Shown here: piece after piece, positions 1-64,000 of the stretch
How positions within the stretch are numbered: the stretch's first letter is position 1
Layout of the letters: the number at the start of each line of letters is the position of its first letter
Origin: Chloroflexota bacterium
GTDB taxonomy: Bacteria > Chloroflexota > Chloroflexia > QHBQ01
NCBI GenBank assembly: GCA_025355955.1
Contig: JANXYP010000193.1
Coordinates: 3,597 to 67,596, forward strand
Reading direction: 5' to 3'
DNA length: 64,000 nucleotides
The notes under the pieces: model-generated
The model's input: the letters and a program-made list of their open reading frames with translations, nothing else
Told to the model about the DNA's origin: nothing
The model's database searches: none
Position numbers and translations under genes: made by a program

Positions 1-172
1 TGGCCCGCTAGGGCTTCGCCGCACGGCTCACAGGTGGTTTTCGCATCGGGCCATCAAGAAGGTTCTCACCCGCTGACCTTCTCTCGCTGCGGTGGCTGAT
101 CGCTGCTACTCGTCCTGCTCTTTGCCTTTGTTTATCTTTACAAAACAGGGCGAGCGCAACCCGCCCCTAATA

Positions 173-206
173 CCCTCTCCCAACCTCCCCCGGTGGGGGA
201 GGGGTT
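173..206. repeat. C-rich/G-rich hairpin repeat (family H1)
   Basis: CCCTCTCCCAACCTCCCCC-GGTG-GGGGAGGGG palindrome. Near-identical copies at 6967-7003 and 37874-37912. Confidence 0.8.
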
Positions 207-239
207 TCCAGAGAGCTTTCCACTTTCCACTTTGCTGGG

Positions 240-314
240 TGGGCGGTACTGGACTCGAACCAGTGACCTCCACGATGTCAACGTGGCGCTCTAACCAAGC
301 TGAGCTAACCGCCC
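240..314 (-). tRNA. tRNA-Val (anticodon GAC)
   Basis: Reverse complement folds as a cloverleaf: acceptor GGGCGGT/ACCGCCC, D-arm GCTC-AGCTTGGTTA-GAGC, anticodon arm CCACG-TTGACAT-CGTGG, T-arm ACTGG-TTCGAGT-CCAGT, discriminator A. CCA is not encoded. Confidence 0.9.
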
Positions 315-568
315 GCAATGCCCCGCTATTATAAGCCAAATGCGAGGGGTTGTCAAGCAGACGCAAACCTTACCTATAACTCGATGTCCTGCGCCACAGG
401 TATATTGTCTCTATCGCGGATGGCACAGGTTTTGCTTTTCCTTGTACAAACACCTTTCGAACCTTGTAAGAAGGGGTATAGGTGTTCGTATAGCCTTGAC
501 AGCTTGGATTCCAAGCGGTCAGTGCTCCATTGTACTGTACATTTCAGTCCCAAACAAAGGAGGATTTA

Positions 569-2071
569 ATGGCAGATTTTCTAACTGCGCTCAGTGGGGC
601 GCGTCTACCTCTAGCCCAGACCGTCGTTGTCAACGACCTGGGTGGTCTCTGGACGGAGTTTCTTACCTTCCTACCCAGGCTTATCGGAGCAATTGTGATC
701 CTGATCATCGGGTTGATCATTGCTTCGGTTATCCGCAATGTGGTGCGGGCTGGTCTGCACCGTAGCGGACTGGGAACACGGATCGCACGCACTACTGGAG
801 CGAAGGACGAAGCCCAGGCAGTGGCAATGGAAAACACCCTCGCTTCCCTTGTATACTACCTCATCCTGCTCTTCGTAATCATAATGGTACTCGATTCGCT
901 CAGCCTGACCTCCGTCTCGGTGCCGCTGAATAGCTTGCTGAGTGAGTTCCTGGCGTTCATACCTCGCTTGATTGGCGCAATCATCCTGGCATTCGTTGCT
1001 TTTATTGTCGCCACCATTGTACGTTTGGTGGTCGTCAATGCGCTGGGCGCTGCTAATCTCGATGCCCGGATGAGCAACGTATCTGGACAGGCCGGTGGTA
1101 TGTCGCTCACCAAGACGATTGGCGAGATCGTTTTCTATCTAATATTCCTCATCTTCCTGCCAGGTATCCTCGCCGCGCTTGGTCTGGATAGCATTCTCGC
1201 GCCAATTGGTGGGTTGGTCAATAGCATCATTAGTGCAATTCCGAACATCATCACCGCTGCGGTGCTGTTGATCATCGCTTACTTCATAGGCACCATCCTT
1301 CAGCGCATCGTGTCCAGCATCCTCCGTAGCATGGGCGTAGACAGCCTGCCTCAGCGTCTCGGCCTCAGCCGCACAAGCGCTGGTCAGGCAGTCGGTCAGG
1401 CAACGCAACAGACCCGTGTCGGAGCGGCCCAGGGCGCAAATGAAGTCAAGGCTGAAGCTAGCCAGAGCGTATCACAGGCAACAGGCGGCCAAGTGAACCC
1501 ACAGGTTCGCCCTACCTCCGCTCCTGCTGGTGGCACTAGCCTCTCCAACATTGCTGGCTATCTCGTGCTTGTCGCCATTCTGCTCTTCGCTGCTGGTGAA
1601 GCGGCACGGCTGCTGGGCTTTGTTGCCCTCGCGGGGATAATTGGTTCGCTGGTTATCCTGCTCGGCAACGTTATCGTCGCCATGATTATCTTTGGTGTCG
1701 GCATCTTCCTAGCTAATATGGTCGCCGATATAATCAATGGTGGAGGAGCACAGCAGTCTGGTCTGCTTGCCAACTTCGCACGCATCGCCATCCTGGTGCT
1801 GACTGGTACGATGGCGCTGCGTCAGCTTGGTCTAGCCTCTGACATCGTTAATCTAGCCTTCGCCCTAGGCATCGGCGCGTTGGCCGTCGCCTTTGCGGTG
1901 GCCTTTGGCCTGGGCGGGCGGGTGCCTGCCGAACACTTCCTAGAGGAATATCGCCAATCGGTGAAGCGTAATCCTCCTAGCGCTTCGCTTCCGCAGCCGC
2001 CAACCCCTTCCACACCACCCAGCGCTAGCCCCACCCTGAGTCAGAACCCACCTTCTGGCACTGGCCTATAA
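569..2071 (+). CDS. Polytopic membrane protein with repeated 'conserved TM helix' motifs (mechanosensitive-channel-like repeats); function unknown
   Basis: ORF 530-2071. ATG at 569 is preceded by AAGGAGGA. Four repeats of the type (F)LPRLIGAIVILIIGLIIA..V are present, plus a Q/A-rich loop and a P/S-rich tail. Confidence 0.75.
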   Translation: MADFLTALSGARLPLAQTVVVNDLGGLWTEFLTFLPRLIGAIVILIIGLIIASVIRNVVRAGLHRSGLGTRIARTTGAKDEAQAVAMENTLASLVYYLILLFVIIMVLDSLSLTSVSVPLNSLLSEFLAFIPRLIGAIILAFVAFIVATIVRLVVVNALGAANLDARMSNVSGQAGGMSLTKTIGEIVFYLIFLIFLPGILAALGLDSILAPIGGLVNSIISAIPNIITAAVLLIIAYFIGTILQRIVSSILRSMGVDSLPQRLGLSRTSAGQAVGQATQQTRVGAAQGANEVKAEASQSVSQATGGQVNPQVRPTSAPAGGTSLSNIAGYLVLVAILLFAAGEAARLLGFVALAGIIGSLVILLGNVIVAMIIFGVGIFLANMVADIINGGGAQQSGLLANFARIAILVLTGTMALRQLGLASDIVNLAFALGIGALAVAFAVAFGLGGRVPAEHFLEEYRQSVKRNPPSASLPQPPTPSTPPSASPTLSQNPPSGTGL

Positions 2072-2087
2072 GGTAACAGAACAAAAT

Positions 2088-2126
2088 GGGCCACCCTCAA
2101 AACCGAGGGTGGCCCGCCTTCTTTTT
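2088..2126. terminator. Hairpin plus T-tract between convergent genes (probable intrinsic terminator)
   Basis: GGGCCACCCTC-aaaacc-GAGGGTGGCCC followed by gccTTCTTTTT. It lies between the stop of 569-2071 (+) and the stop of 2162-3106 (-). Confidence 0.7.
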
Positions 2127-2161
2127 GCGCCTGGCTAATCATCAGCCACCCCTAATTGGTA

Positions 2162-3106
2162 TTACATCTTCAGCCGGGGGTCGAGCGCGTCGCGCAGCGC
2201 GTCGCCGATGAAGTTGATCGACAGCACCGCGAGGAAGATGAGCAGGTTGGGCCAGAGCAATTGCAGCGGCGCATTCTTGACCAGCAAATCGAGACTGGGG
2301 TCGGTGAGCATATTGCCCCAACTGGCGGCGGGCTTGTAGATGCCGAAGCCAAGAAAGCTGACCGATGACTCGGCCACGATGAACGCGCCGAAGTTCAGCG
2401 TGGTCTCCACGATGATGGGCGCAAGCGAGTTGGGCAGCAGATGGCGGACGATGATGCGTAGGTTGCTCGCGCCCAAAGCCCTCGTCGCCTCGGTGTATTC
2501 GAGGTGGCGCAGTGACAGCACCGCCGCCCGCACCAACCGCGCCGTGCCGCCCCAGCCCAGCAGCACGATGATTAGCACGATCTTCCAATAGCTGGACAAG
2601 TCGGGGTGCGAGGCGCTCAGGGCGATGCTCACCGTAATCAGGGTGGGCAGGAACGGCAGTGACAGCACCAGGTCGACCAGGCGCATCAAGATGGTATCAA
2701 TCAGCCCGCCGAAGAAACCAGCGATTGCCCCGAGTATCATGCCGATCAAGGTGACGGCAATGGTGCAGATAAAGCCGATCGAAAGCGAGATCTGCCCGCT
2801 GTAGGCCAGGCGGCTGAGGACATCGCGGCCAATAAAGTCGGTGCCGAGGACGTAGTAATCGCCGTTGTGGGGGTTGGTGTAGCCGGGGGGTGCGTTCTGC
2901 TGCACATCGGCAGCCAGGGCCGCTTGGATCGGGTCGTAGGGTGTCCAGGCCGAGGCAGTGGCCGCCAGACCAACCATCGCCAGCAGGATGACCGAGCCGA
3001 CCAGCGCCAGCTTGTGCTTGCGAAACCGCTTCCATACAATCGCCAGTTGGCCGCGCTCTTTGGGGGTTGCCAGTTGCTCTCGATCTATTGCCGCAATGCT
3101 TGCCAT
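2162..3106 (-). CDS. ABC transporter permease, OppC/DppC family
   Basis: Typical binding-protein-dependent transport inner-membrane component (…LRHLEYTEATRALGASNLRIIVRHLLPN…). ATG at 3106 is preceded by AAGGAGAGGGAG. The longer ORF start at 3142 would overlap the upstream permease. Confidence 0.85.
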   Translation of the reverse strand: MASIAAIDREQLATPKERGQLAIVWKRFRKHKLALVGSVILLAMVGLAATASAWTPYDPIQAALAADVQQNAPPGYTNPHNGDYYVLGTDFIGRDVLSRLAYSGQISLSIGFICTIAVTLIGMILGAIAGFFGGLIDTILMRLVDLVLSLPFLPTLITVSIALSASHPDLSSYWKIVLIIVLLGWGGTARLVRAAVLSLRHLEYTEATRALGASNLRIIVRHLLPNSLAPIIVETTLNFGAFIVAESSVSFLGFGIYKPAASWGNMLTDPSLDLLVKNAPLQLLWPNLLIFLAVLSINFIGDALRDALDPRLKM

Positions 3107-3116
3107 CTCCCTCTCC

Positions 3117-4403
3117 TTAGCTGTACCTGATGCGCGGGTCAATCACGGCGTAGGCTACGTCGGCCAATACGTTACTGAGGACAACCAGGATCGCGCCGAC
3201 AATCAGCAGCCCCATCAGCACCGGCCAGTCATCAAGACCGCCTGCGCGGAAGAGCAGGCCGCCGATGCCGGGGTAGTTGGTGATGCTGTCAACGATGACT
3301 ACCCCGCCGAGCAGCGCTGGCACCGCCAGGGCAATGCGGGTGACCAGCGGGATGAGCGCATTACGCATTGCGTGCTTGAAGATAACCGTGCGCTGCTTCA
3401 ACCCCTTGGCCCAGGCGGTACGCACATAATCAAGGTGTAGCACTTCGAGCATCGAGGAGCGGATGAAGCGACTGAACCCCGCCATCAGCGCGAAGCCCAG
3501 CACGAATCCAGGGGCGATCAGGTGCGACAGCCTGATGCCCACATCACTGTACTGCGAAACATCGTCAGGATTGTTCACCACCCCACCGATGGGCAGGCCG
3601 AACAACCAGCCCTTGCGCTCGGCCAGAATCAAGAGAGTGCCGAGGCAGAAGCTGGGTAGGCCCAGGCCCACGAAGCTGATAAAGGAGAAGACGTAGTCGC
3701 CAACCGAATATTGCTTTACCGCCGAGTAGATACCGATGGGGATCGCCAGCAGCAAGGCAAGCAGGATGGAGAAGAAGATCAGCACGAGGGTGTTTGCCAG
3801 CGGTCCGTGCAGCACGCTGGAAGGGCCATAAACGGTCGCGAATGAGGTGGGATCTTGACCCGATTCGACCTCCGACCCGCTAATCAGAGCGAGTACCGGC
3901 TCACCCTGGGCGATCTTCCACGATGTACCCAGGTTAGCGGTGAGGATACCGCCAACCCGCTTGAGTGATAGGCATTGACCCAGGCTATCCAAGTTGAACA
4001 AATCGCCGCAGGCAGCCAGCTTGGCGTTGACATCGGCAATCTGCAGGGGCAGGTTGTGCAGTTGCTGCTGCACAAACTTAAGGCGGTCAGGGTCAGTAAC
4101 GGTCTTGGCTTCGTCCTGATAGTTCTGCAATTGGATGGTCAGAAACTCAGCATCGTTCTCGTCGGCAGGTCGCCAGTTGTAGAGCCAAAGTATGTAGCGC
4201 ATGGGTAGCGAGTCATCCAGCCCCAGGCGGCGCTCCGCCCGTGCAATCGCGGCCTGCATCTGCTGCGGGTTGTTATACTGCACGGCATAAACCTCGGCAT
4301 ACGGCCCCTTTGGATCCAGGTTCAATATACCATACATCACGATCGAGATAAGGAACAGGATCAGCAGACTCTGCAAACTGCGTCGCACCAGGTAGGTAGT
4401 CAT
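3117..4403 (-). CDS. ABC transporter permease, OppB/DppB family, with an enlarged extracytoplasmic loop
   Basis: N-terminus MTTYLVRRSLQSLLILFLISIVMY and C-terminus …DVAYAVIDPRIRY are hallmarks of OppB/DppB. An extra ~150 aa sits between TM1 and TM2. Confidence 0.85.
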   Translation of the reverse strand: MTTYLVRRSLQSLLILFLISIVMYGILNLDPKGPYAEVYAVQYNNPQQMQAAIARAERRLGLDDSLPMRYILWLYNWRPADENDAEFLTIQLQNYQDEAKTVTDPDRLKFVQQQLHNLPLQIADVNAKLAACGDLFNLDSLGQCLSLKRVGGILTANLGTSWKIAQGEPVLALISGSEVESGQDPTSFATVYGPSSVLHGPLANTLVLIFFSILLALLLAIPIGIYSAVKQYSVGDYVFSFISFVGLGLPSFCLGTLLILAERKGWLFGLPIGGVVNNPDDVSQYSDVGIRLSHLIAPGFVLGFALMAGFSRFIRSSMLEVLHLDYVRTAWAKGLKQRTVIFKHAMRNALIPLVTRIALAVPALLGGVVIVDSITNYPGIGGLLFRAGGLDDWPVLMGLLIVGAILVVLSNVLADVAYAVIDPRIRYS

Positions 4404-4496
4404 GCGCTTTCTCCTATGTTCTTCGCGGGGGTGATCTCTGGAATAGCCTCATATTATATAGGGCGACAGCATGGTTTCGGTTCAATTCAGTAGCCT

Positions 4497-4628
4497 TTAA
4501 TATTACAGCCTCAATTGGTTGGCAAAATCGCGTTGTTACGATTGGCTTCGACACAGGGCGGCAGGGCGTATGCGATTCGCCCCTACACCAATCTGGCGCA
4601 TTTATGCCAACTGAGGCTGTAATATTAA
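4497..4628. mobile_element. MITE-like element, family A (132 bp), flanked by TTAA/TTAA
   Basis: Terminal inverted repeats TATTACAGCCTCAATTGGTTGGCA / TGCCAACTGAGGCTGTAATA, with an internal REP-like core GGGCGTATGCGATTCGCCCCTAC. A second copy is at 40073-40472. Confidence 0.75.
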
Positions 4629-4788
4629 GAGACTGTCTGAAAAAGCACTTGACTGTGCCTGGCAACAGGGCGAGCGCAGCCCGCTCCTACGCACGAATCA
4701 ACTGGTTCTCAGACAGCCTCTAATGGCGCAATTTGCCGTTGCGCTATACGCTGCTTCTGATTATAATATATCAACACCATGCACGCCA

Positions 4789-4815
4789 TAATCTAATCTG
4801 CAATCTACAATCAAG
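4789..4815. repeat. Tandem heptanucleotide array (TAATCTA/ATCTGCA/ATCTACA)
   Basis: taatcta-atctgca-atctaca-atcaagg, ending 10 nt upstream of the ATG at 4825. Confidence 0.7.
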
Positions 4816-4824
4816 GATACACCG

Positions 4825-5517
4825 ATGACCGCAAAGAAGGATAGCATCCACTTCGATCTGTTGGAGGTGCTGAAGGGCGAGACCTGCCCCGTCTGTCGGC
4901 TGATGCACCGCCATGTTGCCCGCTACCTCGACACCATCAGCTACGAGGCGGTCAACGATGTGGAGATCCGCGACCGGCTGCGGGCCGCGCTCGGCTTCTG
5001 CCCCACCCACTCGTGGCAGTGGCTGGAGCTGAACAACGCGCTTGCCAGTGCGATTATATACCAGGATGTGCTGCGCGAGTTGCGCCGCCGCCTGGATACG
5101 CTGGAGCCGCCCGCCGCTGGTGGCCTGCTCAATTTTGGCAAGCGGGGCAAGGGCAAGCTAGATGCGCTGGCCCCCGCCGCCACCTGCCCCGCCTGCGAGG
5201 TGCGCGACCAGACCGCCATCCGCACCCTTGATACCTTCACTCGATTGCTGGCCGAGGTGGACTTCAGCGACGAGTACCAGCGCAGTCGCGCCCGCCTCTG
5301 CCTGCTCCACCTCCGCGTTACTCTCGCTCGCATCAGCGACCCCGCTATCTTCCGCCGCCTGGTCAGCATCGAGCGCGATATCCTGGAGTTCAGCGAGGGG
5401 CAGCTTGGCGAACTGATCCGCAAGTACGACTACCGCTTCCGCGACGAAAAGGTGGGCGACGAGGCGGGCGCACCAGCGCGCGCCGTCAAGCGGCTGGCAG
5501 GAATGAAAGGGGTATAA
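4825..5517 (+). CDS. Cysteine-rich cytoplasmic protein with two CxxC-x34-CxxH modules; family not recognised with confidence
   Basis: C21-x2-C24…C59-x2-H62 and C121-x2-C124…C159-x2-H162, exactly 100 residues apart. AAGGAT precedes the ATG. Confidence 0.7.
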   Translation: MTAKKDSIHFDLLEVLKGETCPVCRLMHRHVARYLDTISYEAVNDVEIRDRLRAALGFCPTHSWQWLELNNALASAIIYQDVLRELRRRLDTLEPPAAGGLLNFGKRGKGKLDALAPAATCPACEVRDQTAIRTLDTFTRLLAEVDFSDEYQRSRARLCLLHLRVTLARISDPAIFRRLVSIERDILEFSEGQLGELIRKYDYRFRDEKVGDEAGAPARAVKRLAGMKGV

Positions 5518-5526
5518 CCCAATTAC

Positions 5527-5572
5527 GAATGGTGAATGGTGAATGGTGAATGGTGAATGGTGAATGGTGATT
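5527..5572. repeat. Tandem heptanucleotide array (GAATGGT) x6
   Basis: Six perfect GAATGGT units starting 10 nt after the stop at 5517. Confidence 0.9.
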
Positions 5573-5590
5573 ATAGGGGTGGGTTGCACT

Positions 5591-5848
5591 CGCCCATGGA
5601 CATCAAACTAAGCAAACAGCAGCCTAGATCATGCGGATTTGTTCCTAATGGTGATGGCTCTCTGGGGGTCGGGGGGTTCAGCCCCCAGCTGCTGCCCGTT
5701 CCCAATGCTGCAAGCTTGCCGCAGCTTTGGATTTACCGATAAACAACGACGCTGCTTACGATGGGCATTGATGCACTTGAGCAGCTGGGGGCTGACCTCC
5801 AGACCCCCGTGCTCATCCCCAACTTTCTTAGCTTGATGCCTATCGACG
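5591..5848. mobile_element. MITE-like element, family B (~258 bp, long imperfect palindrome)
   Basis: Ends CCATGGACATCAAACTAAGC / GCTTAGCTTGATGCCTATCG are inverted repeats. Internal arms GGGGGTCGGGGGGTTCAGCCCCCAGCTG / CAGCTGGGGGCTGACCTCCAGACCCC pair. The second copy, 40155-40413, is nested in a family-A element. Confidence 0.7.
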
Positions 5849-5941
5849 TAACAAAATACCCCGCTTTACGTACATAATTATGATATAATTAGAATGCAGG
5901 CTTGAATCTGATTACAATACCAAAAGAGGAGATCAGTTCTG

Positions 5942-6916
5942 ATGACCACTGCCCACCCCCTTGTACGCCGTGCGGCGATCGTCGCGCTGCTGGGCTGCGC
6001 CTTTGCGCTTGCCCTCAGCTGGAGTAGCGTTCACGCCCAGAGTTCCAGTGTCGGTATTATCAATACCCTGAGCAGCCAGGGCTATTACATCTCGCCAACC
6101 GCCGACCAGGAGATGAAAGGCGCGAATTCACCGATAACCGATGCCGATAGCAAGATAAAAAACGCGGTCAACAACCTGAAGGGCAAAGGCTACGATGCCA
6201 AGATCGGCATGATTGTAAGTAGCGATATACCGCAGCAGTATGGCAACCTCGCCAACTACTGTCAGTATCTGCACGATTATCTTAACATGGGCAACGGCAT
6301 TCTGGTGATGACCGCCATTGATGGTGGGGCAGAAGCCGCCAGCACGAAGCTATCGCCCACGGATACGACTACGATTTTCAACTCGAAACGGGCCGATTTC
6401 ACCAAAAACGTAGTGGATGGCACGGTTGCCTTCGCCACTGCCGTAGACGATAAGATCCTGGGCAACGACAGCGGCCAGCGCAACAGCTTCATTACCATCG
6501 CCGCAATCGTGATTATAGTCATCCTAGCGATTGCCTTCTTCACCATCAGTGGGCTAAACGCCCGCTGGGCGATGCGCCTGAATGGTGCCAAGAAACTGTC
6601 CAGCGACCTGAGCGCCGAGGTAGTGCAGATGGGCGGCAACCTCGATTTTCTCAAGATGCAGAACGCGCAGGCTTACGACCAGGTAACTGCCCAACTCAAC
6701 CCCGGCAACCAGTTGCTCAGTGAGGCCAACACCCAGCTAGGGCAACTGAAGAGTCCCGGCTTCTTCCCCCTGGCCTTCCGCTATAGCAAGCTCGACCACG
6801 ATATGCACGATGTGGAAGCCGCGCTGCAAAGCGCAAAGGGCGAAATCGATCAAGCCAAACAGATCTTCGATGCCAACTGGTCATCGCGCAACGCCAAGGT
6901 TGCTGGGCAACCCTAG
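5942..6916 (+). CDS. Membrane-anchored protein: signal peptide, TPM-like extracytoplasmic domain, one TM, coiled-coil cytoplasmic tail
   Basis: AAGAGGAGA RBS. Signal peptide …ALALSWSSVHAQ, TM FITIAAIVIIVILAIAFFTISGL. It is the first of three adjacent TPM-type genes. Confidence 0.7.
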   Translation: MTTAHPLVRRAAIVALLGCAFALALSWSSVHAQSSSVGIINTLSSQGYYISPTADQEMKGANSPITDADSKIKNAVNNLKGKGYDAKIGMIVSSDIPQQYGNLANYCQYLHDYLNMGNGILVMTAIDGGAEAASTKLSPTDTTTIFNSKRADFTKNVVDGTVAFATAVDDKILGNDSGQRNSFITIAAIVIIVILAIAFFTISGLNARWAMRLNGAKKLSSDLSAEVVQMGGNLDFLKMQNAQAYDQVTAQLNPGNQLLSEANTQLGQLKSPGFFPLAFRYSKLDHDMHDVEAALQSAKGEIDQAKQIFDANWSSRNAKVAGQP

Positions 6917-7041
6917 CATCATCTCCCCTCCCACGGGAGGGGCTGGGGGTGGGTCCGTGCCACGCAACGCAGCCCTCTCCCAACCTCCCCCGGTGGGGGA
7001 GGAGCAGATCGGCATCGCCCTAGCTCAAGAGGACAATCACA

Positions 7042-8652
7042 ATGAAGCGCATCACCATGCCCGCCATCATCCTGCTCGGCCTGCTGTTGGCAAGCAGCAG
7101 TAGCGCACTGGCTCAGACTGCCACGCCCGGCGGGCAGAGCAGCAAGGTCACGATCATCAACGAGGGCAACGTCCTCAGCGATGGCGACATCAACACTATT
7201 CGCAACCATGCCGCGCAACTGCCACTACCGTTGGTGCTGTTCATCACCAACCAGTACAAGGGCGCGAAGATAGATTTCAGCCGCAAAATTGCCCAGTACG
7301 TTACCGACAACAATTTGGTGATCGGCGTATCCACCTACAAGGATAGCAGCGTCAACGCGCACTACCGGCTGCTAGGCGCAGGGCCGCATTCGGGGGTTGG
7401 CGCTGATTTGTTGGACGGAGCGCAGAACGCGGCGGATAGCTTCCTCAAGGCCAGCAGCGGCCCGCAGTACGTGCTGGCGATTGATGCGGCGATTGATTAC
7501 CTGGTCGGCAAGCTCGGCTCAGTCTCCACTAACAACCCCGCCTCCACCACGCTCGCCTCGAACAACGGCAACGTAAACATCATCAACGAGGGCGGCGTAC
7601 TTAGCCAGGCCGATCTCAGCGACATCCACAATCTCACCGACAACTATCTGACCATCCCCGCGCTAATCGTAGTCACCAATCAGTATCGCGGCACCCTCGC
7701 CGACTTCAAGGCCAAGATTGGCACTTTCATCACCGACAACAACTTTATCGCCGCCATTTCCACCTACAACGACAGCAAGAGCGACAACCGCTACATCGTG
7801 CTAGCCGCTGGCCCGCACTCAGGGCTGGCGCAGAGCGATCTCAATGATGCCCTGCAGGGAGGGCAGACTGAGTTCAGTTCCGGCTCCAGTTACAGCCTGG
7901 TGATGGCTTCGATGTTCGGCACAATCAAAGGCTCATTGAGTGTGCCATCGCCAGCCGCCAGCGCACCGCTGCTTGCCGCCAACACCTGGAGCGGCAATCC
8001 GACCAGCGTGAGCGACACCAGTTCGACCACCAGCAGCCAGCCATACGACGCGGGCCGGGCAGGCAACTCCGGCCAGTCAGTCAGCTCTGGCACCAATTTC
8101 TGGAGCATCATCGGGGGGTTTATCGTCATCCTGATTGGCCTCTGGCTGGTCTTCCTGTTCCTGCGCTGGCTGTGGCGATTGTCGCATCATGCACCAGCCA
8201 GGCAAGGCAATGGCACAGCTGTTGGTGGTGGGGGAGGCTATTACAACGATGGCCCCATCTTCTACCCCATCTGGATGGGTGGGGGTTCCTACGGCGGTGG
8301 AGGCTACCCCGCAAACGGTGGCGGTGGAGTTTCCGCACCCAGCGCACCACCCAACACCGGCGGTGGTGCGTTCGACAGCGCGTTCGGCGGCGCTGGTGGT
8401 GGCGGCAACGCGACCAGCAACACCGGCGGCGGCAAGTTTGAGTCGAACCTGGGATCTTCGAACAGCAACGGTAGCTCAAGCAACGTCAGCGGCACGGGTG
8501 GCGGCGCATTCGAGAGTACGCTCGGTGCGGCGGCGGCAGTGGGTGGTTCCAACGCGGCGGGCGCAGTGGCGGGTGCAGCGTTCAACATCCTGGGCGGCAT
8601 CCTCGGCGCGGTGTTCAGTTCCGGCAGCGGCGGTAGCGGGCCAGACTTCTAG
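7042..8652 (+). CDS. TPM domain protein (two tandem TPM domains, one TM, Gly-rich tail)
   Basis: Signal peptide ending ALAQ. There are two ~150-aa repeats (VTIINEGNVLSDGDI…GAGPHSG / VNIINEGGVLSQADL…AAGPHSG), TM FIVILIGLWLVFLFL, a tail with GGGAFDS/GGGKFES/GGGAFES motifs, and the protein ends GPDF. Confidence 0.8.
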   Translation: MKRITMPAIILLGLLLASSSSALAQTATPGGQSSKVTIINEGNVLSDGDINTIRNHAAQLPLPLVLFITNQYKGAKIDFSRKIAQYVTDNNLVIGVSTYKDSSVNAHYRLLGAGPHSGVGADLLDGAQNAADSFLKASSGPQYVLAIDAAIDYLVGKLGSVSTNNPASTTLASNNGNVNIINEGGVLSQADLSDIHNLTDNYLTIPALIVVTNQYRGTLADFKAKIGTFITDNNFIAAISTYNDSKSDNRYIVLAAGPHSGLAQSDLNDALQGGQTEFSSGSSYSLVMASMFGTIKGSLSVPSPAASAPLLAANTWSGNPTSVSDTSSTTSSQPYDAGRAGNSGQSVSSGTNFWSIIGGFIVILIGLWLVFLFLRWLWRLSHHAPARQGNGTAVGGGGGYYNDGPIFYPIWMGGGSYGGGGYPANGGGGVSAPSAPPNTGGGAFDSAFGGAGGGGNATSNTGGGKFESNLGSSNSNGSSSNVSGTGGGAFESTLGAAAAVGGSNAAGAVAGAAFNILGGILGAVFSSGSGGSGPDF

Positions 8653-8838
8653 GATTGCGCTCAAGCTACTATCCCTACCCAAAGGGGGAGGCAAGGAGGG
8701 GGAGCGAGCCACGCTTATCAGCTGAGTACATGGTGTCGTGCCAGGATTGCAGCATTGTAGATGGAAACGGCGCACTTGGCGCGCTTTGTGCTAATTACTA
8801 AACAACAGATGTACCACCTTCCGTTTAGAAAGGAAGCA

Positions 8839-10050
8839 ATGATGAACAAAATGATGCGCTTCAGTGCGGGTGTGTGGCTGGCGGTGATGCTGATGTTGAG
8901 CGTGACCCTCACCTTCGCCTCATCCGGCTCCCGGGTGCAGGACGATGCCAACGTGTTTAGCAGCGCACAGCGCAGCAGCCTGCTGCAGTTCGCCAATGCG
9001 ATGAAGGTGCCAGCATTGGTGACAACCACCGCCTCGTTCAATGGCAGCAAGAGCGCCTTCGTCAACCAGGCGAGCAGCAACGTGCCGTCCAATGGTGTCC
9101 TAATCGCAATCAGCACCGCTACGAGCAACCATTACTACGTGGTATTGGTGGGCAACAACAGCGGGCTGGGCAACAGCGATCAGCAGAACGCCTACAGCGC
9201 GGGGCTTGATTACCTGAAGGCCAGCGGCGGGCCGCAGTATGCGCCAGCGACGTTCGCCAGCCTCTACTCGCTGGATGCGGCGCTGGGGGCGCAGGCTTCT
9301 GATGCGCTGGGTATCAGCGGTGCGCCGGGCAGCGGTTTCACCACGAGCGGTGGTAACGGCAACACCAACCTACCAGTTACCAACCTCAACCCGCCCAACT
9401 CCGGCAATATCGGTTCGGGTGGCGGCGTGAATACCAGCGGAGGCTACAGCAGTAGCGGAGGAGGCTTCGGTTTCGGTGGCCTCGGCATCGGCACCTGCCT
9501 GTGCGGGTTGGTGCTGCTGTTTATCGTCTTCAGCATCTTCAACAGCGTGCGCGGCTATAGCAATCGGGTGGCGGGTCGCTTTGGACGCTACGGTGGTTAT
9601 CAGGGTTACGGCGGAGGCTGGGGCGGTGGCGGCGGCATTCTGCCAATTCCTATCCCCATTCCCTTTGGTGGTGGGGGCAATAGCGGCAACCAGGGTGGCA
9701 ACCAGCAAGGCGGTGGCGGCCAGGACTTCGGCGGCGGTGGTGGCGGAGGGCATAACAATGCGCCCAACACTGGTGGCGGCACCTTCGAGTCGCCCTTCGG
9801 CGGAGGCGGTCACAGCGAGGGCAGCAGCATCCTCGGTGAGATCTTCGGTGGCGGTGGCGGCGGTGGCGGTGGCGGCGGCGGTGGCAGCAGAAACACTGGC
9901 GGCGGTGGCTTCGAGTCCGGCTTCGGCGGTGGCGGCGGTGGCGGCGGCGGTGGCAGCAGAAACACTGGCGGCGGTGGCTTCGAGTCCGGCTTCGGCGGTG
10001 GTGGAGGTGGCGGCGGTGGCGGTGGCGGTGGTGGCGGCCAGGATTTCTAG
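8839..10050 (+). CDS. TPM domain protein (one TPM domain, one TM, very Gly-rich tail)
   Basis: ATG at 8839 follows GAAAGGAAG. Signal peptide MMNKMMRFSAGVWLAVMLML…, TPM-like RVQDDANVFSSAQRSSL…NGVLIAIS…, TM, NTGGG(T/G)FES motif x3, and the protein ends GQDF. Confidence 0.8.
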   Translation: MMNKMMRFSAGVWLAVMLMLSVTLTFASSGSRVQDDANVFSSAQRSSLLQFANAMKVPALVTTTASFNGSKSAFVNQASSNVPSNGVLIAISTATSNHYYVVLVGNNSGLGNSDQQNAYSAGLDYLKASGGPQYAPATFASLYSLDAALGAQASDALGISGAPGSGFTTSGGNGNTNLPVTNLNPPNSGNIGSGGGVNTSGGYSSSGGGFGFGGLGIGTCLCGLVLLFIVFSIFNSVRGYSNRVAGRFGRYGGYQGYGGGWGGGGGILPIPIPIPFGGGGNSGNQGGNQQGGGGQDFGGGGGGGHNNAPNTGGGTFESPFGGGGHSEGSSILGEIFGGGGGGGGGGGGGSRNTGGGGFESGFGGGGGGGGGGSRNTGGGGFESGFGGGGGGGGGGGGGGGQDF

Positions 10051-10408
10051 CCGCGATTCCCTGCCAACGCTAAAGTGATACCAATTAGCGGTGGTGCCGC
10101 TTTAGATTGAGCCATGACGAACAACGGTTCGCCCCTACTGAACGCCTGCTCCGCAAGAACGTGATCCGCACCCGTGGTGAATGACCACCTACCTCGCCGA
10201 GTAATCGAGGGCTGGGAGCGTAGCTCCGAGCGTTCAAGCGTATCAATGCTTATCGCAAGCGTCAATCCGTCAATGCTGGTAGCTGTTGAAGGGTTGGTGA
10301 TGGCGGGAGATAAGCGCGACGCAGAGGATCGGCATGGATCTACGCCCCAACCTCCGATACTCTTCTTGACCGCTGCTTGCGATAAGCATTGATGCGCTTC
10401 ACCATTCT

Positions 10409-10576
10409 CCCTCACCCTGCCTCTCCCAGCAGGGGAGGGGTAAAACGGATTGCCCTCACCCTGCCTCTCCCAGCGGGAGAGGGATAAAACGGATTGCCCT
10501 CACCCTGCCTCTCCCAACGGTAAAACGAATTGCCCTCACCCTGTCTCTCCCAGCGGGAGAGCGGTAAAACGGATTC
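10409..10576. repeat. Tandem array (4 units, ~44 bp) of the H1-type hairpin repeat
   Basis: Units CCCTCACCCTGCCTCTCCCAGCGGGAGAGGGATAAAACGGATTG at 10409, 10453, 10497 (36 bp, 3' arm deleted) and 10533. The array ends 9 nt before the ATG at 10585. Confidence 0.9.
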
Positions 10577-10584
10577 CCTCATCC

Positions 10585-13377
10585 ATGGCCGCTACATCAA
10601 CAACCGCTGCAGCATCCATCCGTCACCCCCGCCTGCGCCGCTGGCTGCGCCGGGGGTTTCGTGCTATGCTCATCCTGATCATCGTGCTGCTGCTGGCCGC
10701 GCTGGGGCTGTACTGGTATATCGCCAAGGATCTGCCCTCACCGGAGGGGTTGAACCGCCCGCCCGCGCAATCTACGCTCATCTACGACCGTGATGGGCGG
10801 CTACTGTACGAGATCAGCGACCCGAACGAGGGTCATCGCACCGTCATCGCGCTGGCGGAGATACCCACCATGCTGCGCGATGCCACCATCGCCACCGAGG
10901 ATGCCGACTTCTACACCAACCCCGGCTTCGACGCGGGCGCGTTGCTGCGGGCGCTTTGGCAGAATCTCAGCAGCGGCACAGTCGTCTCCGGCGCTAGCAC
11001 CATCACTCAGCAGCTGGTGAGGGCAGCGCTGTTCAGCGACACGGAGCAAAACTCTGTCAGCTACTGGCGCAAGGCCCGCGAGGTGGTGCTGGCCTTCCAG
11101 GTGAACCAGCGCTACGGCAAGGACGACATCCTTGCCATGTACCTGAACCAGATTTATTACGGCAACGCCTCATATGGAGTGGAGGCAGCGGCGCAGTCGT
11201 ACTTCGGCGTAGCTGCCCGAGACCTGGATCTGGCGCAGTGCGCGATGCTGGCGGGGCTGCCCGCTGCGCCTAATGGATACAACCCGCTCACTAACCCGAC
11301 CGAGGCTGATGCCCGTCGCCGCCAGGTACTCGACCTGATGGTGAAGCGCGGCTATATCAGCCAGGCGCAAGCCGACGCTGCTGCCGCCGAGCAGTTGCAC
11401 TATGCGGGGCAACGCTACGCCATCAAAGCGCCCCACTTCGTGATGTACGTGCGCGACTTGCTGGAAGCCAAGTATGGCCGCGAGCTGGTGGAGCGCGGCG
11501 GGCTGCGCGTCTACACCACCCTCAGCCTGCCCTTGCAGGACATCGCCCAGCGGGTTGCCACCAACCATCTTGCCACCTTGCAGCAGGATCACGTCAGCAA
11601 TGCGGCGCTCGTCGCGCTCGACCCCGCCACCAACCAGATTCTGGCGATGCTGGGAAGCGCGGACTATTTCAATCCCAACATTGACGGCGAGGTGAACGTG
11701 GCGCTAGCGCCACGCCAGCCCGGCAGCAGCATGAAGCCGATTACCTACGCCGCCGCACTGATCAGTGGGCAGAGCGGCGCGACCCTGCTGCCCGACATCC
11801 CCACCACCTATCCCGACCGCGACGGCTCGCTGTATATGCCGATCAACTATGACCAGCTCTACCATGGGCCGGTGACGCTGCGGATGGCCCTGGCGAACTC
11901 CTACAACGTGCCGTCGGTGGCGCTGGAGAGCCGCGTGGGGGTGGACAGCGTGCTGAAGCTGGCCCGCAACCTGGGCCTCACCACCCTCGATGCTGACCCC
12001 AGCAAATATGGCCTCAGCCTGACCCTGGGCGGTGGCGATGTGCGCTTGCTGGACCTGACTGCCGCATACGCCACCTTCCGCAACGCTGGCAACTACGCTC
12101 CGCCCAGCGCCATCCTGCGGGTGGAGGACAGCCGCGGCAAGGTGCTGGAGCAGTACCAACCGCCAACGCAAACCCCAATGCTGGGCAACAATGGCGCACA
12201 GGCCGCTTACATCCTCACCAATATCCTGTCCGACAACTTCGCCCGCATCCCCAGCTTTGGCCGCTACAGCCCGCTCTACCTGCACGACCGTCCCGCCGCC
12301 GCCAAGACCGGCACCACCACAAACTTCCGTGACAACTGGACGATGGGTTATACCATGGATTACGTGGTCGGCGTGTGGGTGGGCAACAACGACAACAGCC
12401 GCATGGAAGGCAGCACTGGCGTGACCGGCGCAGCTCCCATCTGGCACGATTTTATGGAGCAGGCCAGCGCCGGGCTGCCCACCCGCGACTTCCCCCGACC
12501 CACTGGCTTGCGCGACGTGGAGATATGTTCCCTGTCCGGCCTGCTGCCCACCCCTTATTGCGTGGATACCCGCACCGAGACGTTCATCGCTGGCACCGAG
12601 CCGACTCAGCTTGACAACTTCTACCAGCCGTTCAAGCTGGATCGCACTAACGGGCTGCTTGCCACCCGCCATACACCCACAGCGGATGTGATCACCCAGG
12701 TGTATGCCATCCTGCCGCCGGAGTACAACGACTGGGTGAAGCAGCAAGGCTGGCCGCAACCGCCCACCGCTTATTCGCCGAATGGCAACGTTGGGCAGAA
12801 CGCGACGCTGATCACTGCGCCAAAGGCAGGTCAAAATGTCAGCGGCGTGGTGGAGGTGCGTGGGCAGCTACCGGCGGGCGCGGGCAATGTCGCCCTCTTC
12901 GCGGGACGCAGCGGCGACAGTGGCGGCAGCCGCCTACCCCTCGCCAGCGATGGCGACCAGGCCAGCGGTATCCTCGCGCACCTTGACAGCAGCGGGATGA
13001 ACGGGGCAATCACCCTGCACCTCAGCTACACGTTGGGCGGCCAGCAACTTGACGAGCAAATCCCGCTGGTGGCCGACAACATCCCGCCGCGTGCCGGTGT
13101 GCTATACCCCACCAACGGCGCAACCTTCAGCATCAAGCAGAACGCGGGCCTGCCCGAACCGTTCACCGCCGATGCCGCCGACAACTTCGCAGTGGGCAAC
13201 GTGCAATACTTCGTGGACGGCCAGCCCTACGACAGCATCAGCGGCGACGGCCCCTACACCGTGCCGCTACACCTCGATCGCATCGGGGTCGGCCCCCACA
13301 GCCTCTACGTAATCGTCACCGACAAGGCGGGCAACCAGACGCGCAGCGGGGTGGTGAATATCAATGTTGGGCCGTGA
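10585..13377 (+). CDS. Class A penicillin-binding protein (PBP1A family transglycosylase/transpeptidase) with a C-terminal Ig-like extension
   Basis: GT51 motifs (ATIATEDADFY, GASTITQQL, RKAREV), transpeptidase SxxK-type (GSSMKP), SYN, and KTGTT. The ORF track start at 10450 (TTG) would translate the hairpin repeat array, so ATG at 10585 before the TM segment is preferred. Confidence 0.9.
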   Translation: MAATSTTAAASIRHPRLRRWLRRGFRAMLILIIVLLLAALGLYWYIAKDLPSPEGLNRPPAQSTLIYDRDGRLLYEISDPNEGHRTVIALAEIPTMLRDATIATEDADFYTNPGFDAGALLRALWQNLSSGTVVSGASTITQQLVRAALFSDTEQNSVSYWRKAREVVLAFQVNQRYGKDDILAMYLNQIYYGNASYGVEAAAQSYFGVAARDLDLAQCAMLAGLPAAPNGYNPLTNPTEADARRRQVLDLMVKRGYISQAQADAAAAEQLHYAGQRYAIKAPHFVMYVRDLLEAKYGRELVERGGLRVYTTLSLPLQDIAQRVATNHLATLQQDHVSNAALVALDPATNQILAMLGSADYFNPNIDGEVNVALAPRQPGSSMKPITYAAALISGQSGATLLPDIPTTYPDRDGSLYMPINYDQLYHGPVTLRMALANSYNVPSVALESRVGVDSVLKLARNLGLTTLDADPSKYGLSLTLGGGDVRLLDLTAAYATFRNAGNYAPPSAILRVEDSRGKVLEQYQPPTQTPMLGNNGAQAAYILTNILSDNFARIPSFGRYSPLYLHDRPAAAKTGTTTNFRDNWTMGYTMDYVVGVWVGNNDNSRMEGSTGVTGAAPIWHDFMEQASAGLPTRDFPRPTGLRDVEICSLSGLLPTPYCVDTRTETFIAGTEPTQLDNFYQPFKLDRTNGLLATRHTPTADVITQVYAILPPEYNDWVKQQGWPQPPTAYSPNGNVGQNATLITAPKAGQNVSGVVEVRGQLPAGAGNVALFAGRSGDSGGSRLPLASDGDQASGILAHLDSSGMNGAITLHLSYTLGGQQLDEQIPLVADNIPPRAGVLYPTNGATFSIKQNAGLPEPFTADAADNFAVGNVQYFVDGQPYDSISGDGPYTVPLHLDRIGVGPHSLYVIVTDKAGNQTRSGVVNINVGP

Positions 13378-13810
13378 GCCAGTGGATTGTGAGCAGTTAG
13401 CCAACGGATTGTGAAAACGGATAAACGGATAAAACGGATTGGCGGGGAGGCAAAAAGCCTCTCCCCAGCGGGGAGAGGTTTGGTGAGGGGAGAACTCGAA
13501 GCGCATCAATGCTTATCGCAAGACCCCAATGCTGGCGTTGGAACAGCAGATGCAGCGGATTTGGGTTACACTCGCCCTGACACAAAGCAAAAAGCCTCTC
13601 CCCAGCGGGGAAACCCCTTGTGGGTTCCCTGTGGGTAGGTTTGGTGAGGGGAGAATCTCGAAGCGCATCAATGCTTATCGCAACTACCAGCGTTGGCATA
13701 GGGGCGCATGGCATACGCCCCTATGCAGCGCCAGTGATGCTCATTGTAACTGTGAGGGCAGCGTGGACGGCTTTTCCGTGTCCTCCGTCCTTTCCGCGTC
13801 TTCCGTGATT

Positions 13811-14671
13811 CTATCGCACCCCCAACTCCTTGAGTGCCTGCTCTGCGCGTCGTCGCTGCTTTTCGTCACCCAACTCCAGAGCGCGGACGTAATCGGCTAT
13901 TGCCCTGGCCCTATCGCCTTTGCGCCGATACGTGTCGCCACGACCGTTATAAGCCGAAGCAAAGTTAGAGTCGAGGAGAATAGTCTGGTTAAAGTCAGCT
14001 AGCGCCTGCTTGTACTGCTTCTGGGCAAGGTAGAGATTGCCACGATCAATGTAGGCAAAAGCAAAGTTAGGGTCAAGGCGAATGGCCTGGTTGTAGTCGG
14101 CCAATGCTTGTTCATACATTCCTTGCACACGATAGCCAATGCCCCGCACGCAATAGGCTACCTTCAGCTTATCTTTAGTTGGCTGGTGATCAGGCTTGAG
14201 CGCAAGGATTTCCTGGCCATGGCTGATCGCCATGTCCCAATCTCTGCCATCCATTGCGGACTCCAGCTCGGGATACAGTTCCTCAAAAAGCTCATCGCGC
14301 AACCGACGCTTGGCAGGCGACAAGATAGGGGCAGCGGATGGTGGTGCAGGCGGGATAATCGGCGCGGGAGCTTGTGGGTTGTCCTGAGCGGTGGCCCAGG
14401 TTAGCCATGCGGTATAACTGTCGCCCACCATATCGGGCCGGACGAGGTGCAGATTCTCGATGAGTGTATGGAGTATCTGCCGCTGGCGACAGTAGCGGAT
14501 GAGCGACATGGATTTGATCGCCACGCCGTTTCCTTCCAGACTGCTGCTGTCAAGATTGTTGGCAGCTGGCGCGTCAAACTTGATGTACTCGCAGAGTATA
14601 TATAGGCTGCCATCATCGAGGCGGTTCTGCATTAGTTGGTGCAATGCCTTGTAGTTCATCGAGTCGGCCAT
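13811..14671 (-). CDS. TPR-repeat protein with an N-terminal EAD-like (Death-like adaptor) helical domain
   Basis: The C-terminal half has canonical TPRs (…AYCVRGIGYRVQGMYEQALADYNQAIRLDPNFAFAYIDRGNLY…). The N-terminal ~95 aa (NYKALHQLMQNRLDDGSLYILCEYIKF…SMSLIRYCRQRQILHTLIENLHLVRP) resembles effector-associated domains. A P-rich linker joins them. Confidence 0.75.
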   Translation of the reverse strand: MADSMNYKALHQLMQNRLDDGSLYILCEYIKFDAPAANNLDSSSLEGNGVAIKSMSLIRYCRQRQILHTLIENLHLVRPDMVGDSYTAWLTWATAQDNPQAPAPIIPPAPPSAAPILSPAKRRLRDELFEELYPELESAMDGRDWDMAISHGQEILALKPDHQPTKDKLKVAYCVRGIGYRVQGMYEQALADYNQAIRLDPNFAFAYIDRGNLYLAQKQYKQALADFNQTILLDSNFASAYNGRGDTYRRKGDRARAIADYVRALELGDEKQRRRAEQALKELGVR

Positions 14672-14952
14672 AGTGTTCCCTTGATTAGTTGCTATCTATG
14701 CTGGGGATGGGTTGGATTGCGACCTATTGTACCAGCTACCATGTTGACGCGCAAGCGCTGCACCAGGGTGGGTAGCTGCCCCTAAATCCGTTTTATCCGT
14801 TTAACCGCATCCGTTGACTAGCCCTTCGATAAGCATTAACGCGCTGCACCATTCTCCCTCACCCAGCCTCTCCCAACGGGAGAGGAGTAGATTGGTGGCG
14901 TTGCAGCAGGGCGGGCAGCCGCCCGCCCCTACGTCAAACCCTGCTCATGCCT

Positions 14953-15756
14953 TCAGAGAACCATCTTCCACAAATCGAAGACCGGGCCTTCGCGGCAGGC
15001 GCGCAGGTAGCCGACCCGCTCGTTTTCGACCGCGCAGCCGAGGCAGACACCGACCGCGCAGGCCATGGGGCGCTCCACGCTGGCCTGGATGTCGGGACGG
15101 GGGTAGACTGCACCCGCCACCTTCTTCAGCGCGGCGAGGAAGTCGTCCGGCCCGGCGGCGACCACCTGATCGGCCCAACCCAGCAGCGGCTTGATGTGGG
15201 CTATTGCGCTGTCGCCCGCCTCGCGGAAGAAGGTCTGGTACTCCACCTCCGGTGGCAGCAGGCTGGCGGGCGGCAGGTAGGCTTCGCGCTCGGCTTCGAT
15301 CAGCAGGGTGACGGAGAGTTCGCGGGCGGCGGCGCTCTTCAGCAGGGGCAGCAACGGGGCAAGGTGGGGCTGACGTTCGCCACCGACAATAGCAAGTAGG
15401 TGGCGGCTGCGCTCGTCGAGGCGATAGCCGTTGCCCAGCGGCCCAATCATATCGAGTTGCTCACCCTCCACCCGCTCGGTTAGCCAGCGCGAACCGCGCC
15501 CGCTGACTCGCACCAGCAATGCCGCACTTTCGCCATCAACGTCGAACGCCGCCAGGCTGAAGGGGCGGCGCAGGTAAGGGTCGAAACTGGCGGGGTCGCC
15601 GCAGCGGACGAAGACGAACTGGCCCGCCCTGGCCTCGCGCAAGGCCGCAGCGGGCGCACGCAAGCCCACCCAGACCAGATTGTGGGCGACCTCGCGGTGA
15701 TTAGTAATGGTGGCTGTAAATTGTTGCAAGTTATCCTCGGTTTGATGTAGACCCAC
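14953..15756 (-). CDS. pyrK: Dihydroorotate dehydrogenase electron-transfer subunit (PyrK-like, FAD/2Fe-2S)
   Basis: Ferredoxin-reductase-type fold motifs (RRPFS, MIGPLGNG) and a C-terminal Cys cluster MACAVGVCLGCAV…ACREGPVF. Confidence 0.8.
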   Translation of the reverse strand: MGLHQTEDNLQQFTATITNHREVAHNLVWVGLRAPAAALREARAGQFVFVRCGDPASFDPYLRRPFSLAAFDVDGESAALLVRVSGRGSRWLTERVEGEQLDMIGPLGNGYRLDERSRHLLAIVGGERQPHLAPLLPLLKSAAARELSVTLLIEAEREAYLPPASLLPPEVEYQTFFREAGDSAIAHIKPLLGWADQVVAAGPDDFLAALKKVAGAVYPRPDIQASVERPMACAVGVCLGCAVENERVGYLRACREGPVFDLWKMVL

Positions 15757-15808
15757 CCCAACCCCTCCCGGTGGGAGGGGAGAACATCAGAACTTTGTTT
15801 ACATGGCA

Positions 15809-15838
15809 CTCATGCCTCAGTCCTCAGTCCTCATGCCT
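15809..15838. repeat. Tandem heptanucleotide array (CTCATGC/CTCAGTC)
   Basis: ctcatgc-ctcagtc-ctcagtc-ctcatgc, lying just 3' of the minus-strand stop at 15843, between that gene and pyrK. Confidence 0.75.
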
Positions 15839-15842
15839 GGCG

Positions 15843-17183
15843 TTAGCCCGCTTCCTGCTTGGTATCGTTCAGCATGGTGTCGAGCTTCTGGGCGGCACGG
15901 GCGCGGAAGTCGACGGTGACGATGTTGCTGCGTCGCCCCTCGTCGCGGGTGGTGCGGGTGGCCGACTGGCTGAGGACGCGGGCTATTATAGTGGCCGCCT
16001 CCTTGCTCCAGAAGTTGACCAGGCCGGTGTTCGAGTTCTGGTGGTAGAGGGTCATGATCAGGGCGTGTTGGCCGACTGGTGACAGGCAGGTGTTGATCTG
16101 CGCGCCATGGTAGACTAGCGTGCTGGGCTTGCTCTCGCCCAGGTAGCGGCCCAGTTCGTGCCACGAGGTGAAGATGCCTGCTGCAAGTGCGAACAGCGAG
16201 GGGTAGTTCTGGTGCAGCGCCTGGCCGCGGCGGGCGATGATGCTGCCATCTGCGCCGATGAGGCAGACTTCGCTCGACTCGCTACGGGTGAGCAACACTT
16301 CTAGTACCTGATCCACGCGGGCCATTTCGCCATCGTCCATCACCAGGGTGGCGGGGTTGGGCCGCGAGTCGTTGCCCTGCTCCGGCGCTTCCTCGTCACT
16401 CTCGGTCTCACGGTAGAGGTTCGCCAACATCGGGTCGGGACGCGACGACATCTGCGCGACCTGTTCTGGTGTCTTCTTCATCACCAGGCCCACTCCCAGC
16501 AAGTCGGCGACGATCTGGCAGACATGGTCGGGGTCGAAGCCAGTCTGCTCGGCGATCTGAGCCACGGTGCTGCGGCCATCCACCATACTGAGAACCGCCC
16601 ACTCATGGCCCTGCACCGTAACCCGTTCGCTGGGTGGGCGCTGTTGGCCGGGCGCAAGGGCGATAACCTCGGCCAGCATTGCATCACGGTCGTAGCCGGG
16701 GTCGAGCGCGTCGAGCAGGCTGATCTGCCCGCTCAACACCTCGTCGACATCGAGCGCGGCGCTGGGCAACGCGCCAGTGGCGGGTGGCTCGAAGTCGAAG
16801 CGGAAGCGGCCCCGCTGCCATGTAACCAGCCGCGACATTACTTCCATGATCTGCACCTGCACCGCCATAGTCAAGTCATCGGCGCTAATTAGCTTCATCT
16901 CCAGCAGCAGGCTGCCCAACCGACGGCCCTGCTGCTGCTGACGCTGGATGTAGTATGCCTGCTCCAACTGCGGGCGGGTGAGCCGATGGGTGCGTACCAG
17001 GATCTCGCCAATGCGGTCGCCGCCCAGCGTGGATTCGGCGTGGATCAGCTTGCCGCTGAGGAATGACACCCGCGCCTTGTTCGCCACATCCTGCACCGTC
17101 AGGTTGCCGGTTAGCCCGCTGGTGCCAATCGTCTGTAGCAATGAGATGATATTAAACTCCTCAATCGCTCCTTCAAGCGCCAC
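15843..17183 (-). CDS. DUF4388 (PatA-N-like) domain protein with a C-terminal Roadblock/LC7-like domain
   Basis: N-terminus LEGAIEEFNIISLLQTIGTSGLTGNLTV…GKLIHAES is typical of DUF4388. The C-terminal ~120 aa (EVCLIGADGSIIARRG…ALIMTLY) looks MglB/Roadblock-like. A GTG at 17183 preceded by GAGGGGG is preferred over the ATG at 17261. Confidence 0.7.
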   Translation of the reverse strand: MALEGAIEEFNIISLLQTIGTSGLTGNLTVQDVANKARVSFLSGKLIHAESTLGGDRIGEILVRTHRLTRPQLEQAYYIQRQQQQGRRLGSLLLEMKLISADDLTMAVQVQIMEVMSRLVTWQRGRFRFDFEPPATGALPSAALDVDEVLSGQISLLDALDPGYDRDAMLAEVIALAPGQQRPPSERVTVQGHEWAVLSMVDGRSTVAQIAEQTGFDPDHVCQIVADLLGVGLVMKKTPEQVAQMSSRPDPMLANLYRETESDEEAPEQGNDSRPNPATLVMDDGEMARVDQVLEVLLTRSESSEVCLIGADGSIIARRGQALHQNYPSLFALAAGIFTSWHELGRYLGESKPSTLVYHGAQINTCLSPVGQHALIMTLYHQNSNTGLVNFWSKEAATIIARVLSQSATRTTRDEGRRSNIVTVDFRARAAQKLDTMLNDTKQEAG

Positions 17184-17737
17184 TGCACACCCCCTCGCTA
17201 ACCAGCCGCGTAACGCACCGCTGAATTGCAATGCTGCCACAAGTATACCACAGGGATGCAACTGCTGGGCAACGGGCTGCGGTACATCACGTTCTTGCCA
17301 CGCAAGTTTGATAGGGGCGAGCTACGGTTCGCCCTGGTCGGTGATGCTAGAACGTGACGCGCATCCGTGTCGCCGGGTGCAGTTCATCAAATTGCAACTT
17401 ATATGTGAGGTGTGCGGATTGCAACTACTCTGGTGGATATCGCAAGAGCTTGAACTGCATCCTACGTCGCCGCGCTATTGGCTCATTTTGGCTATCCAGC
17501 AGCAAATGTAAAAGGGATTACACCGAACCTGTAAAGATTTTGACAACATCCTAGCTTAATTAAAGTTATAATTAGCCCAGGTTAATTCTTGCAGACACCT
17601 AAGCGCCTGCCCACCAATCCCCAGTTTCGCCTGCAGCGATGGGGCCAGGCAGTAGCGCGGAGGTAACGCACTTTGGCCCCCAGAAACCTCCATATTATCC
17701 ACCCTCAGCAATAAAAGGAAAGAAAGGAACAGATCTC

Positions 17738-19384
17738 ATGCAGCGTATCATCAAACTCAGTCGTTGGCTGGCCCTGTTCGGCCTGGTCGCGCTCGTGGTT
17801 GGCTTCAACGGTCACGCCTCCGCCGATGCCAACAGCCGTTACTTCCCGGAGACCGGCCATACCGTAACCCAGCCGTTCCTCACCTACTGGAACACGCATG
17901 GCAGCCTCGCGCAGCAGGGCTACCCCATCACCGACGATTACATGGAGGTCAACGACGCAGACGGCCATACCTACCGCACCCAGTATTTCCAGCGCAGCCG
18001 CTTCGAGTACCACCCCGAACAGGCCAACCCTGCCTACCAGGTACTACTCGGCCTGCTCGGCACCGAGGCATTTACTGCCAAATACCCCGGCGGGCTACCG
18101 GCTGGCACTCAAACCCAGGTAGTGCCGGGCGATGGCAGCCAGACCTTCCCTGAAACCGGCCACACCGTCACTGGCCTGTTCCTTGATTACTGGAACAATC
18201 ATGGCGGCCTCGCGCAGCAAGGCTACCCTATCACTGAAGCCTACTTCGAGACCAACGATGCTGACGGCAACCAGTACGTCACCCAGTATTTCCAGCGGGC
18301 GCGTTTCGAGTATCACCCGGAGCAGAGCGACCCCCAGTATAAGGTGTTGCTCGGCCTGGTGGGTACCGAGATCTACTTGCTCAAGCATCACGGTGGCGGC
18401 GGCCTTACGCCAACTGCGACCCCGGCCCCTGGCAATCCCACGCCAACCGCAACCCCGATCTCCATCCCCGCGCCAGTACAGGCTTCGCCCGCCGATGGCA
18501 CCGTGCTGACCAATTTCCCGCGCAGCTTCACTGTCGCCTGGAACCCGATCAGCGGCGTGCCTGGGGCGATTAGCTACAACGTGCAGATCGAAATCAACAC
18601 TGGTACCTGGGTGAACTATCACACCCAGACCGGCATTGCAGGCACCAGCTACTACTCCCCTGACTTCACGGGCGACAATCAGGGGCGCTGGCGGGTGTGG
18701 GCCACCACCAGCCAGGGTGATGGGCCAAAGAGCGGTTGGTGGCACTTCAGCTTCAACACCGCACCTGTCCATACCGCCGCCCAGTATAGCGGCACCTGGC
18801 TTAACGACGATAGCAACACTGGCAACGTAACCAAGCTGACCATCAGTAACGCTGGCAACAGCATCACCGTACATGGCTACGGCTCGTGCCACCCCACCGA
18901 CTGCGACTGGGGAACGCGCACCGGCACCTACAGCGGCGATCCGTTTGTTATCCTGTTCGATTTCGGCGGCGGCCTCACTCACCAACTGACCATGAGCCTG
19001 GATAGCTCTAACCAGCACCTTGCGGTCATTGACCTCGGCTCGTCGAGCGGCACCCTCAATCTGACCTTCCACCGCGAAACTGCCGCTGACTTCGACGGCA
19101 CCTGGCTCAACGACGACACGCACACTGGTGGCATCACCAAGCTGATCCTCAGCCATTCGGGGAACGACATCACCGTACACGGTTACGGCGCTTGTTCGCC
19201 CACCGACTGTGACTGGGGAACGCGCACCGGCACCTTCAGCAGCGAACCGTTCGCCATCCTGTTCGACTTTGGTGGCGGCCTCACCCACACACCTAGCATC
19301 ACCGTCGGGCTGGCAGGTCGTCAACTGGTAGTGGTGGACACTGGCTCATCCAGCGGTGTGCATACCTACTACTTCCACAAGTAG
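17738..19384 (+). CDS. Secreted multi-repeat protein (2x ~65-aa 'YW..HGG…GYPIT' repeats, FN3-like module, 2x ~100-aa Cys-pair modules)
   Basis: ATG at 17738 follows AAAGGAAAGAAAGGAA. Signal peptide …GHASA. Internal duplications are obvious in the translation. The N-terminal repeats are paralogous to 27282-28070. Confidence 0.8.
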   Translation: MQRIIKLSRWLALFGLVALVVGFNGHASADANSRYFPETGHTVTQPFLTYWNTHGSLAQQGYPITDDYMEVNDADGHTYRTQYFQRSRFEYHPEQANPAYQVLLGLLGTEAFTAKYPGGLPAGTQTQVVPGDGSQTFPETGHTVTGLFLDYWNNHGGLAQQGYPITEAYFETNDADGNQYVTQYFQRARFEYHPEQSDPQYKVLLGLVGTEIYLLKHHGGGGLTPTATPAPGNPTPTATPISIPAPVQASPADGTVLTNFPRSFTVAWNPISGVPGAISYNVQIEINTGTWVNYHTQTGIAGTSYYSPDFTGDNQGRWRVWATTSQGDGPKSGWWHFSFNTAPVHTAAQYSGTWLNDDSNTGNVTKLTISNAGNSITVHGYGSCHPTDCDWGTRTGTYSGDPFVILFDFGGGLTHQLTMSLDSSNQHLAVIDLGSSSGTLNLTFHRETAADFDGTWLNDDTHTGGITKLILSHSGNDITVHGYGACSPTDCDWGTRTGTFSSEPFAILFDFGGGLTHTPSITVGLAGRQLVVVDTGSSSGVHTYYFHK

Positions 19385-19408
19385 CGGCGGCAATACGCAA
19401 CACAACAA

Positions 19409-19439
19409 GGGCGGCTCACCTGAGCCGCCCCTGCTTTTG
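19409..19439 (+). terminator. Probable intrinsic terminator
   Basis: GGGCGGCTCA-cc-TGAGCCGCCC followed by ctgCTTTTGT, 25 nt after the stop at 19384. Confidence 0.65.
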
Positions 19440-19452
19440 TCTGGTGAGTCTG

Positions 19453-19591
19453 ATACCAATTAGCCGAGGAGATGGTGCATTTCTGTAGGGGCAAACCGTT
19501 GTTCGCCCTGGCTCAATTTATACCAATTGGCCGAGGAGATGGTACATTTCTGTAGGGGCGAGCCGTTGTTCGCCCTGGCCCAATTTATACC
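19453..19591. repeat. Two tandem 67-bp copies of a REP-containing element (ATACCAATTAGCCGAGGAG…GTAG-GGGCRAnCCGTTGTTCGCCC…)
   Basis: Units 19453-19519 and 19520-19586 differ at a few positions. Related single copies are at 28305-28395, 61568-61670 and 10075-10140. Confidence 0.85.
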
Positions 19592-19622
19592 AGCGCCAAA
19601 CGTAATTGTTATGAGCCAGTCA

Positions 19623-20801
19623 CTATTTGGCAAAGAAAAATGTCAACGCATCAGCCAGGTCATCGCGCCACAAGGCCCAGCTATGCCCATAGTGGCGTTC
19701 GCTGTATTGCAGTGGGTAGCGGTACTGCACAAGCACGTCGCGCAGTTCGCGCACCGGCGTAAGCATATTCTTGCAGTTGCCCTGCGCGTCGAGGCCGTAG
19801 CACGTCTCATACGTGCCGATCGTCAAATGCAGCATCAGCGGCAACTGCGGGGTGTCTGCGTATGTCGCACGCGTATCCCAGTCGCCATCCATTGCCTGCG
19901 CCACGCTCGATTGCGCCCCAACCTTCCCGAACACATCGGGCCGCTTTGCCGCGATGTATAGCGAGATTAGCCCGCCCATGCTTGGCCCCATAATTGCGCG
20001 CTGCGTCGGGTGGTCGAAGACAGTGAAGTTGGCTTGCACATCGGCCACCAATTCGGCGCTAAAGAAGCGCAGGTAATCGTCATTGCAATCATACTCCGCC
20101 CACCTATCCAGCGGAGGCACGAACACTGCCACCAGCGGCGAAATTGTACGGTCAGCAATCAGGTTGTCGAGTATAGTGGAGGCCGCACCGAAGTTGAGGT
20201 AGTCGCCACCGTCGTGGAAGTAAATGGCTGGGTATGAGCCATCTACGGAGTCATCGTAGCCAGGTGGAATATAGACGGTGTAAGGTCGCCGCTGATGCAG
20301 CGCCTTACTGCCCAACTCGCGCTCTACCAACCTGCCTTGCGCCTGATCTGACCGCCGCTCGGTAATCGCGGGGCGGCAATACTCCGGCATCTCCAAAGCG
20401 CTGCGGTCGCCCAGCCCCGACATCCCCAGGCGAGGGTTGAGCGGGTCGCGGCTCATCGATACATCCGCTTTCTGCATCGCAGCGGCATCGCTGAGGTCGG
20501 CATCCTGTGGCACACTGGCAAGCAGGTAATCGAGCCGCGCATCCACCGCAAACTGTTGCTGGTAGTGCAGCAGGCCGCCGCCAATTGGCTGCATCAGCCC
20601 TCGCCGCGCATCCCAGCCGTTCCACTCGCCGCCCACGCCTACGCTGCTCCCCGGCTCTGCCGCCGCGATGAAGTGCGCGGTGTTGCCCTCGACGATGGGC
20701 GTGCCACCATGCACCGCGACAAAGCGGGCTATGTAATCGGGGTCAGGCTCGTCGGTTTGCAATGCGGCAACAAATTGGGTGAAGCTGGTGGGGATGTCCA
20801 T
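19623..20801 (-). CDS. Alpha/beta hydrolase, putative esterase family (enterochelin-esterase-like) with an N-terminal beta domain
   Basis: YTVYIPPGYD…YPAIYFHDGGDY… and the nucleophile elbow GPSMGG. ATG at 20801 is preceded by GAGGAGA. The longer ORF would overlap the PIN gene. Confidence 0.8.
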   Translation of the reverse strand: MDIPTSFTQFVAALQTDEPDPDYIARFVAVHGGTPIVEGNTAHFIAAAEPGSSVGVGGEWNGWDARRGLMQPIGGGLLHYQQQFAVDARLDYLLASVPQDADLSDAAAMQKADVSMSRDPLNPRLGMSGLGDRSALEMPEYCRPAITERRSDQAQGRLVERELGSKALHQRRPYTVYIPPGYDDSVDGSYPAIYFHDGGDYLNFGAASTILDNLIADRTISPLVAVFVPPLDRWAEYDCNDDYLRFFSAELVADVQANFTVFDHPTQRAIMGPSMGGLISLYIAAKRPDVFGKVGAQSSVAQAMDGDWDTRATYADTPQLPLMLHLTIGTYETCYGLDAQGNCKNMLTPVRELRDVLVQYRYPLQYSERHYGHSWALWRDDLADALTFFFAK

Positions 20802-20823
20802 ATCTCTCCTCACTCTTGACAAT

Positions 20824-21258
20824 TTATGGGCATGGGTAGGGACTAATATTCGCCAGTCCAAGGATGATGCCAAAATCCTTATCGCAACTGCAAAGAACAG
20901 CATGATGACGGAGGGCGCACTCAGCAATTAGCGCGTCAGCGAAGCCCAATTTGCTCTTGCCATATAGGCTAGTAACCCTGGCTAGCGCATTTGTGTAATC
21001 CTGCGGCATGGGATAATCTATCTGATAGTTACTGAGCAGGTATGCAACGATGGGGAGGTCGCGCTTACGCACAGGTGGGTTGCCGCCCTGGGGTTTGGAA
21101 TACAGCAATTCGTTGATTACGATGCTGGAGATTATGAGGGGCTGATGGGTTAGCGAGTTGAACCAGTTTACGGCGGGCTGGTATCGAAAGAAGAATACGT
21201 GAAGCACAATGTTTGTATCCAGCACGATTGCGCTGGATACTTGCCCTTGTACAATCAC
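20824..21258 (-). CDS. vapC: PIN-domain ribonuclease toxin (VapC-like)
   Basis: Conserved acidic positions in PIN order (VLDTN, INEL, ADALIA, CDKDF). The GTG start overlaps the upstream stop by 4 nt (GTGA). Confidence 0.8.
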   Translation of the reverse strand: MIVQGQVSSAIVLDTNIVLHVFFFRYQPAVNWFNSLTHQPLIISSIVINELLYSKPQGGNPPVRKRDLPIVAYLLSNYQIDYPMPQDYTNALARVTSLYGKSKLGFADALIAECALRHHAVLCSCDKDFGIILGLANISPYPCP

Positions 21259-21680
21259 TCCTCGCTGCCTCCCCAGGTGGATTCACGCAAGGTGTGGGGT
21301 AGCGTTGCGGGATCGCCGAGATCATCGCGGTCGTCGCCCAGGCTGAAGAAGCCAATGTCTCTTAGCGCCTGGGCGGTAACAGGCTTCAGTTGATTGACAG
21401 AGACAGGCCCACGTTGCACAACGTTGATCTGCTGCAACCTCACTTGCCCTATTTTTTGACGGGTACCATTGGCCGGGGTTGCCTCCGCCTCGCCAAAGGC
21501 TTCTACCCTGTCGCCAAGCGCATCTTTGACTGCGGGCTTCAGCAATTCAGGATATGTGCAAGTCATGGTGTTGGCACCATCAGTGATGCGGCAAGTGTTG
21601 TCGCGGAAGTCGGCGAGTTCGAGTGTGCCGCACACAGTTATCTTCACTAGTTCAGCCTTATTCAGATTAGATGTAGCCAT
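21255..21680 (-). CDS. Putative cognate antitoxin of unusual size and type (141 aa, no recognisable VapB-type DNA-binding fold)
   Basis: It is translationally coupled to the PIN gene, has an acidic C-terminal tail (FFSLGDDRDDLGDPATL), and shows no family recognisable by eye. Confidence 0.6.
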   Translation of the reverse strand: MATSNLNKAELVKITVCGTLELADFRDNTCRITDGANTMTCTYPELLKPAVKDALGDRVEAFGEAEATPANGTRQKIGQVRLQQINVVQRGPVSVNQLKPVTAQALRDIGFFSLGDDRDDLGDPATLPHTLRESTWGGSEE

Positions 21681-21780
21681 AGCTAATGCTCTTTCCTAGC
21701 AAACCAAGCAGCGCGAGATAAGCATGAAGCTGCTGCTATACGTATTATAGCATACTATACCGGTGGCTAACAAGGGTGCG

Positions 21781-21888
21781 CGTGGGTGGGGAGTGGCTAA
21801 AGCAAGAGAGGCGACTCATTAGGGGCGTGTGGCGCACGCCCTGATCCGCTGTCTGTGCATCTACCCTTTTAGCCACTCCTCGTGGGTG
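21781..21888. mobile_element. MITE-like element (92 bp) with 8-bp direct flanking repeats CGTGGGTG
   Basis: CGTGGGTG|GGGAGTGGCTAAAG…(REP-like core AGGGGCGTGTGGCGCACGCCCT)…CTTTTAGCCACTCCT|CGTGGGTG. Confidence 0.7.
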
Positions 21889-21975
21889 TGCATCACATTC
21901 TTGCAAGACAAGCGTTCAGTTCGCCCTGGTTAGGGATGCAAGAGCGTGACGCGCACCAAGCACTGGCAAAAATCC

Positions 21976-22004
21976 TTGACAGCATCAGCTAGATAAGGTA
22001 TAAT
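21976..22004 (+). promoter_or_regulatory. Consensus sigma70-type promoter for tRNA-Lys
   Basis: TTGACA (21976-21981), 17 nt spacer, TATAAT (21999-22004). The predicted start is ~2-5 nt before the tRNA 5' end. Confidence 0.7.
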
Positions 22005-22013
22005 ATTCCCTGC

Positions 22014-22089
<76 letters not shown>

Positions 22090-22118
22090 TTTGCTGAGTT
22101 GAAAGTGAAAAGTTGAAA

Positions 22119-22149
22119 GTGGAGAGGCATCGGCCCCTCCACTTTTTTT
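22119..22149 (+). terminator. Probable intrinsic terminator after tRNA-Lys
   Basis: GTGGAGAGG-catcgg-CCCCTCCAC followed by TTTTTTT. Confidence 0.6.
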
Positions 22150-22286
22150 GTTTTGCCCACTGGCTGGGCAGAGCCTGTCTTCACCAAAGTTGTGATACAC
22201 CGTACTCCCCCCTCCTTGCCTCCCCCTTTGGGGATGGATACGCTGAACTTTGTTTTCACTCAGCATTCAGCACTCAGCACTAAAAA

Positions 22287-23864
22287 TCAGGCCATCCGAT
22301 TGCCACAGTTGGTGCAGAAGCGCTTGTTGGCGGCGTTGAGCGTGGCGCAGCGGGGGCAGCGCACCTGGGAGGCAATGGCAGACACTGGCCCCTGGGTGGT
22401 CATCGGTTGGGCGGCCCCGGCGAGGCGATTGCCACAGTTGGTGCAGAACTTGCGGTCGGCGCGATTGGGCGTGCCACAGTGGGGGCAGGCTTGCTGGCCG
22501 AACGGCGGTTGCGCGGGGGGCAGGGGTTGAGAGAGAGGCTGGCGCAGGTTCGCGCCACAGTTGGCGCATAGCTCACGGTCTACTCCATTCAGCATCTGGC
22601 AACGCCAGCAGGCAATCTGCGACGGCGCGGGCGGCGGGAAGGGCGGGTTGTAGTTTGGCGGCGAGGTGTTTGGTGGCAGGTTGAACACCGGCGGGCTCGA
22701 TTGCACTGGCTGGCTGGGCGGGATGTAGACCGGCGGGTTTGATTGCACCGGCTGGCTCGACAATATTGGCGGCGGATTCGATTGCACTGGCGGCTCGGAC
22801 ATAGATAGTGGGCTGGATTGCTCCGACACGATGGTTGCGGTGGAAGGCTGCTGGGTAGGCGGCAGCTGGTGGAGCGGGGTGGCGGGGTGGGGCAGACCAC
22901 TGGCTACGCCGCCTTGCGTCATACTCTCGCGCATCGCCTTCAGGTCATCCATATAAGTGCTGGGGCTGAACTGGTGTTGACACTGATAGCTGAGGTAGGA
23001 TAGCTTGGTGTCGTTGCCCTCGTTCAATACAAAGGTTTGTTCGGTGTTACATTTAGGGCAATTATAGTAGATGAGCAGCGGGTGCAGGTTCAGCGCGGGG
23101 CTGTACTCCTGGTCGGCGGCGTTTATATACAACTGCTCAGGGATGGCCTCGTCGTTAGCCATGATGTAAGGCTCACGTACCTGCGAGGGGTAGTTGCCGG
23201 TTAGATCGGTAACATAGTGTTCGTACTGGCGGGTGCGCCCGCCTGCCCGCTGCACCGAGTTGACCCAAACCAGGCGGTAGTGAGAGAGGAAGGCCATATG
23301 GTCGAGCATTTCTTCCATTGCTGGGCTGAGTACATTTACCACCTTCTCGCGCTCATAGCCACTCAGTTTTGCACCGTGCGAGGTGCCATTACGGTATTGC
23401 AGCAGCAGTTCGAGGAACTCGCGAGTGGTAACCACCTGCACCTGCTTGCTGTCGCCCCGATTCATCTGCGAGAAAACTATGCTCTTTAGCTCATTGTAAC
23501 CCTTCAGCATCGCCGATCCCTCGCGGTACTTCTCGTTGAGGGCGGTGGATAGTTCACTCATCACCAGTGGCTTTTTCTGCTTGCCGTAATAGTTGATGAT
23601 ATCGCGCATCCAGCCCACCCAGTTGCCGAGGCTAGGCCGCTCCAGCGCTTGCAGGCTATCGGTAATAGTCTGATCGCCACCGCCCTCGCTAGCGTACTGA
23701 CTCATCACGATTACGGCCAGATACTTGACCAGTACCTCGTACAGATCCATCATATAATCGTGAATCTGCGTTTCGTCGCGGGTCTGCTTGTAGGCGCGGT
23801 AATAGGAGCGGGCAATGGGGTATGGATACTCGCCCAGGATCTTTGCATCAATTTTCGGCGGCAT
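22287..23864 (-). CDS. Uncharacterised protein: all-alpha N-terminal domain with an RNxxxH (HEPN-like) motif, Zn knuckle, P/Q-rich linker, three C-terminal zinc ribbons
   Basis: R158-N-G-T-S-H163 (nt 23376-23393), CPKC…CQH, SQPVQSNPP-type repeats, and 3x CxxC-x10-CxxC (CWRC…CANC, CPHC…CTNC, CPRC…CTNC). Confidence 0.8.
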   Translation of the reverse strand: MPPKIDAKILGEYPYPIARSYYRAYKQTRDETQIHDYMMDLYEVLVKYLAVIVMSQYASEGGGDQTITDSLQALERPSLGNWVGWMRDIINYYGKQKKPLVMSELSTALNEKYREGSAMLKGYNELKSIVFSQMNRGDSKQVQVVTTREFLELLLQYRNGTSHGAKLSGYEREKVVNVLSPAMEEMLDHMAFLSHYRLVWVNSVQRAGGRTRQYEHYVTDLTGNYPSQVREPYIMANDEAIPEQLYINAADQEYSPALNLHPLLIYYNCPKCNTEQTFVLNEGNDTKLSYLSYQCQHQFSPSTYMDDLKAMRESMTQGGVASGLPHPATPLHQLPPTQQPSTATIVSEQSSPLSMSEPPVQSNPPPILSSQPVQSNPPVYIPPSQPVQSSPPVFNLPPNTSPPNYNPPFPPPAPSQIACWRCQMLNGVDRELCANCGANLRQPLSQPLPPAQPPFGQQACPHCGTPNRADRKFCTNCGNRLAGAAQPMTTQGPVSAIASQVRCPRCATLNAANKRFCTNCGNRMA

Positions 23865-23879
23865 GGTTCTTTCCTTTGG

Positions 23880-23983
23880 CTATCGGCCACTGGGCGAACA
23901 ACGGTTCGCCCCTACATTTCGATTGTGGTAACTATCGGCCACTGGGCGAACAACGGTTCGCCCCTACATTTCGATGGTGGTGG
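23880..23983. repeat. Two tandem 52-bp REP-containing units
   Basis: CTATCGGCCACTGGGCGAACAACGGTTCGCCCCTACATTTCGAT(T)GGTGGT repeated at 23880 and 23932. They fill the spacer between the two genes of the STAND/HEPN-like pair. Confidence 0.85.
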
Positions 23984-24001
23984 TGCCTGCGCCACCCGCC
24001 C

Positions 24002-27000
24002 CTAGCGGGTGATCTCCTGCTTCACCAGTTGGGCGAGCGCAACATTGTCCAACTGTTTAGCCCGCTCGACGGTCCAGTTGGCCCACCTGTTAGCGGTGTC
24101 GGGTTCGGTCATATCGCGGGCGAGGCGGGTTAGCTCCAGGCCAGTGATGGCGATCTCGTAGGCATCGCCGCCCGGCCAGAGCGTCTTCAGGTTGTCAATA
24201 AGCATCTGGTTGGCGGTGGCCCAGTTTTGCTGCAAGCGGGCGAGCTGGCCGCCGATAATGACGATGGCCGCGCTGGTGTCGGGGATGTCAGCCAGCTTAT
24301 CCTGCGCTTCGGCGAGCGCCGCCTTGCCCTGCCCTATATCGCCAGCATCAGCGTGCAATCGCGCCGCGGTGAGGGCGGCGAAGCCCTGGCTGTGGCGGGC
24401 GGCGGCCTTGTCGCTCAGGCGGGTGGCAGCCTCACGGCTGGCGGCGAGGCTGGCCCAGGCGGCCTCGTGATCGCCTTTCAGCCGCTGCAGGTCGGCAATC
24501 TGGTTGGTGAGCTTGCTGACCAGGCTGGCGGCGGGCTGCTCGTCGGCGTTGACCAGGTCGAGGTCGCGCTGCAGGTATTCAAGCGCCTCATCCAGCTTCC
24601 ACATCCGTGCATACAACCCGCCCAGGCCGCCATAGGCCGCGCCCAGCCCGTAGCTGTCGCCCAGCCCCTCCAGTTCGGGAATGAGTTTCTGGAAGGTTTC
24701 CGCCGAGGCCACCGCCTGTCCCAGATTCTGGTAGGCGTAGGCAAGGGTGTTGCCGATGCTGGCAGCGAGGTAGCGGTCCTTGAGTTGGGTTCGCGCCTCC
24801 TGCTCCGCCTCGGTGAGATACTTGATCGCCTCGGCTTTGCACTGGAAGCTGAGGCACTGGCCCAGGTAGTGCTTGCCCTGCACCGCTGAGGCGCGGTCGC
24901 CCTGCCGCTCGGAGATGTCAAGTGCGGTACGCAGGTAGCGTTCAGCCTCGTCCAACTTACGCATCCGATTATACACCAGCCCCAGTTCGAGGTAAACGCG
25001 GTCGAGATCTTCAGCGGCTACCAATTGCGCGGTATCCAGGCCAGCGGCAACCGTCTCCTCGCTGATGCCGTGCGCGGCGTAGAGCGAGAGGCAGCCCTGC
25101 AACTCGGTAATTGCCGCCTCGAAGTTGCGCTGCTGACTGAGCATACTGCCGCGATAAACCCCCACTCGCACCCGACCGTCGAGGTCGCCCGCCGCGCTGT
25201 ATAGCTGTTCACACTCGTCGAAGCATGAGCTTGCTTTGCCGTAGTTGCCCAGCTTGAAGTAGAGCCAACCGAGGTGGCCGCGCAATTCGGCGCGTTGCAA
25301 TTCGGCCTTCTGCGCGGCGCTTTGCTCCGCGTACGCTGGCTGCTCGTCGCTAGCGGCCTGCTCCTCCGCCGTGCCGACATCGCTGAACGGTAGGGCGGAT
25401 TCGAGGTCGGCAATCGCTTCTTTGGTGTTGCCGAGGTACTCATAGGCGAGTGAGCGGGTGGTCAATACCTCGCGGCGGATGGCAAGGTTCTCGTCGGTGG
25501 CGGACAGATGGTCGAGGCAGGCTAGCGCTTTGGTATAGGAATCCACCGTTTCGGCATAGGCGGTTTCATTGAACAGCTTGGCAGCGGCGGTGAGGTAATA
25601 GCGCGAGGCAGGCTCGTACTGTGCGGCGGCGAAGAAGTGGCGGGCCAGGTCGGCGGCCACTGCGTCGACGTTGCCTTGCTGGTTCGCCAGTTGCTCCCAT
25701 GCGATTGCCACCTCCAGATGGTCGTTGCGAATCAGGCTGGAGGGCAGCTTGCGTAGCAGCGAGTTGTGAATATGGCTGGAGGTAAAGGTCAGCACCTGCT
25801 CGTCGTTGGCCTCAGCGGTGATAATCTGGTGACGTTCGGCTAGCTCGGCAAGCTGGCGCAGCACCCCCCGCCGACTGGCGCTCAAGCCCTGGTACTCGCG
25901 CAGGCGGTCGCTGGTGAGCAAATCGAGGGGGAAGCGTCGCCCCACCACCGCCGCGCACTCCAGCAAGCCGTACAGATCGGGGCTGAGGGTGTCGAGGTAC
26001 TTGGCGGTTAGCGCGCCGACCAGGGTTGCGCCGCGGGTGGTATCATCGGCGCTCTCGTCGCCGGTGGTAAACACCGCTGCCTCGCCACCTTGCACCAGAT
26101 ACTCGATGCTCTCGTGGATGATGCCAGGGACACCGGCGCTGAAGTTGGCGATCTGCTCCCGCGCCTGCTTGATATCCGCCTCGGCGACATGGTTGCGCGG
26201 GTCGTGGGCCAGCTCGTCAATCAGCGCCAGGGTGTCGTGGTGGGCGAGCGGTTCCAGCTTGACCATCTCGCCCCGCGTGCGGCTGATCAGGGTACGTAGC
26301 GCCGATGGCACATCGTTGAGGCTACCATCCCAGCCCAGCATTACCAGAATGGGAAAGGTGGGGGTAATCAGCGCATCAAGCAGCTTGAAGGTGGTTTCGC
26401 GGGCATACTGCACCTCGTCAATAATCAGCACGATCGGCTTCTTCTTGCCCTGCTCATACCAGCTACGCAACGTCTGGTGGATGGCAAGGAAGTTCTTGTT
26501 CACCGTAGTGCCGCTGCTGCCCTCCTCCCGCGCCCTCCGCTGCTCCTTGTTGAAGTTGTTGACGCGGCGCACCATGTCGCTCACCTCAAAGGCGATGCCG
26601 ATCGGGTTGGGGATAAGCGAGTTGAATATGTTAATTACGTCGGCAATATGCTTGCCCGCCTCAAGGCCGAACTCTTTGGTTGCCCCACCCACTGTGCTGC
26701 TACGCACGATCGCGCCACCCGCGCCGAAGGCAAGACCGAGGGCGCTGAACACCGGCTGATAGGGGTTGCTGTCCGCCGACTCGTCGGCCCGCCCGCTAAA
26801 GACCAGGAAACCATGCTTCTGCGCCTCGGCCTGGCAGTAGGCGAGCAGGTTGCTCTTGCCCATGCCCTCTTGACCGCCGAACAGCAGACAGTCGTTGCGC
26901 CCACCCTTTAGCCGCAGCAGGGCATTGTTGATCAAATCAAGCTCGTGGTCGCGGCCAACCAACTTGAGTAGGTGCGGCGCGGCTTTTTTGTTCTTATCAG

Positions 27001-27025
27001 TCTGCTTGCTAAGGGTGGGTGTCAT
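24002..27025 (-). CDS. STAND/AAA_16-type P-loop NTPase with a long C-terminal TPR array
   Basis: LVGRDHEL…GGQEGMGKS (Walker A), …SNPYQPV…, VLIIDE (Walker B), then >500 aa of TPR-like repeats (…AYEYLGNTKEAIADLESAL…, …LGLVYNRMRKLDEAERYLRTALDI…). No output domain is visible. Confidence 0.85.
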   Translation of the reverse strand: MTPTLSKQTDKNKKAAPHLLKLVGRDHELDLINNALLRLKGGRNDCLLFGGQEGMGKSNLLAYCQAEAQKHGFLVFSGRADESADSNPYQPVFSALGLAFGAGGAIVRSSTVGGATKEFGLEAGKHIADVINIFNSLIPNPIGIAFEVSDMVRRVNNFNKEQRRAREEGSSGTTVNKNFLAIHQTLRSWYEQGKKKPIVLIIDEVQYARETTFKLLDALITPTFPILVMLGWDGSLNDVPSALRTLISRTRGEMVKLEPLAHHDTLALIDELAHDPRNHVAEADIKQAREQIANFSAGVPGIIHESIEYLVQGGEAAVFTTGDESADDTTRGATLVGALTAKYLDTLSPDLYGLLECAAVVGRRFPLDLLTSDRLREYQGLSASRRGVLRQLAELAERHQIITAEANDEQVLTFTSSHIHNSLLRKLPSSLIRNDHLEVAIAWEQLANQQGNVDAVAADLARHFFAAAQYEPASRYYLTAAAKLFNETAYAETVDSYTKALACLDHLSATDENLAIRREVLTTRSLAYEYLGNTKEAIADLESALPFSDVGTAEEQAASDEQPAYAEQSAAQKAELQRAELRGHLGWLYFKLGNYGKASSCFDECEQLYSAAGDLDGRVRVGVYRGSMLSQQRNFEAAITELQGCLSLYAAHGISEETVAAGLDTAQLVAAEDLDRVYLELGLVYNRMRKLDEAERYLRTALDISERQGDRASAVQGKHYLGQCLSFQCKAEAIKYLTEAEQEARTQLKDRYLAASIGNTLAYAYQNLGQAVASAETFQKLIPELEGLGDSYGLGAAYGGLGGLYARMWKLDEALEYLQRDLDLVNADEQPAASLVSKLTNQIADLQRLKGDHEAAWASLAASREAATRLSDKAAARHSQGFAALTAARLHADAGDIGQGKAALAEAQDKLADIPDTSAAIVIIGGQLARLQQNWATANQMLIDNLKTLWPGGDAYEIAITGLELTRLARDMTEPDTANRWANWTVERAKQLDNVALAQLVKQEITR

Positions 27026-27035
27026 AGGGTTTCGT

Positions 27036-27062
27036 TAGTGCTAAGTGCTGAGTTCAGTGTGT
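27036..27062. repeat. Degenerate heptanucleotide array (TAGTGCT/AAGTGCT/GAGTTCA)
   Basis: Located 11 nt upstream of the start codon at 27025 (minus strand). Confidence 0.6.
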
Positions 27063-27281
27063 GAAAAGGGCGAACCGTTGTTTGCCCCCACGTACTATTA
27101 GACTACTTTCCGAGACTTTCGGAGTGCTGGGCGCTGAGGTGCTACACTTGGCACATTATAGCATACCTGTTGATGCGGGCGCAAGAACCGTATCTGTTGC
27201 TTCTACCGTATACCATTCATTCCCCGTGTTTTCCCACCCCTGGCTTGTGGTTCAGATCAGGTTCTTAGCGCTAAGGAGAGA

Positions 27282-28070
27282 ATGATGAGCAAAACAATCA
27301 GGTTCCCGGTTCGCGTCGGGCTGGCCGCGCTGCTGCTGCTACTGGCGCTGGGCGCAATGCTGCTGCCCAGGGACAGCGCCGCGCAGTCCGGCGCGACAAT
27401 GAACAGCCATGCGGTGGCCGCCGACTTCCTCGCCTACTGGCAGGCACATGGCGGGCTGGCGATCAACGGCTATCCGATTACCGATGAGGCGATCGAAGTG
27501 AGCCAGACCGATGGCAAGAGCTACGCAACCCAGTGGTTCGAGCGGGCGCGCTATGAGCGCCACCCGGAGAACCCGACCGCTAGCCGCGTGCTGCTGGGGC
27601 TGCTGGGTGTGGAGTATAGCAAAGGCAAGAGCTTTGCGCCCGCCACCAGCCAGGTGAGCAACGCCACCACCACTTACTTCGCGGCCACCAACCACAGCCT
27701 GAGCGACAGCGGCGCGCCCTTCCTCAGCTACTGGAAGGTGGGCGGCGGGCTGGCCCAGTTCGGCTACCCGCTCTCGGAGCAGTTGCCGGAGGTCAGCACC
27801 GACGGCAAGACCTACATGGTGCAATACTTCGAGCGGCAACGCTTCGAGTATCACCCGGAGCAGAGCAACCCACAGTACCGCGTGCTACTCGGCCTGCTGG
27901 GGGTGCAGCTTTATCAGCAGGGCAACGCCACGTCAACGCCCGGCCAGACCAGCGGCCTGCCGCCAACCGATACCCCCGCATCCGCGCCCGCGCCGACCAA
28001 TACGCCCGCGCCTGCGCCGACCGCACCGCGCAGCAACGGGCCAACCCCAACCTATGGCGGAGGATTATAG
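27282..28070 (+). CDS. Secreted protein with two 'YW..HGG…GYPIT' repeats and a P/T-rich tail (paralogue of the N-terminus of 17738-19384)
   Basis: AAGGAGAGA RBS, signal peptide …LLPRDSAAQ, and repeats FLAYWQAHGGLAINGYPITDE…WFERARYERHPE…LLGLLG and FLSYWKVGGGLAQFGYPLSEQ…YFERQRFEYHPE…LLGLLG. Confidence 0.8.
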   Translation: MMSKTIRFPVRVGLAALLLLLALGAMLLPRDSAAQSGATMNSHAVAADFLAYWQAHGGLAINGYPITDEAIEVSQTDGKSYATQWFERARYERHPENPTASRVLLGLLGVEYSKGKSFAPATSQVSNATTTYFAATNHSLSDSGAPFLSYWKVGGGLAQFGYPLSEQLPEVSTDGKTYMVQYFERQRFEYHPEQSNPQYRVLLGLLGVQLYQQGNATSTPGQTSGLPPTDTPASAPAPTNTPAPAPTAPRSNGPTPTYGGGL

Positions 28071-28478
28071 AGAACGGCGGGTGGATAAGCGGATTTAGCC
28101 AGTGGACGTGGGCAGCGGACAAGCGGATAATCGGAACGGGGTTGGCATGGGCGACCACACCGCGTAGGGGCGGGCGGTGGCCCGCCCTGGTGACTTGCGT
28201 CAATGTTCGGGGCAGGACGGCACGCCGCAAGATTACAGGGGGTTAGGGGCGACAGCCCCATGCTCAAGCGCTTTGCTGCTAATCGTAAGCAACGAATGGT
28301 GGGTTTTACCAATTAGCCGTGGTGACGCTATAATTTCTGTAGGGGCGAACAACGGTTCGCCCTGGCCCAATTTATACTATCTGCTCGGCTAATTGGTATT
28401 AGAGCCAGGCAGGATGCGGAGGATACGGAGAAGGCGGAAGACTGCAAGACAGGGTTCGCATCATCTCGCCGCATACGC

Positions 28479-28955
28479 CTACAGATCGTCTTTCTGGTGC
28501 AGGGCGCGGATGTGATTGAGTTCGCCTGCGTGGTAGAGGTCATGCTCGATCACGATCGTGATTAGCCAGCGGGTCTCCTTCTGCGCGCCTGAGGGCGCAC
28601 TACGAAGGCGGAGCAGTTCGGCATCATCCAGCGCGGCGATGCTTTGGCGCAGAAGCGCCTGCCCTTCGCGCAGCCAGGCAATCGCCGAGGAGATGGTGGC
28701 GAGCGCTTCGCCTCCATCAATGACGGGATCCTCCCACGTGTACTGCTCGTCGCCGAAGGCATGGTTGTGGTACATGAACTTGCAGCCGCCTACGTGCCGC
28801 ACGATGTCGCGAATGGAGCGCTGACCGTCCGGCGGTACCCACAGCCAGTCGGCAGGCTTAACCGAGCGGAGATTGCCTAGCAACGAATGCCAATCCGTTC
28901 CGTCGAACGCATGGTCGAGCAAGTACAAGAGCTGGGAAACGGCTGGAGCTGTCAT
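28479..28955 (-). CDS. DinB-family (DinB_2-like) metal-dependent protein
   Basis: Four-helix-bundle His triad context (…IVRHVGGCKFMYHNHAFG… and …EHDLYHAGELNHIRAL). ATG at 28955 is preferred over 28991. Confidence 0.75.
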   Translation of the reverse strand: MTAPAVSQLLYLLDHAFDGTDWHSLLGNLRSVKPADWLWVPPDGQRSIRDIVRHVGGCKFMYHNHAFGDEQYTWEDPVIDGGEALATISSAIAWLREGQALLRQSIAALDDAELLRLRSAPSGAQKETRWLITIVIEHDLYHAGELNHIRALHQKDDL

Positions 28956-29203
28956 GACATACATTATATCGCAAAGCCGCACTGAAGGCAACCTTGCCCG
29001 CTAGCTCTGGGTCCTCTATCCGTTCCGTGTCCTCCGTGATGCCAAACACCCCACCCAGCGGCCATGCCTACGATATGCGTTACTAACGGGCGGTAGGGCG
29101 TATGCGATTCGCCCCTACGCCAATGTTGATGCTTGCGATGGTCATTAGCGCTTCGCGCTCCCCCACCCAGCCTCCCCCTTTGGGGAGGGGTTAGTTCGTT
29201 GGC

Positions 29204-30127
29204 CTAATGCGTCGCTTTCGCCCGCTCGATGGCGGCATCGTGAGCCTTCACTTCGATGGTGTCGTCAAGCGGCGGCAAGGTAACGTTGCCATAGCGACGG
29301 ATGAGGGCGCGTTCGATCAGCCAGTCAGCCACCGGCGGGTTCTTGGGCAGCAACGAGCCGTGCAGGTAGCAGCCAATTGCAGACTTGTAGACTGCGCCCT
29401 CCCAGCCGTCCTCGCCGTTGTTGCCATGCCCCACCGTCACGCGACCGAGCGGCGGTAGCCCCTTGTTCAGATAGGTGTGGGCGCTGTGGTTCTCGAAGCC
29501 CACCAGCCTGCCAAACTGTTCGCTGTCCACCACCATATTGCCGATGAACCGTGTCGGCCCAGCGACGGAGTATGCGTCGAACAGGCTGATGCCAGGCAGC
29601 TTGTCGGCGTTGTGGGGTTGGTAGTAGTGGCCGAGCAACTGGTAGCCACCGCAGACCGAGAGCAGCGCCGCGCCATCCTCCACTGCCTGCCGCAGCCGTG
29701 TGCCGCGCCCGTCACGCTGCAGGTCGGCGGCGACCGCTTCCTGCTGCTGGTCCTGCCCACCGCCGAAGAAGTAGAGGTCGTATTTGTCGGTATCCAGCGG
29801 GTCGCCGACGCTGACCCGCTCCACGCTCACGCCGATGCCGCGCCACTTGCAGCGCTGTGCAATGCTGATAGTGTTGCCGCGGTCGCCGTAAATGTTCATC
29901 AGGTCGGCGTACAGGAAGGCGACGTGGATCAGTGCTGAGTGCTGAGTGCTGAGTGCTGAGTGCTGAGGCTGTGCCTGAAGCCCCGCTTGGTTGTTTGTAG
30001 GGGCGAACAACGGTTCGCCCTTTACTGACACATCAGGCTGTGCCGGAAGCCCAGCTTCGTTGTTTGTAGGGGCGAAAAACGGTTCGCCCTTTTCAGACAT
30101 TTCATGGTGTGGGAGTGTTGCGGACAT
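29204..30127 (-). CDS. gatD: Lipid II isoglutaminyl synthase glutaminase subunit GatD (CobB/CobQ-like class I amidotransferase); N-terminal boundary uncertain
   Basis: The conserved core starts at IHVAFLYADLMNIYGDRGN…, nucleophile SVCGGYQLLG. The first ~65 codons of the ORF are made of two REP copies plus a (GTGCTGA)n array. Possible internal GTG/TTG starts exist. Confidence 0.8.
   Translation of the reverse strand: MSATLPHHEMSEKGEPFFAPTNNEAGLPAQPDVSVKGEPLFAPTNNQAGLQAQPQHSALSTQHSALIHVAFLYADLMNIYGDRGNTISIAQRCKWRGIGVSVERVSVGDPLDTDKYDLYFFGGGQDQQQEAVAADLQRDGRGTRLRQAVEDGAALLSVCGGYQLLGHYYQPHNADKLPGISLFDAYSVAGPTRFIGNMVVDSEQFGRLVGFENHSAHTYLNKGLPPLGRVTVGHGNNGEDGWEGAVYKSAIGCYLHGSLLPKNPPVADWLIERALIRRYGNVTLPPLDDTIEVKAHDAAIERAKATH
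29931..29967. repeat. Tandem heptanucleotide array (AGTGCTG) x5
   Basis: Five perfect units, in frame inside the annotated 5' end of the gatD ORF (translated …QHSALSTQHSAL…). Confidence 0.9.
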
Positions 30128-30821
30128 CCACTTCTCCTTTGATTAGCTGATCATAGGTGGGCATTTGGATTTTACCGGAGCTGGGATCCTGGATATAGAG
30201 GCGCACGGTGCGGGTGCTGCTGTCGGCAATCATGATGGTGCGGCTGGCGGAGGGCGAGTCGCTCTGACCGTAGAGGGTGAGGTTGGCGAAGCTGCGCCGC
30301 CGCGTGTCGAATATCCCCAGTGTGGCGCTAATGCTGCTGCCAGGGGCGATGATGGTGTCGCCGCTGCCGTCGGCGTTTAGCTGATGCACGCCATCGGTCA
30401 GCGCGGGCAGGTTGTCCTGGGTCAGGCTCTGGCCGTAAACGTAGTAGTGCAGCTTGCCTGCGCTGGGCCAGTCGAGCCGAAAGTTGGTCACGATGGTCTC
30501 ATACGTGGCCTGGTCGGGCGTGGGGTGACGCATTACCTTGTCTGGCACGATAATCTTCTCAGCGCTGCCTGCCGCGTTGTTCAGGCACAGGTTCCAGTGA
30601 TCATCGGCAATCTCCAACTGCTGGGTCTGGTCGTTGAACTGGGTGGTGAGGTCGCGGCGAAAGTAGGCCACCTGGGTGCCGTCCGGCGACCAGACTGGCG
30701 ACTCGAAGGTAGTGGCCTGCTGCGACGGGGAGGAGTTGGCAGTGCAGCCCGCCAGCAGCAGGAGCAGCAGCAAGATAAAGAGTTTTGAGTTTTGAGTTTT
30801 GAGTTTTGAGTTGAAGGGCAT
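30102..30821 (-). CDS. Lipoprotein of unknown function
   Basis: Lipobox LLLLLAGC. ATG at 30821. The n-region MPFNSKLKTQNSKL is encoded by the (GAGTTTT)n array. It sits between murT and gatD. Confidence 0.7.
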   Translation of the reverse strand: MPFNSKLKTQNSKLFILLLLLLLAGCTANSSPSQQATTFESPVWSPDGTQVAYFRRDLTTQFNDQTQQLEIADDHWNLCLNNAAGSAEKIIVPDKVMRHPTPDQATYETIVTNFRLDWPSAGKLHYYVYGQSLTQDNLPALTDGVHQLNADGSGDTIIAPGSSISATLGIFDTRRRSFANLTLYGQSDSPSASRTIMIADSSTRTVRLYIQDPSSGKIQMPTYDQLIKGEVDVRNTPTP

Positions 30822-30890
30822 CAGGTTGTTTTCCTTGCGTCGGGGCGAGTGCAACTGCTCCATAGTTTTGAGTTTTGAGTTTTAAGTTGA
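30780..30890. repeat. Two blocks of (GAGTTTT)n heptanucleotide repeats
   Basis: 30780-30813 (4+ units) and 30864-30890 (3-4 units), both in the same orientation. Confidence 0.9.
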
Positions 30891-30980
30891 AATACATTAG
30901 GTTGTTTTCCTTACCCTAGAGCGTGTACAGCCTATAGCTACCTAATTGATCGCAACATTCGGTAAATACCTAACTATATT

Positions 30981-31013
30981 AACTCAAAACTCAAAACTCA
31001 AAACTCAAAACTA
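30981..31013. repeat. (AACTCAA)n heptanucleotide array, inverse orientation to 30780-30890
   Basis: Four units ending in the murT stop codon (CTA at 31011-31013). Confidence 0.9.
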
Positions 31014-32438
31014 ATCCTCCCAGAACCGCCCCACCACGCCCATGTCGCCGAGCAGGGCGCGCAGTTGCAGCATTGCGGTATACGTAGGCAGCACGTACAG
31101 GGTTGCATCGCCAGGGGTGGCGGCGAGGGCAAGGTCCAGCGCGGCACGTAGATTGTCGGCAGGGGCGGCGCTGATGCGGCTAGCATCCACGCCCGCATAC
31201 TTGAGGCGTAGGGCCATGTCAGCGGCACGAAGACCGGCGGTGGTGGCACGGGCAGTGGTGTCGCCCGCGAGTAGCTCGAAGTCCACATCCCAGAGCCAGC
31301 TAACGTCGCGGCCATCGGCGGCCAGGTCGTTGATGATAATCAGCAGGTGCAGCGGCGCGGCGGGGGTGAGCATTCGCAGCGCCTCATTGAAGCCGACCGG
31401 GTTCTTGACCAGCACCAGCAACAGATGCTTGTCACCAATCTGCACCCGTTCGATGCGCCCGAAGGCGGCCTGGAACGCCATCAGCCCCTGTTGTGCATCG
31501 GCCAGCGATAGGCCCAGTTCGCAGGCAGCGGCGGTCGCCGCCAGCGCGTTGTAGACGTTATACAGCCCCGGCACGCGCACGGTTAGTGCCTGCTCATCGT
31601 CGGGGCTGGCGATCAGCACATCGCTGCCGTCCGGCCCGCGCAGAGTGACCTGGCGGGCGACGTAATCGGGAGTGGGGCGGGCGAAGTCGCCGTTGGGACA
31701 ATGGTAAATGCCGCTATCCGCGCTGTAGACCACATCGTAGACGAGCGCCGCGCCGCAGCAGGGGCAGTTCAGCGCGTCGGAGGCGTGGGGCAACACGCCG
31801 ATATTGTGCGCCGCATCGTCCAGCCCAAAGTAGCGCACTTTGGCGCGATGCTCACCCAGACCGAGGCTGGCAACGGCAGGCGCGTCGGCGTTGAGCAACA
31901 CGACGCTGTTCGCGCCCAGCGCGTTAATCGCCGCCACCCACTTGCGCCGCACTGCGACCACCTCGCCATAGCGGTCGAGCTGGTCGCGGAATAGGTTGTT
32001 GATAAGGAGCAGGCGTGGCTGCACCGCCTTGACCGCTGCTGGCGTGGCCGCCTCGTCCACCTCGAACAGGGCGAACTCCTCGTGCAGCCCGCCGCGCAGG
32101 TTGGCCGCGCTAATCAGGGTGCTGACCAGCCCGCGCATCAGGTTGCTGCCGCTGCGGTTGTGCAATACCCGCCAGCCCGCTGCCTGCATAATGGCGGAGA
32201 GCATCCGCGTGGTGGTGGTCTTGCCGTTGGTACCAGTCACGATTGCGGCACCGCGCCCCAGTTGACCGACCATGCGGCTAACCAGACGAGGGTCGAGCCG
32301 CTCGGCAACCAGGCCGGGCAGGGCGGTGCCGCCACCGCGCCCCAGCCGCCGCGTGGCCCAGCCCGCCAGCTTGCCTGCGCTAATCGCGGCGGTGGTGCGT
32401 AGCCCTGGCCTGATTCGCTTGCTGCTCTGGTTTGCCAA
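31011..32438 (-). CDS. murT: Lipid II isoglutaminyl synthase ligase subunit MurT (Mur ligase family with DUF1727-like C-terminus)
   Basis: VTGTNGKTTTTRML P-loop, Cys-rich insert NCPCCGAAL…YHCPNG, and a Mur-ligase central/C-terminal pattern. It is paired with gatD downstream. Confidence 0.85.
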   Translation of the reverse strand: MANQSSKRIRPGLRTTAAISAGKLAGWATRRLGRGGGTALPGLVAERLDPRLVSRMVGQLGRGAAIVTGTNGKTTTTRMLSAIMQAAGWRVLHNRSGSNLMRGLVSTLISAANLRGGLHEEFALFEVDEAATPAAVKAVQPRLLLINNLFRDQLDRYGEVVAVRRKWVAAINALGANSVVLLNADAPAVASLGLGEHRAKVRYFGLDDAAHNIGVLPHASDALNCPCCGAALVYDVVYSADSGIYHCPNGDFARPTPDYVARQVTLRGPDGSDVLIASPDDEQALTVRVPGLYNVYNALAATAAACELGLSLADAQQGLMAFQAAFGRIERVQIGDKHLLLVLVKNPVGFNEALRMLTPAAPLHLLIIINDLAADGRDVSWLWDVDFELLAGDTTARATTAGLRAADMALRLKYAGVDASRISAAPADNLRAALDLALAATPGDATLYVLPTYTAMLQLRALLGDMGVVGRFWED

Positions 32439-32662
32439 GTTCGCTCCTTGTGATAAGTCGCTGTAGGATAACAGATTTGCCCCATGTTACGCAAGGATAC
32501 TTGCTTGCCTGGGTGCGCGTCTAGTTCTTGCGGAGCAAGCGTTCAGTAGGGGCGAACAACGGTTCGCCCTGGTTGGGTATGCTAGAACGTGACGCACACC
32601 CTGCTTGCCTGGCTGTGCCGCATTCTCATTCCGAATTCAACGAAAACTCGTGTATAAACCTC

Positions 32663-32691
32663 TTGCATTTATCGAACACCTGTGCTATAAT
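32663..32691 (+). promoter_or_regulatory. Sigma70-like promoter upstream of the FtsK-like gene
   Basis: TTGCAT (32663-32668), 17 nt spacer, TATAAT (32686-32691), in an AT-rich spacer. Confidence 0.55.
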
Positions 32692-32785
32692 TCATTCAAC
32701 CCATCTTAGAACACTTATTCTAATGTTTTAAGTCGGTCGCGCCAACTGGCGGAACACGGCGCACGTCATAAAATAGGAACCCCAA

Positions 32786-33997
32786 GTGAAGGACATCCTC
32801 GAATATAACGCCAATACGATTGAGTACGTGCTGCACACGCACGGCATCGAAGGCCGCGTGGATGGTGGCACCGTCTCAGCACGGCTGATGGGCTTCCACC
32901 TCATCCTGCCACCAACGGTGCGTCCCTCGCGTATCGCCGCGCTACTGCCCACTATTGCTACCGCGCTAGGAACGACTTCCTGCCGCTTGAGCGTGCGCGA
33001 TGGGGTGATTACCCTGGAAGCGCCGCGCCCCGACCCGCAGATGGTCAAGCTGCTCGACCTCTACCAACGGCTGGACGGTGGCGAGTTCGGCGACGACAGC
33101 GATATGCCACCCGCAACCGCGCTGCTCGGGCTCGACAGCGAAGGCACGCCACTGCTGCTGCGCCTCGACGGGCAAGGGGTGGGTAACGTGCTGCTCATTG
33201 GGGAGCGCAACGGGGGCAAGAGTGCGCTGCTGCGGGGGATGCTGATGAGCCTGGCGCTGGCAAATGGGCCGGACGAGCTACAGATACTGGTGATTGACGT
33301 GGGCAAGCATGGCGGCGCGCTGACCCAGCTTGATGGCCTACCTCACTTGCTTACGCCAGTGGTCGACGACCCGCTCGACGCAATTCATCGTCTTAGCTGG
33401 CTGGCCCGCCACCTGGAATGGCGCGAGGAGAACGAGGTGGCCGAGCCGCGCATTGTGGTGGCGATTGACGATGCCACGCCGCTGCTGGCTGCCGATAGAC
33501 GCAAGGTTGCCAGTACGCTGAAGACGATCTGCCTGCGCGGGCCGCAACGTGGTATTCATGTCATTGCTGCTAGCCGCAAGCTCGACCCTGGCCTGATCGG
33601 CGATAACCTGCGTAGCAACTTCCCCGCCCGCATCGTCGGCAAGGTCGGCAGCGCAGACGATGCCCACGATTGCACCGGCCAGAGCAGCAGCGGCGCGGAG
33701 CAATTGCTGGGCGCGGGCGATATGCTGGTGGTGTTGGAGGGCGAACTGGTGCGGATGCAAGCGGTCTACGCCAGCGATACCGAGTGCGCCCAGGTGGTGC
33801 GGCTGATGCAGAAGGTGGCCCGCGAACAACAGCGCGAACAGGAGCGCGAGAAGCAGCCGCTGCGGGCTGGTCGCCCCGCCCGCGACCTGGCCGCCCGCCA
33901 GCCCGCGTCCGCCTGGCAGGCGGATGATGAGGCTGATGCTTACGAGCAACCGGCACGGAAAGCGACCCGACGCAGCGGCAACTTGCGGGCGGTGTGA
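32786..33997 (+). CDS. Soluble FtsK/SpoIIIE-family ATPase-like protein (alpha+beta motor domains only; Walker B altered)
   Basis: FtsK-alpha-like N-terminus (…HGIEGRVDGGTVSARLMGFHLILPP…), Walker A GERNGGKS, Walker B position IVVAIDDA (DD instead of DE), …GIHVIAASRK…, ARIVGKVGSADD. No TM segments and no gamma/winged-helix domain. GTG start. Confidence 0.75.
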   Translation: MKDILEYNANTIEYVLHTHGIEGRVDGGTVSARLMGFHLILPPTVRPSRIAALLPTIATALGTTSCRLSVRDGVITLEAPRPDPQMVKLLDLYQRLDGGEFGDDSDMPPATALLGLDSEGTPLLLRLDGQGVGNVLLIGERNGGKSALLRGMLMSLALANGPDELQILVIDVGKHGGALTQLDGLPHLLTPVVDDPLDAIHRLSWLARHLEWREENEVAEPRIVVAIDDATPLLAADRRKVASTLKTICLRGPQRGIHVIAASRKLDPGLIGDNLRSNFPARIVGKVGSADDAHDCTGQSSSGAEQLLGAGDMLVVLEGELVRMQAVYASDTECAQVVRLMQKVAREQQREQEREKQPLRAGRPARDLAARQPASAWQADDEADAYEQPARKATRRSGNLRAV

Positions 33998-34054
33998 GTA
34001 GCAAAACCCCTCCTCAAAGGGGGAGGCGGGGAGGGGGAGCGAGTCGCACGGCAT

Positions 34055-34214
34055 ACCCACCCCAACCCCTCCCGATGGAAGGGGAAAACAGACACCCACC
34101 CCTAGCCCCTCCCGATGGGAGGGGGAAAATGGATACCCACCCCCAACCTCTCCCGACGGGAGGGGGAAAATGGATACCCACCCCTAGCCCCTCCCGATGG
34201 GAGGGGAGTCACAC
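34055..34214. repeat. Tandem array (4 units, ~41 bp) of the H1-type hairpin repeat
   Basis: Units ACCCACCCCTAGCCCCTCCC-GATG-GGAGGGGGAAAATGGAT at 34055, 34094, 34135 and 34176, preceded by a related CCTCCTCAAAGGGGGAGG hairpin at ~34010. Confidence 0.9.
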
Positions 34215-34232
34215 AAATAGTTGAAAGGACTG

Positions 34233-34673
34233 ATGAGAACTATGAAGAAATATATCGCAATGGTGGGGGCGCTGTGCGCGGTCAGCTTGACCATAGTGGT
34301 TGCGCTGCGAATCGAGCCGGGGGCGTGGGCGGTGATTGCTGGTATCTTCTTCGGCGGCCTTGCCAGTGTGCCGATGTGCTTTATCGCGCTGATGCTGCTG
34401 CGTCACCAGGTGGTGGCTCCCACGCAGTCGCAGCCCCACTACCAACCCCAGCCGCAGCTGATCATCGTGCGCGAACCAACGCTGCCCCGCCGCCAGCCGC
34501 AAACTTCCATTCACCCAGCGCCTCAGCCGCAGTATAACAATGAGGATGAGGAGTACATCGAGGGCGACTTCTACGAGTATGGGCAACCGGCTGCTGGGCC
34601 GCGCCCGGCATATGGCACGCACGTAGTCAACCAGCAGCCCACCAGCGTCCGCGTCATCGGCGGTCGCCGCTAA
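34233..34673 (+). CDS. Small two-TM membrane protein with a P/Q-rich tail
   Basis: Two hydrophobic helices (IAMVGALCAVSLTIVVAL, AVIAGIFFGGLASVPMCFIALMLL). The start is ambiguous (TTG 34221, ATG 34233, ATG 34242). Confidence 0.55.
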   Translation: MRTMKKYIAMVGALCAVSLTIVVALRIEPGAWAVIAGIFFGGLASVPMCFIALMLLRHQVVAPTQSQPHYQPQPQLIIVREPTLPRRQPQTSIHPAPQPQYNNEDEEYIEGDFYEYGQPAAGPRPAYGTHVVNQQPTSVRVIGGRR

Positions 34674-34714
34674 TCAAATCCAACCAACGAACCACGATTA
34701 TAAGGAGAACTGCT

Positions 34715-34978
34715 ATGATTTACCTCGGTTGGTATGACGACAACACTAAGAAGAAGACGGAAACCAAGATTGACGAAGCGATCGAGCGCTACGAGTTCAA
34801 GTACGGGGTCAGCCCCAACGTCTGTCTGGTATCGGAGAAGGAATTGGTAGAGCATACCCGTGTGCAAGTGCGACCGGTGCGCCACCTCCGCCTCAATTAT
34901 TTTTATCTCGGCATCGAAGAACCTAGTCTCACCCCCATCCCCATCGCCGCGCCTGTGCCAGAGGCAAAGGCAGCCTAG
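34715..34978 (+). CDS. Small hypothetical protein (87 aa)
   Basis: Strong RBS (TAAGGAGAA) 7 nt before the ATG and non-repetitive, protein-like composition. No family recognised. Confidence 0.55.
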   Translation: MIYLGWYDDNTKKKTETKIDEAIERYEFKYGVSPNVCLVSEKELVEHTRVQVRPVRHLRLNYFYLGIEEPSLTPIPIAAPVPEAKAA

Positions 34979-35469
34979 TAAACCCATCCTCCAAAGGGGG
35001 GGGCGGGGAGGGGGAGTAGTACCTAGCTCACGGACCCACCCCCAGCCCCTCCCGGTGGGAGGGGAGTCCTGGCAAAAACCCGCTAGCAAAGGGAGAGCGC
35101 CATCTACTTCACGGACCCACCCCTAGCCCCTCCCGCAGGGAGGGGAGTCTAGCAACCCCAAACTACATTCTACATTCTACAATTCATAGCGGGAGGTGAG
35201 CGTGTTCCCCCAAACACCCACTCCCCTGTTACACAAAGGGTGCAGAATAGGTCATGGCCCGGCCTGTGCTGCTCCCTTTGTGTATATCTACCGCTGGGCA
35301 GCCTGCCTGCACTCGGTTATAATGGGCTGGAAGTGGAGTACAAGAAAGGAGCAGCAAGCACCCCGAAGTCCCCCCAAACGTAGGGGCGGGCGTTGGCCCG
35401 CCCAGTCGAGCGAGCCTGTCAGCCAACTTATTTAACACTCAACCACACAAACAAAAGGAGGGTACAACC

Positions 35470-35838
35470 GTGTTTTACATTGCTACCACGACCGTTTTCG
35501 TCAGCGATCAGGACAAGGCCATGGATTTCTACGTCAACAAGCTCGGTTTCAAGATGGTGAACGACGTAACACAACAGGGCTATCGGTGGCTGGAAGTGGG
35601 GCCGCCTGGAGCGCAGACCAGCGTGGTACTATCTCTGCCAATGGAGGGCCATGAGGCAGGCAAGTCAGTCGGGGTGCATCTCAATACCGACGACATCCAG
35701 GGGTTGCACCAGCAATGGACCGCCAAAGGGGTCGAGTTCAGCGAAGCGCCCACTGAGTACTTCTATGGTTGGCAGGCGCAACTTGCCGACCCCGACGGCA
35801 ATAGCATCGTGCTGGTGCAGCCTGCCGCGCAAGGGTAA
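35470..35838 (+). CDS. VOC (glyoxalase/bleomycin-resistance/dioxygenase) family protein
   Basis: AAGGAGGG RBS with a GTG start. Sequence …VFVSDQDKAMDFYVNKLGFK…DPDGNSIVLVQ. Confidence 0.8.
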   Translation: MFYIATTTVFVSDQDKAMDFYVNKLGFKMVNDVTQQGYRWLEVGPPGAQTSVVLSLPMEGHEAGKSVGVHLNTDDIQGLHQQWTAKGVEFSEAPTEYFYGWQAQLADPDGNSIVLVQPAAQG

Positions 35839-35948
35839 TGCAAGTCTGTAGGGGCGGGCTGCGGCCCGCCCTCGTCGAATGCATCAATGCCCATTTGCCG
35901 CGCCATACAACGGATCTGCTATTCGGAAAGAGAGAAAAGGAAAAAGCG

Positions 35949-36329
35949 ATGATTAAAGATTTTCCAATCGCCACCATCTACGTGAGCGATCAGGACCGCG
36001 CCCGCGACTTCTACGTGAACAAGCTGGGCTTCAAGTCTGAGGAGATGCCCATGCCAGGGGGGATGCGCTGGGTGGTGGTCTGGCCGGAGGGGGCGGCGAC
36101 TGCGTTTACCCTGATGCTGCCAAGCTCGGCTGAGGAAAAGGTAGGGGTCGCCACCGGCTTCGTCTTTTCCAGCGACAATCTGGAAGCCGACTACCAGGAG
36201 ATGACCGCAAAGGGCGTAAAGTTCACCATGCCGCCCACCAACCAGGGTTGGGGTATGCTCAGTGAGTTCGAGGATGCCGACGGCAATCGCATCGGCCTGT
36301 CGCAGACAAACAGCGCGCCGCAAGTCTGA
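35949..36329 (+). CDS. VOC family protein (paralogue of 35470-35838)
   Basis: The ATG at 35949 gives MIKDFPIATIYVSDQDRARDFYVNKLGFK…DADGNRIGLSQ. The upstream part of the ORF crosses a REP element. Confidence 0.8.
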   Translation: MIKDFPIATIYVSDQDRARDFYVNKLGFKSEEMPMPGGMRWVVVWPEGAATAFTLMLPSSAEEKVGVATGFVFSSDNLEADYQEMTAKGVKFTMPPTNQGWGMLSEFEDADGNRIGLSQTNSAPQV

Positions 36330-36440
36330 TAAGGTCAGACATGAGTCATCCCGATCTTTAGGCAAAAAGCCCGGGCGGGGGTTGGGGGAATCTTGAAGCG
36401 CACCAATGCCGATATATGTGCAAAGGCACAAAGCTCCATT

Positions 36441-36566
36441 AGGCATTGATAAAGTTCGAGCTTTCTCCCTCAACCCCCGCTGGAGGCTTAGTTGATCAAG
36501 TTTAGGCATTAACACAGTTCGAGCTTTCTCCCCCAACCCCCGCTGGGGGCTTAGTTGATCAAGTTT
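36441..36566. repeat. Two tandem 63-bp repeat units
   Basis: AGGCATT…GTTCGAGCTTTCTCCC(T/C)CAACCCCCGCTGG(A/G)GGCTTAGTTGATCAAGTTT x2. A related fragment is at 61690-61760. Confidence 0.85.
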
Positions 36567-36598
36567 CGGTGTTTTGTATTACGCCAACTTCAGTCAGT

Positions 36599-37768
36599 TC
36601 AATCTTCGATTACTACGCGGCGACCACTACGGATGCTGAGGGTAGGTTCGGGCTTTTGCGCGGGGTCGACCGGCAACGCCTCGGCCTGGCCCCAGGCGGT
36701 GGTCTGCCAGTTGTCGGTGGCATCGGGCGCAGGCATCCAAGGGGGCAGGTCGAGCAGCAGGTGGCTGGCAAGCGAGTAGACGTAAGGCTCGTACAGCGCC
36801 CGCAATTCGGCGAGGCGCAGGCTGTCGAGGAACTCGGTGTGCGGCTGCAAGCCCCCGGCAGTCAACTCGGCGCGCAGGTGGGCAAGGGTGTCGGGGTTTA
36901 GCCGGGCCAGACTGGACAGGCGCGGCGCGGTGCTGAAGATCTGGGCGAGGTCGACCGCAGCGTGGCGGGCCATTGCAAAGGTGCGCCGCGCCTGTAGCAC
37001 TGGGATGCCTTCGATGCCCACGATGATCAGGGTGCAGGCATCCAGGATCATAGTCAGGGCAGCGACCCACGACTGGTTCTCGTGCTGGGAGCGGAAGTAA
37101 GCCAGCGCGGGGTAGGAGATATGGCTCTCCAGCAGTTCCGCTGACCAACGCTCCCATTCCATCAGCACATCGTTGACCTCCGCCGGATCACCATCTTCAG
37201 AATAGCGGCGCAGCAACTCGCTAGCGGTGGGCGGCGATCCGGCCTGCCCATCGAGTAGCGATACGCTGATCTCGCGTTTGGAGAACGATTGATAGAAGGT
37301 AGGGATGTAGCCAATCACCAGCGCAAGGAAGCCGAAGCCGGTGCCAGTTTCCAGCACGGCAATAAGCCGCCCTGGCCCAGTGGTGGGCGCAACATCGCCA
37401 TAGCCGAGGGTAAAGTAGGTAACTCCACTCTGGTAGAGTAGGGTGCCAAAGCCCTCGCTGCCGCTGTTCATTTGCCCACCAAAGGCCCATTGCATTCCGG
37501 CGAAGCCGACAATCAGCACTACTGTCCATGTAACCAGCAGCAGGATCAGGGATAGCGGGCCATAGAAGCTAAGGAAGGTTTCGCGCCTGCCGCTCGACTT
37601 GATGCGCCGCCCCACTGCCGACCAGGGCTTCCAACTGAAAAAATAGAACAGGCTAGTAAGGCGATAGCGCTGCGTAACGCGGCGAGGTAGGATAATTGTC
37701 TCAAAAGCATCGAGCAACACCACAAAGATGAGAAAAGCACTGACTAGCGCTACCAATATCTGCAACAC
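36599..37768 (-). CDS. Potassium channel family protein (2-TM pore with TLGYGD filter) with a C-terminal cytoplasmic domain
   Basis: Selectivity filter YFTLGYGDVAP flanked by hydrophobic helices. Confidence 0.8.
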   Translation of the reverse strand: MLQILVALVSAFLIFVVLLDAFETIILPRRVTQRYRLTSLFYFFSWKPWSAVGRRIKSSGRRETFLSFYGPLSLILLLVTWTVVLIVGFAGMQWAFGGQMNSGSEGFGTLLYQSGVTYFTLGYGDVAPTTGPGRLIAVLETGTGFGFLALVIGYIPTFYQSFSKREISVSLLDGQAGSPPTASELLRRYSEDGDPAEVNDVLMEWERWSAELLESHISYPALAYFRSQHENQSWVAALTMILDACTLIIVGIEGIPVLQARRTFAMARHAAVDLAQIFSTAPRLSSLARLNPDTLAHLRAELTAGGLQPHTEFLDSLRLAELRALYEPYVYSLASHLLLDLPPWMPAPDATDNWQTTAWGQAEALPVDPAQKPEPTLSIRSGRRVVIED

Positions 37769-37922
37769 AGTTATCCTCCTAAGTCATAACCTACTCCCAA
37801 TAAAATGATTGCTTTATTATACCAAATTGAACGAAAAGCTCCCGATGGGAGCTTTTTGCATCAATGCGCTGCTTACCCTCTCCCAACCTCCCCCGGTGGG
37901 GAGGGGTTTGCTGATAACCCTT

Positions 37923-37950
37923 CTCAGTCCTCAGTCCTCAGTCCGCATCA
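37923..37950. repeat. Tandem heptanucleotide array (CTCAGTC) x3
   Basis: ctcagtc x3 then cgcatca, ending 6 nt from the minE stop (37956). Confidence 0.8.
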
Positions 37951-37955
37951 CGTCG

Positions 37956-38231
37956 CTACGTTCGCGCCCTCTTCACCGGGATGTTGGCGGTCAATTTGTC
38001 GAACTTTTCGCCTTTAGTCAGGTTGAACTCCACACCCTCCGGTTCGATCTCCACGTACTTGCTGATCACGGCAACCAATTCGGCGCGGATGGCATCCATC
38101 ACCTCCGGCGGCAGGTTGACACGGTCTTGCACCAGCACCACCTGCAGGCGCTGCTTGGCGGCATGAGCGGGGGTGCCGACCCATTCCGAGGGGCGTTCAC
38201 GGCCCAGCAGTCTGTTCCAGAAGCCCATCAC
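37956..38231 (-). CDS. minE: Cell division topological specificity factor MinE
   Basis: MMGFWNRLLGR…AKQRLQVVLVQDR…VISKYVEI. It overlaps minD by 4 nt. Confidence 0.9.
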   Translation of the reverse strand: MMGFWNRLLGRERPSEWVGTPAHAAKQRLQVVLVQDRVNLPPEVMDAIRAELVAVISKYVEIEPEGVEFNLTKGEKFDKLTANIPVKRART

Positions 38232-39055
38232 ACCCTCCTGCTGCGGCTGCGGTTGCTGCTGCCGCCACCAAATAGATTGCCCAGTCGCACCATCAGGCCG
38301 GGTCGCTCTTCAAGATCCATCAGCGGCACCTGTTCGCCGAGGATACGGCGGGCGATGTTGTTGTAGGCCAGCCCCGCCCGCGAACTCTTGTCGTAGACAG
38401 CCGGTTCGCCACGATTGGTGCTGGTGATGATCGCTTCATCGTCTGGCACGATGCCGAGCAGGTCAATCGCCAGAATGTCAATCACATCCTCCTGGCTCAT
38501 CATGTCGCCTCGCGCCACCATGTGCGGCTTGATGCGATTGAGGATCAGGCGGGGCAGGTGCAGGCCATAAGCCTCGACCAGCCCGATGATGCGGTCGGCA
38601 TCGCGCACCGCCGACACCTCCGGGGTGGTGACGATGATCACATCGTCGGCCCCGGCGATGGCGTTGCGAAAGCCCTGCTCGATACCGGCGGGTGAGTCCA
38701 CCAGCACGTAATCGAACTCGCTCTTAAGGTAGTTGCAGAGCTGCTGCATCTGCTCCGGGCTGACCGCATTCTTGTCGCGGGTCTGCGCCGCAGGCAGCAA
38801 CGCCAGTTCGGGCAGGCGTTTGTCCTTGATTAGTGCCTGGCGAGGGCGGCAACGGCCCTCCACCACGTCCACAATGTCGTAGACGATGCGGTTCTCCAAC
38901 CCCATCACCACATCGAGGTTACGCAGGCCAATGTCAGCATCGAGTACCGCCACCTTCTTGCCGTGCATTGCAATCGCGGTGCCGAGGTTGGCAGTGGTCG
39001 TTGTCTTGCCCACGCCACCCTTGCCGCTGGTTATCGTAATTACGCGACCGGCCAT
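38228..39055 (-). CDS. minD: Septum site-determining ATPase MinD
   Basis: MAGRVITITSGKGGVGKTT deviant Walker A and a C-terminal amphipathic tail. The ORF extension to 39139 is translated heptamer repeat. Confidence 0.92.
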   Translation of the reverse strand: MAGRVITITSGKGGVGKTTTTANLGTAIAMHGKKVAVLDADIGLRNLDVVMGLENRIVYDIVDVVEGRCRPRQALIKDKRLPELALLPAAQTRDKNAVSPEQMQQLCNYLKSEFDYVLVDSPAGIEQGFRNAIAGADDVIIVTTPEVSAVRDADRIIGLVEAYGLHLPRLILNRIKPHMVARGDMMSQEDVIDILAIDLLGIVPDDEAIITSTNRGEPAVYDKSSRAGLAYNNIARRILGEQVPLMDLEERPGLMVRLGNLFGGGSSNRSRSRRV

Positions 39056-39070
39056 AGTTCCCCCTTCGGG

Positions 39071-39105
39071 GAGTTTTGAGTTTTGAGTGCTGAGTTTTGA
39101 GTGAA
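39071..39105. repeat. Heptanucleotide array (GAGTTTT/GAGTGCT mixed)
   Basis: gagtttt-gagtttt-gagtgct-gagtttt-gagtgaa, 16 nt upstream of the minD ATG. Confidence 0.9.
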
Positions 39106-39144
39106 AGGCTTCCGAACAAACGGGGTTAACCTTAGCCAATGTTC

Positions 39145-39179
39145 AACTCAAAACTCAAAACTCAAAACTCAAAACTCAT
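39145..39179. repeat. Heptanucleotide array (AACTCAA) x4-5, inverse of 39071-39105
   Basis: It abuts the minC stop codon (39179-39181). Confidence 0.9.
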
Positions 39180-39982
39180 TATAATTTCCACCGCTCCACC
39201 ACAATGCCCCCGTCCACCACGCGGGCGATTTCGGGATAGGCGTGTTCAGCTTCCGGCTTGCCGCCCAGGCCGAGGATGCGGACGCGGCGTTTGTATGGCT
39301 CCGGGCTGGGGCCGCGCCCAGCCACTTCGGCGATGCGTAGAATGGTCGGCGCGAGGATGAGAGCGCAGATTACCGCCTTGTCGTTGCCGCTTGCCCCGGC
39401 ATGAACCATGCCGCGCAGGCTGCCCCAGACCACCACATCGCCACCGGCAACCACCTCCGCACCTGCATTGACATCGCCGACGATGCAAATATCGCCATCG
39501 TGGCGCAGCCGCTGACCGCTACGCACGGTGCGGCGCACGAACATTGCGCCACCGCCGGTAATCTCCTCGGTTGGAGGGCTGATTACCTCTGCAGTGCGCT
39601 TGTTGGCTTCATCATCGCTCTTGCCGCGCAGCACCGCGCCTGCCAACCGCCCCGCCGCGCCACCCGCAAAGCTGGGCGCACGCGACTTTAGCTCTAGCAT
39701 ACTGGCGGCGTGGCGGGTGTCGTCTGCGGTGCTGACTACGGTATCCAGGGTCATCTGGTAGCGGCCCAGCGCCTCGATAAGCGCCGTCAGTTCGTCCTTG
39801 CCCAGCGCCCTGCCACCCAGGTTGGCAGTCACCTTCGCCCCGCTGAAGAAGCTCTGGCTGGCCTGCACCCGCTGGTCGAACTCGGCCAGCAACTCATTCC
39901 AGAGCATATGCTCATCGAGCAGCACCAGCAGCCCGCCGCGTACCCCTTTGATAATCACCGCTTCGCTCTGCGTGGTCGCCAT
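39179..39982 (-). CDS. minC: Septum site-determining protein MinC
   Basis: C-terminal beta-helix motif …ICIVGDVNAGAEVVAGGDVVVWGSLRGMVHAG… It lies immediately upstream of minD. Confidence 0.88.
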   Translation of the reverse strand: MATTQSEAVIIKGVRGGLLVLLDEHMLWNELLAEFDQRVQASQSFFSGAKVTANLGGRALGKDELTALIEALGRYQMTLDTVVSTADDTRHAASMLELKSRAPSFAGGAAGRLAGAVLRGKSDDEANKRTAEVISPPTEEITGGGAMFVRRTVRSGQRLRHDGDICIVGDVNAGAEVVAGGDVVVWGSLRGMVHAGASGNDKAVICALILAPTILRIAEVAGRGPSPEPYKRRVRILGLGGKPEAEHAYPEIARVVDGGIVVERWKL

Positions 39983-40000
39983 GTTCCCCTCACCATTTAA

Positions 40001-40033
40001 GATTGCAGCTTGCAGATTGCAGATTGCAGATTA
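40001..40033. repeat. Heptanucleotide array (GATTGCA) x4
   Basis: gattgca-gcttgca-gattgca-gattgca, 19 nt upstream of the minC ATG. Confidence 0.85.
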
Positions 40034-40072
40034 TAACATTATCTTTGCGCTTTTGTCATTTTCGTCCACATC

Positions 40073-40472
40073 TTAGTATTACAGCCTCAGTTGCCAGGCA
40101 AGATAACGTAGTTACGATTGGCCTGGACACTAAGGGGCAGGGCGTATGCGATTCGCGCCATAGACATCAAGCTGAGGAAACAGCCGCCCACATCATGCTG
40201 ATTTGTGCCTAATAGTGATGGCTCTCTGGGGGTCTGGGGGTTCAGCCCACCGCTGCTGCCCTGCTTCATTGCTGTGGGTTTGCCACACACTATGACTGGC
40301 TGCGCCGCCAAGCGGGTGGCATACGATGGGCATTGATGCGCTTGAGCCTCAGGGGGCTGAATCCCCAGACCCGCAGGCCATCCCCTACTTTCTTAACTTG
40401 ATGCCGATGGGCGTATACGATTCGCCCCTACCCCAATCTGGCGCTAATATGCCAACTGAGGCTGTAATATTA
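40073..40472. mobile_element. Composite MITE: family-A element (flanked TTAG/TTAG) carrying a nested family-B element (40155-40413)
   Basis: Same termini as 4497-4628. Its internal REP core is split and duplicated around a 259-bp insert homologous to 5591-5848. Confidence 0.75.
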
Positions 40473-40610
40473 GGGTGAAGTTCACAGTATTGCGATCCCC
40501 ACCAGGGCGGGCCACCGCCCCTACGTTTGCCCAATAACCGTAACACATCCCCCATCTTATGCGACTGTGGCATAGGAACGCAAAATGTTGCGGCAAAGAT
40601 GATGTAAGCC

Positions 40611-40643
40611 CAATCTGCAATCTAAAAGCTGCAATCTGCAATC
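40611..40643. repeat. Heptanucleotide array (CAATCTG), inverse of 40001-40033
   Basis: caatctg-caatcta-aaagctg-caatctg-caatccc, ending 3 nt from the mrdA stop (40646). Confidence 0.85.
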
Positions 40644-40645
40644 CC

Positions 40646-43153
40646 CTACTTCAGCGTCTCGCTGAGGTTGAAGTAATACTTGTATATATCCGCCGCTACA
40701 GGTGCGGCGTAGGTGGTGCCTTCAAGCTGGCGGCTGTTGACCTGGCCATTGCCAGCACCGCCCTGGATGAAGACGGTGACGGCGATCTGGGGGTTGTCGA
40801 AGGGGGCGAAGCTGGTGAACCAGGCATGGCTGGGGCGATACTGCTTGCCGGGCAACGGTTCGCCGAACTCCGCCGTGCCGGTCTTACCCGCCACCGCCAG
40901 CGAGGTGTAGTTGATGCGGCGGGCGGTGCCGTAGACCCCATCGCCACCAGTGACCGCGATACGCATCCCCTGGCGCACCACCGCGAGGTTGGCGGCGCTG
41001 ACCTGCACCTGACCTAGCACCTTCGACTGGAAGTTTTGCACCGTGCTGCCGCTATGATCGCCGCTGTTGACCCGATAGACGAGGGTCGGCTGGTAGAGCG
41101 TGCCGCCGTTGGCAATCGCGGCGGTGGCGTTTGCCAGCTGCAGCGGTGTAACCAGGTCATAGCCCTGGCCGATCGAGCTAATCAGGGTGTCGCCCAACGA
41201 CCAGTCATCGTTGAAAGTTTTCAGCTTCCACTGGCGATCAGGCACCCGCCCCACTGCCTCATTGGGCAGTTCGATGCCGGTGGGCTGGCCCAAACCGAAA
41301 TACTGGGCATACTGGTTGATGCGCTCGATGCCCAACCCGTTGAAGAAGATGGGTGAGTTGGAGTTGGGCGGTAGGAAGCGGGTGTATTGCCCGTCGGTCT
41401 CCTGCTGCTTTGGCCCGCCCAGGTTGTAGAAGAAAGTATCGGACGAGTCACCCAATGCCTGCACTACGTTCAGGTTCTGGTTGCGGGCCAGGTTCCAGTC
41501 GTAGTATAGGTTGGATTTGGTATTGTCGCCGGTGTACGGCACGCGAATGTAGCCAGGGGTATAGTAGGTGCTATCGGGGGTGATGACCCCGCTCTGCAAG
41601 CCAGCGGAGGCCATAATCATCTTGAAGGTGCTGCCTGGCGGGTAGTTGCCACTGATGGCACGATTGAACATCGGCAGGTTGGGATCTTTGTTCAGCTTGT
41701 CGAAGTCGGCCTGGGAGATGCCGCTGGCGAACAGATTATTGTCATAGCTGGGCAGGCTGACCATTGCCAAAATCTGCCCGCTATGCACATCCTCGACGAT
41801 CGCTACGCCAGAGGTTACGCCCGCCTGCTGGATGTACTTCTGCAAGGAGGCAGTGACGGCTTTCTGCAAGCCCGTGTCAACCGTGAGGTAGACGTTATTA
41901 CCAGGAACTGGGGGGAGTTCGCCGATGGTGGCCTGGGGATTGCCGCCATTGTCCACCTGGACTTCCTTGATCCCCTTGCTGCCACGCAATTGCGACTCCA
42001 GCGACGCTTCAACACCTACAGCACCAACTTTGTCGCCAGGAAGATAGATGGGGCGCACCGGCTCGTCGGGGTGGTCGCCATTGAGGGGCAGGGGGTTGGC
42101 CGCCAGCGTTGTATCGCTAACGAGGCCGAGGTAGCCGAGCAGGTGGGCGAACAGCGGGCCGTCGCTGTAGACTCGAATTGGCTCAGTGACTGCGCTGCTG
42201 CCGGGCAACTCGCGGCTCTTTGTCGCCACCTGCATATAAACATCGTGGCTGACGTTGCTCTTGATGATGACAGGGTTGAGCGCAGTGCTGGAATAGGCCC
42301 GCAAATAGTTGTACTCGAGTTCGCTGCTGACATGGATGCCGGGCATAGCGGCGGCGTTCAACCTGATCTCCTCAGCCACCACATCACTGATTCCGCTGAA
42401 GACCATCACTGGGCGATCGTTACTGAGCGCGTCGCCCAGCTTGCTTGCAATCGTCTTGGCGTCTGGCCCACCGAGGGGGGCAAGCTCCTGGGCTAGATTG
42501 CTATAAACCATATTGCGGGCGGCCTCGTCAGACACTGCATTGTCGCCGCTGCCTTTTATCGGCAACTCCTGTGGCACCATGTAGACTACGTTGGGGGCGT
42601 TGACCAACGCGCTGAGGCCGTCGAACACTCGCTTCTGGGCGGCAGCCAGCCAAACGTGGGCCAGTACGTCGCCACCCTTACCGTCGGTCGCCTTGCTGAT
42701 CGCCGAGGCAGTGCTAGCATCCACAGCGGTTGCCAGCAGCAGTGGCTGGTATGGCCGCTGCGGGTCGGCAGCCGCCACGGTGCGGGACAACGATGCGCTG
42801 GTTATATCGGGACGGTTTAGCAGGGTTGCCAGCTTGCTGTAGAAGGCAATGCGGGCGGCAGCGTCGGTGGGCAGGTTGGCGGGGGTAACATATAGGTCGT
42901 TGCCAGTGGGTAGGTCGGTGCGAGTCACGGCGATGGCGTAGCGGGGGTCGTTCTTCACCAGTTGGTAGCCGTTGCGGTCGTAGATGATGCCGCGATCGGG
43001 GTTGGTGAAGATGTCGCGCACGGATGTCTGCTGCGCCTGCGCCTTGTACTTATCGGCCAGATTGAACTGCATATTCCAAAGCTGCAGCACCAGCAGCAGC
43101 AGGGATATGCCGATCACGATCTGGAAGGCGGTGGTGTTCAGGGTTTTTTTCAT
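40646..43153 (-). CDS. mrdA: Penicillin-binding protein 2 (elongasome transpeptidase) with an enlarged N-terminal pedestal region
   Basis: Single N-terminal TM, transpeptidase motifs (GSTFKM, SSD/SxN region, KTGTAE), and position after mreBCD. ATG at 43153 (TTG at 43156 in the track). Confidence 0.88.
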   Translation of the reverse strand: MKKTLNTTAFQIVIGISLLLLVLQLWNMQFNLADKYKAQAQQTSVRDIFTNPDRGIIYDRNGYQLVKNDPRYAIAVTRTDLPTGNDLYVTPANLPTDAAARIAFYSKLATLLNRPDITSASLSRTVAAADPQRPYQPLLLATAVDASTASAISKATDGKGGDVLAHVWLAAAQKRVFDGLSALVNAPNVVYMVPQELPIKGSGDNAVSDEAARNMVYSNLAQELAPLGGPDAKTIASKLGDALSNDRPVMVFSGISDVVAEEIRLNAAAMPGIHVSSELEYNYLRAYSSTALNPVIIKSNVSHDVYMQVATKSRELPGSSAVTEPIRVYSDGPLFAHLLGYLGLVSDTTLAANPLPLNGDHPDEPVRPIYLPGDKVGAVGVEASLESQLRGSKGIKEVQVDNGGNPQATIGELPPVPGNNVYLTVDTGLQKAVTASLQKYIQQAGVTSGVAIVEDVHSGQILAMVSLPSYDNNLFASGISQADFDKLNKDPNLPMFNRAISGNYPPGSTFKMIMASAGLQSGVITPDSTYYTPGYIRVPYTGDNTKSNLYYDWNLARNQNLNVVQALGDSSDTFFYNLGGPKQQETDGQYTRFLPPNSNSPIFFNGLGIERINQYAQYFGLGQPTGIELPNEAVGRVPDRQWKLKTFNDDWSLGDTLISSIGQGYDLVTPLQLANATAAIANGGTLYQPTLVYRVNSGDHSGSTVQNFQSKVLGQVQVSAANLAVVRQGMRIAVTGGDGVYGTARRINYTSLAVAGKTGTAEFGEPLPGKQYRPSHAWFTSFAPFDNPQIAVTVFIQGGAGNGQVNSRQLEGTTYAAPVAADIYKYYFNLSETLK

Positions 43154-43179
43154 CAAGTTTCCGCTCTATGTGTCGAATC

Positions 43180-52338: not shown

Positions 52339-53631
52339 TCAATGGGCGCGCTTTTCACCGCGCCTACTGATGCGTAGCCCCACCGCCATCAGCAGCACAC
52401 CAAGCAGCAGGATGAGCGGGCTAGCCCAGGGCTGGCTACTGCCGGTGTTAGGCAGGTGCGGAGTCGACGGTGTAGCGATCGGAGTCGCGGTCTGGGTTGC
52501 ATATGGCACTTTCGTGCTGGTAGTAACTGCCACCGGCGTGCTGCTAGAGCCTGGTATTGGCGTGCTGGTGGAGCCTGGTATTGATGTGCTGGTGGAGCCT
52601 GGCAGCGGCGTGGAGCTAGCGCCTGGTACTGGCGTTTTGCTAGCGCCCGGTATTGAGGTGCTGGTAGCGCCTGGTATTGGGGTGCTGGTGGAGACTGGTA
52701 CTGGCGTGTTGGTAGGCAGCGGGGTCGTGGGCCTGGGTATTGGCGTAGTGGTAGCGCCTGGCAGCCGTGTGTTAGTGGCGGTTGGCGTTGGAGTGTTGGT
52801 GGCACCGGGCGTGTTAGTTGCGCTCAACACTGCCGTGCTGGTGGGGTTTAGGGTGTTGGTAGCGGTTGGCACCGTGGTGCTGGTAGCAGCGGGCGTATTA
52901 GTGGCTGGCAGCGGCGTGTTAGTGGCAGATGGTCTACCGCAGGCTTGAATGTTGTTGCTGTCGAGGGTAAGCGCACCATTGCGGGCGTATAGACCGCCAG
53001 CGGACGATGCCGACGTATTGAGTGTGATCGAGGTCAGCGCCATAATGTTGCCCATGAAGGTGGTGGACGTTCCCAGGGTGGCGGAACTGCCGATCTGCCA
53101 GAAGATATTGCACGCCTGCGCCCCGTTGATGAGCAGTACGCTGGAATTGCTGGCCGTAGTAAGGGTGCTACCAATCTTGAATATGAAGACACTCGCGGAG
53201 TTGCCTTGACCGTCGAGGGTGAGCTGCCCGGTCAGTTGGGCAGCGGTGTCGAAGCAGTACACTGCGGAAATAAGCGTCTGGCCGCCGAGATTCTGTCCAG
53301 TTAGATTGGTATTACACGTCTGCACGATAGTAGCGTTCCATGCGGCGGTCACATCGCTCTGGGCTTGCTGGGCCACCGCGTCGCCTGGGTGGATCGAGCC
53401 AGTCAGAGTGCCTGGCGGAAATCCGGTGATCGCTGACCCTGGGCTTACCCCTACATCGCCGATCACATGGGTCGCGCCGGTATTCGTCACCGTGCTGCCC
53501 GAGAGTACGCCGAAACTTGCCGCCGTCCCCAGATTGGGTAGGGTTGCGGCCAGCGCTGGCGCGGCCAGTAGCACTAGTATGGGTAGAAACAGGGCCAAGG
53601 TGACGACTGGTAGATACCTTTTGAGTTTCAT
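52339..53631 (-). CDS. DUF3494 (ice-binding-like beta-helix) surface protein with a P/T-rich stalk and an LPXTG-type sorting signal
   Basis: LGTAASFGVLSGSTVTNTGATHVIGDVGVSPGSAITGFPPG is typical of DUF3494. The C-terminus is LPNTG + hydrophobic segment + RISRRGEKR. ATG at 53631 follows TAAGGAG. Confidence 0.8.
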   Translation of the reverse strand: MKLKRYLPVVTLALFLPILVLLAAPALAATLPNLGTAASFGVLSGSTVTNTGATHVIGDVGVSPGSAITGFPPGTLTGSIHPGDAVAQQAQSDVTAAWNATIVQTCNTNLTGQNLGGQTLISAVYCFDTAAQLTGQLTLDGQGNSASVFIFKIGSTLTTASNSSVLLINGAQACNIFWQIGSSATLGTSTTFMGNIMALTSITLNTSASSAGGLYARNGALTLDSNNIQACGRPSATNTPLPATNTPAATSTTVPTATNTLNPTSTAVLSATNTPGATNTPTPTATNTRLPGATTTPIPRPTTPLPTNTPVPVSTSTPIPGATSTSIPGASKTPVPGASSTPLPGSTSTSIPGSTSTPIPGSSSTPVAVTTSTKVPYATQTATPIATPSTPHLPNTGSSQPWASPLILLLGVLLMAVGLRISRRGEKRAH

Positions 53632-54075
53632 CGAAGTAGGCTCCTTATCTGTCAAGTCATCACCGCAGCCGGTGGTGAGCGGGTAACTGGAAGCTGTAGG
53701 CTACGAGGTATGGTCTACAGTGCTATTATAACAATGACTACCAGCATAAGCAAGGAATGTTCCACCGATTCTTCTGCCGGTTTGTCTGGATTTCCAGATA
53801 AATGAAACTGTTGAGCGATAGTAGGCTACCACAGGTAGGTAGATGTACAAACTAAGCTTCCTTGAAATCGTAGAATTGCTTTCCTCTACGTACCCCAATG
53901 TGGTGAGAAGCATGGATTGGCAGCGGTTGCTACATCCTTTGCCGTATTTTAACCCACCTACACCAACCAGATATTGCCCTTCACCGATGTGCGTGTTATA
54001 ATTTATATGACCGCAAGGCCAGAGGCAAGCCGCCCCTGGTCTTTGGCATAACTAGATAAGAAGGTTGTGAGTGCA

Positions 54076-56232
54076 ATGGCTACAATTTTGACCGTTAACA
54101 AACTGAGCAAATCATACGTCGTCACCCAGATATTCAAGAACGTATCGTTTCAGATTAGCGAGAACGAGAAGGTCGCGCTCGTAGGGGTGAACGGCGCGGG
54201 CAAGAGTACGCTGCTGAAGATTGTCGCTGGGATGGAGGAAGCCGACAGCGGCGAGATCATCAAGGCACGAGGGCTGAAGATCACCTACCTGCCCCAGGAA
54301 GTAACCTACATCGGCGATGCCGGGCAAACCCTGATTGGCGAGATGCACAGCGCGTTTGCCGAGGTGCAGGAGATGCAGGCACGGATGCGACAACTGGAGG
54401 CTGCTATAAGCGCGGGCGGCGCGGGCAGCACCTACGCCGCCCTACTCGATGCCTACAGCGACCTCTCCGAACGCTTCGAGCATATGGGCGGCTACGATTA
54501 CGAAACCCGCATCGAACAGATATTGATGGGCCTGGGCTTTGGCCGCAACCAGTTCAATCACCCGCTCGGCAAGCTCAGTGGCGGGCAGAAGACGCGGGCC
54601 GCCCTTGCCAAAGCGCTGCTCACTTCTCCCGATTTGCTGCTGCTCGATGAACCGACCAACCACCTCGACCTCTCTGCCCTCGAATGGCTCGAAGATTTCC
54701 TCAACAAATGGGCGGGCAGCGTCATCCTCATCTCCCACGACCGCTACTTCCTCGATAAAACCACCAACCGCACCCTCGATATGGCTTTCGGCACGCTGGA
54801 GGATTACCCCGGCGGCTACTCGCGCTACCTTGACCTCAAGGCCGATCGGCTGGAGCGGCGCGAGAACGAATACACCGCGCAGCAGGAGTATATTGCCAAG
54901 ACTGAGGACTTCATCCGCCGCTACAAGGCGGGTCAGCGCTACCGCCAGGCGCGCGGGCGGCAGAAACAACTCGACCGCATGGATCGCATCGCCCGCCCCG
55001 ACGAGCATGACAAGCTCAAGCTGCAATTTAACGCCGACCTACGCAGCGGCACTGCGGTGCTGGTTAGCGACGCGCTGGCGGTGGGCTATCGCAATCATCG
55101 GCAGGGCGAACCGCTGGGTGAACGCATCCTCTTCCGCCTGCCCGATGTGGAGTTGCGACGCGGCGAACGAGTCGCCCTGGTGGGGCCGAACGGCAGCGGC
55201 AAATCCACCCTGCTGAAGACGATTGTGGGCGAATTGCCGCCTCTGCACGGCACGCTGCAACTCGGCACCAACGTGATTGTCGGCTACTACGCGCAGGCGC
55301 ACGAGGGGCTGAACCTCGAACACGACATCATCAGCGAGGTGATGAGCGCGCAGCCGATGAGCGAGGAAACTGCCCGCAACCTGCTGGCTCGCTTCATGTT
55401 TACTGGCGATGAGGTTTACCGCCGCGTGGGCGACCTGAGCGGCGGTGAACGCAGCCGCGTGGCCCTGGCGAAGCTGACCCTGGCTCGCGCCAACCTCCTC
55501 ATCCTCGACGAGCCGACCAACCACCTCGACATCAACGCCCGCGAAGCGCTCGAAGAGGTGCTGCGCGAATACCCCGGCACCCTGCTATTCGTTTCGCATG
55601 ACCGCTACTTCATTGACGCAATCGCCAGCCACACCTGGGTGGTAAACAAAGGGCGGCTCGACACCTTTAGCGGCAACTACAGCGACTATCAGGCCGAGGT
55701 TGCTCGCCGCGAACGCGAAGGCATCAATGTGCTGCAAGTACCCCCACCGCAGCCTGCTGCCAGCGCCAACGGCAAACGCAAGAGCCAACCCGTTCCCAGC
55801 GCCAACGGCAACGGCGCAGCCACCCGACCTGCTACCAACGGCGCAGCGCGACCCACCGCCAACGGCGCAGCCCGTAACGGCAAGGCCGCTCCCACTGCCC
55901 CCGCAGTGAAGAATGGCAAATCCCAGCCTAGCGCGTCCGCACCGAAGAATGGGCGCAGCAACGGCCAGACCAGCGCCACTGTCTACGGCGGAGCGCGGCA
56001 ACATAGCCGCGAGGTGGAGCAGCTAGAGCAACTAATCGAGGGTCTGGAGACACGCCTGCGCCAGCTTACTTCTGATCTGGGCGCGGCTACCGAGCAGCGC
56101 GACCTATCCGCCATCAGTCGGCTGGGGCGGGAATACGAGGCCGCCGAGGTGGAGCTTGAGCGCAAATACAAGGATTGGGAGCGGCTATCCAGCATGGTGG
56201 CCGCCTTATTGATTGTAGAAGGTAGAATGTAG
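54076..56232 (+). CDS. ABC-F family ATPase (two ABC cassettes, no TM) with a low-complexity and coiled-coil C-terminal extension
   Basis: GVNGAGKST/LSGGQKTR and GPNGSGKST/LSGGERSR. The C-terminal 8 residues are encoded by a heptamer array (56209-56236). Confidence 0.9.
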   Translation: MATILTVNKLSKSYVVTQIFKNVSFQISENEKVALVGVNGAGKSTLLKIVAGMEEADSGEIIKARGLKITYLPQEVTYIGDAGQTLIGEMHSAFAEVQEMQARMRQLEAAISAGGAGSTYAALLDAYSDLSERFEHMGGYDYETRIEQILMGLGFGRNQFNHPLGKLSGGQKTRAALAKALLTSPDLLLLDEPTNHLDLSALEWLEDFLNKWAGSVILISHDRYFLDKTTNRTLDMAFGTLEDYPGGYSRYLDLKADRLERRENEYTAQQEYIAKTEDFIRRYKAGQRYRQARGRQKQLDRMDRIARPDEHDKLKLQFNADLRSGTAVLVSDALAVGYRNHRQGEPLGERILFRLPDVELRRGERVALVGPNGSGKSTLLKTIVGELPPLHGTLQLGTNVIVGYYAQAHEGLNLEHDIISEVMSAQPMSEETARNLLARFMFTGDEVYRRVGDLSGGERSRVALAKLTLARANLLILDEPTNHLDINAREALEEVLREYPGTLLFVSHDRYFIDAIASHTWVVNKGRLDTFSGNYSDYQAEVARREREGINVLQVPPPQPAASANGKRKSQPVPSANGNGAATRPATNGAARPTANGAARNGKAAPTAPAVKNGKSQPSASAPKNGRSNGQTSATVYGGARQHSREVEQLEQLIEGLETRLRQLTSDLGAATEQRDLSAISRLGREYEAAEVELERKYKDWERLSSMVAALLIVEGRM

Positions 56233-56350
56233 AATGGGGCGTGCCATTGGGTACGCCTCTCCTAATGCAACCAGCCCCTCGCCCCGCCGGGATAGAGGGC
56301 CAGCGATTCCCTCGCCCCGCCGGGGGAGAGGGCTAGGGAGAGGGGCAACT

Positions 56351-56893
56351 ATGCAGCGTATCGTAGTGGTTGGCTCGACTGGCTCAGGCAAAACCACCAT
56401 GGCGCGGCAGCTTGGCGGCTTGCTGGGGTTGCCGCACGTGGAGTTGGATGCGCTACACTGGGATGCCAACTGGACCGAAGCGCCCGACGATGTGTTTCGC
56501 CAGCGCGTCGTCAACGCCCTCAGCGGCGACGGCTGGGTGGTTGACGGCAACTACAGCGCGGTGCGCGATCTCATCTGGGGCCGCACCGATACCATCGTCT
56601 GGCTGGATTACTCGCTGGGGCTGATCCTGCGGCGACTGGCGCGGCGCACGGCGCGACGGGTGTTTACCCGCGAGCAGTTGTGGAACGGCAACCACGAGTC
56701 GCTGCGTAACGCCCTCAGCCCCAATGACAAAAGCCTATTTGTCTGGGCGGTCAAGAAGTACCAGCAGCGGCGGCGCGAGTACCCCATCCTGTTCAGCCAG
56801 CCAGAATACGCGCACCTGCGGGTGGTAAGATTGCACACACCGAAGGAGACGGAACGCTGGTTGGCGCAAATAAAGACACCAGCTACAATATAA
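56351..56893 (+). CDS. P-loop NTPase/kinase (adenylate-kinase-like, topology-modulation-protein-like)
   Basis: MQRIVVVGSTGSGKTTMARQL… The upstream ORF extension is translated hairpin repeat. Confidence 0.75.
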   Translation: MQRIVVVGSTGSGKTTMARQLGGLLGLPHVELDALHWDANWTEAPDDVFRQRVVNALSGDGWVVDGNYSAVRDLIWGRTDTIVWLDYSLGLILRRLARRTARRVFTREQLWNGNHESLRNALSPNDKSLFVWAVKKYQQRRREYPILFSQPEYAHLRVVRLHTPKETERWLAQIKTPATI

Positions 56894-56937
56894 CACTCTC
56901 TCCCCTAATATGGGGAGGGTTGGGGAGGGGTGACAGC

Positions 56938-57540
56938 GTGCCGCTGCTAATCGGACTAACCGGCAACATCGCGGTGGGCAAGAGTACCGTGCTGGCGATG
57001 CTGGCAGCGCATGGCGCTTACACGATTGATGCGGATCAGGGAACGCATCGGGTGCTTGCGCCGGGCGGTGGAGCATACAAGCCGGTGGTGGCGCTCTGGC
57101 CGCAGGTGGTGCGCGAAGATGGTACGATTGACCGCGCCGCGCTGGGCCAGATTGTCTTCCGCAACGCGGCGGAACTGGCGAAGCTGGAGGATATTACCCA
57201 TCCCGCGATTGGCAAGCTGATCTGGGACGAGGTGGCCGAGGCCGAGCGCAAGGGATATGCGGTAATCGTGATTGATGCGGTCAAGCTATTGGAGGGTCGC
57301 ACCAGACTGGGCGACCATGTGGACAACGTGTGGGTGGTGGTTTGCGATGCGGCGCAGCAGCGGGCGCGGTTGATGGCGCGCAACAATCTAAGCGAGGAGC
57401 AGGCGCAGATGCGCCTCGATGCCCAACCGCCCCTTGCCGAGAAGCTGGCCCGCGCCGATGTGGTGATTGACAACAGCGGCAGTATCGCACAGACACAGCA
57501 GCAGGTAGACGAGGCGTGGGCAAGGGTAGTAGACCGTTAA
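56938..57540 (+). CDS. coaE: Dephospho-CoA kinase
   Basis: (V)PLLIGLTGNIAVGKSTV… and …VIDAVKLLE… GTG at 56938 follows GGGGAGGGG. The ATG at 56920 lies inside a hairpin repeat. Confidence 0.85.
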   Translation: MPLLIGLTGNIAVGKSTVLAMLAAHGAYTIDADQGTHRVLAPGGGAYKPVVALWPQVVREDGTIDRAALGQIVFRNAAELAKLEDITHPAIGKLIWDEVAEAERKGYAVIVIDAVKLLEGRTRLGDHVDNVWVVVCDAAQQRARLMARNNLSEEQAQMRLDAQPPLAEKLARADVVIDNSGSIAQTQQQVDEAWARVVDR

Positions 57541-57577
57541 ATCCCCTCGCCCTTTGGGAGAGGCTGGGTGAGGTTGG

Positions 57578-58114
57578 TCAGCCCGCGTTATCCACTTCCA
57601 GCTTGCCGGGATAGATTAGGCTTTCGAGGTCGGCGCTATCTTCGGGGGCGTAATGGGCAATCACGGCGCGGACTGCGGTAAGCGCCTGAGCGTCGGCGCA
57701 GCCAACCAGCCTACCGAGGTCGCCCATATCCACCAGGCTACCCCGGCGCAGCTTAATCATTACTAGATAGGGCAGGGGCATGATAGGCAACCCTTGCCCA
57801 TCTCTATTGCTCTGCGCTTGCGCTATGGCAGTGGCGACCCACTCATCTTGAGGCTCGACTACATCAATCTTCAGCCCACCTTGATCGCGCCAGGTCGAGC
57901 CGCCTGATTTCAGTTCGGCAACATAAATATAGCCAGCTTCGCGCAGACGCTGGCGAACTTCCGGGCCATCGGCAGGGTTGATGGCAATATCGTAATCCTG
58001 CGTTACCCGCTCCGGCATATAGAGCCGGGTGGCGACTGCGCCAGTTACCGCCCAGGGAATAGGCTTGAGGATGGGGTCAAAGTCGGGCCAGATGTGGTGG
58101 GTAGTCCGTCGCAT
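57578..58114 (-). CDS. Putative nucleotidyltransferase-fold protein (hypothetical)
   Basis: …WAVTGAVATRLYMPERVTQDYDIAI… resembles the G[SA]…DxD minimal NTase motif. The start is uncertain (58114 vs 58270). Confidence 0.5.
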   Translation of the reverse strand: MRRTTHHIWPDFDPILKPIPWAVTGAVATRLYMPERVTQDYDIAINPADGPEVRQRLREAGYIYVAELKSGGSTWRDQGGLKIDVVEPQDEWVATAIAQAQSNRDGQGLPIMPLPYLVMIKLRRGSLVDMGDLGRLVGCADAQALTAVRAVIAHYAPEDSADLESLIYPGKLEVDNAG

Positions 58115-58269
58115 CAAGAACTCTTTGCTGCTGCCGTTGCCAGGGCGCTGACGGCGCAAGCACATATCAATGATGGTGCGACGATATATGGATTCTGGCA
58201 TACAATACCCTTCGCAAACAGTGGTAATGTGGTAGGTTCCAATAGCAGATGATGCGTTGCATCGGGGCA

Positions 58270-58790
58270 AGCACCAACCGCCCCTACACTAGCATTGGTG
58301 GTTACGATGGGCATTGATGCGCTTCAAGCGGGCGGGCAGCCGCCCCTACACTAGCATTGGTGCGCTTCAAGCGGGCGGGCAGCCGCCCGCCCCTACGTCA
58401 GCATTGGTGGTTTCGATGGGCATTGACGCGCTTCAAGCGGGCGGGCAGCCGCCCGCCCCTACGTCAGCGTTGGTGGTTTCGATGGGTGGTGATGCGCTTC
58501 AAGCGGGCAGGCAACCGCCCGCCCCTACACTAGCATTGGTGGTTTCGATCGGTGGTGGCGCGCTTCAAGCGGGCGGGCAGCCGCCCGCCCCTACACCAAC
58601 ATTGGTGGTTCCAATAGGCATTGATGCGCTTCATGTGGGCGAATGCAACCAGCCCCTACGTCAGCGTTCGTCGTTGCGATGAGCAGGTATAAGCTTCATG
58701 CGGGCGTATGCCATGCGCCCCTACAGCAATGTTGGTAGTTACGATAGGCAGTGATGCGCTTCAGCGCAGCGAACGCCGCCAGCGCCTACA
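58270..58790. repeat. Tandem array (~9 units of 47-75 bp, three with an exact 66-bp period) of a REP-containing composite unit
   Basis: Unit CCCCTACGTCAGCATTGGTGGTTTCGATGGGCATTGATGCGCTTCAAGCGGGCGGGCAGCCGCCCG. CCCCTAC anchors are at 58281, 58343, 58390, 58456, 58522, 58588, 58653 and 58728. Confidence 0.9.
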
Positions 58791-58823
58791 TTTACCATTC
58801 ACCATTTACCATTCACCATTGGC
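58789..58823. repeat. Heptanucleotide array (CATTTAC/CATTCAC)
   Basis: It ends 3 nt from the stop at 58826. Confidence 0.85.
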
Positions 58824-58825
58824 CT

Positions 58826-60574
58826 TTACTGCGGCGGGGCTAGCGAGGTAAAGTAGTCGCGCACGTAGCCCTTCAGGTTCTGCGGGATGTAGCTATTTTG
58901 CAGATCGCTGGTGGCCTGGTCGCTATACTTCTTGTAGACTTGCGAGTACGGCACCTGGGGTGCGCCGCTGGCGTTGCCGCCGCTGCTACCTGCGTTGGAG
59001 CCGCCCACGCCCGAACCCGTGCCTGAGCCGACCGGTTTGCCGCCGCCGCTGCCGTTGCCGTTATTGCTGTTACCGATAGGCAGGGGGGTACCGCTGGGGC
59101 TGTTCTGGAGCGGTTCAGGGGCATAGATGGGGTCGCTGCTGCCGAGGTTGCCGCCCGCACCGCTGCCGCCCTTCCCTGGCTGCGAACCGCTTTTGTCGGG
59201 GCTATTGCCACTCTGCGATCCACTCTGGCCGCCTGGCTGCGGGTTGCTGCCCGACTGCTGATTGCCCGACTGGGGGGTGCCGCTCGCCGCGGGCTGCGGC
59301 GTGCCAGCCGCGTTGGGCTGGTTGCCAGACGTAGCAGCGTTGTTTGTGGAGTTGCCGCCACCTGCGACCGCAGTGCCGCGGGGCTGAGGCGTGGGTTGAC
59401 CGGCCTGGGCGACCGCTTGCTCACCGTTCTGCACCTGGGCCAGCGCTTGCTGCAACTGCTGCTGCGCGGCGATCGACTGACCGGCATCAGCCACCTGCCC
59501 TGAAGCATCCTCCAGCGCGTGCTGGGCGGCGGCGAGGTCACCCTTCTTCAGCGCGGCGGCCGCCTGCTGCAGCGCGGCTGCCAGCTTGGGGTCGATACTG
59601 GATAGTGCGGTGGCTGCCTGCGTTAGCGCATTCTGCAGGTTGAGTAGCTGGTCGGGGCGTAGGTTAGGGATGTTGTTGGCGAGGTCGTGCATCCCCTGCG
59701 CCGCATCCTGGAAGTTGCCCAGTTGCAGGTTGTTAGCGATCGCCTGGATGGCCGGGTCGGTGAACTTGCCTAGCTCCTGGCCGAGACGATTGAGCGCCTC
59801 CTTCTCCGCCAGGCTGGCGGGATCTTGCAGCTTCTTCAGGTTATCCTCGGTCTGCTGCATCCGTGCCAGCGCCTGTTCGCGGCTGAGGGTACCGTTGGCG
59901 AGATCGCGCTGCAATGCGGCGATTTCGGTGAGCAACTGCTGGCGCACCGGATCATCGACGTTGGGCGCTTGCTCGATCTCGTGCTGCACCTGTTGGATTT
60001 TGCTGGCAACCTCTTGTTGGGTGGCTTTTACCGCCTCGCGCTGGCGGGCCGCTGCCTCCAGCGGGTTGGGCGCATACAACGCCAGCAACAGCAGCACCGC
60101 TAGCACCGCACTGAAGGCGAGATCGCGCCCGTTCAGGCGGACGGGGAAAGCGTGGCGAATGTCCGCGCTACCCGCGACGTGGGCGGCATCCGCTGCCTGC
60201 AGCGCCACCATCGTTCCCTGCGCCTTTCGGTTGTGGGCATCGACTGCGGTGCTGAGACGCTCGTGGAGGTCCATAACCTGATCTATACGGCGGGCGATCT
60301 CGATACGCGGGCGGGGGCGCAGAAAGGCGAAGATAAAGTTGAGCGCGAGGGCGAGAGCGATCGCCCCGCCGATTAGCTCACCTACCTGGGTAGGGCTGTA
60401 ATGCGGCCAGATGCGGGTGGCCGCCGCCACCAACGCGGCCAGCGCGAAGCCCGCGCCCAATGCGATGGGCAGGCCGCGTATCGCCTCCTGCCAGCGCAGG
60501 CGGCGCTCCAGCCGCCGCAGGTCAGTCAGCAAATCGTCATAAACCGCCTGCGTGTCAATAATCCGCATACTCAT
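58826..60574 (-). CDS. Membrane protein with a long coiled-coil/low-complexity region and a conserved-looking C-terminal motif (hypothetical)
   Basis: Two or three N-terminal TMs, Q/A-rich coiled coil, G/S/N-rich segment, and C-terminus …YSQVYKKYSDQATSDLQNSYIPQNLKGYVRDYFTSL. Confidence 0.7.
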   Translation of the reverse strand: MSMRIIDTQAVYDDLLTDLRRLERRLRWQEAIRGLPIALGAGFALAALVAAATRIWPHYSPTQVGELIGGAIALALALNFIFAFLRPRPRIEIARRIDQVMDLHERLSTAVDAHNRKAQGTMVALQAADAAHVAGSADIRHAFPVRLNGRDLAFSAVLAVLLLLALYAPNPLEAAARQREAVKATQQEVASKIQQVQHEIEQAPNVDDPVRQQLLTEIAALQRDLANGTLSREQALARMQQTEDNLKKLQDPASLAEKEALNRLGQELGKFTDPAIQAIANNLQLGNFQDAAQGMHDLANNIPNLRPDQLLNLQNALTQAATALSSIDPKLAAALQQAAAALKKGDLAAAQHALEDASGQVADAGQSIAAQQQLQQALAQVQNGEQAVAQAGQPTPQPRGTAVAGGGNSTNNAATSGNQPNAAGTPQPAASGTPQSGNQQSGSNPQPGGQSGSQSGNSPDKSGSQPGKGGSGAGGNLGSSDPIYAPEPLQNSPSGTPLPIGNSNNGNGSGGGKPVGSGTGSGVGGSNAGSSGGNASGAPQVPYSQVYKKYSDQATSDLQNSYIPQNLKGYVRDYFTSLAPPQ

Positions 60575-60592
60575 GGGCTAGCTCTCCATCGA

Positions 60593-60627
60593 AGGCATGA
60601 GGCACGAGGCATGAGGCATGAGTGTTT
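60593..60627. repeat. Heptanucleotide array (AGGCATG)
   Basis: aggcatg-aggcacg-aggcatg-aggcatg, 19 nt upstream of the start at 60574. Inverse copies (CTCATGC / TCATGCC) are at 60746-60759 and 60903-60923. Confidence 0.85.
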
Positions 60628-61149
60628 TTGCCATAGTTCTTCTGACCGCCTCACTAACACTTATGCTCTGTTATAACATATAGACGTTGAAATGCAAAGG
60701 TAGGTTGCATTTAAATCATATGGTAAGCGGGCAAAAGGCTTACATCTCATGCCTCATTACCAAATAAACAAAGTTCTGATCACTCCCCTCCCGGCGGGAG
60801 GGGTTGGGGGTGGGTCCGGGCAGCGCGACTCGCACCCTCCCCTACCCCTCCCGGTGGGAGGGGAAACTACACCTCGCCATCAAAACTTTGTTTATTCGGC
60901 AATCATGCCTCATGCCTCGCATCAGGTTGCACATATATTACGCTACTCAGGAGGCAAAGGGTTCAGATGTTGCTGTGAGGGCATAAGACGGGATGGCAAC
61001 CAGCAGACTTCTAGCTTGTCCCTTAGAAAGCCATTATGATATACTGGTCTCAGACTGGGCAAAGCAGAGATCGGCCCGGTTAAGCGGGTTAGAAGGCGTG
61101 ACCGTTACGTTCATGAATTATTGTCAATCAAACTAAAAGGAGAACGATA

Positions 61150-61464
61150 ATGGCAAACTACGTATTGGTGTACAAAGGTGGGGGCATGGCGCAGAGCGAT
61201 GCCGAACGTGACGCGATGATGGTAGAGTGGGGCAAGTGGTTCGGCAGCCTCGGTGCGGCGCTTGTTGATGGCGGTAATCCCTTTGCCCAGTCGGCTGCAG
61301 TGGCCGCGGACGGCACCGTCCAGGCTGGCGCACCATCGGGCTTGACTGGCTATACGATCTTGAGCGCGGATAGCCTGAATGCCGCCACCGCGATGGTTAA
61401 GGGCTGCCCTCAACTGGCCGCTGGCGGCAGTGTCGAAGTCTACGAGGTCCATCCGGCGATGTAG
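61150..61464 (+). CDS. YciI-like (DGPF/YCII-related) small protein
   Basis: AAAGGAGAA RBS. MANYVLVYKGGG…W…W…GGNPF…GYTILSADSLNAATAMVKGCP…VEVYEV. Confidence 0.7.
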   Translation: MANYVLVYKGGGMAQSDAERDAMMVEWGKWFGSLGAALVDGGNPFAQSAAVAADGTVQAGAPSGLTGYTILSADSLNAATAMVKGCPQLAAGGSVEVYEVHPAM

Positions 61465-61855
61465 TTGGGCGGCCCATCAAATTGAGTCATCCCAAAGTTC
61501 GATTACCTAAGCCCCTAGCATGGGTTGGAGGAGAATGTTGCAGCGCACTAATACCTCGGTAAGCATCTAATACCAATTAGCTATGGTACCACTATAGATC
61601 GAAGCAGGGCGAACAACGGTTCGCCCCTACAGAACTATAGCATCTCCTTGGCTAATTAGTATAAGCTATATCTTGCTTACTTCGATATTAGTGCAGGGCG
61701 AGATTCTCCCCCAACCCCCGCTGGGGGCTTGGATTTATGCGCTGGGGGCTTGGATTTATGGCTGGTGTAAGGGCGGATTGCGTCCGCCCTGGTGGAATGT
61801 CAAGATAGCGAGCTGCACCACCTGGTCAGCGCCCAAACGGTGATATAATGTGGCT

Positions 61856-64000: not shown

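Follow-up and report, generated by a model that had tools for sequence, protein, structure and literature searches.

In the window analyzed here, the whole 64,000-nt stretch of a bacterial contig, short tandem heptanucleotide arrays fill what little free space the transcription units have, and they do so under a strict strand rule. Arrays that follow gene ends are G-rich and C-poor on the sense strand (13 of 13, including two tRNA trailers), and those that precede starts carry the C-rich, G-poor complement on that strand (10 of 10). The former usually contain TGA every 7 nt and hence stops in all three frames; the latter are mostly free of stops. Where both kinds of array share one spacer and belong to one unit family, they are predicted to pair into a stem of 20 to 33 bp. 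The strand rule and the predicted hairpins both go beyond a preliminary description of this DNA. We regard the arrays, with about even confidence, as STRR-type heptanucleotide microsatellites that underwent expansion in a Chloroheliales-like clade, and we infer that they most likely function as transcribed trailer and leader repeats and intercistronic stem-loops.

Tandem Repeats Finder (score ≥30) returned 23 period-7 rows in the window, 22 of them true heptamer arrays, compared with 1.3 ± 1.4 (maximum 5) in 40 composition-preserving shuffles and with at most 7 rows for each other period; the degenerate arrays at 4789–4815 and 27035–27056 fall below this threshold (Table 1). Every array named in the preliminary description is present within a few bases of where it had been placed, and its characterization of them as STRR-like tandem heptamers holds, as does the TGAG core it saw in several families: a TGA(G) core is common to most unit families, and the arrays comprise at least seven unrelated unit sequences. 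The named families with two written forms read GAGTTTT/AACTCAA, AGATTGC/CAATCTG, AAATGGT/CATTTAC, AGGCATG/TCATGCC, and TGTAGAA/CTACATT in the repeat search. The tight coupling to cistron boundaries that it proposed is statistically real under two placement nulls, the arrays lying nearer to boundaries than intergenic placement predicts. Of 22 arrays, 18 are no more than 20 nt from the nearest curated boundary of a gene or tRNA (median distance 7 nt); random intergenic placement puts 3.4 ± 1.7 in that range (maximum 11 in 20,000 trials). When each of 20 arrays is kept within its own spacer, the count is 17 observed versus 5.3 ± 1.8 expected, and 17 was reached in 0 of 20,000 trials. Boundaries were taken from our own ORF curation of the window (genes and tRNAs), in which the gatD start was placed beside its array, making that single case circular.

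Table 1. Heptanucleotide arrays and their gene context (window coordinates)
Unit	Position	Strand	Context
GTGGAAA x2.6	216–233	-	4 nt past 3′ end of tRNA-Val (238–314, minus strand); C-free on tRNA sense strand
degenerate AATCTNC	4789–4815	+	ends 9 nt upstream of DUF6062 gene ATG (4825); C>G sense
GAATGGT x6.3	5527–5570	+	9 nt past DUF6062 gene stop (5517); G=19, C=0; stops in all three frames
GGACTGA/GGCATGA (CTCAGTC forward)	15815–15833	-	9 nt past DUF4388 gene stop (15843–17261); AACTTTGTTT motif next, on interior side
GTTGAAA-type x3.4	22097–22120	+	7 nt past tRNA-Lys (22014–22089); C-free; precedes terminator-like hairpin
GTGCTGA x3.6	22257–22281	-	5 nt past stop of double zinc-ribbon gene (22287–23864)
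CTCAGCA/CTTAGCA	27035–27056	-	9 nt upstream of STAND-TPR gene start (27025); C>G sense
CAGCACT x6 sense (AGTGCTG forward)	29931–29971	-	directly upstream of gatD conserved N-terminus; no canonical start codon after; gatD ORF open throughout array
AAAACTC x4.7 sense	30780–30812	-	probably within lipoprotein N-terminal coding region
AAAACTC-type x3.6	30864–30888	-	adjoins ATG at 30863; 3′ arm, murT-downstream hairpin
GAGTTTT x4.6 sense	30981–31012	-	2-nt overlap with murT stop codon; hairpin 5′ arm
CTACATT x2.7	35163–35181	+	mid-spacer by curated gene calls
GGACTGA x3.1 sense (CTCAGTC forward)	37923–37944	-	11 nt past minE stop
AAAACTC x4.6 sense, one CTCAGCA unit	39071–39102	-	15 nt before minD ATG (39055); 3′ arm; just upstream of conserved SD GAAGGGGGAAC
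GAGTTTT x4.9 sense	39145–39178	-	begins at first base past minC stop codon; 5′ arm
AATCTGC x4.7 sense	40000–40032	-	17 nt upstream of minC ATG; immediately downstream of promoter-like site ATGACA-18-TATAAT (consensus-like)
GCAGATT x4.7 sense	40611–40643	-	2 nt past mrdA stop
TACCATT-type x4.7 sense	44601–44633	-	extends to mreD ATG (44593), no SD; 3′ arm
AATGGTA x4.6 sense	44714–44745	-	overlaps mreC stop codon; 5′ arm
degenerate AATCTNC	51328–51350	-	upstream of SD + ATG of gene 50371–51315
GTGCTGA x2.1	51367–51381	-	overlaps stop of gene 51380–52174
TGTAGAA x3.3	56214–56236	+	last codons + stop of ABC-F gene (54067–56232); extends to next gene's ATG (56234)
AATGGTG/AATGGTA x4.6 sense (CATTTAC forward)	58789–58820	-	5 nt past stop of gene 58826–60574
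CTCATGC x4.3 sense	60593–60622	-	18 nt before ATG (60574); SD GGAGAG between
GGCATGA x2.3 sense	60903–60918	-	distal partner of 60593–60622

The gene identities assigned earlier (murT, minC/D/E, mrdA, and mreC/D) were confirmed by a Pfam scan that took in 20 window proteins; genes flanking arrays include the housekeeping mre, min, and mur genes. The source genome is non-cyanobacterial, as had been surmised: it belongs to Chloroflexia near Ca. Chloroheliales, and the window MreB falls in a 90% cluster with a Candidatus Chloroheliales bacterium protein.

Complementary arrays occupy five spacers, where stems of the above length are predicted. At three operon junctions, those of murT with the following gene, minC with minD, and mreC with mreD, the stem would span from the stop codon to the next start region, with dG of −51.7 (z −7.6) downstream of murT, −57.8 (z −10, 33-bp stem) at minC–minD, and −41.5 (z −4.7) at mreC–mreD; predicted stems have z-scores from −4.7 to −10, both in the window and among relatives L001, L014, L016, and L017. 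The arms at 40611–40643 and 40000–40032 in the 663-nt mrdA–minC spacer are 88% complementary and lie about 580 nt apart, over nested palindromic repeats. Variant units are common to both arms of a pair. Against our preferred view, 12 of the 17 independent units are a single array without a partner, the two families in spacer 51316–51379 (51328–51350 and 51367–51381) are non-complementary, and the stems of L019, like that of the L002 minC–minD spacer, are weak. Moreover, for the tentative role in mRNA processing, stability, or translation initiation that the preliminary description put forward, two in silico probes gave no backing to a simple RNA-level model. Mismatches in the stems have no wobble bias (10 G·U versus 11 A·C on the sense strand), and because there is no G·U excess, RNA-level purifying selection on pairing is not demonstrated; a ribosome modeled at the stop codon raised accessibility of the downstream start at only 2 of 6 junctions, with no consistent opening.

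In orthologous spacers, junction architecture is kept across close relatives while unit sequence changes, and farther out the arrays are absent or the genes overlap. Units at mreC–mreD are AATGGTA (window, L001, L016), GGCATGA (L015), GAATTGT (L017), GAGGTTT (L014), and GTTATGA/AACCCAT (L019, L020); those at minC–minD are GAGTTTT (window), AATGGTA (L002), and GTTATGA/AACTCAT (L019), and here the SD downstream is conserved. The array is absent from the orthologous site in the L002 mrdA–minC spacer, and an outgroup with 43% MreC identity has no arrays across 12.8 kb of the same synteny. Such turnover and absence would fit weak or no selection. In unrelated metagenomic contigs, TGAG-core arrays tend to be oriented likewise and occur in the same stop-hairpin-start layouts.

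This kind of element is already known, and the suggestion that the phenomenon might be undescribed did not survive comparison with Xanthomonas, Nostoc, and Beggiatoa, which have the same kind of array under the same placement rule; a literature search for it in Chloroflexi found no report, and the Chloroflexia set is a further case of the same repeat type. Rehm et al. 2015 (PMC4692102) described heptamer arrays in Xanthomonas and Nostoc (units GGGAATC and GGGGAYT), mostly of about 4 units and 89 to 93% intergenic, in which the G-rich strand is the coding strand 0 to 50 bp from or overlapping a stop codon and the non-coding strand 0 to 50 bp upstream of starts, with 70 to 75 convergent inverted pairs. 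Position rule, strand rule, and convergent pairs are all as in the window arrays, which we regard as the same kind of element as these and as the STRRs of filamentous cyanobacteria. TAACTGA arrays in Beggiatoaceae end about 1 nt upstream of start codons (MacGregor 2015, PMC4679880), abutting them, and cyanobacterial STRR hairpins between hupS and hupL (PMC2670836) parallel the intergenic hairpins predicted here.

We take the expansion to be limited to a Chloroheliales-like clade within Chloroflexia, and we propose that arrays are born and reshaped via replication slippage, unit homogenization, and exchange between arms by inverted duplication or replacement, which would account for the rapid turnover of unit sequence. 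Assuming that they are transcribed, any action would come from structure and composition instead of sequence-specific sites. A stem-loop between cistrons or at a 3′ end may shield the upstream cistron and give RNase III-type processing a double-stranded target, and the G-poor leader may remain unstructured. Placement may largely reflect where such repeats are tolerated, but tolerance alone does not explain the constant G-rich strand in trailer arrays.

A selected translational module at cistron boundaries is an unlikely alternative. With its recurring TGA, the trailer would be a fail-safe stop whatever the frame; the G-poor leader would be an unstructured initiation enhancer without an SD; and arm pairing would preserve translational coupling of the downstream to the upstream gene after a 100- to 600-nt spacer was inserted between once-overlapping genes. 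Consistent with this, 10 of 11 trailers behind protein genes carry stops in two or more frames and 9 of 11 in all three, and 7 of 10 leaders have none; mreC and mreD overlap in an outgroup with 57% MreC identity; all close relatives examined have an array behind the mreC stop, and all but L015 have both arms; and mreD lacks an SD in all relatives examined, the array adjoining its ATG. Translational roles have also been proposed for start-adjacent heptamers (MacGregor 2015, PMC4679880; Pradhan 2022). However, mreD is equally SD-less in the array-free outgroup L141, C-poor arrays also trail two tRNA genes, for which translation plays no part, and Xanthomonas GGGAATC follows the same strand rule yet contains no stop codon (PMC4692102). 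The non-complementary arms at one junction and the ribosome modeling likewise argue against it.

It is quite unlikely that the arrays are mobile palindromic cassettes (MITE/REPIN/PATE-like) copied into gene junctions by a trans-acting enzyme, the G-rich-first arm order being inherited from the element and single arrays being decayed halves. Such copying is suggested by unit families that turn up at multiple loci, both in the window and in relatives, by a junction at which one family has cleanly taken the place of another and left no remnant of it, by expansion limited to one lineage, and by the mosaic makeup of the spacers, which contain other REP- and MITE-like elements, one of which adjoins or sits inside a GGCATGA array. 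In addition, a short-read contig that matches the window exactly terminates within both arrays flanking gene 58826–60574. Yet inter-arm loops are unrelated between loci (only the orthologous pair matches), target-site duplications are not evident, no transposase or RAYT gene occurs among the 20 proteins scanned with Pfam, and the unit sequences are too different for one recognition site. At the minE stop, units drift within the TGA-core continuum (GGACTGA in the window, GTGCTGA/GGTTTGA in L002), which looks like evolution in situ.

Action at the DNA level, through binding sites for an oligomeric protein or through cruciform or slipped-strand structures affecting transcription, replication, or recombination where genes meet, we consider improbable. 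The convergent arrangement is strand-symmetric, as a DNA-level feature predicts, stem mismatches are symmetric between strands, and a heptamer-binding protein has been speculated on in Nostoc (Pradhan 2022). The diversity of unrelated units nevertheless speaks against one binding protein, and the leader/trailer strand rule is simplest in transcript terms. Cruciform extrusion is unlikely with loops of 40 to 580 nt. That the arrays are contingency loci, at which 7-nt unit gain or loss turns adjacent genes on or off, is highly improbable: the window and L001 differ by one unit in the mreC–mreD 3′ arm, and array 30780–30812 probably falls within a lipoprotein signal-peptide N-region (MPFNSKLKTQNSKLFILLLLLLLAGC), so that gaining or losing 7 nt there would shift the frame, but nearly all arrays are outside ORFs and promoter spacers, the flanking genes are housekeeping ones, and in a leader or trailer such a change would have no obvious switching effect.

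Two loci bear further description. An approximately 150-nt palindromic element with AACTTTGTTT ends adjoins array 60903–60918. Array 35163–35181 is followed, about 15 to 20 nt farther downstream, by an SD-like GGGAGG and a GTG (35196 or 35202), the start of a candidate 79-aa ORF (35196–35435); the array is kept as AATGTAG x3.7 in L002.

The window holds 22 genuine heptamer arrays of 2.1-6.3 units each, detected with Tandem Repeats Finder (TRF, score at least 30) and our own period scan. TRF returned 23 period-7 rows for the 64 kb, one of which (8959-8979) was rejected as spurious, being a GC-rich coding repeat; all other periods gave 7 rows or fewer, and 40 shuffles that preserved local composition gave 1.3±1.4 period-7 rows with a maximum of 5. 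The arrays are thus real and highly non-random. Every array named in the preliminary description was recovered, with coordinates off by a few bases at most, and three weaker ones were found by eye. The units in the window form at least seven families, most containing TGA, and none, as read from the sequences, contains GGG. The units of cyanobacterial short tandemly repeated repetitive sequences (STRR1-3: CCCCAGT, TTGGTCA and CAACAGT) have no tandem copies in the window, TAACTGA is absent from both of its strands, and Rfam covariance models at gathering score matched the two tRNAs and nothing else. It is nearly certain that these features are STRR-type heptamer SSR arrays, and the analogy to STRR drawn earlier is apt in that tandem heptamer units are dispersed in non-coding DNA.

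The gene identities proposed earlier were upheld by Pfam, which assigned murT, a GatD-like amidotransferase, minC, minD, minE, a PBP2-type mrdA, mreB, mreC and mreD. The closest genome record, titled 'MAG: Chloroflexia bacterium La1_metabat2.069', is syntenic at ~87% nucleotide identity, and a protein named Candidatus Chloroheliales bacterium falls in the same 90% cluster as the window MreB. Together with the lack of enrichment of HIP1 (GCGATCGC) in the window, these relatives show that the initial impression of a non-cyanobacterial host was correct.

The placement of the arrays was measured against 45 protein genes, curated from our own ORF calls, and 2 tRNAs. A boundary lies within 20 nt of 18 of the 22 arrays (median 7 nt), a count on which bear our placement of the gatD start beside its array and the probably coding nature of the array at 30780-30812. 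Random intergenic placement brought 3.4±1.7 arrays within this distance (maximum 11 in 20,000 trials), and when arrays were held within their own spacers, 5.3±1.8 were expected compared with 17 of 20 observed, a number reached in no trial. Both null models are rejected, and the tight coupling to gene boundaries claimed in the preliminary description therefore stands for the window. That description contained neither the strand rule nor the hairpins that we report here. All 13 arrays in trailer position, at gene ends, are G-rich and C-poor in the sense of the adjacent gene (G 6-19, C 0-4), including those behind tRNA-Val and tRNA-Lys, and 9 of the 11 behind protein genes present a stop in each of the three frames. 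The 10 leader arrays, at gene starts, are all the complement, C-rich in sense (C 6-18, G 0-6), with 7 of them stop-free in every frame. On either DNA strand, a G/T-rich array occupies the 5′ side of the spacer and a C/A-rich array the 3′ side, regardless of the orientation of the flanking genes.

Inverted pairs of arrays from the same family occur in five spacers, namely those between murT and the next gene, minC and minD, mrdA and minC, and mreC and mreD, and the one upstream of gene 58826-60574. In the murT, minC-minD and mreC-mreD spacers, the 5′ arm overlaps the stop codon or starts 0-2 nt past it, and the 3′ arm ends 0-17 nt ahead of the next ATG or its Shine-Dalgarno sequence (SD). Predicted RNA folds contain stems of 20-33 bp, with energies of -41.5 kcal/mol for mreC-mreD (z -4.7), -57.8 kcal/mol for minC-minD (z -10) and -51.7 kcal/mol for the spacer after murT (z -7.6); z scores, calculated against mononucleotide shuffles, range from -4.7 to -17 across pairs. 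The mrdA-minC arms are 88% complementary and ~580 nt apart, and a promoter-like ATGACA-18-TATAAT lies directly 5′ of the minC leader array, so that the leader of the primary minC transcript would open with that array. Both arms of some pairs have variant units in common, which suggests that arms exchanged sequence or arose by inverted duplication, or that pairing was selected. The stems do not resemble intrinsic terminators, in which a U-run follows a short GC-rich stem: they are heptamer repeats of 20-33 bp without a U-run and lie between co-oriented operon genes.

Comparison of the mre-min region in six further lineages shows the same junctions built from different units. Between mreC and mreD, the unit is AATGGTA/TACCATT in the window and in two relatives (L001 and L016), GAATTGT/ACAATTC in L017, GAGGTTT/AAACCTC in L014 and GTTATGA.../AACCCAT in L019 and L020, and L015 has a GGCATGA 5′ arm only. 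The array begins at the stop codon in all of these, that of L014 mreC being provided by the array itself, and mreD is without an SD in every lineage compared. Between minC and minD, the unit is GAGTTTT in the window, AATGGTA in the relative L002 and GTTATGA/AACTCAT in L019, and the SD GAAGGGGGAAC just 3′ of these arrays is conserved. The minE trailer consists of three GGACTGA units in the window and of GTGCTGA/GGTTTGA units at the same site in L002. In the comparison of orthologous spacers suggested in the preliminary description, position and architecture are kept within the clade while the unit sequence turns over; heptamers are absent from the L002 mrdA-minC spacer. Further away, mreC and mreD overlap in a lineage with 57% MreC identity, and no heptamer array occurs in 12.8 kb of a lineage with 43% MreC identity that matches in both synteny and GC content. 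The arrays thus represent an expansion limited to one clade. A single operon junction, whose stop-to-start hairpin is retained as the unit changes, provides a small comparative series for tests of structure versus sequence.

An MreC query found no relative in metagenomes. Scanning metagenomes for five TGAG cores spaced 7 nt apart gave at least 120 matching contigs; the matches listed span GC contents of 0.31 to 0.70 and, the array apart, none of them is related to the window. Among these listed matches, 76 contigs had adequate flanks, and an ORF of at least 100 aa ended no more than 25 nt before a TGAG-oriented array in 20 cases versus 8 in the opposite orientation, compared with 3.8% of random positions. 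In the same 76 contigs, a start lay within 25 nt after a CTCA-oriented array in 10 cases versus 3. The complete stop-hairpin-start layout is present in five metagenomic contigs (L053, L088, L091, L105 and L136).

The placement and strand rule of the window arrays are those described for the heptamer arrays of Xanthomonas (GGGAATC) and Nostoc PCC 7120 (GGGGA(C/T)T) (Rehm 2015, PLoS One, PMC4692102), which prefer ~4 units and are 89-93% intergenic; their G-rich strand is the coding one at stop codons, at a distance of 0-50 bp or with overlap, and the non-coding one in the 0-50 bp ahead of starts. Those genomes contain 70-75 convergent inverted pairs able to form stem-loops, most arrays are transcribed, and between two species array position is 83% conserved, with varying length; the heptamer sequence also varies between relatives at conserved positions (PMC4692102). 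The window agrees in unit count, intergenic placement, strand rule and convergent pairs, but differs in its phylum, in its at least seven, mostly TGA-bearing unit families and, across its clade, in the swapping of unit family between relatives at one junction. A G-quadruplex reading was proposed for the Xanthomonas and Nostoc heptamers (PMC4692102); it cannot apply to the window, where no unit has a G-tract of three or more, and since the rule holds with units unable to form G-quadruplexes, this published explanation is removed as a general one. With the window, the boundary and strand rule is now found in a third or fourth phylum. The original description of cyanobacterial STRR is reportedly that of Mazel et al. 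in 1990. As in the window, STRR are dispersed 7-bp units in intergenic or intercistronic positions that form hairpins, with heptamers and their complements sharing one spacer; the difference lies in the units and in the host, Chloroflexia here and filamentous, heterocystous cyanobacteria for STRR sensu Mazel 1990. STRR hairpins between hupS and hupL have been proposed to act in transcript stability or translational coupling (PMC2670836), and Nostoc heptamers beside start codons have been the subject of reporter deletions (Pradhan 2022).

TAACTGA arrays of 2-6 units in marine Beggiatoaceae, some Cyanobacteria and Bacteroidetes end ~1 nt short of start codons that often lack an SD, and some reach into the end of the upstream ORF; they carry stops in all three frames, and 1 of 170 forms an inverted pair (MacGregor 2015, PMC4679880). 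The window likewise has intergenic heptamers with three-frame stops, some overlapping an ORF end, but several units rather than one, its stop-rich strand on the trailer side, and often a complementary leader array where TAACTGA repeats have almost no inverted pairs. A general excess of heptanucleotide SSRs was noted by Mrazek 2007, as summarised in PMC4679880. REP, BIME and REPIN elements are short dispersed intergenic hairpin repeats, often within operons and in mosaics (PMC3116915). The window arrays share their short, dispersed, intergenic, hairpin-forming and intra-operon character, but are tandem heptamers, in contrast to REPs, each of which is one imperfect palindrome that has a conserved head and is moved by RAYT transposases. 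Effects on upstream mRNA stability are known for REP in E. coli. We found nothing relevant in the literature linking heptamer repeats to Chloroflexi, and the supposition that the arrays had not been described apparently holds for the phylum only, the phenomenon itself having been reported (PMC4679880 and PMC2670836, with the boundary and strand rule in PMC4692102). Specific to the present case are several non-G4 families with a TGA core, the tRNA trailers, and hairpins kept while units are swapped.

We give an even chance to the reading that the arrays are slippage-born repeats that survive in transcript leaders, trailers and intercistronic segments. According to this reading, arrays would arise by slippage and persist in these parts of transcripts, paired arrays would fold into long stems, and expression would be influenced through structure, if at all. 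Of the two main rivals, a selected module for translational punctuation and coupling seems rather unlikely to us, as the extension of the strand rule to tRNA trailers argues against a purely translational cause. When the stop region was forced single-stranded to model a ribosome at the stop codon, the downstream start was predicted to become more accessible in 2 of 6 junctions and less or equally accessible in the other 4, with the repeated arms predicted to re-pair in another register. Mismatches within stems comprise 10 G.T/T.G and 11 A.C/C.A on the sense strand, and show no RNA-level wobble signature. We attach a small probability to a broader proposal, in which cistron-boundary punctuation is selected independently of unit sequence and convergent in several phyla, with trailer and leader each functional and pairing under selection. 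If so, the C-poor, TGA-periodic trailer would serve termination and 3′-end protection, the G-poor leader would serve SD-independent initiation, and selected pairing would tie together the expression of neighbouring cistrons and explain why complementary arms are kept at mreC-mreD and minC-minD despite unit replacement. Similarly improbable is the second main rival, a mobile palindromic cassette: the loops between arms are dissimilar across loci, the sole match being an orthologous pair, which indicates that whole cassettes were not copied like MITEs, and a Pfam scan of 20 window proteins revealed neither a transposase nor a RAYT. Phase-variable contingency SSRs are very unlikely, since at most one array (30780-30812) lies in an ORF or between -35 and -10, where unit number would gate expression, the rest being leaders or trailers. 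Two other candidates were rejected: seeding from the gene's own stop, because the native stop is near but not consistently in the TGA phase of the array (mreC, minC, murT and L015) and the same families recur at unrelated genes; and C-rich leaders as Rho-utilisation sites, because cyanobacteria, which are not known to have Rho, show arrays of this kind.

The spacers are mosaics of heptamers and other repeats, including nested inverted repeats (see the table). REP-like palindromes, GGGCGAAC...GTTCGCCC with the (C)TAC/GTAG-flanked form GGGGCGAAC(N)GTTCGCCCC, coexist with the heptamer arrays in about 15 copies in the window, some within 52-69 bp tandem duplications; they look like a RAYT-type REP family, although no RAYT gene for them was seen in the window. 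Palindromes of the type GGGCGGGC...GCCCGCCC number 8 copies in the window, and GC hairpins constitute the third dispersed repeat family of the spacers. A 66-bp repeat takes up the spacer downstream of gene 58826-60574, directly interior to the heptamer array, and two MITE-like repeats of the mrdA-minC spacer recur in the spacers on either side of gene 4825-5517. Each exact copy of the motif AACTTTGTTT lies directly interior to a TGAG/CTCA-type heptamer array; allowing one mismatch, the window has 6 matches versus 1.35 expected. At 60740-60900, two copies form the ends of a ~150-nt palindromic element that appears to have been inserted in a GGCATGA array. A 1.8-kb short-read contig from another read set, the one identical contig found, ends within both arrays flanking gene 58826-60574, consistent with the arrays being multi-copy. 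The arrays break short-read assemblies.

Repeats, weaker arrays and consensus promoters in the window
Feature	Positions	Remark
Weaker heptamer arrays	4789-4815, 27035-27056, 51328-51350	
REP-like palindrome copies	10115-10134, 17315-17334, 19489-19575, 23892-23963, 27068-27087, 28343-28362, 30001-30089, 32550-32569, 45688-45707, 61607-61626	
66-bp unit x6.2	58354-58763	each with GGGCGGGCAGCCGCCCGCCCCTAC palindrome; also 14909, 28168, 35384, 35852
GC hairpins CCCCTCCC-NNNN-GGGAGGGG	34053-34206, 6917-7010, 15757-15780, 56894-56919, 60790-60870	single or 41-bp tandem
MITE-like nested inverted repeat TATTACAGCCTCAGTTGCCA...	40069-40096 / 40450-40477 and 4500-4630	
MITE-like nested inverted repeat CTGGGGGTCTGGGGGTTCAGCCC...	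40225-40245 / 40370-40395 and 5690-5860	
Motif AACTTTGTTT	15791-15800, 22246-22255, 60766-60775, 60884-60893	four exact copies
Perfect sigma-70 consensus TTGACA-17-TATAAT	328-356	upstream of tRNA-Val
Perfect sigma-70 consensus TTGACA-17-TATAAT	21976-22004	upstream of tRNA-Lys
Perfect sigma-70 consensus TTGACA-17-TATAAT	46920-46948	upstream of mreB
Perfect TTGACA-17-TATAAT	43180-43208 (+)	just before DUF3800 stop, pointing antisense into the DUF3800 gene
In-frame GGC/GGT-rich 69-bp unit x2.3	9846-10031	gene 8761-10050, Gly-rich protein
In-frame 24/72-bp unit repeat	52514-52715	gene 52339-53655

The arrays can also mislead annotation of starts and stops, as for gatD and a lipoprotein gene. In the gatD region (29899-30127), no ATG, GTG or TTG lies between the heptamer array and the conserved N-terminus IHVAFLYADL..., and the ORF is open upstream across six heptamer units and two REP-like copies; gatD may start at a non-canonical codon or encode a protein extended by repeat sequence. 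Between murT and gatD, a lipoprotein-like ORF (30102-30863, lipobox LAGC) has a signal-peptide N-region, NSKLKTQNSKL, probably encoded by an AAAACTC heptamer array, and its SD-ATG-array segment is duplicated ~85 nt upstream in another frame. Because a 7-nt slip in this array would shift the frame, phase variation is possible. The perfect consensus promoters at tRNA-Val, tRNA-Lys and mreB indicate that promoters of this genome are recognisable with the E. coli consensus. The DUF3800 gene between mreD and mrdA (43221-44087) has an atypically low GC3 of 0.56 and is absent at this position in the relatives L015, L016, L017 and L019. Finally, an 823-aa ORF (47124-49595) with flat codon-position GC and a GC3 of 0.55, compared with about 0.75-0.8 in its neighbours, may have been horizontally acquired.

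Follow-up and report, generated by a model that had tools for sequence, protein, structure and literature searches.

Encoded on the minus strand of the window (the whole stretch of DNA analysed, 64,000 nucleotides of a Chloroflexia genome) are two adjacent genes, referred to here as gene 1 and gene 2. Both lie close to a tRNA gene, and the product of gene 2 is identical to protein P0001 in NCBI data. The locus is laid out as follows.

20824–21258: PIN protein, on the far side of tRNA-Lys, with a 141-aa ORF upstream of it
22014–22089, plus strand: tRNA-Lys(CTT)
22287–23864, minus strand: gene 2, 525 aa, comprising a module (residues 1–320), a P/S/Q-rich linker and three zinc ribbons
23865–24001, no strand assigned: spacer between gene 1 and gene 2, 137 bp, in which a dispersed REP-like palindrome stands twice in tandem with a period of 52
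24002–27025, minus strand: gene 1, 1007 aa, an AAA_16 (STAND-like) NTPase with a C-terminal TPR array

Both ORFs, the motifs of both genes, the three zinc ribbons, the two REP copies, the tRNA and the PIN pair lie where an earlier, sequence-only reading had placed them. The neighbours in the window are mostly of housekeeping type, including an esterase and MurT/GatD-like proteins (the latter named by inspection of the ORF list only).

The spacer palindrome, GGGCGAACAACGGTTCGCCC, is present there in two copies 52 bp apart. The window as a whole contains 13 copies, where 0.07 would be expected. Its stems are not followed by a T-run, and a terminator scan of the spacer found none. In relatives the same spacer measures 48 bp (locus L001) or 92 bp (L003), or is replaced by an overlap of the two genes (L018); owing to this variability, the REP repeats in the window seem to have been inserted between two genes of an operon.

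The tRNA gene had been suggested as the marker of a genomic island, a suggestion that found no support. GC content at the locus is 0.55–0.65, as in the surroundings, with no compositional break, and the 3′ end of tRNA-Lys is present in a single copy (search allowing up to 3 mismatches), with no direct repeat. An island boundary at the tRNA is thus unmarked, and a tRNA-bounded island was rejected. None of the six neighbouring proteins scanned matched an integrase.

The NTPase gene and conservation of the pair

Gene 1 is composed of an NTPase core, a helical arm and a long repeat array, with the following features.

26363–26965, minus strand: AAA_16 P-loop NTPase domain, residues 21–221 (Pfam PF13191, E = 1.6e-16, 61.7 bits, cutoff 32.6)
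26852–26878, minus strand: Walker A, GGQEGMGKS, residues 50–58 (sequence motif)
26414–26431, minus strand: Walker B, VLIIDE, residues 199–204 (hhhh[DE][DE] in all five aligned homologues)
26123–26140, minus strand: S-A-G-V-P-G, residues 296–301, STAND-type GxP in the helical arm
24386–25582, minus strand: TPR array, about residues 482–880 (Pfam TPR matches between residues 494 and 880)

A GxP motif in the helical arm that follows the NTPase core is a hallmark of STAND proteins, and in the alignment of the gene 1 family (five homologues, down to 30% identity) S296, G298 and P300 are invariant. Also invariant are the three glycines of Walker A, with K57 replaced by Q in L018 and S58 by G in L001. 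Since the L018 homologue has thereby lost its Walker A lysine, not every member of the gene 1 family may hydrolyse NTP. The only NTPase-type Pfam matches are AAA_16, ATPase_2 and AAA_22, with none to NB-ARC, NACHT or MalT-type models; the repeats match TPR_12, TPR_8, TPR_2, TPR_10 and TPR_1. Neither Pfam nor NCBIfam gave an HTH, LuxR, SARP or BTAD match, and there is no enzymatic output domain. The motif check and Pfam thus agree with the sequence-only reading on the Walker motifs, the TPRs and the lack of a DNA-binding or enzymatic output.

A word-indexed search with the gene 1 NTPase region returned at least two fragments, and the gene 1 alignment, run against metagenomes, returned four loci. 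Close relatives of gene 2 form only 9 clusters in 5.8 billion proteins, with a patchy distribution.

Wherever the pair can be followed, it stays together. Every gene 2 relative of at least 49% identity (loci L001/2, L003, L006–L010 and L022) is immediately preceded, on its own strand, by a gene 1 orthologue, and wherever the DNA downstream of a gene 1 orthologue is readable a module gene follows, over five divergence tiers. In L018 the collinear gene 1 homologue, 30% identical over 943 aa (E = 2e-125), overlaps the start of the module gene. The flanks of the L001 pair are wholly unlike those in the window. The proposed two-gene synteny is therefore kept in all of these close relatives, amid differing flanks, and in a lineage with a gene 1 homologue of only 30% identity. 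A shared adaptor (EAD) joining the two proteins was considered and rejected, since BLASTP between gene 1 and gene 2 (best E = 0.25) revealed no common adaptor domain.

Searches of Pfam, NCBIfam and PADLOC assigned neither gene to a named system or characterised regulator, in line with the sequence-only reading. In PADLOC-DB 2.0 gene 2 has no match and gene 1 has marginal ones only (a generic TPR model, 2.4e-4; mad8, 1.1e-3; SngB, 8e-3). The combination of AAA_16 and TPRs is nonetheless the architecture of many MalT/LAL/AfsR-type transcription regulators, and in one source a gene 2 homologue carries the name of the RNA polymerase subunit RPABC4/Spt4, on account of its zinc ribbon. That gene 1 is such a regulator and gene 2 an unrelated zinc-ribbon neighbour, a reading already disfavoured, is highly improbable given the missing DNA-binding and SARP/BTAD domains, the adjacency kept across tiers and flanks, and the fusion of the module to STAND and TPR regions in relatives.

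Gene 2 and its HEPN-like module

Gene 2 begins with the module, which is followed by the linker and the zinc ribbons. All of its features are on the minus strand.

23280–23864, minus strand: HEPN-like all-helical part, residues 1–195 (AF2 helices 3–195)
23724–23738, minus strand: E43...K47 in long helix 31–59, candidate helix-2 acidic residue (from conservation)
23598–23639, minus strand: RPSLGNWVGWMRDI block, residues 76–89, module-family signature (from conservation)
23376–23393, minus strand: candidate Rx4-6H motif R-N-G-T-S-H, residues 158–163 (from conservation and AF2 position)
22905–23279, minus strand: β-rich domain and terminal helix of the module, residues 196–320 (AF2 model)
22611–22904, minus strand: P/S/Q-rich linker, residues 321–418, with two SQPVQS[NS]PP repeats
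22557–22610, minus strand: zinc ribbon 1, CWRC-x10-CANC, residues 419–436 (motif; missing in P0007, a 49% relative)
22434–22487, minus strand: zinc ribbon 2, CPHC-x10-CTNC, residues 460–477 (Pfam DZR/Zn_Ribbon_1)
22305–22358, minus strand: zinc ribbon 3, CPRC-x10-CTNC, residues 503–520 (Pfam DZR)

The RNGTSH, CPKC and CQH motifs, the repeats of the P/Q-rich linker and the three CxxC-x10-CxxC ribbons were all found as the sequence-only reading described them. The zinc ribbons give a clear Pfam DZR match (E = 2.5e-17), and residues 1–320 match no Pfam, NCBIfam or PADLOC model. The linker, which scores under 50 in pLDDT when the full-length protein is modelled and varies in length and sequence among homologues, is probably disordered.

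Conservation was assessed over 132 full-length copies of the module, drawn from clusters with no more than 50% identity. Best conserved are the R-N-x3-5-H-G motif and E43/K47 (92–95%), with R158 kept in 126 of the 132 copies, N159 in 123, H163 in 121, E43 in 125 and K47 in 121. Among module members the spacing from R to H is 4, 5 or 6, and the polar residue N follows R. RNGTSH is thus more than a chance string, and R158 and H163 prove almost invariant across the superfamily. Within the RPSLGNWVGWMRDI block P77 is retained in 117 copies, and G80 and W82 in 123 each; P262 is retained in 131. Partly conserved is a Cys/His cluster formed by CPKC (269–272) and CQH (295–297), with C269 present in 85 copies and C295 in 81.

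The AF2 model of residues 1–320 has a mean pLDDT of 92.6. Its N-terminal 195 residues are all-helical, and the C-terminal part consists of strands (196–291) and a helix (305–316), with pLDDT of about 90. Helix 147–162 ends in Y-R-N, H163 opens the loop that follows, and helix 169–195 comes next. E43 lies within the earlier helix 31–59, and between this helix and the motif helix are four extra helices. In HEPN domains Rx4-6H sits at the end of a helix or the start of the following loop, helix-2 carries a conserved acidic residue, and extra helices between the acidic-residue helix and the motif helix have been described (PMC3710099).

The only recurrent Pfam matches of module relatives are to HEPN families, all below threshold: of 27 members, 6 match HEPN_MAE_28990 (PF18737), with a best E of 3.2e-5 (24.6 bits, gathering score 26.8), and 6 match HEPN_RiboL-PSP (PF18735), with a best E of 2.9e-4, again below the gathering score. 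All matches examined in detail cover the motif region and correspond to the C-terminal portion of each profile; they fall in residues 1–195, the HEPN-like part. The window protein itself has no Pfam HEPN match. Foldseek with the confident module model found no significant neighbour, HEPN or other, in PDB and BFVD (best E = 0.06, TM < 0.2), and gave no usable match with the full-length gene 2 model; searching PDB sequences with phmmer and with profiles yielded chance matches only, such as apolipoprotein E and Doc. The earlier proposal of an N-terminal HEPN-like bundle is supported by the confident all-helical model and the HEPN-like placement of the motif. The best reading of the module is a divergent member of the HEPN superfamily, as suggested by the sub-threshold profile matches together with motif and topology. 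We predict that it is a metal-independent RNase using R158, N159 and H163, with E43 nearby.

The module family and competing readings

The module is widespread, with a family of 2,236 clusters at 50% identity, and is N-terminal in 125 of the 132 full-length copies. In P0047, P0054, P0079, P0060 and P0044 it forms a single chain with NB-ARC/AAA_16, HTH_77 and TPR regions, so that in these fused STAND proteins the module takes the effector position. Other relatives fuse it to WD40, TPR, Ser/Thr kinase, TIR and FHA–ABC transporter regions. In another clade the module gene stands beside a gene for a CRISPR-type CorA-like membrane protein in 4 of 4 copies (PADLOC E = 2e-51). The partners CorA-like, TIR, WD40 and TPR are of conflict type. 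Gene 1 was also considered as the detached NB-ARC–TPR half of the fused relatives; this is unsupported, as hhalign aligned only the TPRs (98% probability for the gene 1 array against the TPR part of the fused relatives).

Not all of these architectures place the module at the output end. In P0048 it lies between TIR and a propeller, a slot that is usually occupied by the NTPase switch. There, and in the CorA-paired clade, the other component could be the effector, and the module might then act upstream of it. Taken further, the module would be no nuclease but a HEPN-like or new helical-and-β fold serving as a ligand or RNA sensor or as an oligomerisation switch, with the output coming in relatives from CorA, TIR or kinase, and in the window from nucleic-acid binding of the zinc ribbons or from gene 1 activity. 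The empty structural search and sub-threshold HEPN matches are compatible with this, as are the P0048 slot and the neighbouring probable membrane effector. We nevertheless consider it unlikely: conservation of R-N-x3-5-H-G together with E43/K47 is typical of an active site and not of a binding surface, the helix position of the motif agrees with HEPN, and loss of the motif is typical of HEPNs that are catalytically dead (PMC3710099).

A further reading keeps the operon and the RNase and changes the purpose, with the TPR-ATPase as a scaffold controlling a HEPN-type RNase on specific cellular RNAs, for example in starvation or in the development of filamentous Chloroflexia. Ordinary metabolic or cell-wall genes flank the pairs of both the window and L001, Ser/Thr kinases, FHA and ABC transporters are typical signalling parts, and HEPN domains also serve RNA processing (PMC3710099). 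The PADLOC results and the lack of plasmid or phage copies of the module (tblastn, at BLAST sensitivity) point the same way. We regard a housekeeping or stress-regulatory role as rather unlikely, because the patchy distribution of close relatives is conflict-like, and extreme domain shuffling, tandem paralogues (L012) and TIR, NB-ARC and CorA partners are typical of conflict systems.

We judge it slightly better than an even chance that the two genes function as a single unit, a conflict module of split NLR/STAND type with a gene 1 sensor and switch and a gene 2 HEPN-type RNase. Motif conservation, AF2 topology and synteny support the sequence-only proposal of a sensor NTPase with a separate HEPN-like protein as its putative effector. 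We infer a role in defence for the pair, with gene 2 as effector, and likewise that the module acts as an RNase, which way the signal runs, where the two proteins interact and what triggers them biologically. Gene 1, with its AAA_16 NTPase, GxP helical arm and TPR array, would be a nucleotide-dependent sensor and switch. Ligand binding by the TPR array would lead to oligomerisation, and the oligomer would recruit or cluster gene 2 proteins, possibly via the zinc-ribbon tail, to which the flexible P/S/Q linker would tether the HEPN-like module. Clustered modules may then pair into active dimers and cut RNA of the cell or of the invader, resulting in growth arrest or abortive infection.

A broader proposal, which we hold only tentatively, is that the module is the signature of a large unnamed modular immune or conflict family, a nuclease warhead with a fold absent from the PDB, deployed in split, fused, bare-sensor or CorA formats in Chloroflexota and other Terrabacteria-type lineages, and that the window pair founds a new split NLR-like defence system.

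Relation to known systems

Bacterial STAND/NLR-like immunity is usually described in single polypeptides with a fused effector. The pair in the window, conserved and uncharacterised, looks like a split version of such NLR-type immune proteins. Together with its fused and CorA-paired relatives, the locus presents one effector-type module in split, fused and NTPase-free formats, and is a natural setting in which to study the activation of an effector in trans by a STAND sensor. With more than 2,000 clusters and no Pfam, NCBIfam or PADLOC model or structural neighbour, the module family is missed by annotation pipelines. If the RNase prediction is true, HEPN would gain a new branch, and the poorly studied Chloroflexia a candidate defence system.

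Proteins with an N-terminal HEPN followed by STAND and TPR, and HEPN–zinc-ribbon fusions, are catalogued in the Swt1-family row of Anantharaman et al. 2013 (PMC3710099; examples Npun_F6454, Npun_R5629 and Plim_2023), where a conflict-system role is inferred. Compared by architecture, the proteins described here are similar in combining an N-terminal HEPN-type domain and an active-type Rx4-6H with a STAND ATPase and TPRs or a zinc ribbon. They differ in that the NTPase–TPR and HEPN-like/zinc-ribbon parts are separate, conserved neighbour genes, and in that the window module has an obligatory β-rich extension and falls below the threshold of the Pfam Swt1 and other HEPN models. MAE_18760 proteins are fused to 'a novel beta rich domain' (PMC3710099). 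With PF18737 and PF18735 the module shares recurrent alignments over the helix–motif–helix region, albeit sub-threshold, in about 22% of members each and in none for the window protein.

Gene 1 resembles MalT/LAL/AfsR regulators in its AAA_16 NTPase, GxP helical arm and TPR sensor, and departs from them in having no DNA-binding domain and a HEPN-like protein as conserved partner. Type III CRISPR CorA effectors (PMC10600005) enter the comparison through the sister clade, whose module neighbour matches PADLOC CorA-like models (E = 2e-51); this partner is missing from the window and is context for the module family only. No cas10 or CRISPR surroundings were noticed at the CorA-paired loci. The EAD-coupled NTP-dependent conflict systems described by Kaur et al. 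2020 (PMC7159879) show enrichment in Chloroflexi, cyanobacteria and actinobacteria and also draw NTPase and effector from adjacent genes, whereas the window pair lacks a common EAD adaptor and vWA/MoxR components.

With the antiviral STAND/NLR proteins (Avs, bNACHT; PMC13581612, bioRxiv 10.1101/2022.07.19.500537) the pair shares the logic of effector, NTPase and repeat sensor. Unlike them, it has no PADLOC Avs or NLR match and its putative effector is separately encoded; its NTPase belongs to an AAA_16 lineage for which no close relation to the NB-ARC of the fused relatives could be detected. Those relatives, with module, NB-ARC, HTH_77 and TPR in one chain, have exactly the Avs/bNACHT-type layout.

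Layout of the locus

Gene 1, an AAA_16 NTPase with TPRs, and gene 2 occupy two minus-strand open reading frames. Their positions, the tRNA-Lys beside gene 2 and the PIN gene pair past the tRNA are all as the sequence-only reading had proposed.

Features of the locus in the window
24002–27025, minus strand: gene 1, 1007 aa
22287–23864, minus strand: gene 2, 525 aa
22014–22089, plus strand: tRNA-Lys(CTT)
20824–21680, minus strand: PIN/VapC-like pair, comprising the PIN/VapC-like gene (20824–21258; Pfam PIN, E = 8.8e-11) and, upstream with a 4-bp overlap, an ORF of 141 aa
19623–20927, minus strand: esterase ORF as listed, with a TTG start
17639–19384 and 27282–28070, plus strand: related proteins with repeated GYPITD...YFQRARFEYHPE units

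The 141-aa ORF, unusually large for a VapB antitoxin, has no match in Pfam, NCBIfam or PADLOC. Retention of the PIN pair in two relatives at 87–88% identity (loci L003 and L006) is shared ancestry, not independent association. As listed, the esterase ORF shares about 100 bp with the PIN gene, and its real start is probably further downstream. One of the GYPITD-repeat genes lies directly upstream of gene 1; the repeat proteins, which gave only a faint LGFP match in a family scan, are probably secreted.

Between gene 1 and gene 2 is a spacer of 137 bp filled, as had been noted, by two copies of a REP-like palindrome, 52 bp apart. The window has 13 copies of the palindrome core, GGGCGAACAACGGTTCGCCC, where 0.07 would be expected (positions 10115, 17315, 19489, 19556, 23892, 23944, 27068, 28343, 30001, 30070, 32550, 45688 and 61607); copies that were checked are in or near intergenic regions and are sometimes paired. 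No T-run follows the spacer palindromes, and a terminator scan of the spacer found none. Because the corresponding genes in related loci are separated by 48 bp (L001) or 92 bp (L003), or overlap (L018), the one in the window looks like an operon spacer into which REP copies have been inserted.

The HEPN-like module of gene 2

Pfam detects only the C-terminal zinc ribbons of gene 2 (DZR, E = 2.5e-17). Regular expressions recovered the motifs described earlier: RNGTSH (residues 158–163, nt 23376–23393), CPKC (269–272) and CQH (295–297), and, in the tail, a linker (29 prolines in 92 residues) with two SQPVQS[NS]PP repeats, followed by three CxxC-x10-CxxC ribbons. Residues 1–320 form a discrete module. 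Its near relatives are rare (9 clusters in 5.8 billion proteins), with Y157-R158-N159-x3-H163-G164 and an RPSLGxWxGWxRDI block present in every one; an exhaustive profile search extended the family to 2,236 representatives of 50%-identity clusters, of which 816 reached E ≤ 1e-10. The module is N-terminal in 125 of 132 full-length copies.

Conservation of R158 and H163, on which the HEPN proposal leaned, extends to 126 and 121, respectively, of 132 diverse copies, with the two residues separated by 4, 5 or 6 positions, exactly the Rx4-6H range. Also conserved in this set are P262 (131), P14 (127), E43 (125), N159, G80 and W82 (123 each) and K47 (121). The Cys/His cluster of the β-rich domain is only partly conserved (C269 in 85/132, C295 in 81/132), so a zinc site there would be optional.

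When 27 diverse copies were scanned one at a time, only two Pfam families were matched by more than one of them, HEPN_MAE_28990 (six copies; best E = 3.2e-5, its 24.6 bits falling short of the gathering score, 26.8) and HEPN_RiboL-PSP (six copies; best E = 2.9e-4). In three members studied closely, the matches all cover the RN...H region (module residues 43–195) and align with the C-terminal portion of the HEPN profile. Residues 1–320 were modelled with AF2 from a 27-sequence alignment; the confident model (mean pLDDT 92.6, pTM 0.92) has nine helices (3–195), a β-rich domain (196–291) and a terminal helix. Helix 147–162 ends with R158 and N159, H163 opens the loop to helix 169–195, and E43 lies in a long helix (31–59), with four additional helices inserted between. 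This placement of the motif agrees with the description of HEPN domains in PMC3710099. Foldseek found no significant neighbour of the model in PDB or BFVD (best E = 0.06, TM < 0.2), and sequence profiles gave only chance matches to PDB. The HEPN-like assignment is thus favoured by motif, predicted topology and recurrent sub-threshold matches, and lacks a significant profile or Foldseek match; in our judgement the module is probably a diverged member of the HEPN superfamily, in which the β-rich extension is obligatory.

Gene 1 and the conservation of the pair

Walker A (residues 50–58) and Walker B (199–204) of gene 1 were re-found by regular expression. Its Pfam matches are AAA_16 (E = 1.6e-16, residues 21–221) and a long TPR array, with no NB-ARC or NACHT match; the apparent lack of an output domain is borne out by the absence of any Pfam HTH, SARP, LuxR or enzymatic domain. 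NCBIfam and PADLOC returned nothing meaningful. About 95 residues past Walker B is an S-x-G-x-P motif (S296/G298/P300), invariant in five aligned homologues down to 30% identity, which corresponds to the 'GxP' motif characteristic of the helical arm in STAND proteins. The proposed STAND NTPase therefore stands as a STAND-like AAA_16 protein, a name that implies no specific STAND clade. The Walker A lysine varies, with GSGQS (K to Q) in L018:4892–8023 and GSGKG in L001:6971–9952, so some family members may be degenerate or inactive NTPases; the window copy is canonical. The loci closest to the pair are from Chloroflexia MAGs, and an 82%-identical gene 1 fragment is annotated as from a Candidatus Chloroheliales MAG.

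Gene 2 relatives at ≥49% identity (L001/L002, L003, L006, L007, L008, L009, L010 and L022) all have a gene 1 orthologue directly upstream on the same strand, giving syntenic pairs in four divergence tiers (the window; 87–88%; 72%; 49–53%). In the 49% tier the flanks differ completely: there the pair lies between NYN_YacP and a transglycosylase. Conversely, wherever the DNA downstream of a true gene 1 orthologue could be read, a module gene follows; none follows more distant AAA_16 relatives (23% identity). The pairing recurs at greater distance in L018, where a module gene with NB-ARC, HTH_77 and TPRs of its own has its start overlapped by a gene 1 homologue that aligns collinearly along 943 residues (30% identity, E = 2e-125). 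That gene 1 is a regulator with gene 2 as a coincidental neighbour is, given this synteny, a very remote prospect. The 88% relative L003 has, upstream of the pair (1562–5760), genes for a family-B DNA polymerase and for a fusion of N6_N4_Mtase and Mrr_cat, neither of which is present at the equivalent position in the window.

In five of the module proteins retrieved, a single polypeptide runs from the module through NB-ARC/AAA_16 and HTH_77 to TPRs; the two such genes sampled stand alone. Judged by domain order, this is the classical effector–STAND–sensor layout, with the module in the putative effector position. To regard gene 1 as a half split off from such proteins would be too simple, as profile–profile comparison aligns the TPRs only, and no adaptor domain common to gene 1 and gene 2 was found. 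One fused gene with module, AAA_16, HTH_77 and TPRs (P0054, L021:4688–5590) has as neighbours an rve-family transposase and a protein of 1505 aa that touches the contig end.

Adjacency, fusion logic and active-site-like conservation are shown for the pair and its relatives. The module could alternatively be a non-catalytic sensor or switch with the output elsewhere, which we consider improbable. For catalysis, trigger, gene 1–gene 2 interaction and biological role, we infer a scheme that we favour by a little: the TPR array of gene 1 would sense a ligand, gene 1 would oligomerise in a nucleotide-dependent manner and recruit or cluster gene 2, perhaps by way of the flexibly linked zinc-ribbon tail, and the HEPN modules brought together would form active dimers that cleave RNA, stopping growth or infection.

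The wider family and known systems

Below about 42% identity, the module never adjoins a gene 1 homologue. It is instead fused to zinc ribbons alone (L011), WD40 propellers (L012, P0010), TPRs (L016), FHA and an ABC transporter (L015, P0020) or Ser/Thr kinases (6/47), or lies between TIR and a propeller (P0048). In L012, from an uncultured Chloroflexia MAG, tandem paralogous module+WD40 genes (7535–9667 and 9935–12505) precede a CorA-like gene. Such partner genes, of about 525 aa, are found at five loci.

CorA-like partner genes
L005:451–2028
L012:12509–14152
L013:8394–9977
L015:8283–9980
L020:924–2495

The partners have predicted C-terminal transmembrane helices and no Pfam match, and often overlap the module gene by 4 bp. 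All four copies scanned (L005, L012, L013 and L020) matched CRISPR-associated 'CorA-like' PADLOC models (best E = 2e-51); CorA serves type III CRISPR signalling as a membrane effector (PMC10600005). No cas genes were seen near these loci, although they were not specifically searched for. No sampled locus combines a gene 1-type partner with a CorA-type one.

The association with TIR, NB-ARC and CorA, the tandem duplication and the rampant domain shuffling point, by context, to the module family acting in conflict systems. Defence finds no support in the ordinary neighbours of the pair (esterase, secreted repeat proteins, MurT/GatD-like genes and a DinB-like protein; a family scan named the esterase and one of the repeat proteins, inspection of translations the others), in its unremarkable GC content or in the absence, at BLAST level, of module relatives on plasmids or phages. 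The neighbours and that absence would suit a non-defence regulatory RNase system, a reading we hold to be unlikely but credible. The suggestion that the tRNA marks an island insertion point was not upheld, as no second copy of its 3' end was found; six neighbouring proteins scanned gave no integrase match.

PADLOC has no model for gene 2, in keeping with the earlier view that the pair belongs to no named system. Proteins combining N-terminal HEPN, STAND and TPRs, as well as HEPN–zinc-ribbon fusions, were catalogued in 2013 (PMC3710099), and antiviral STAND proteins with fused effectors are well established (PMC13581612). New here are a conserved split, with the STAND-like sensor and HEPN-like protein encoded by separate genes that have no recognisable adaptor, the large module family without a curated model or structural neighbour, the triple zinc-ribbon tail of gene 2, and the alternation of a CorA-like partner with a gene 1-type partner in sister clades.
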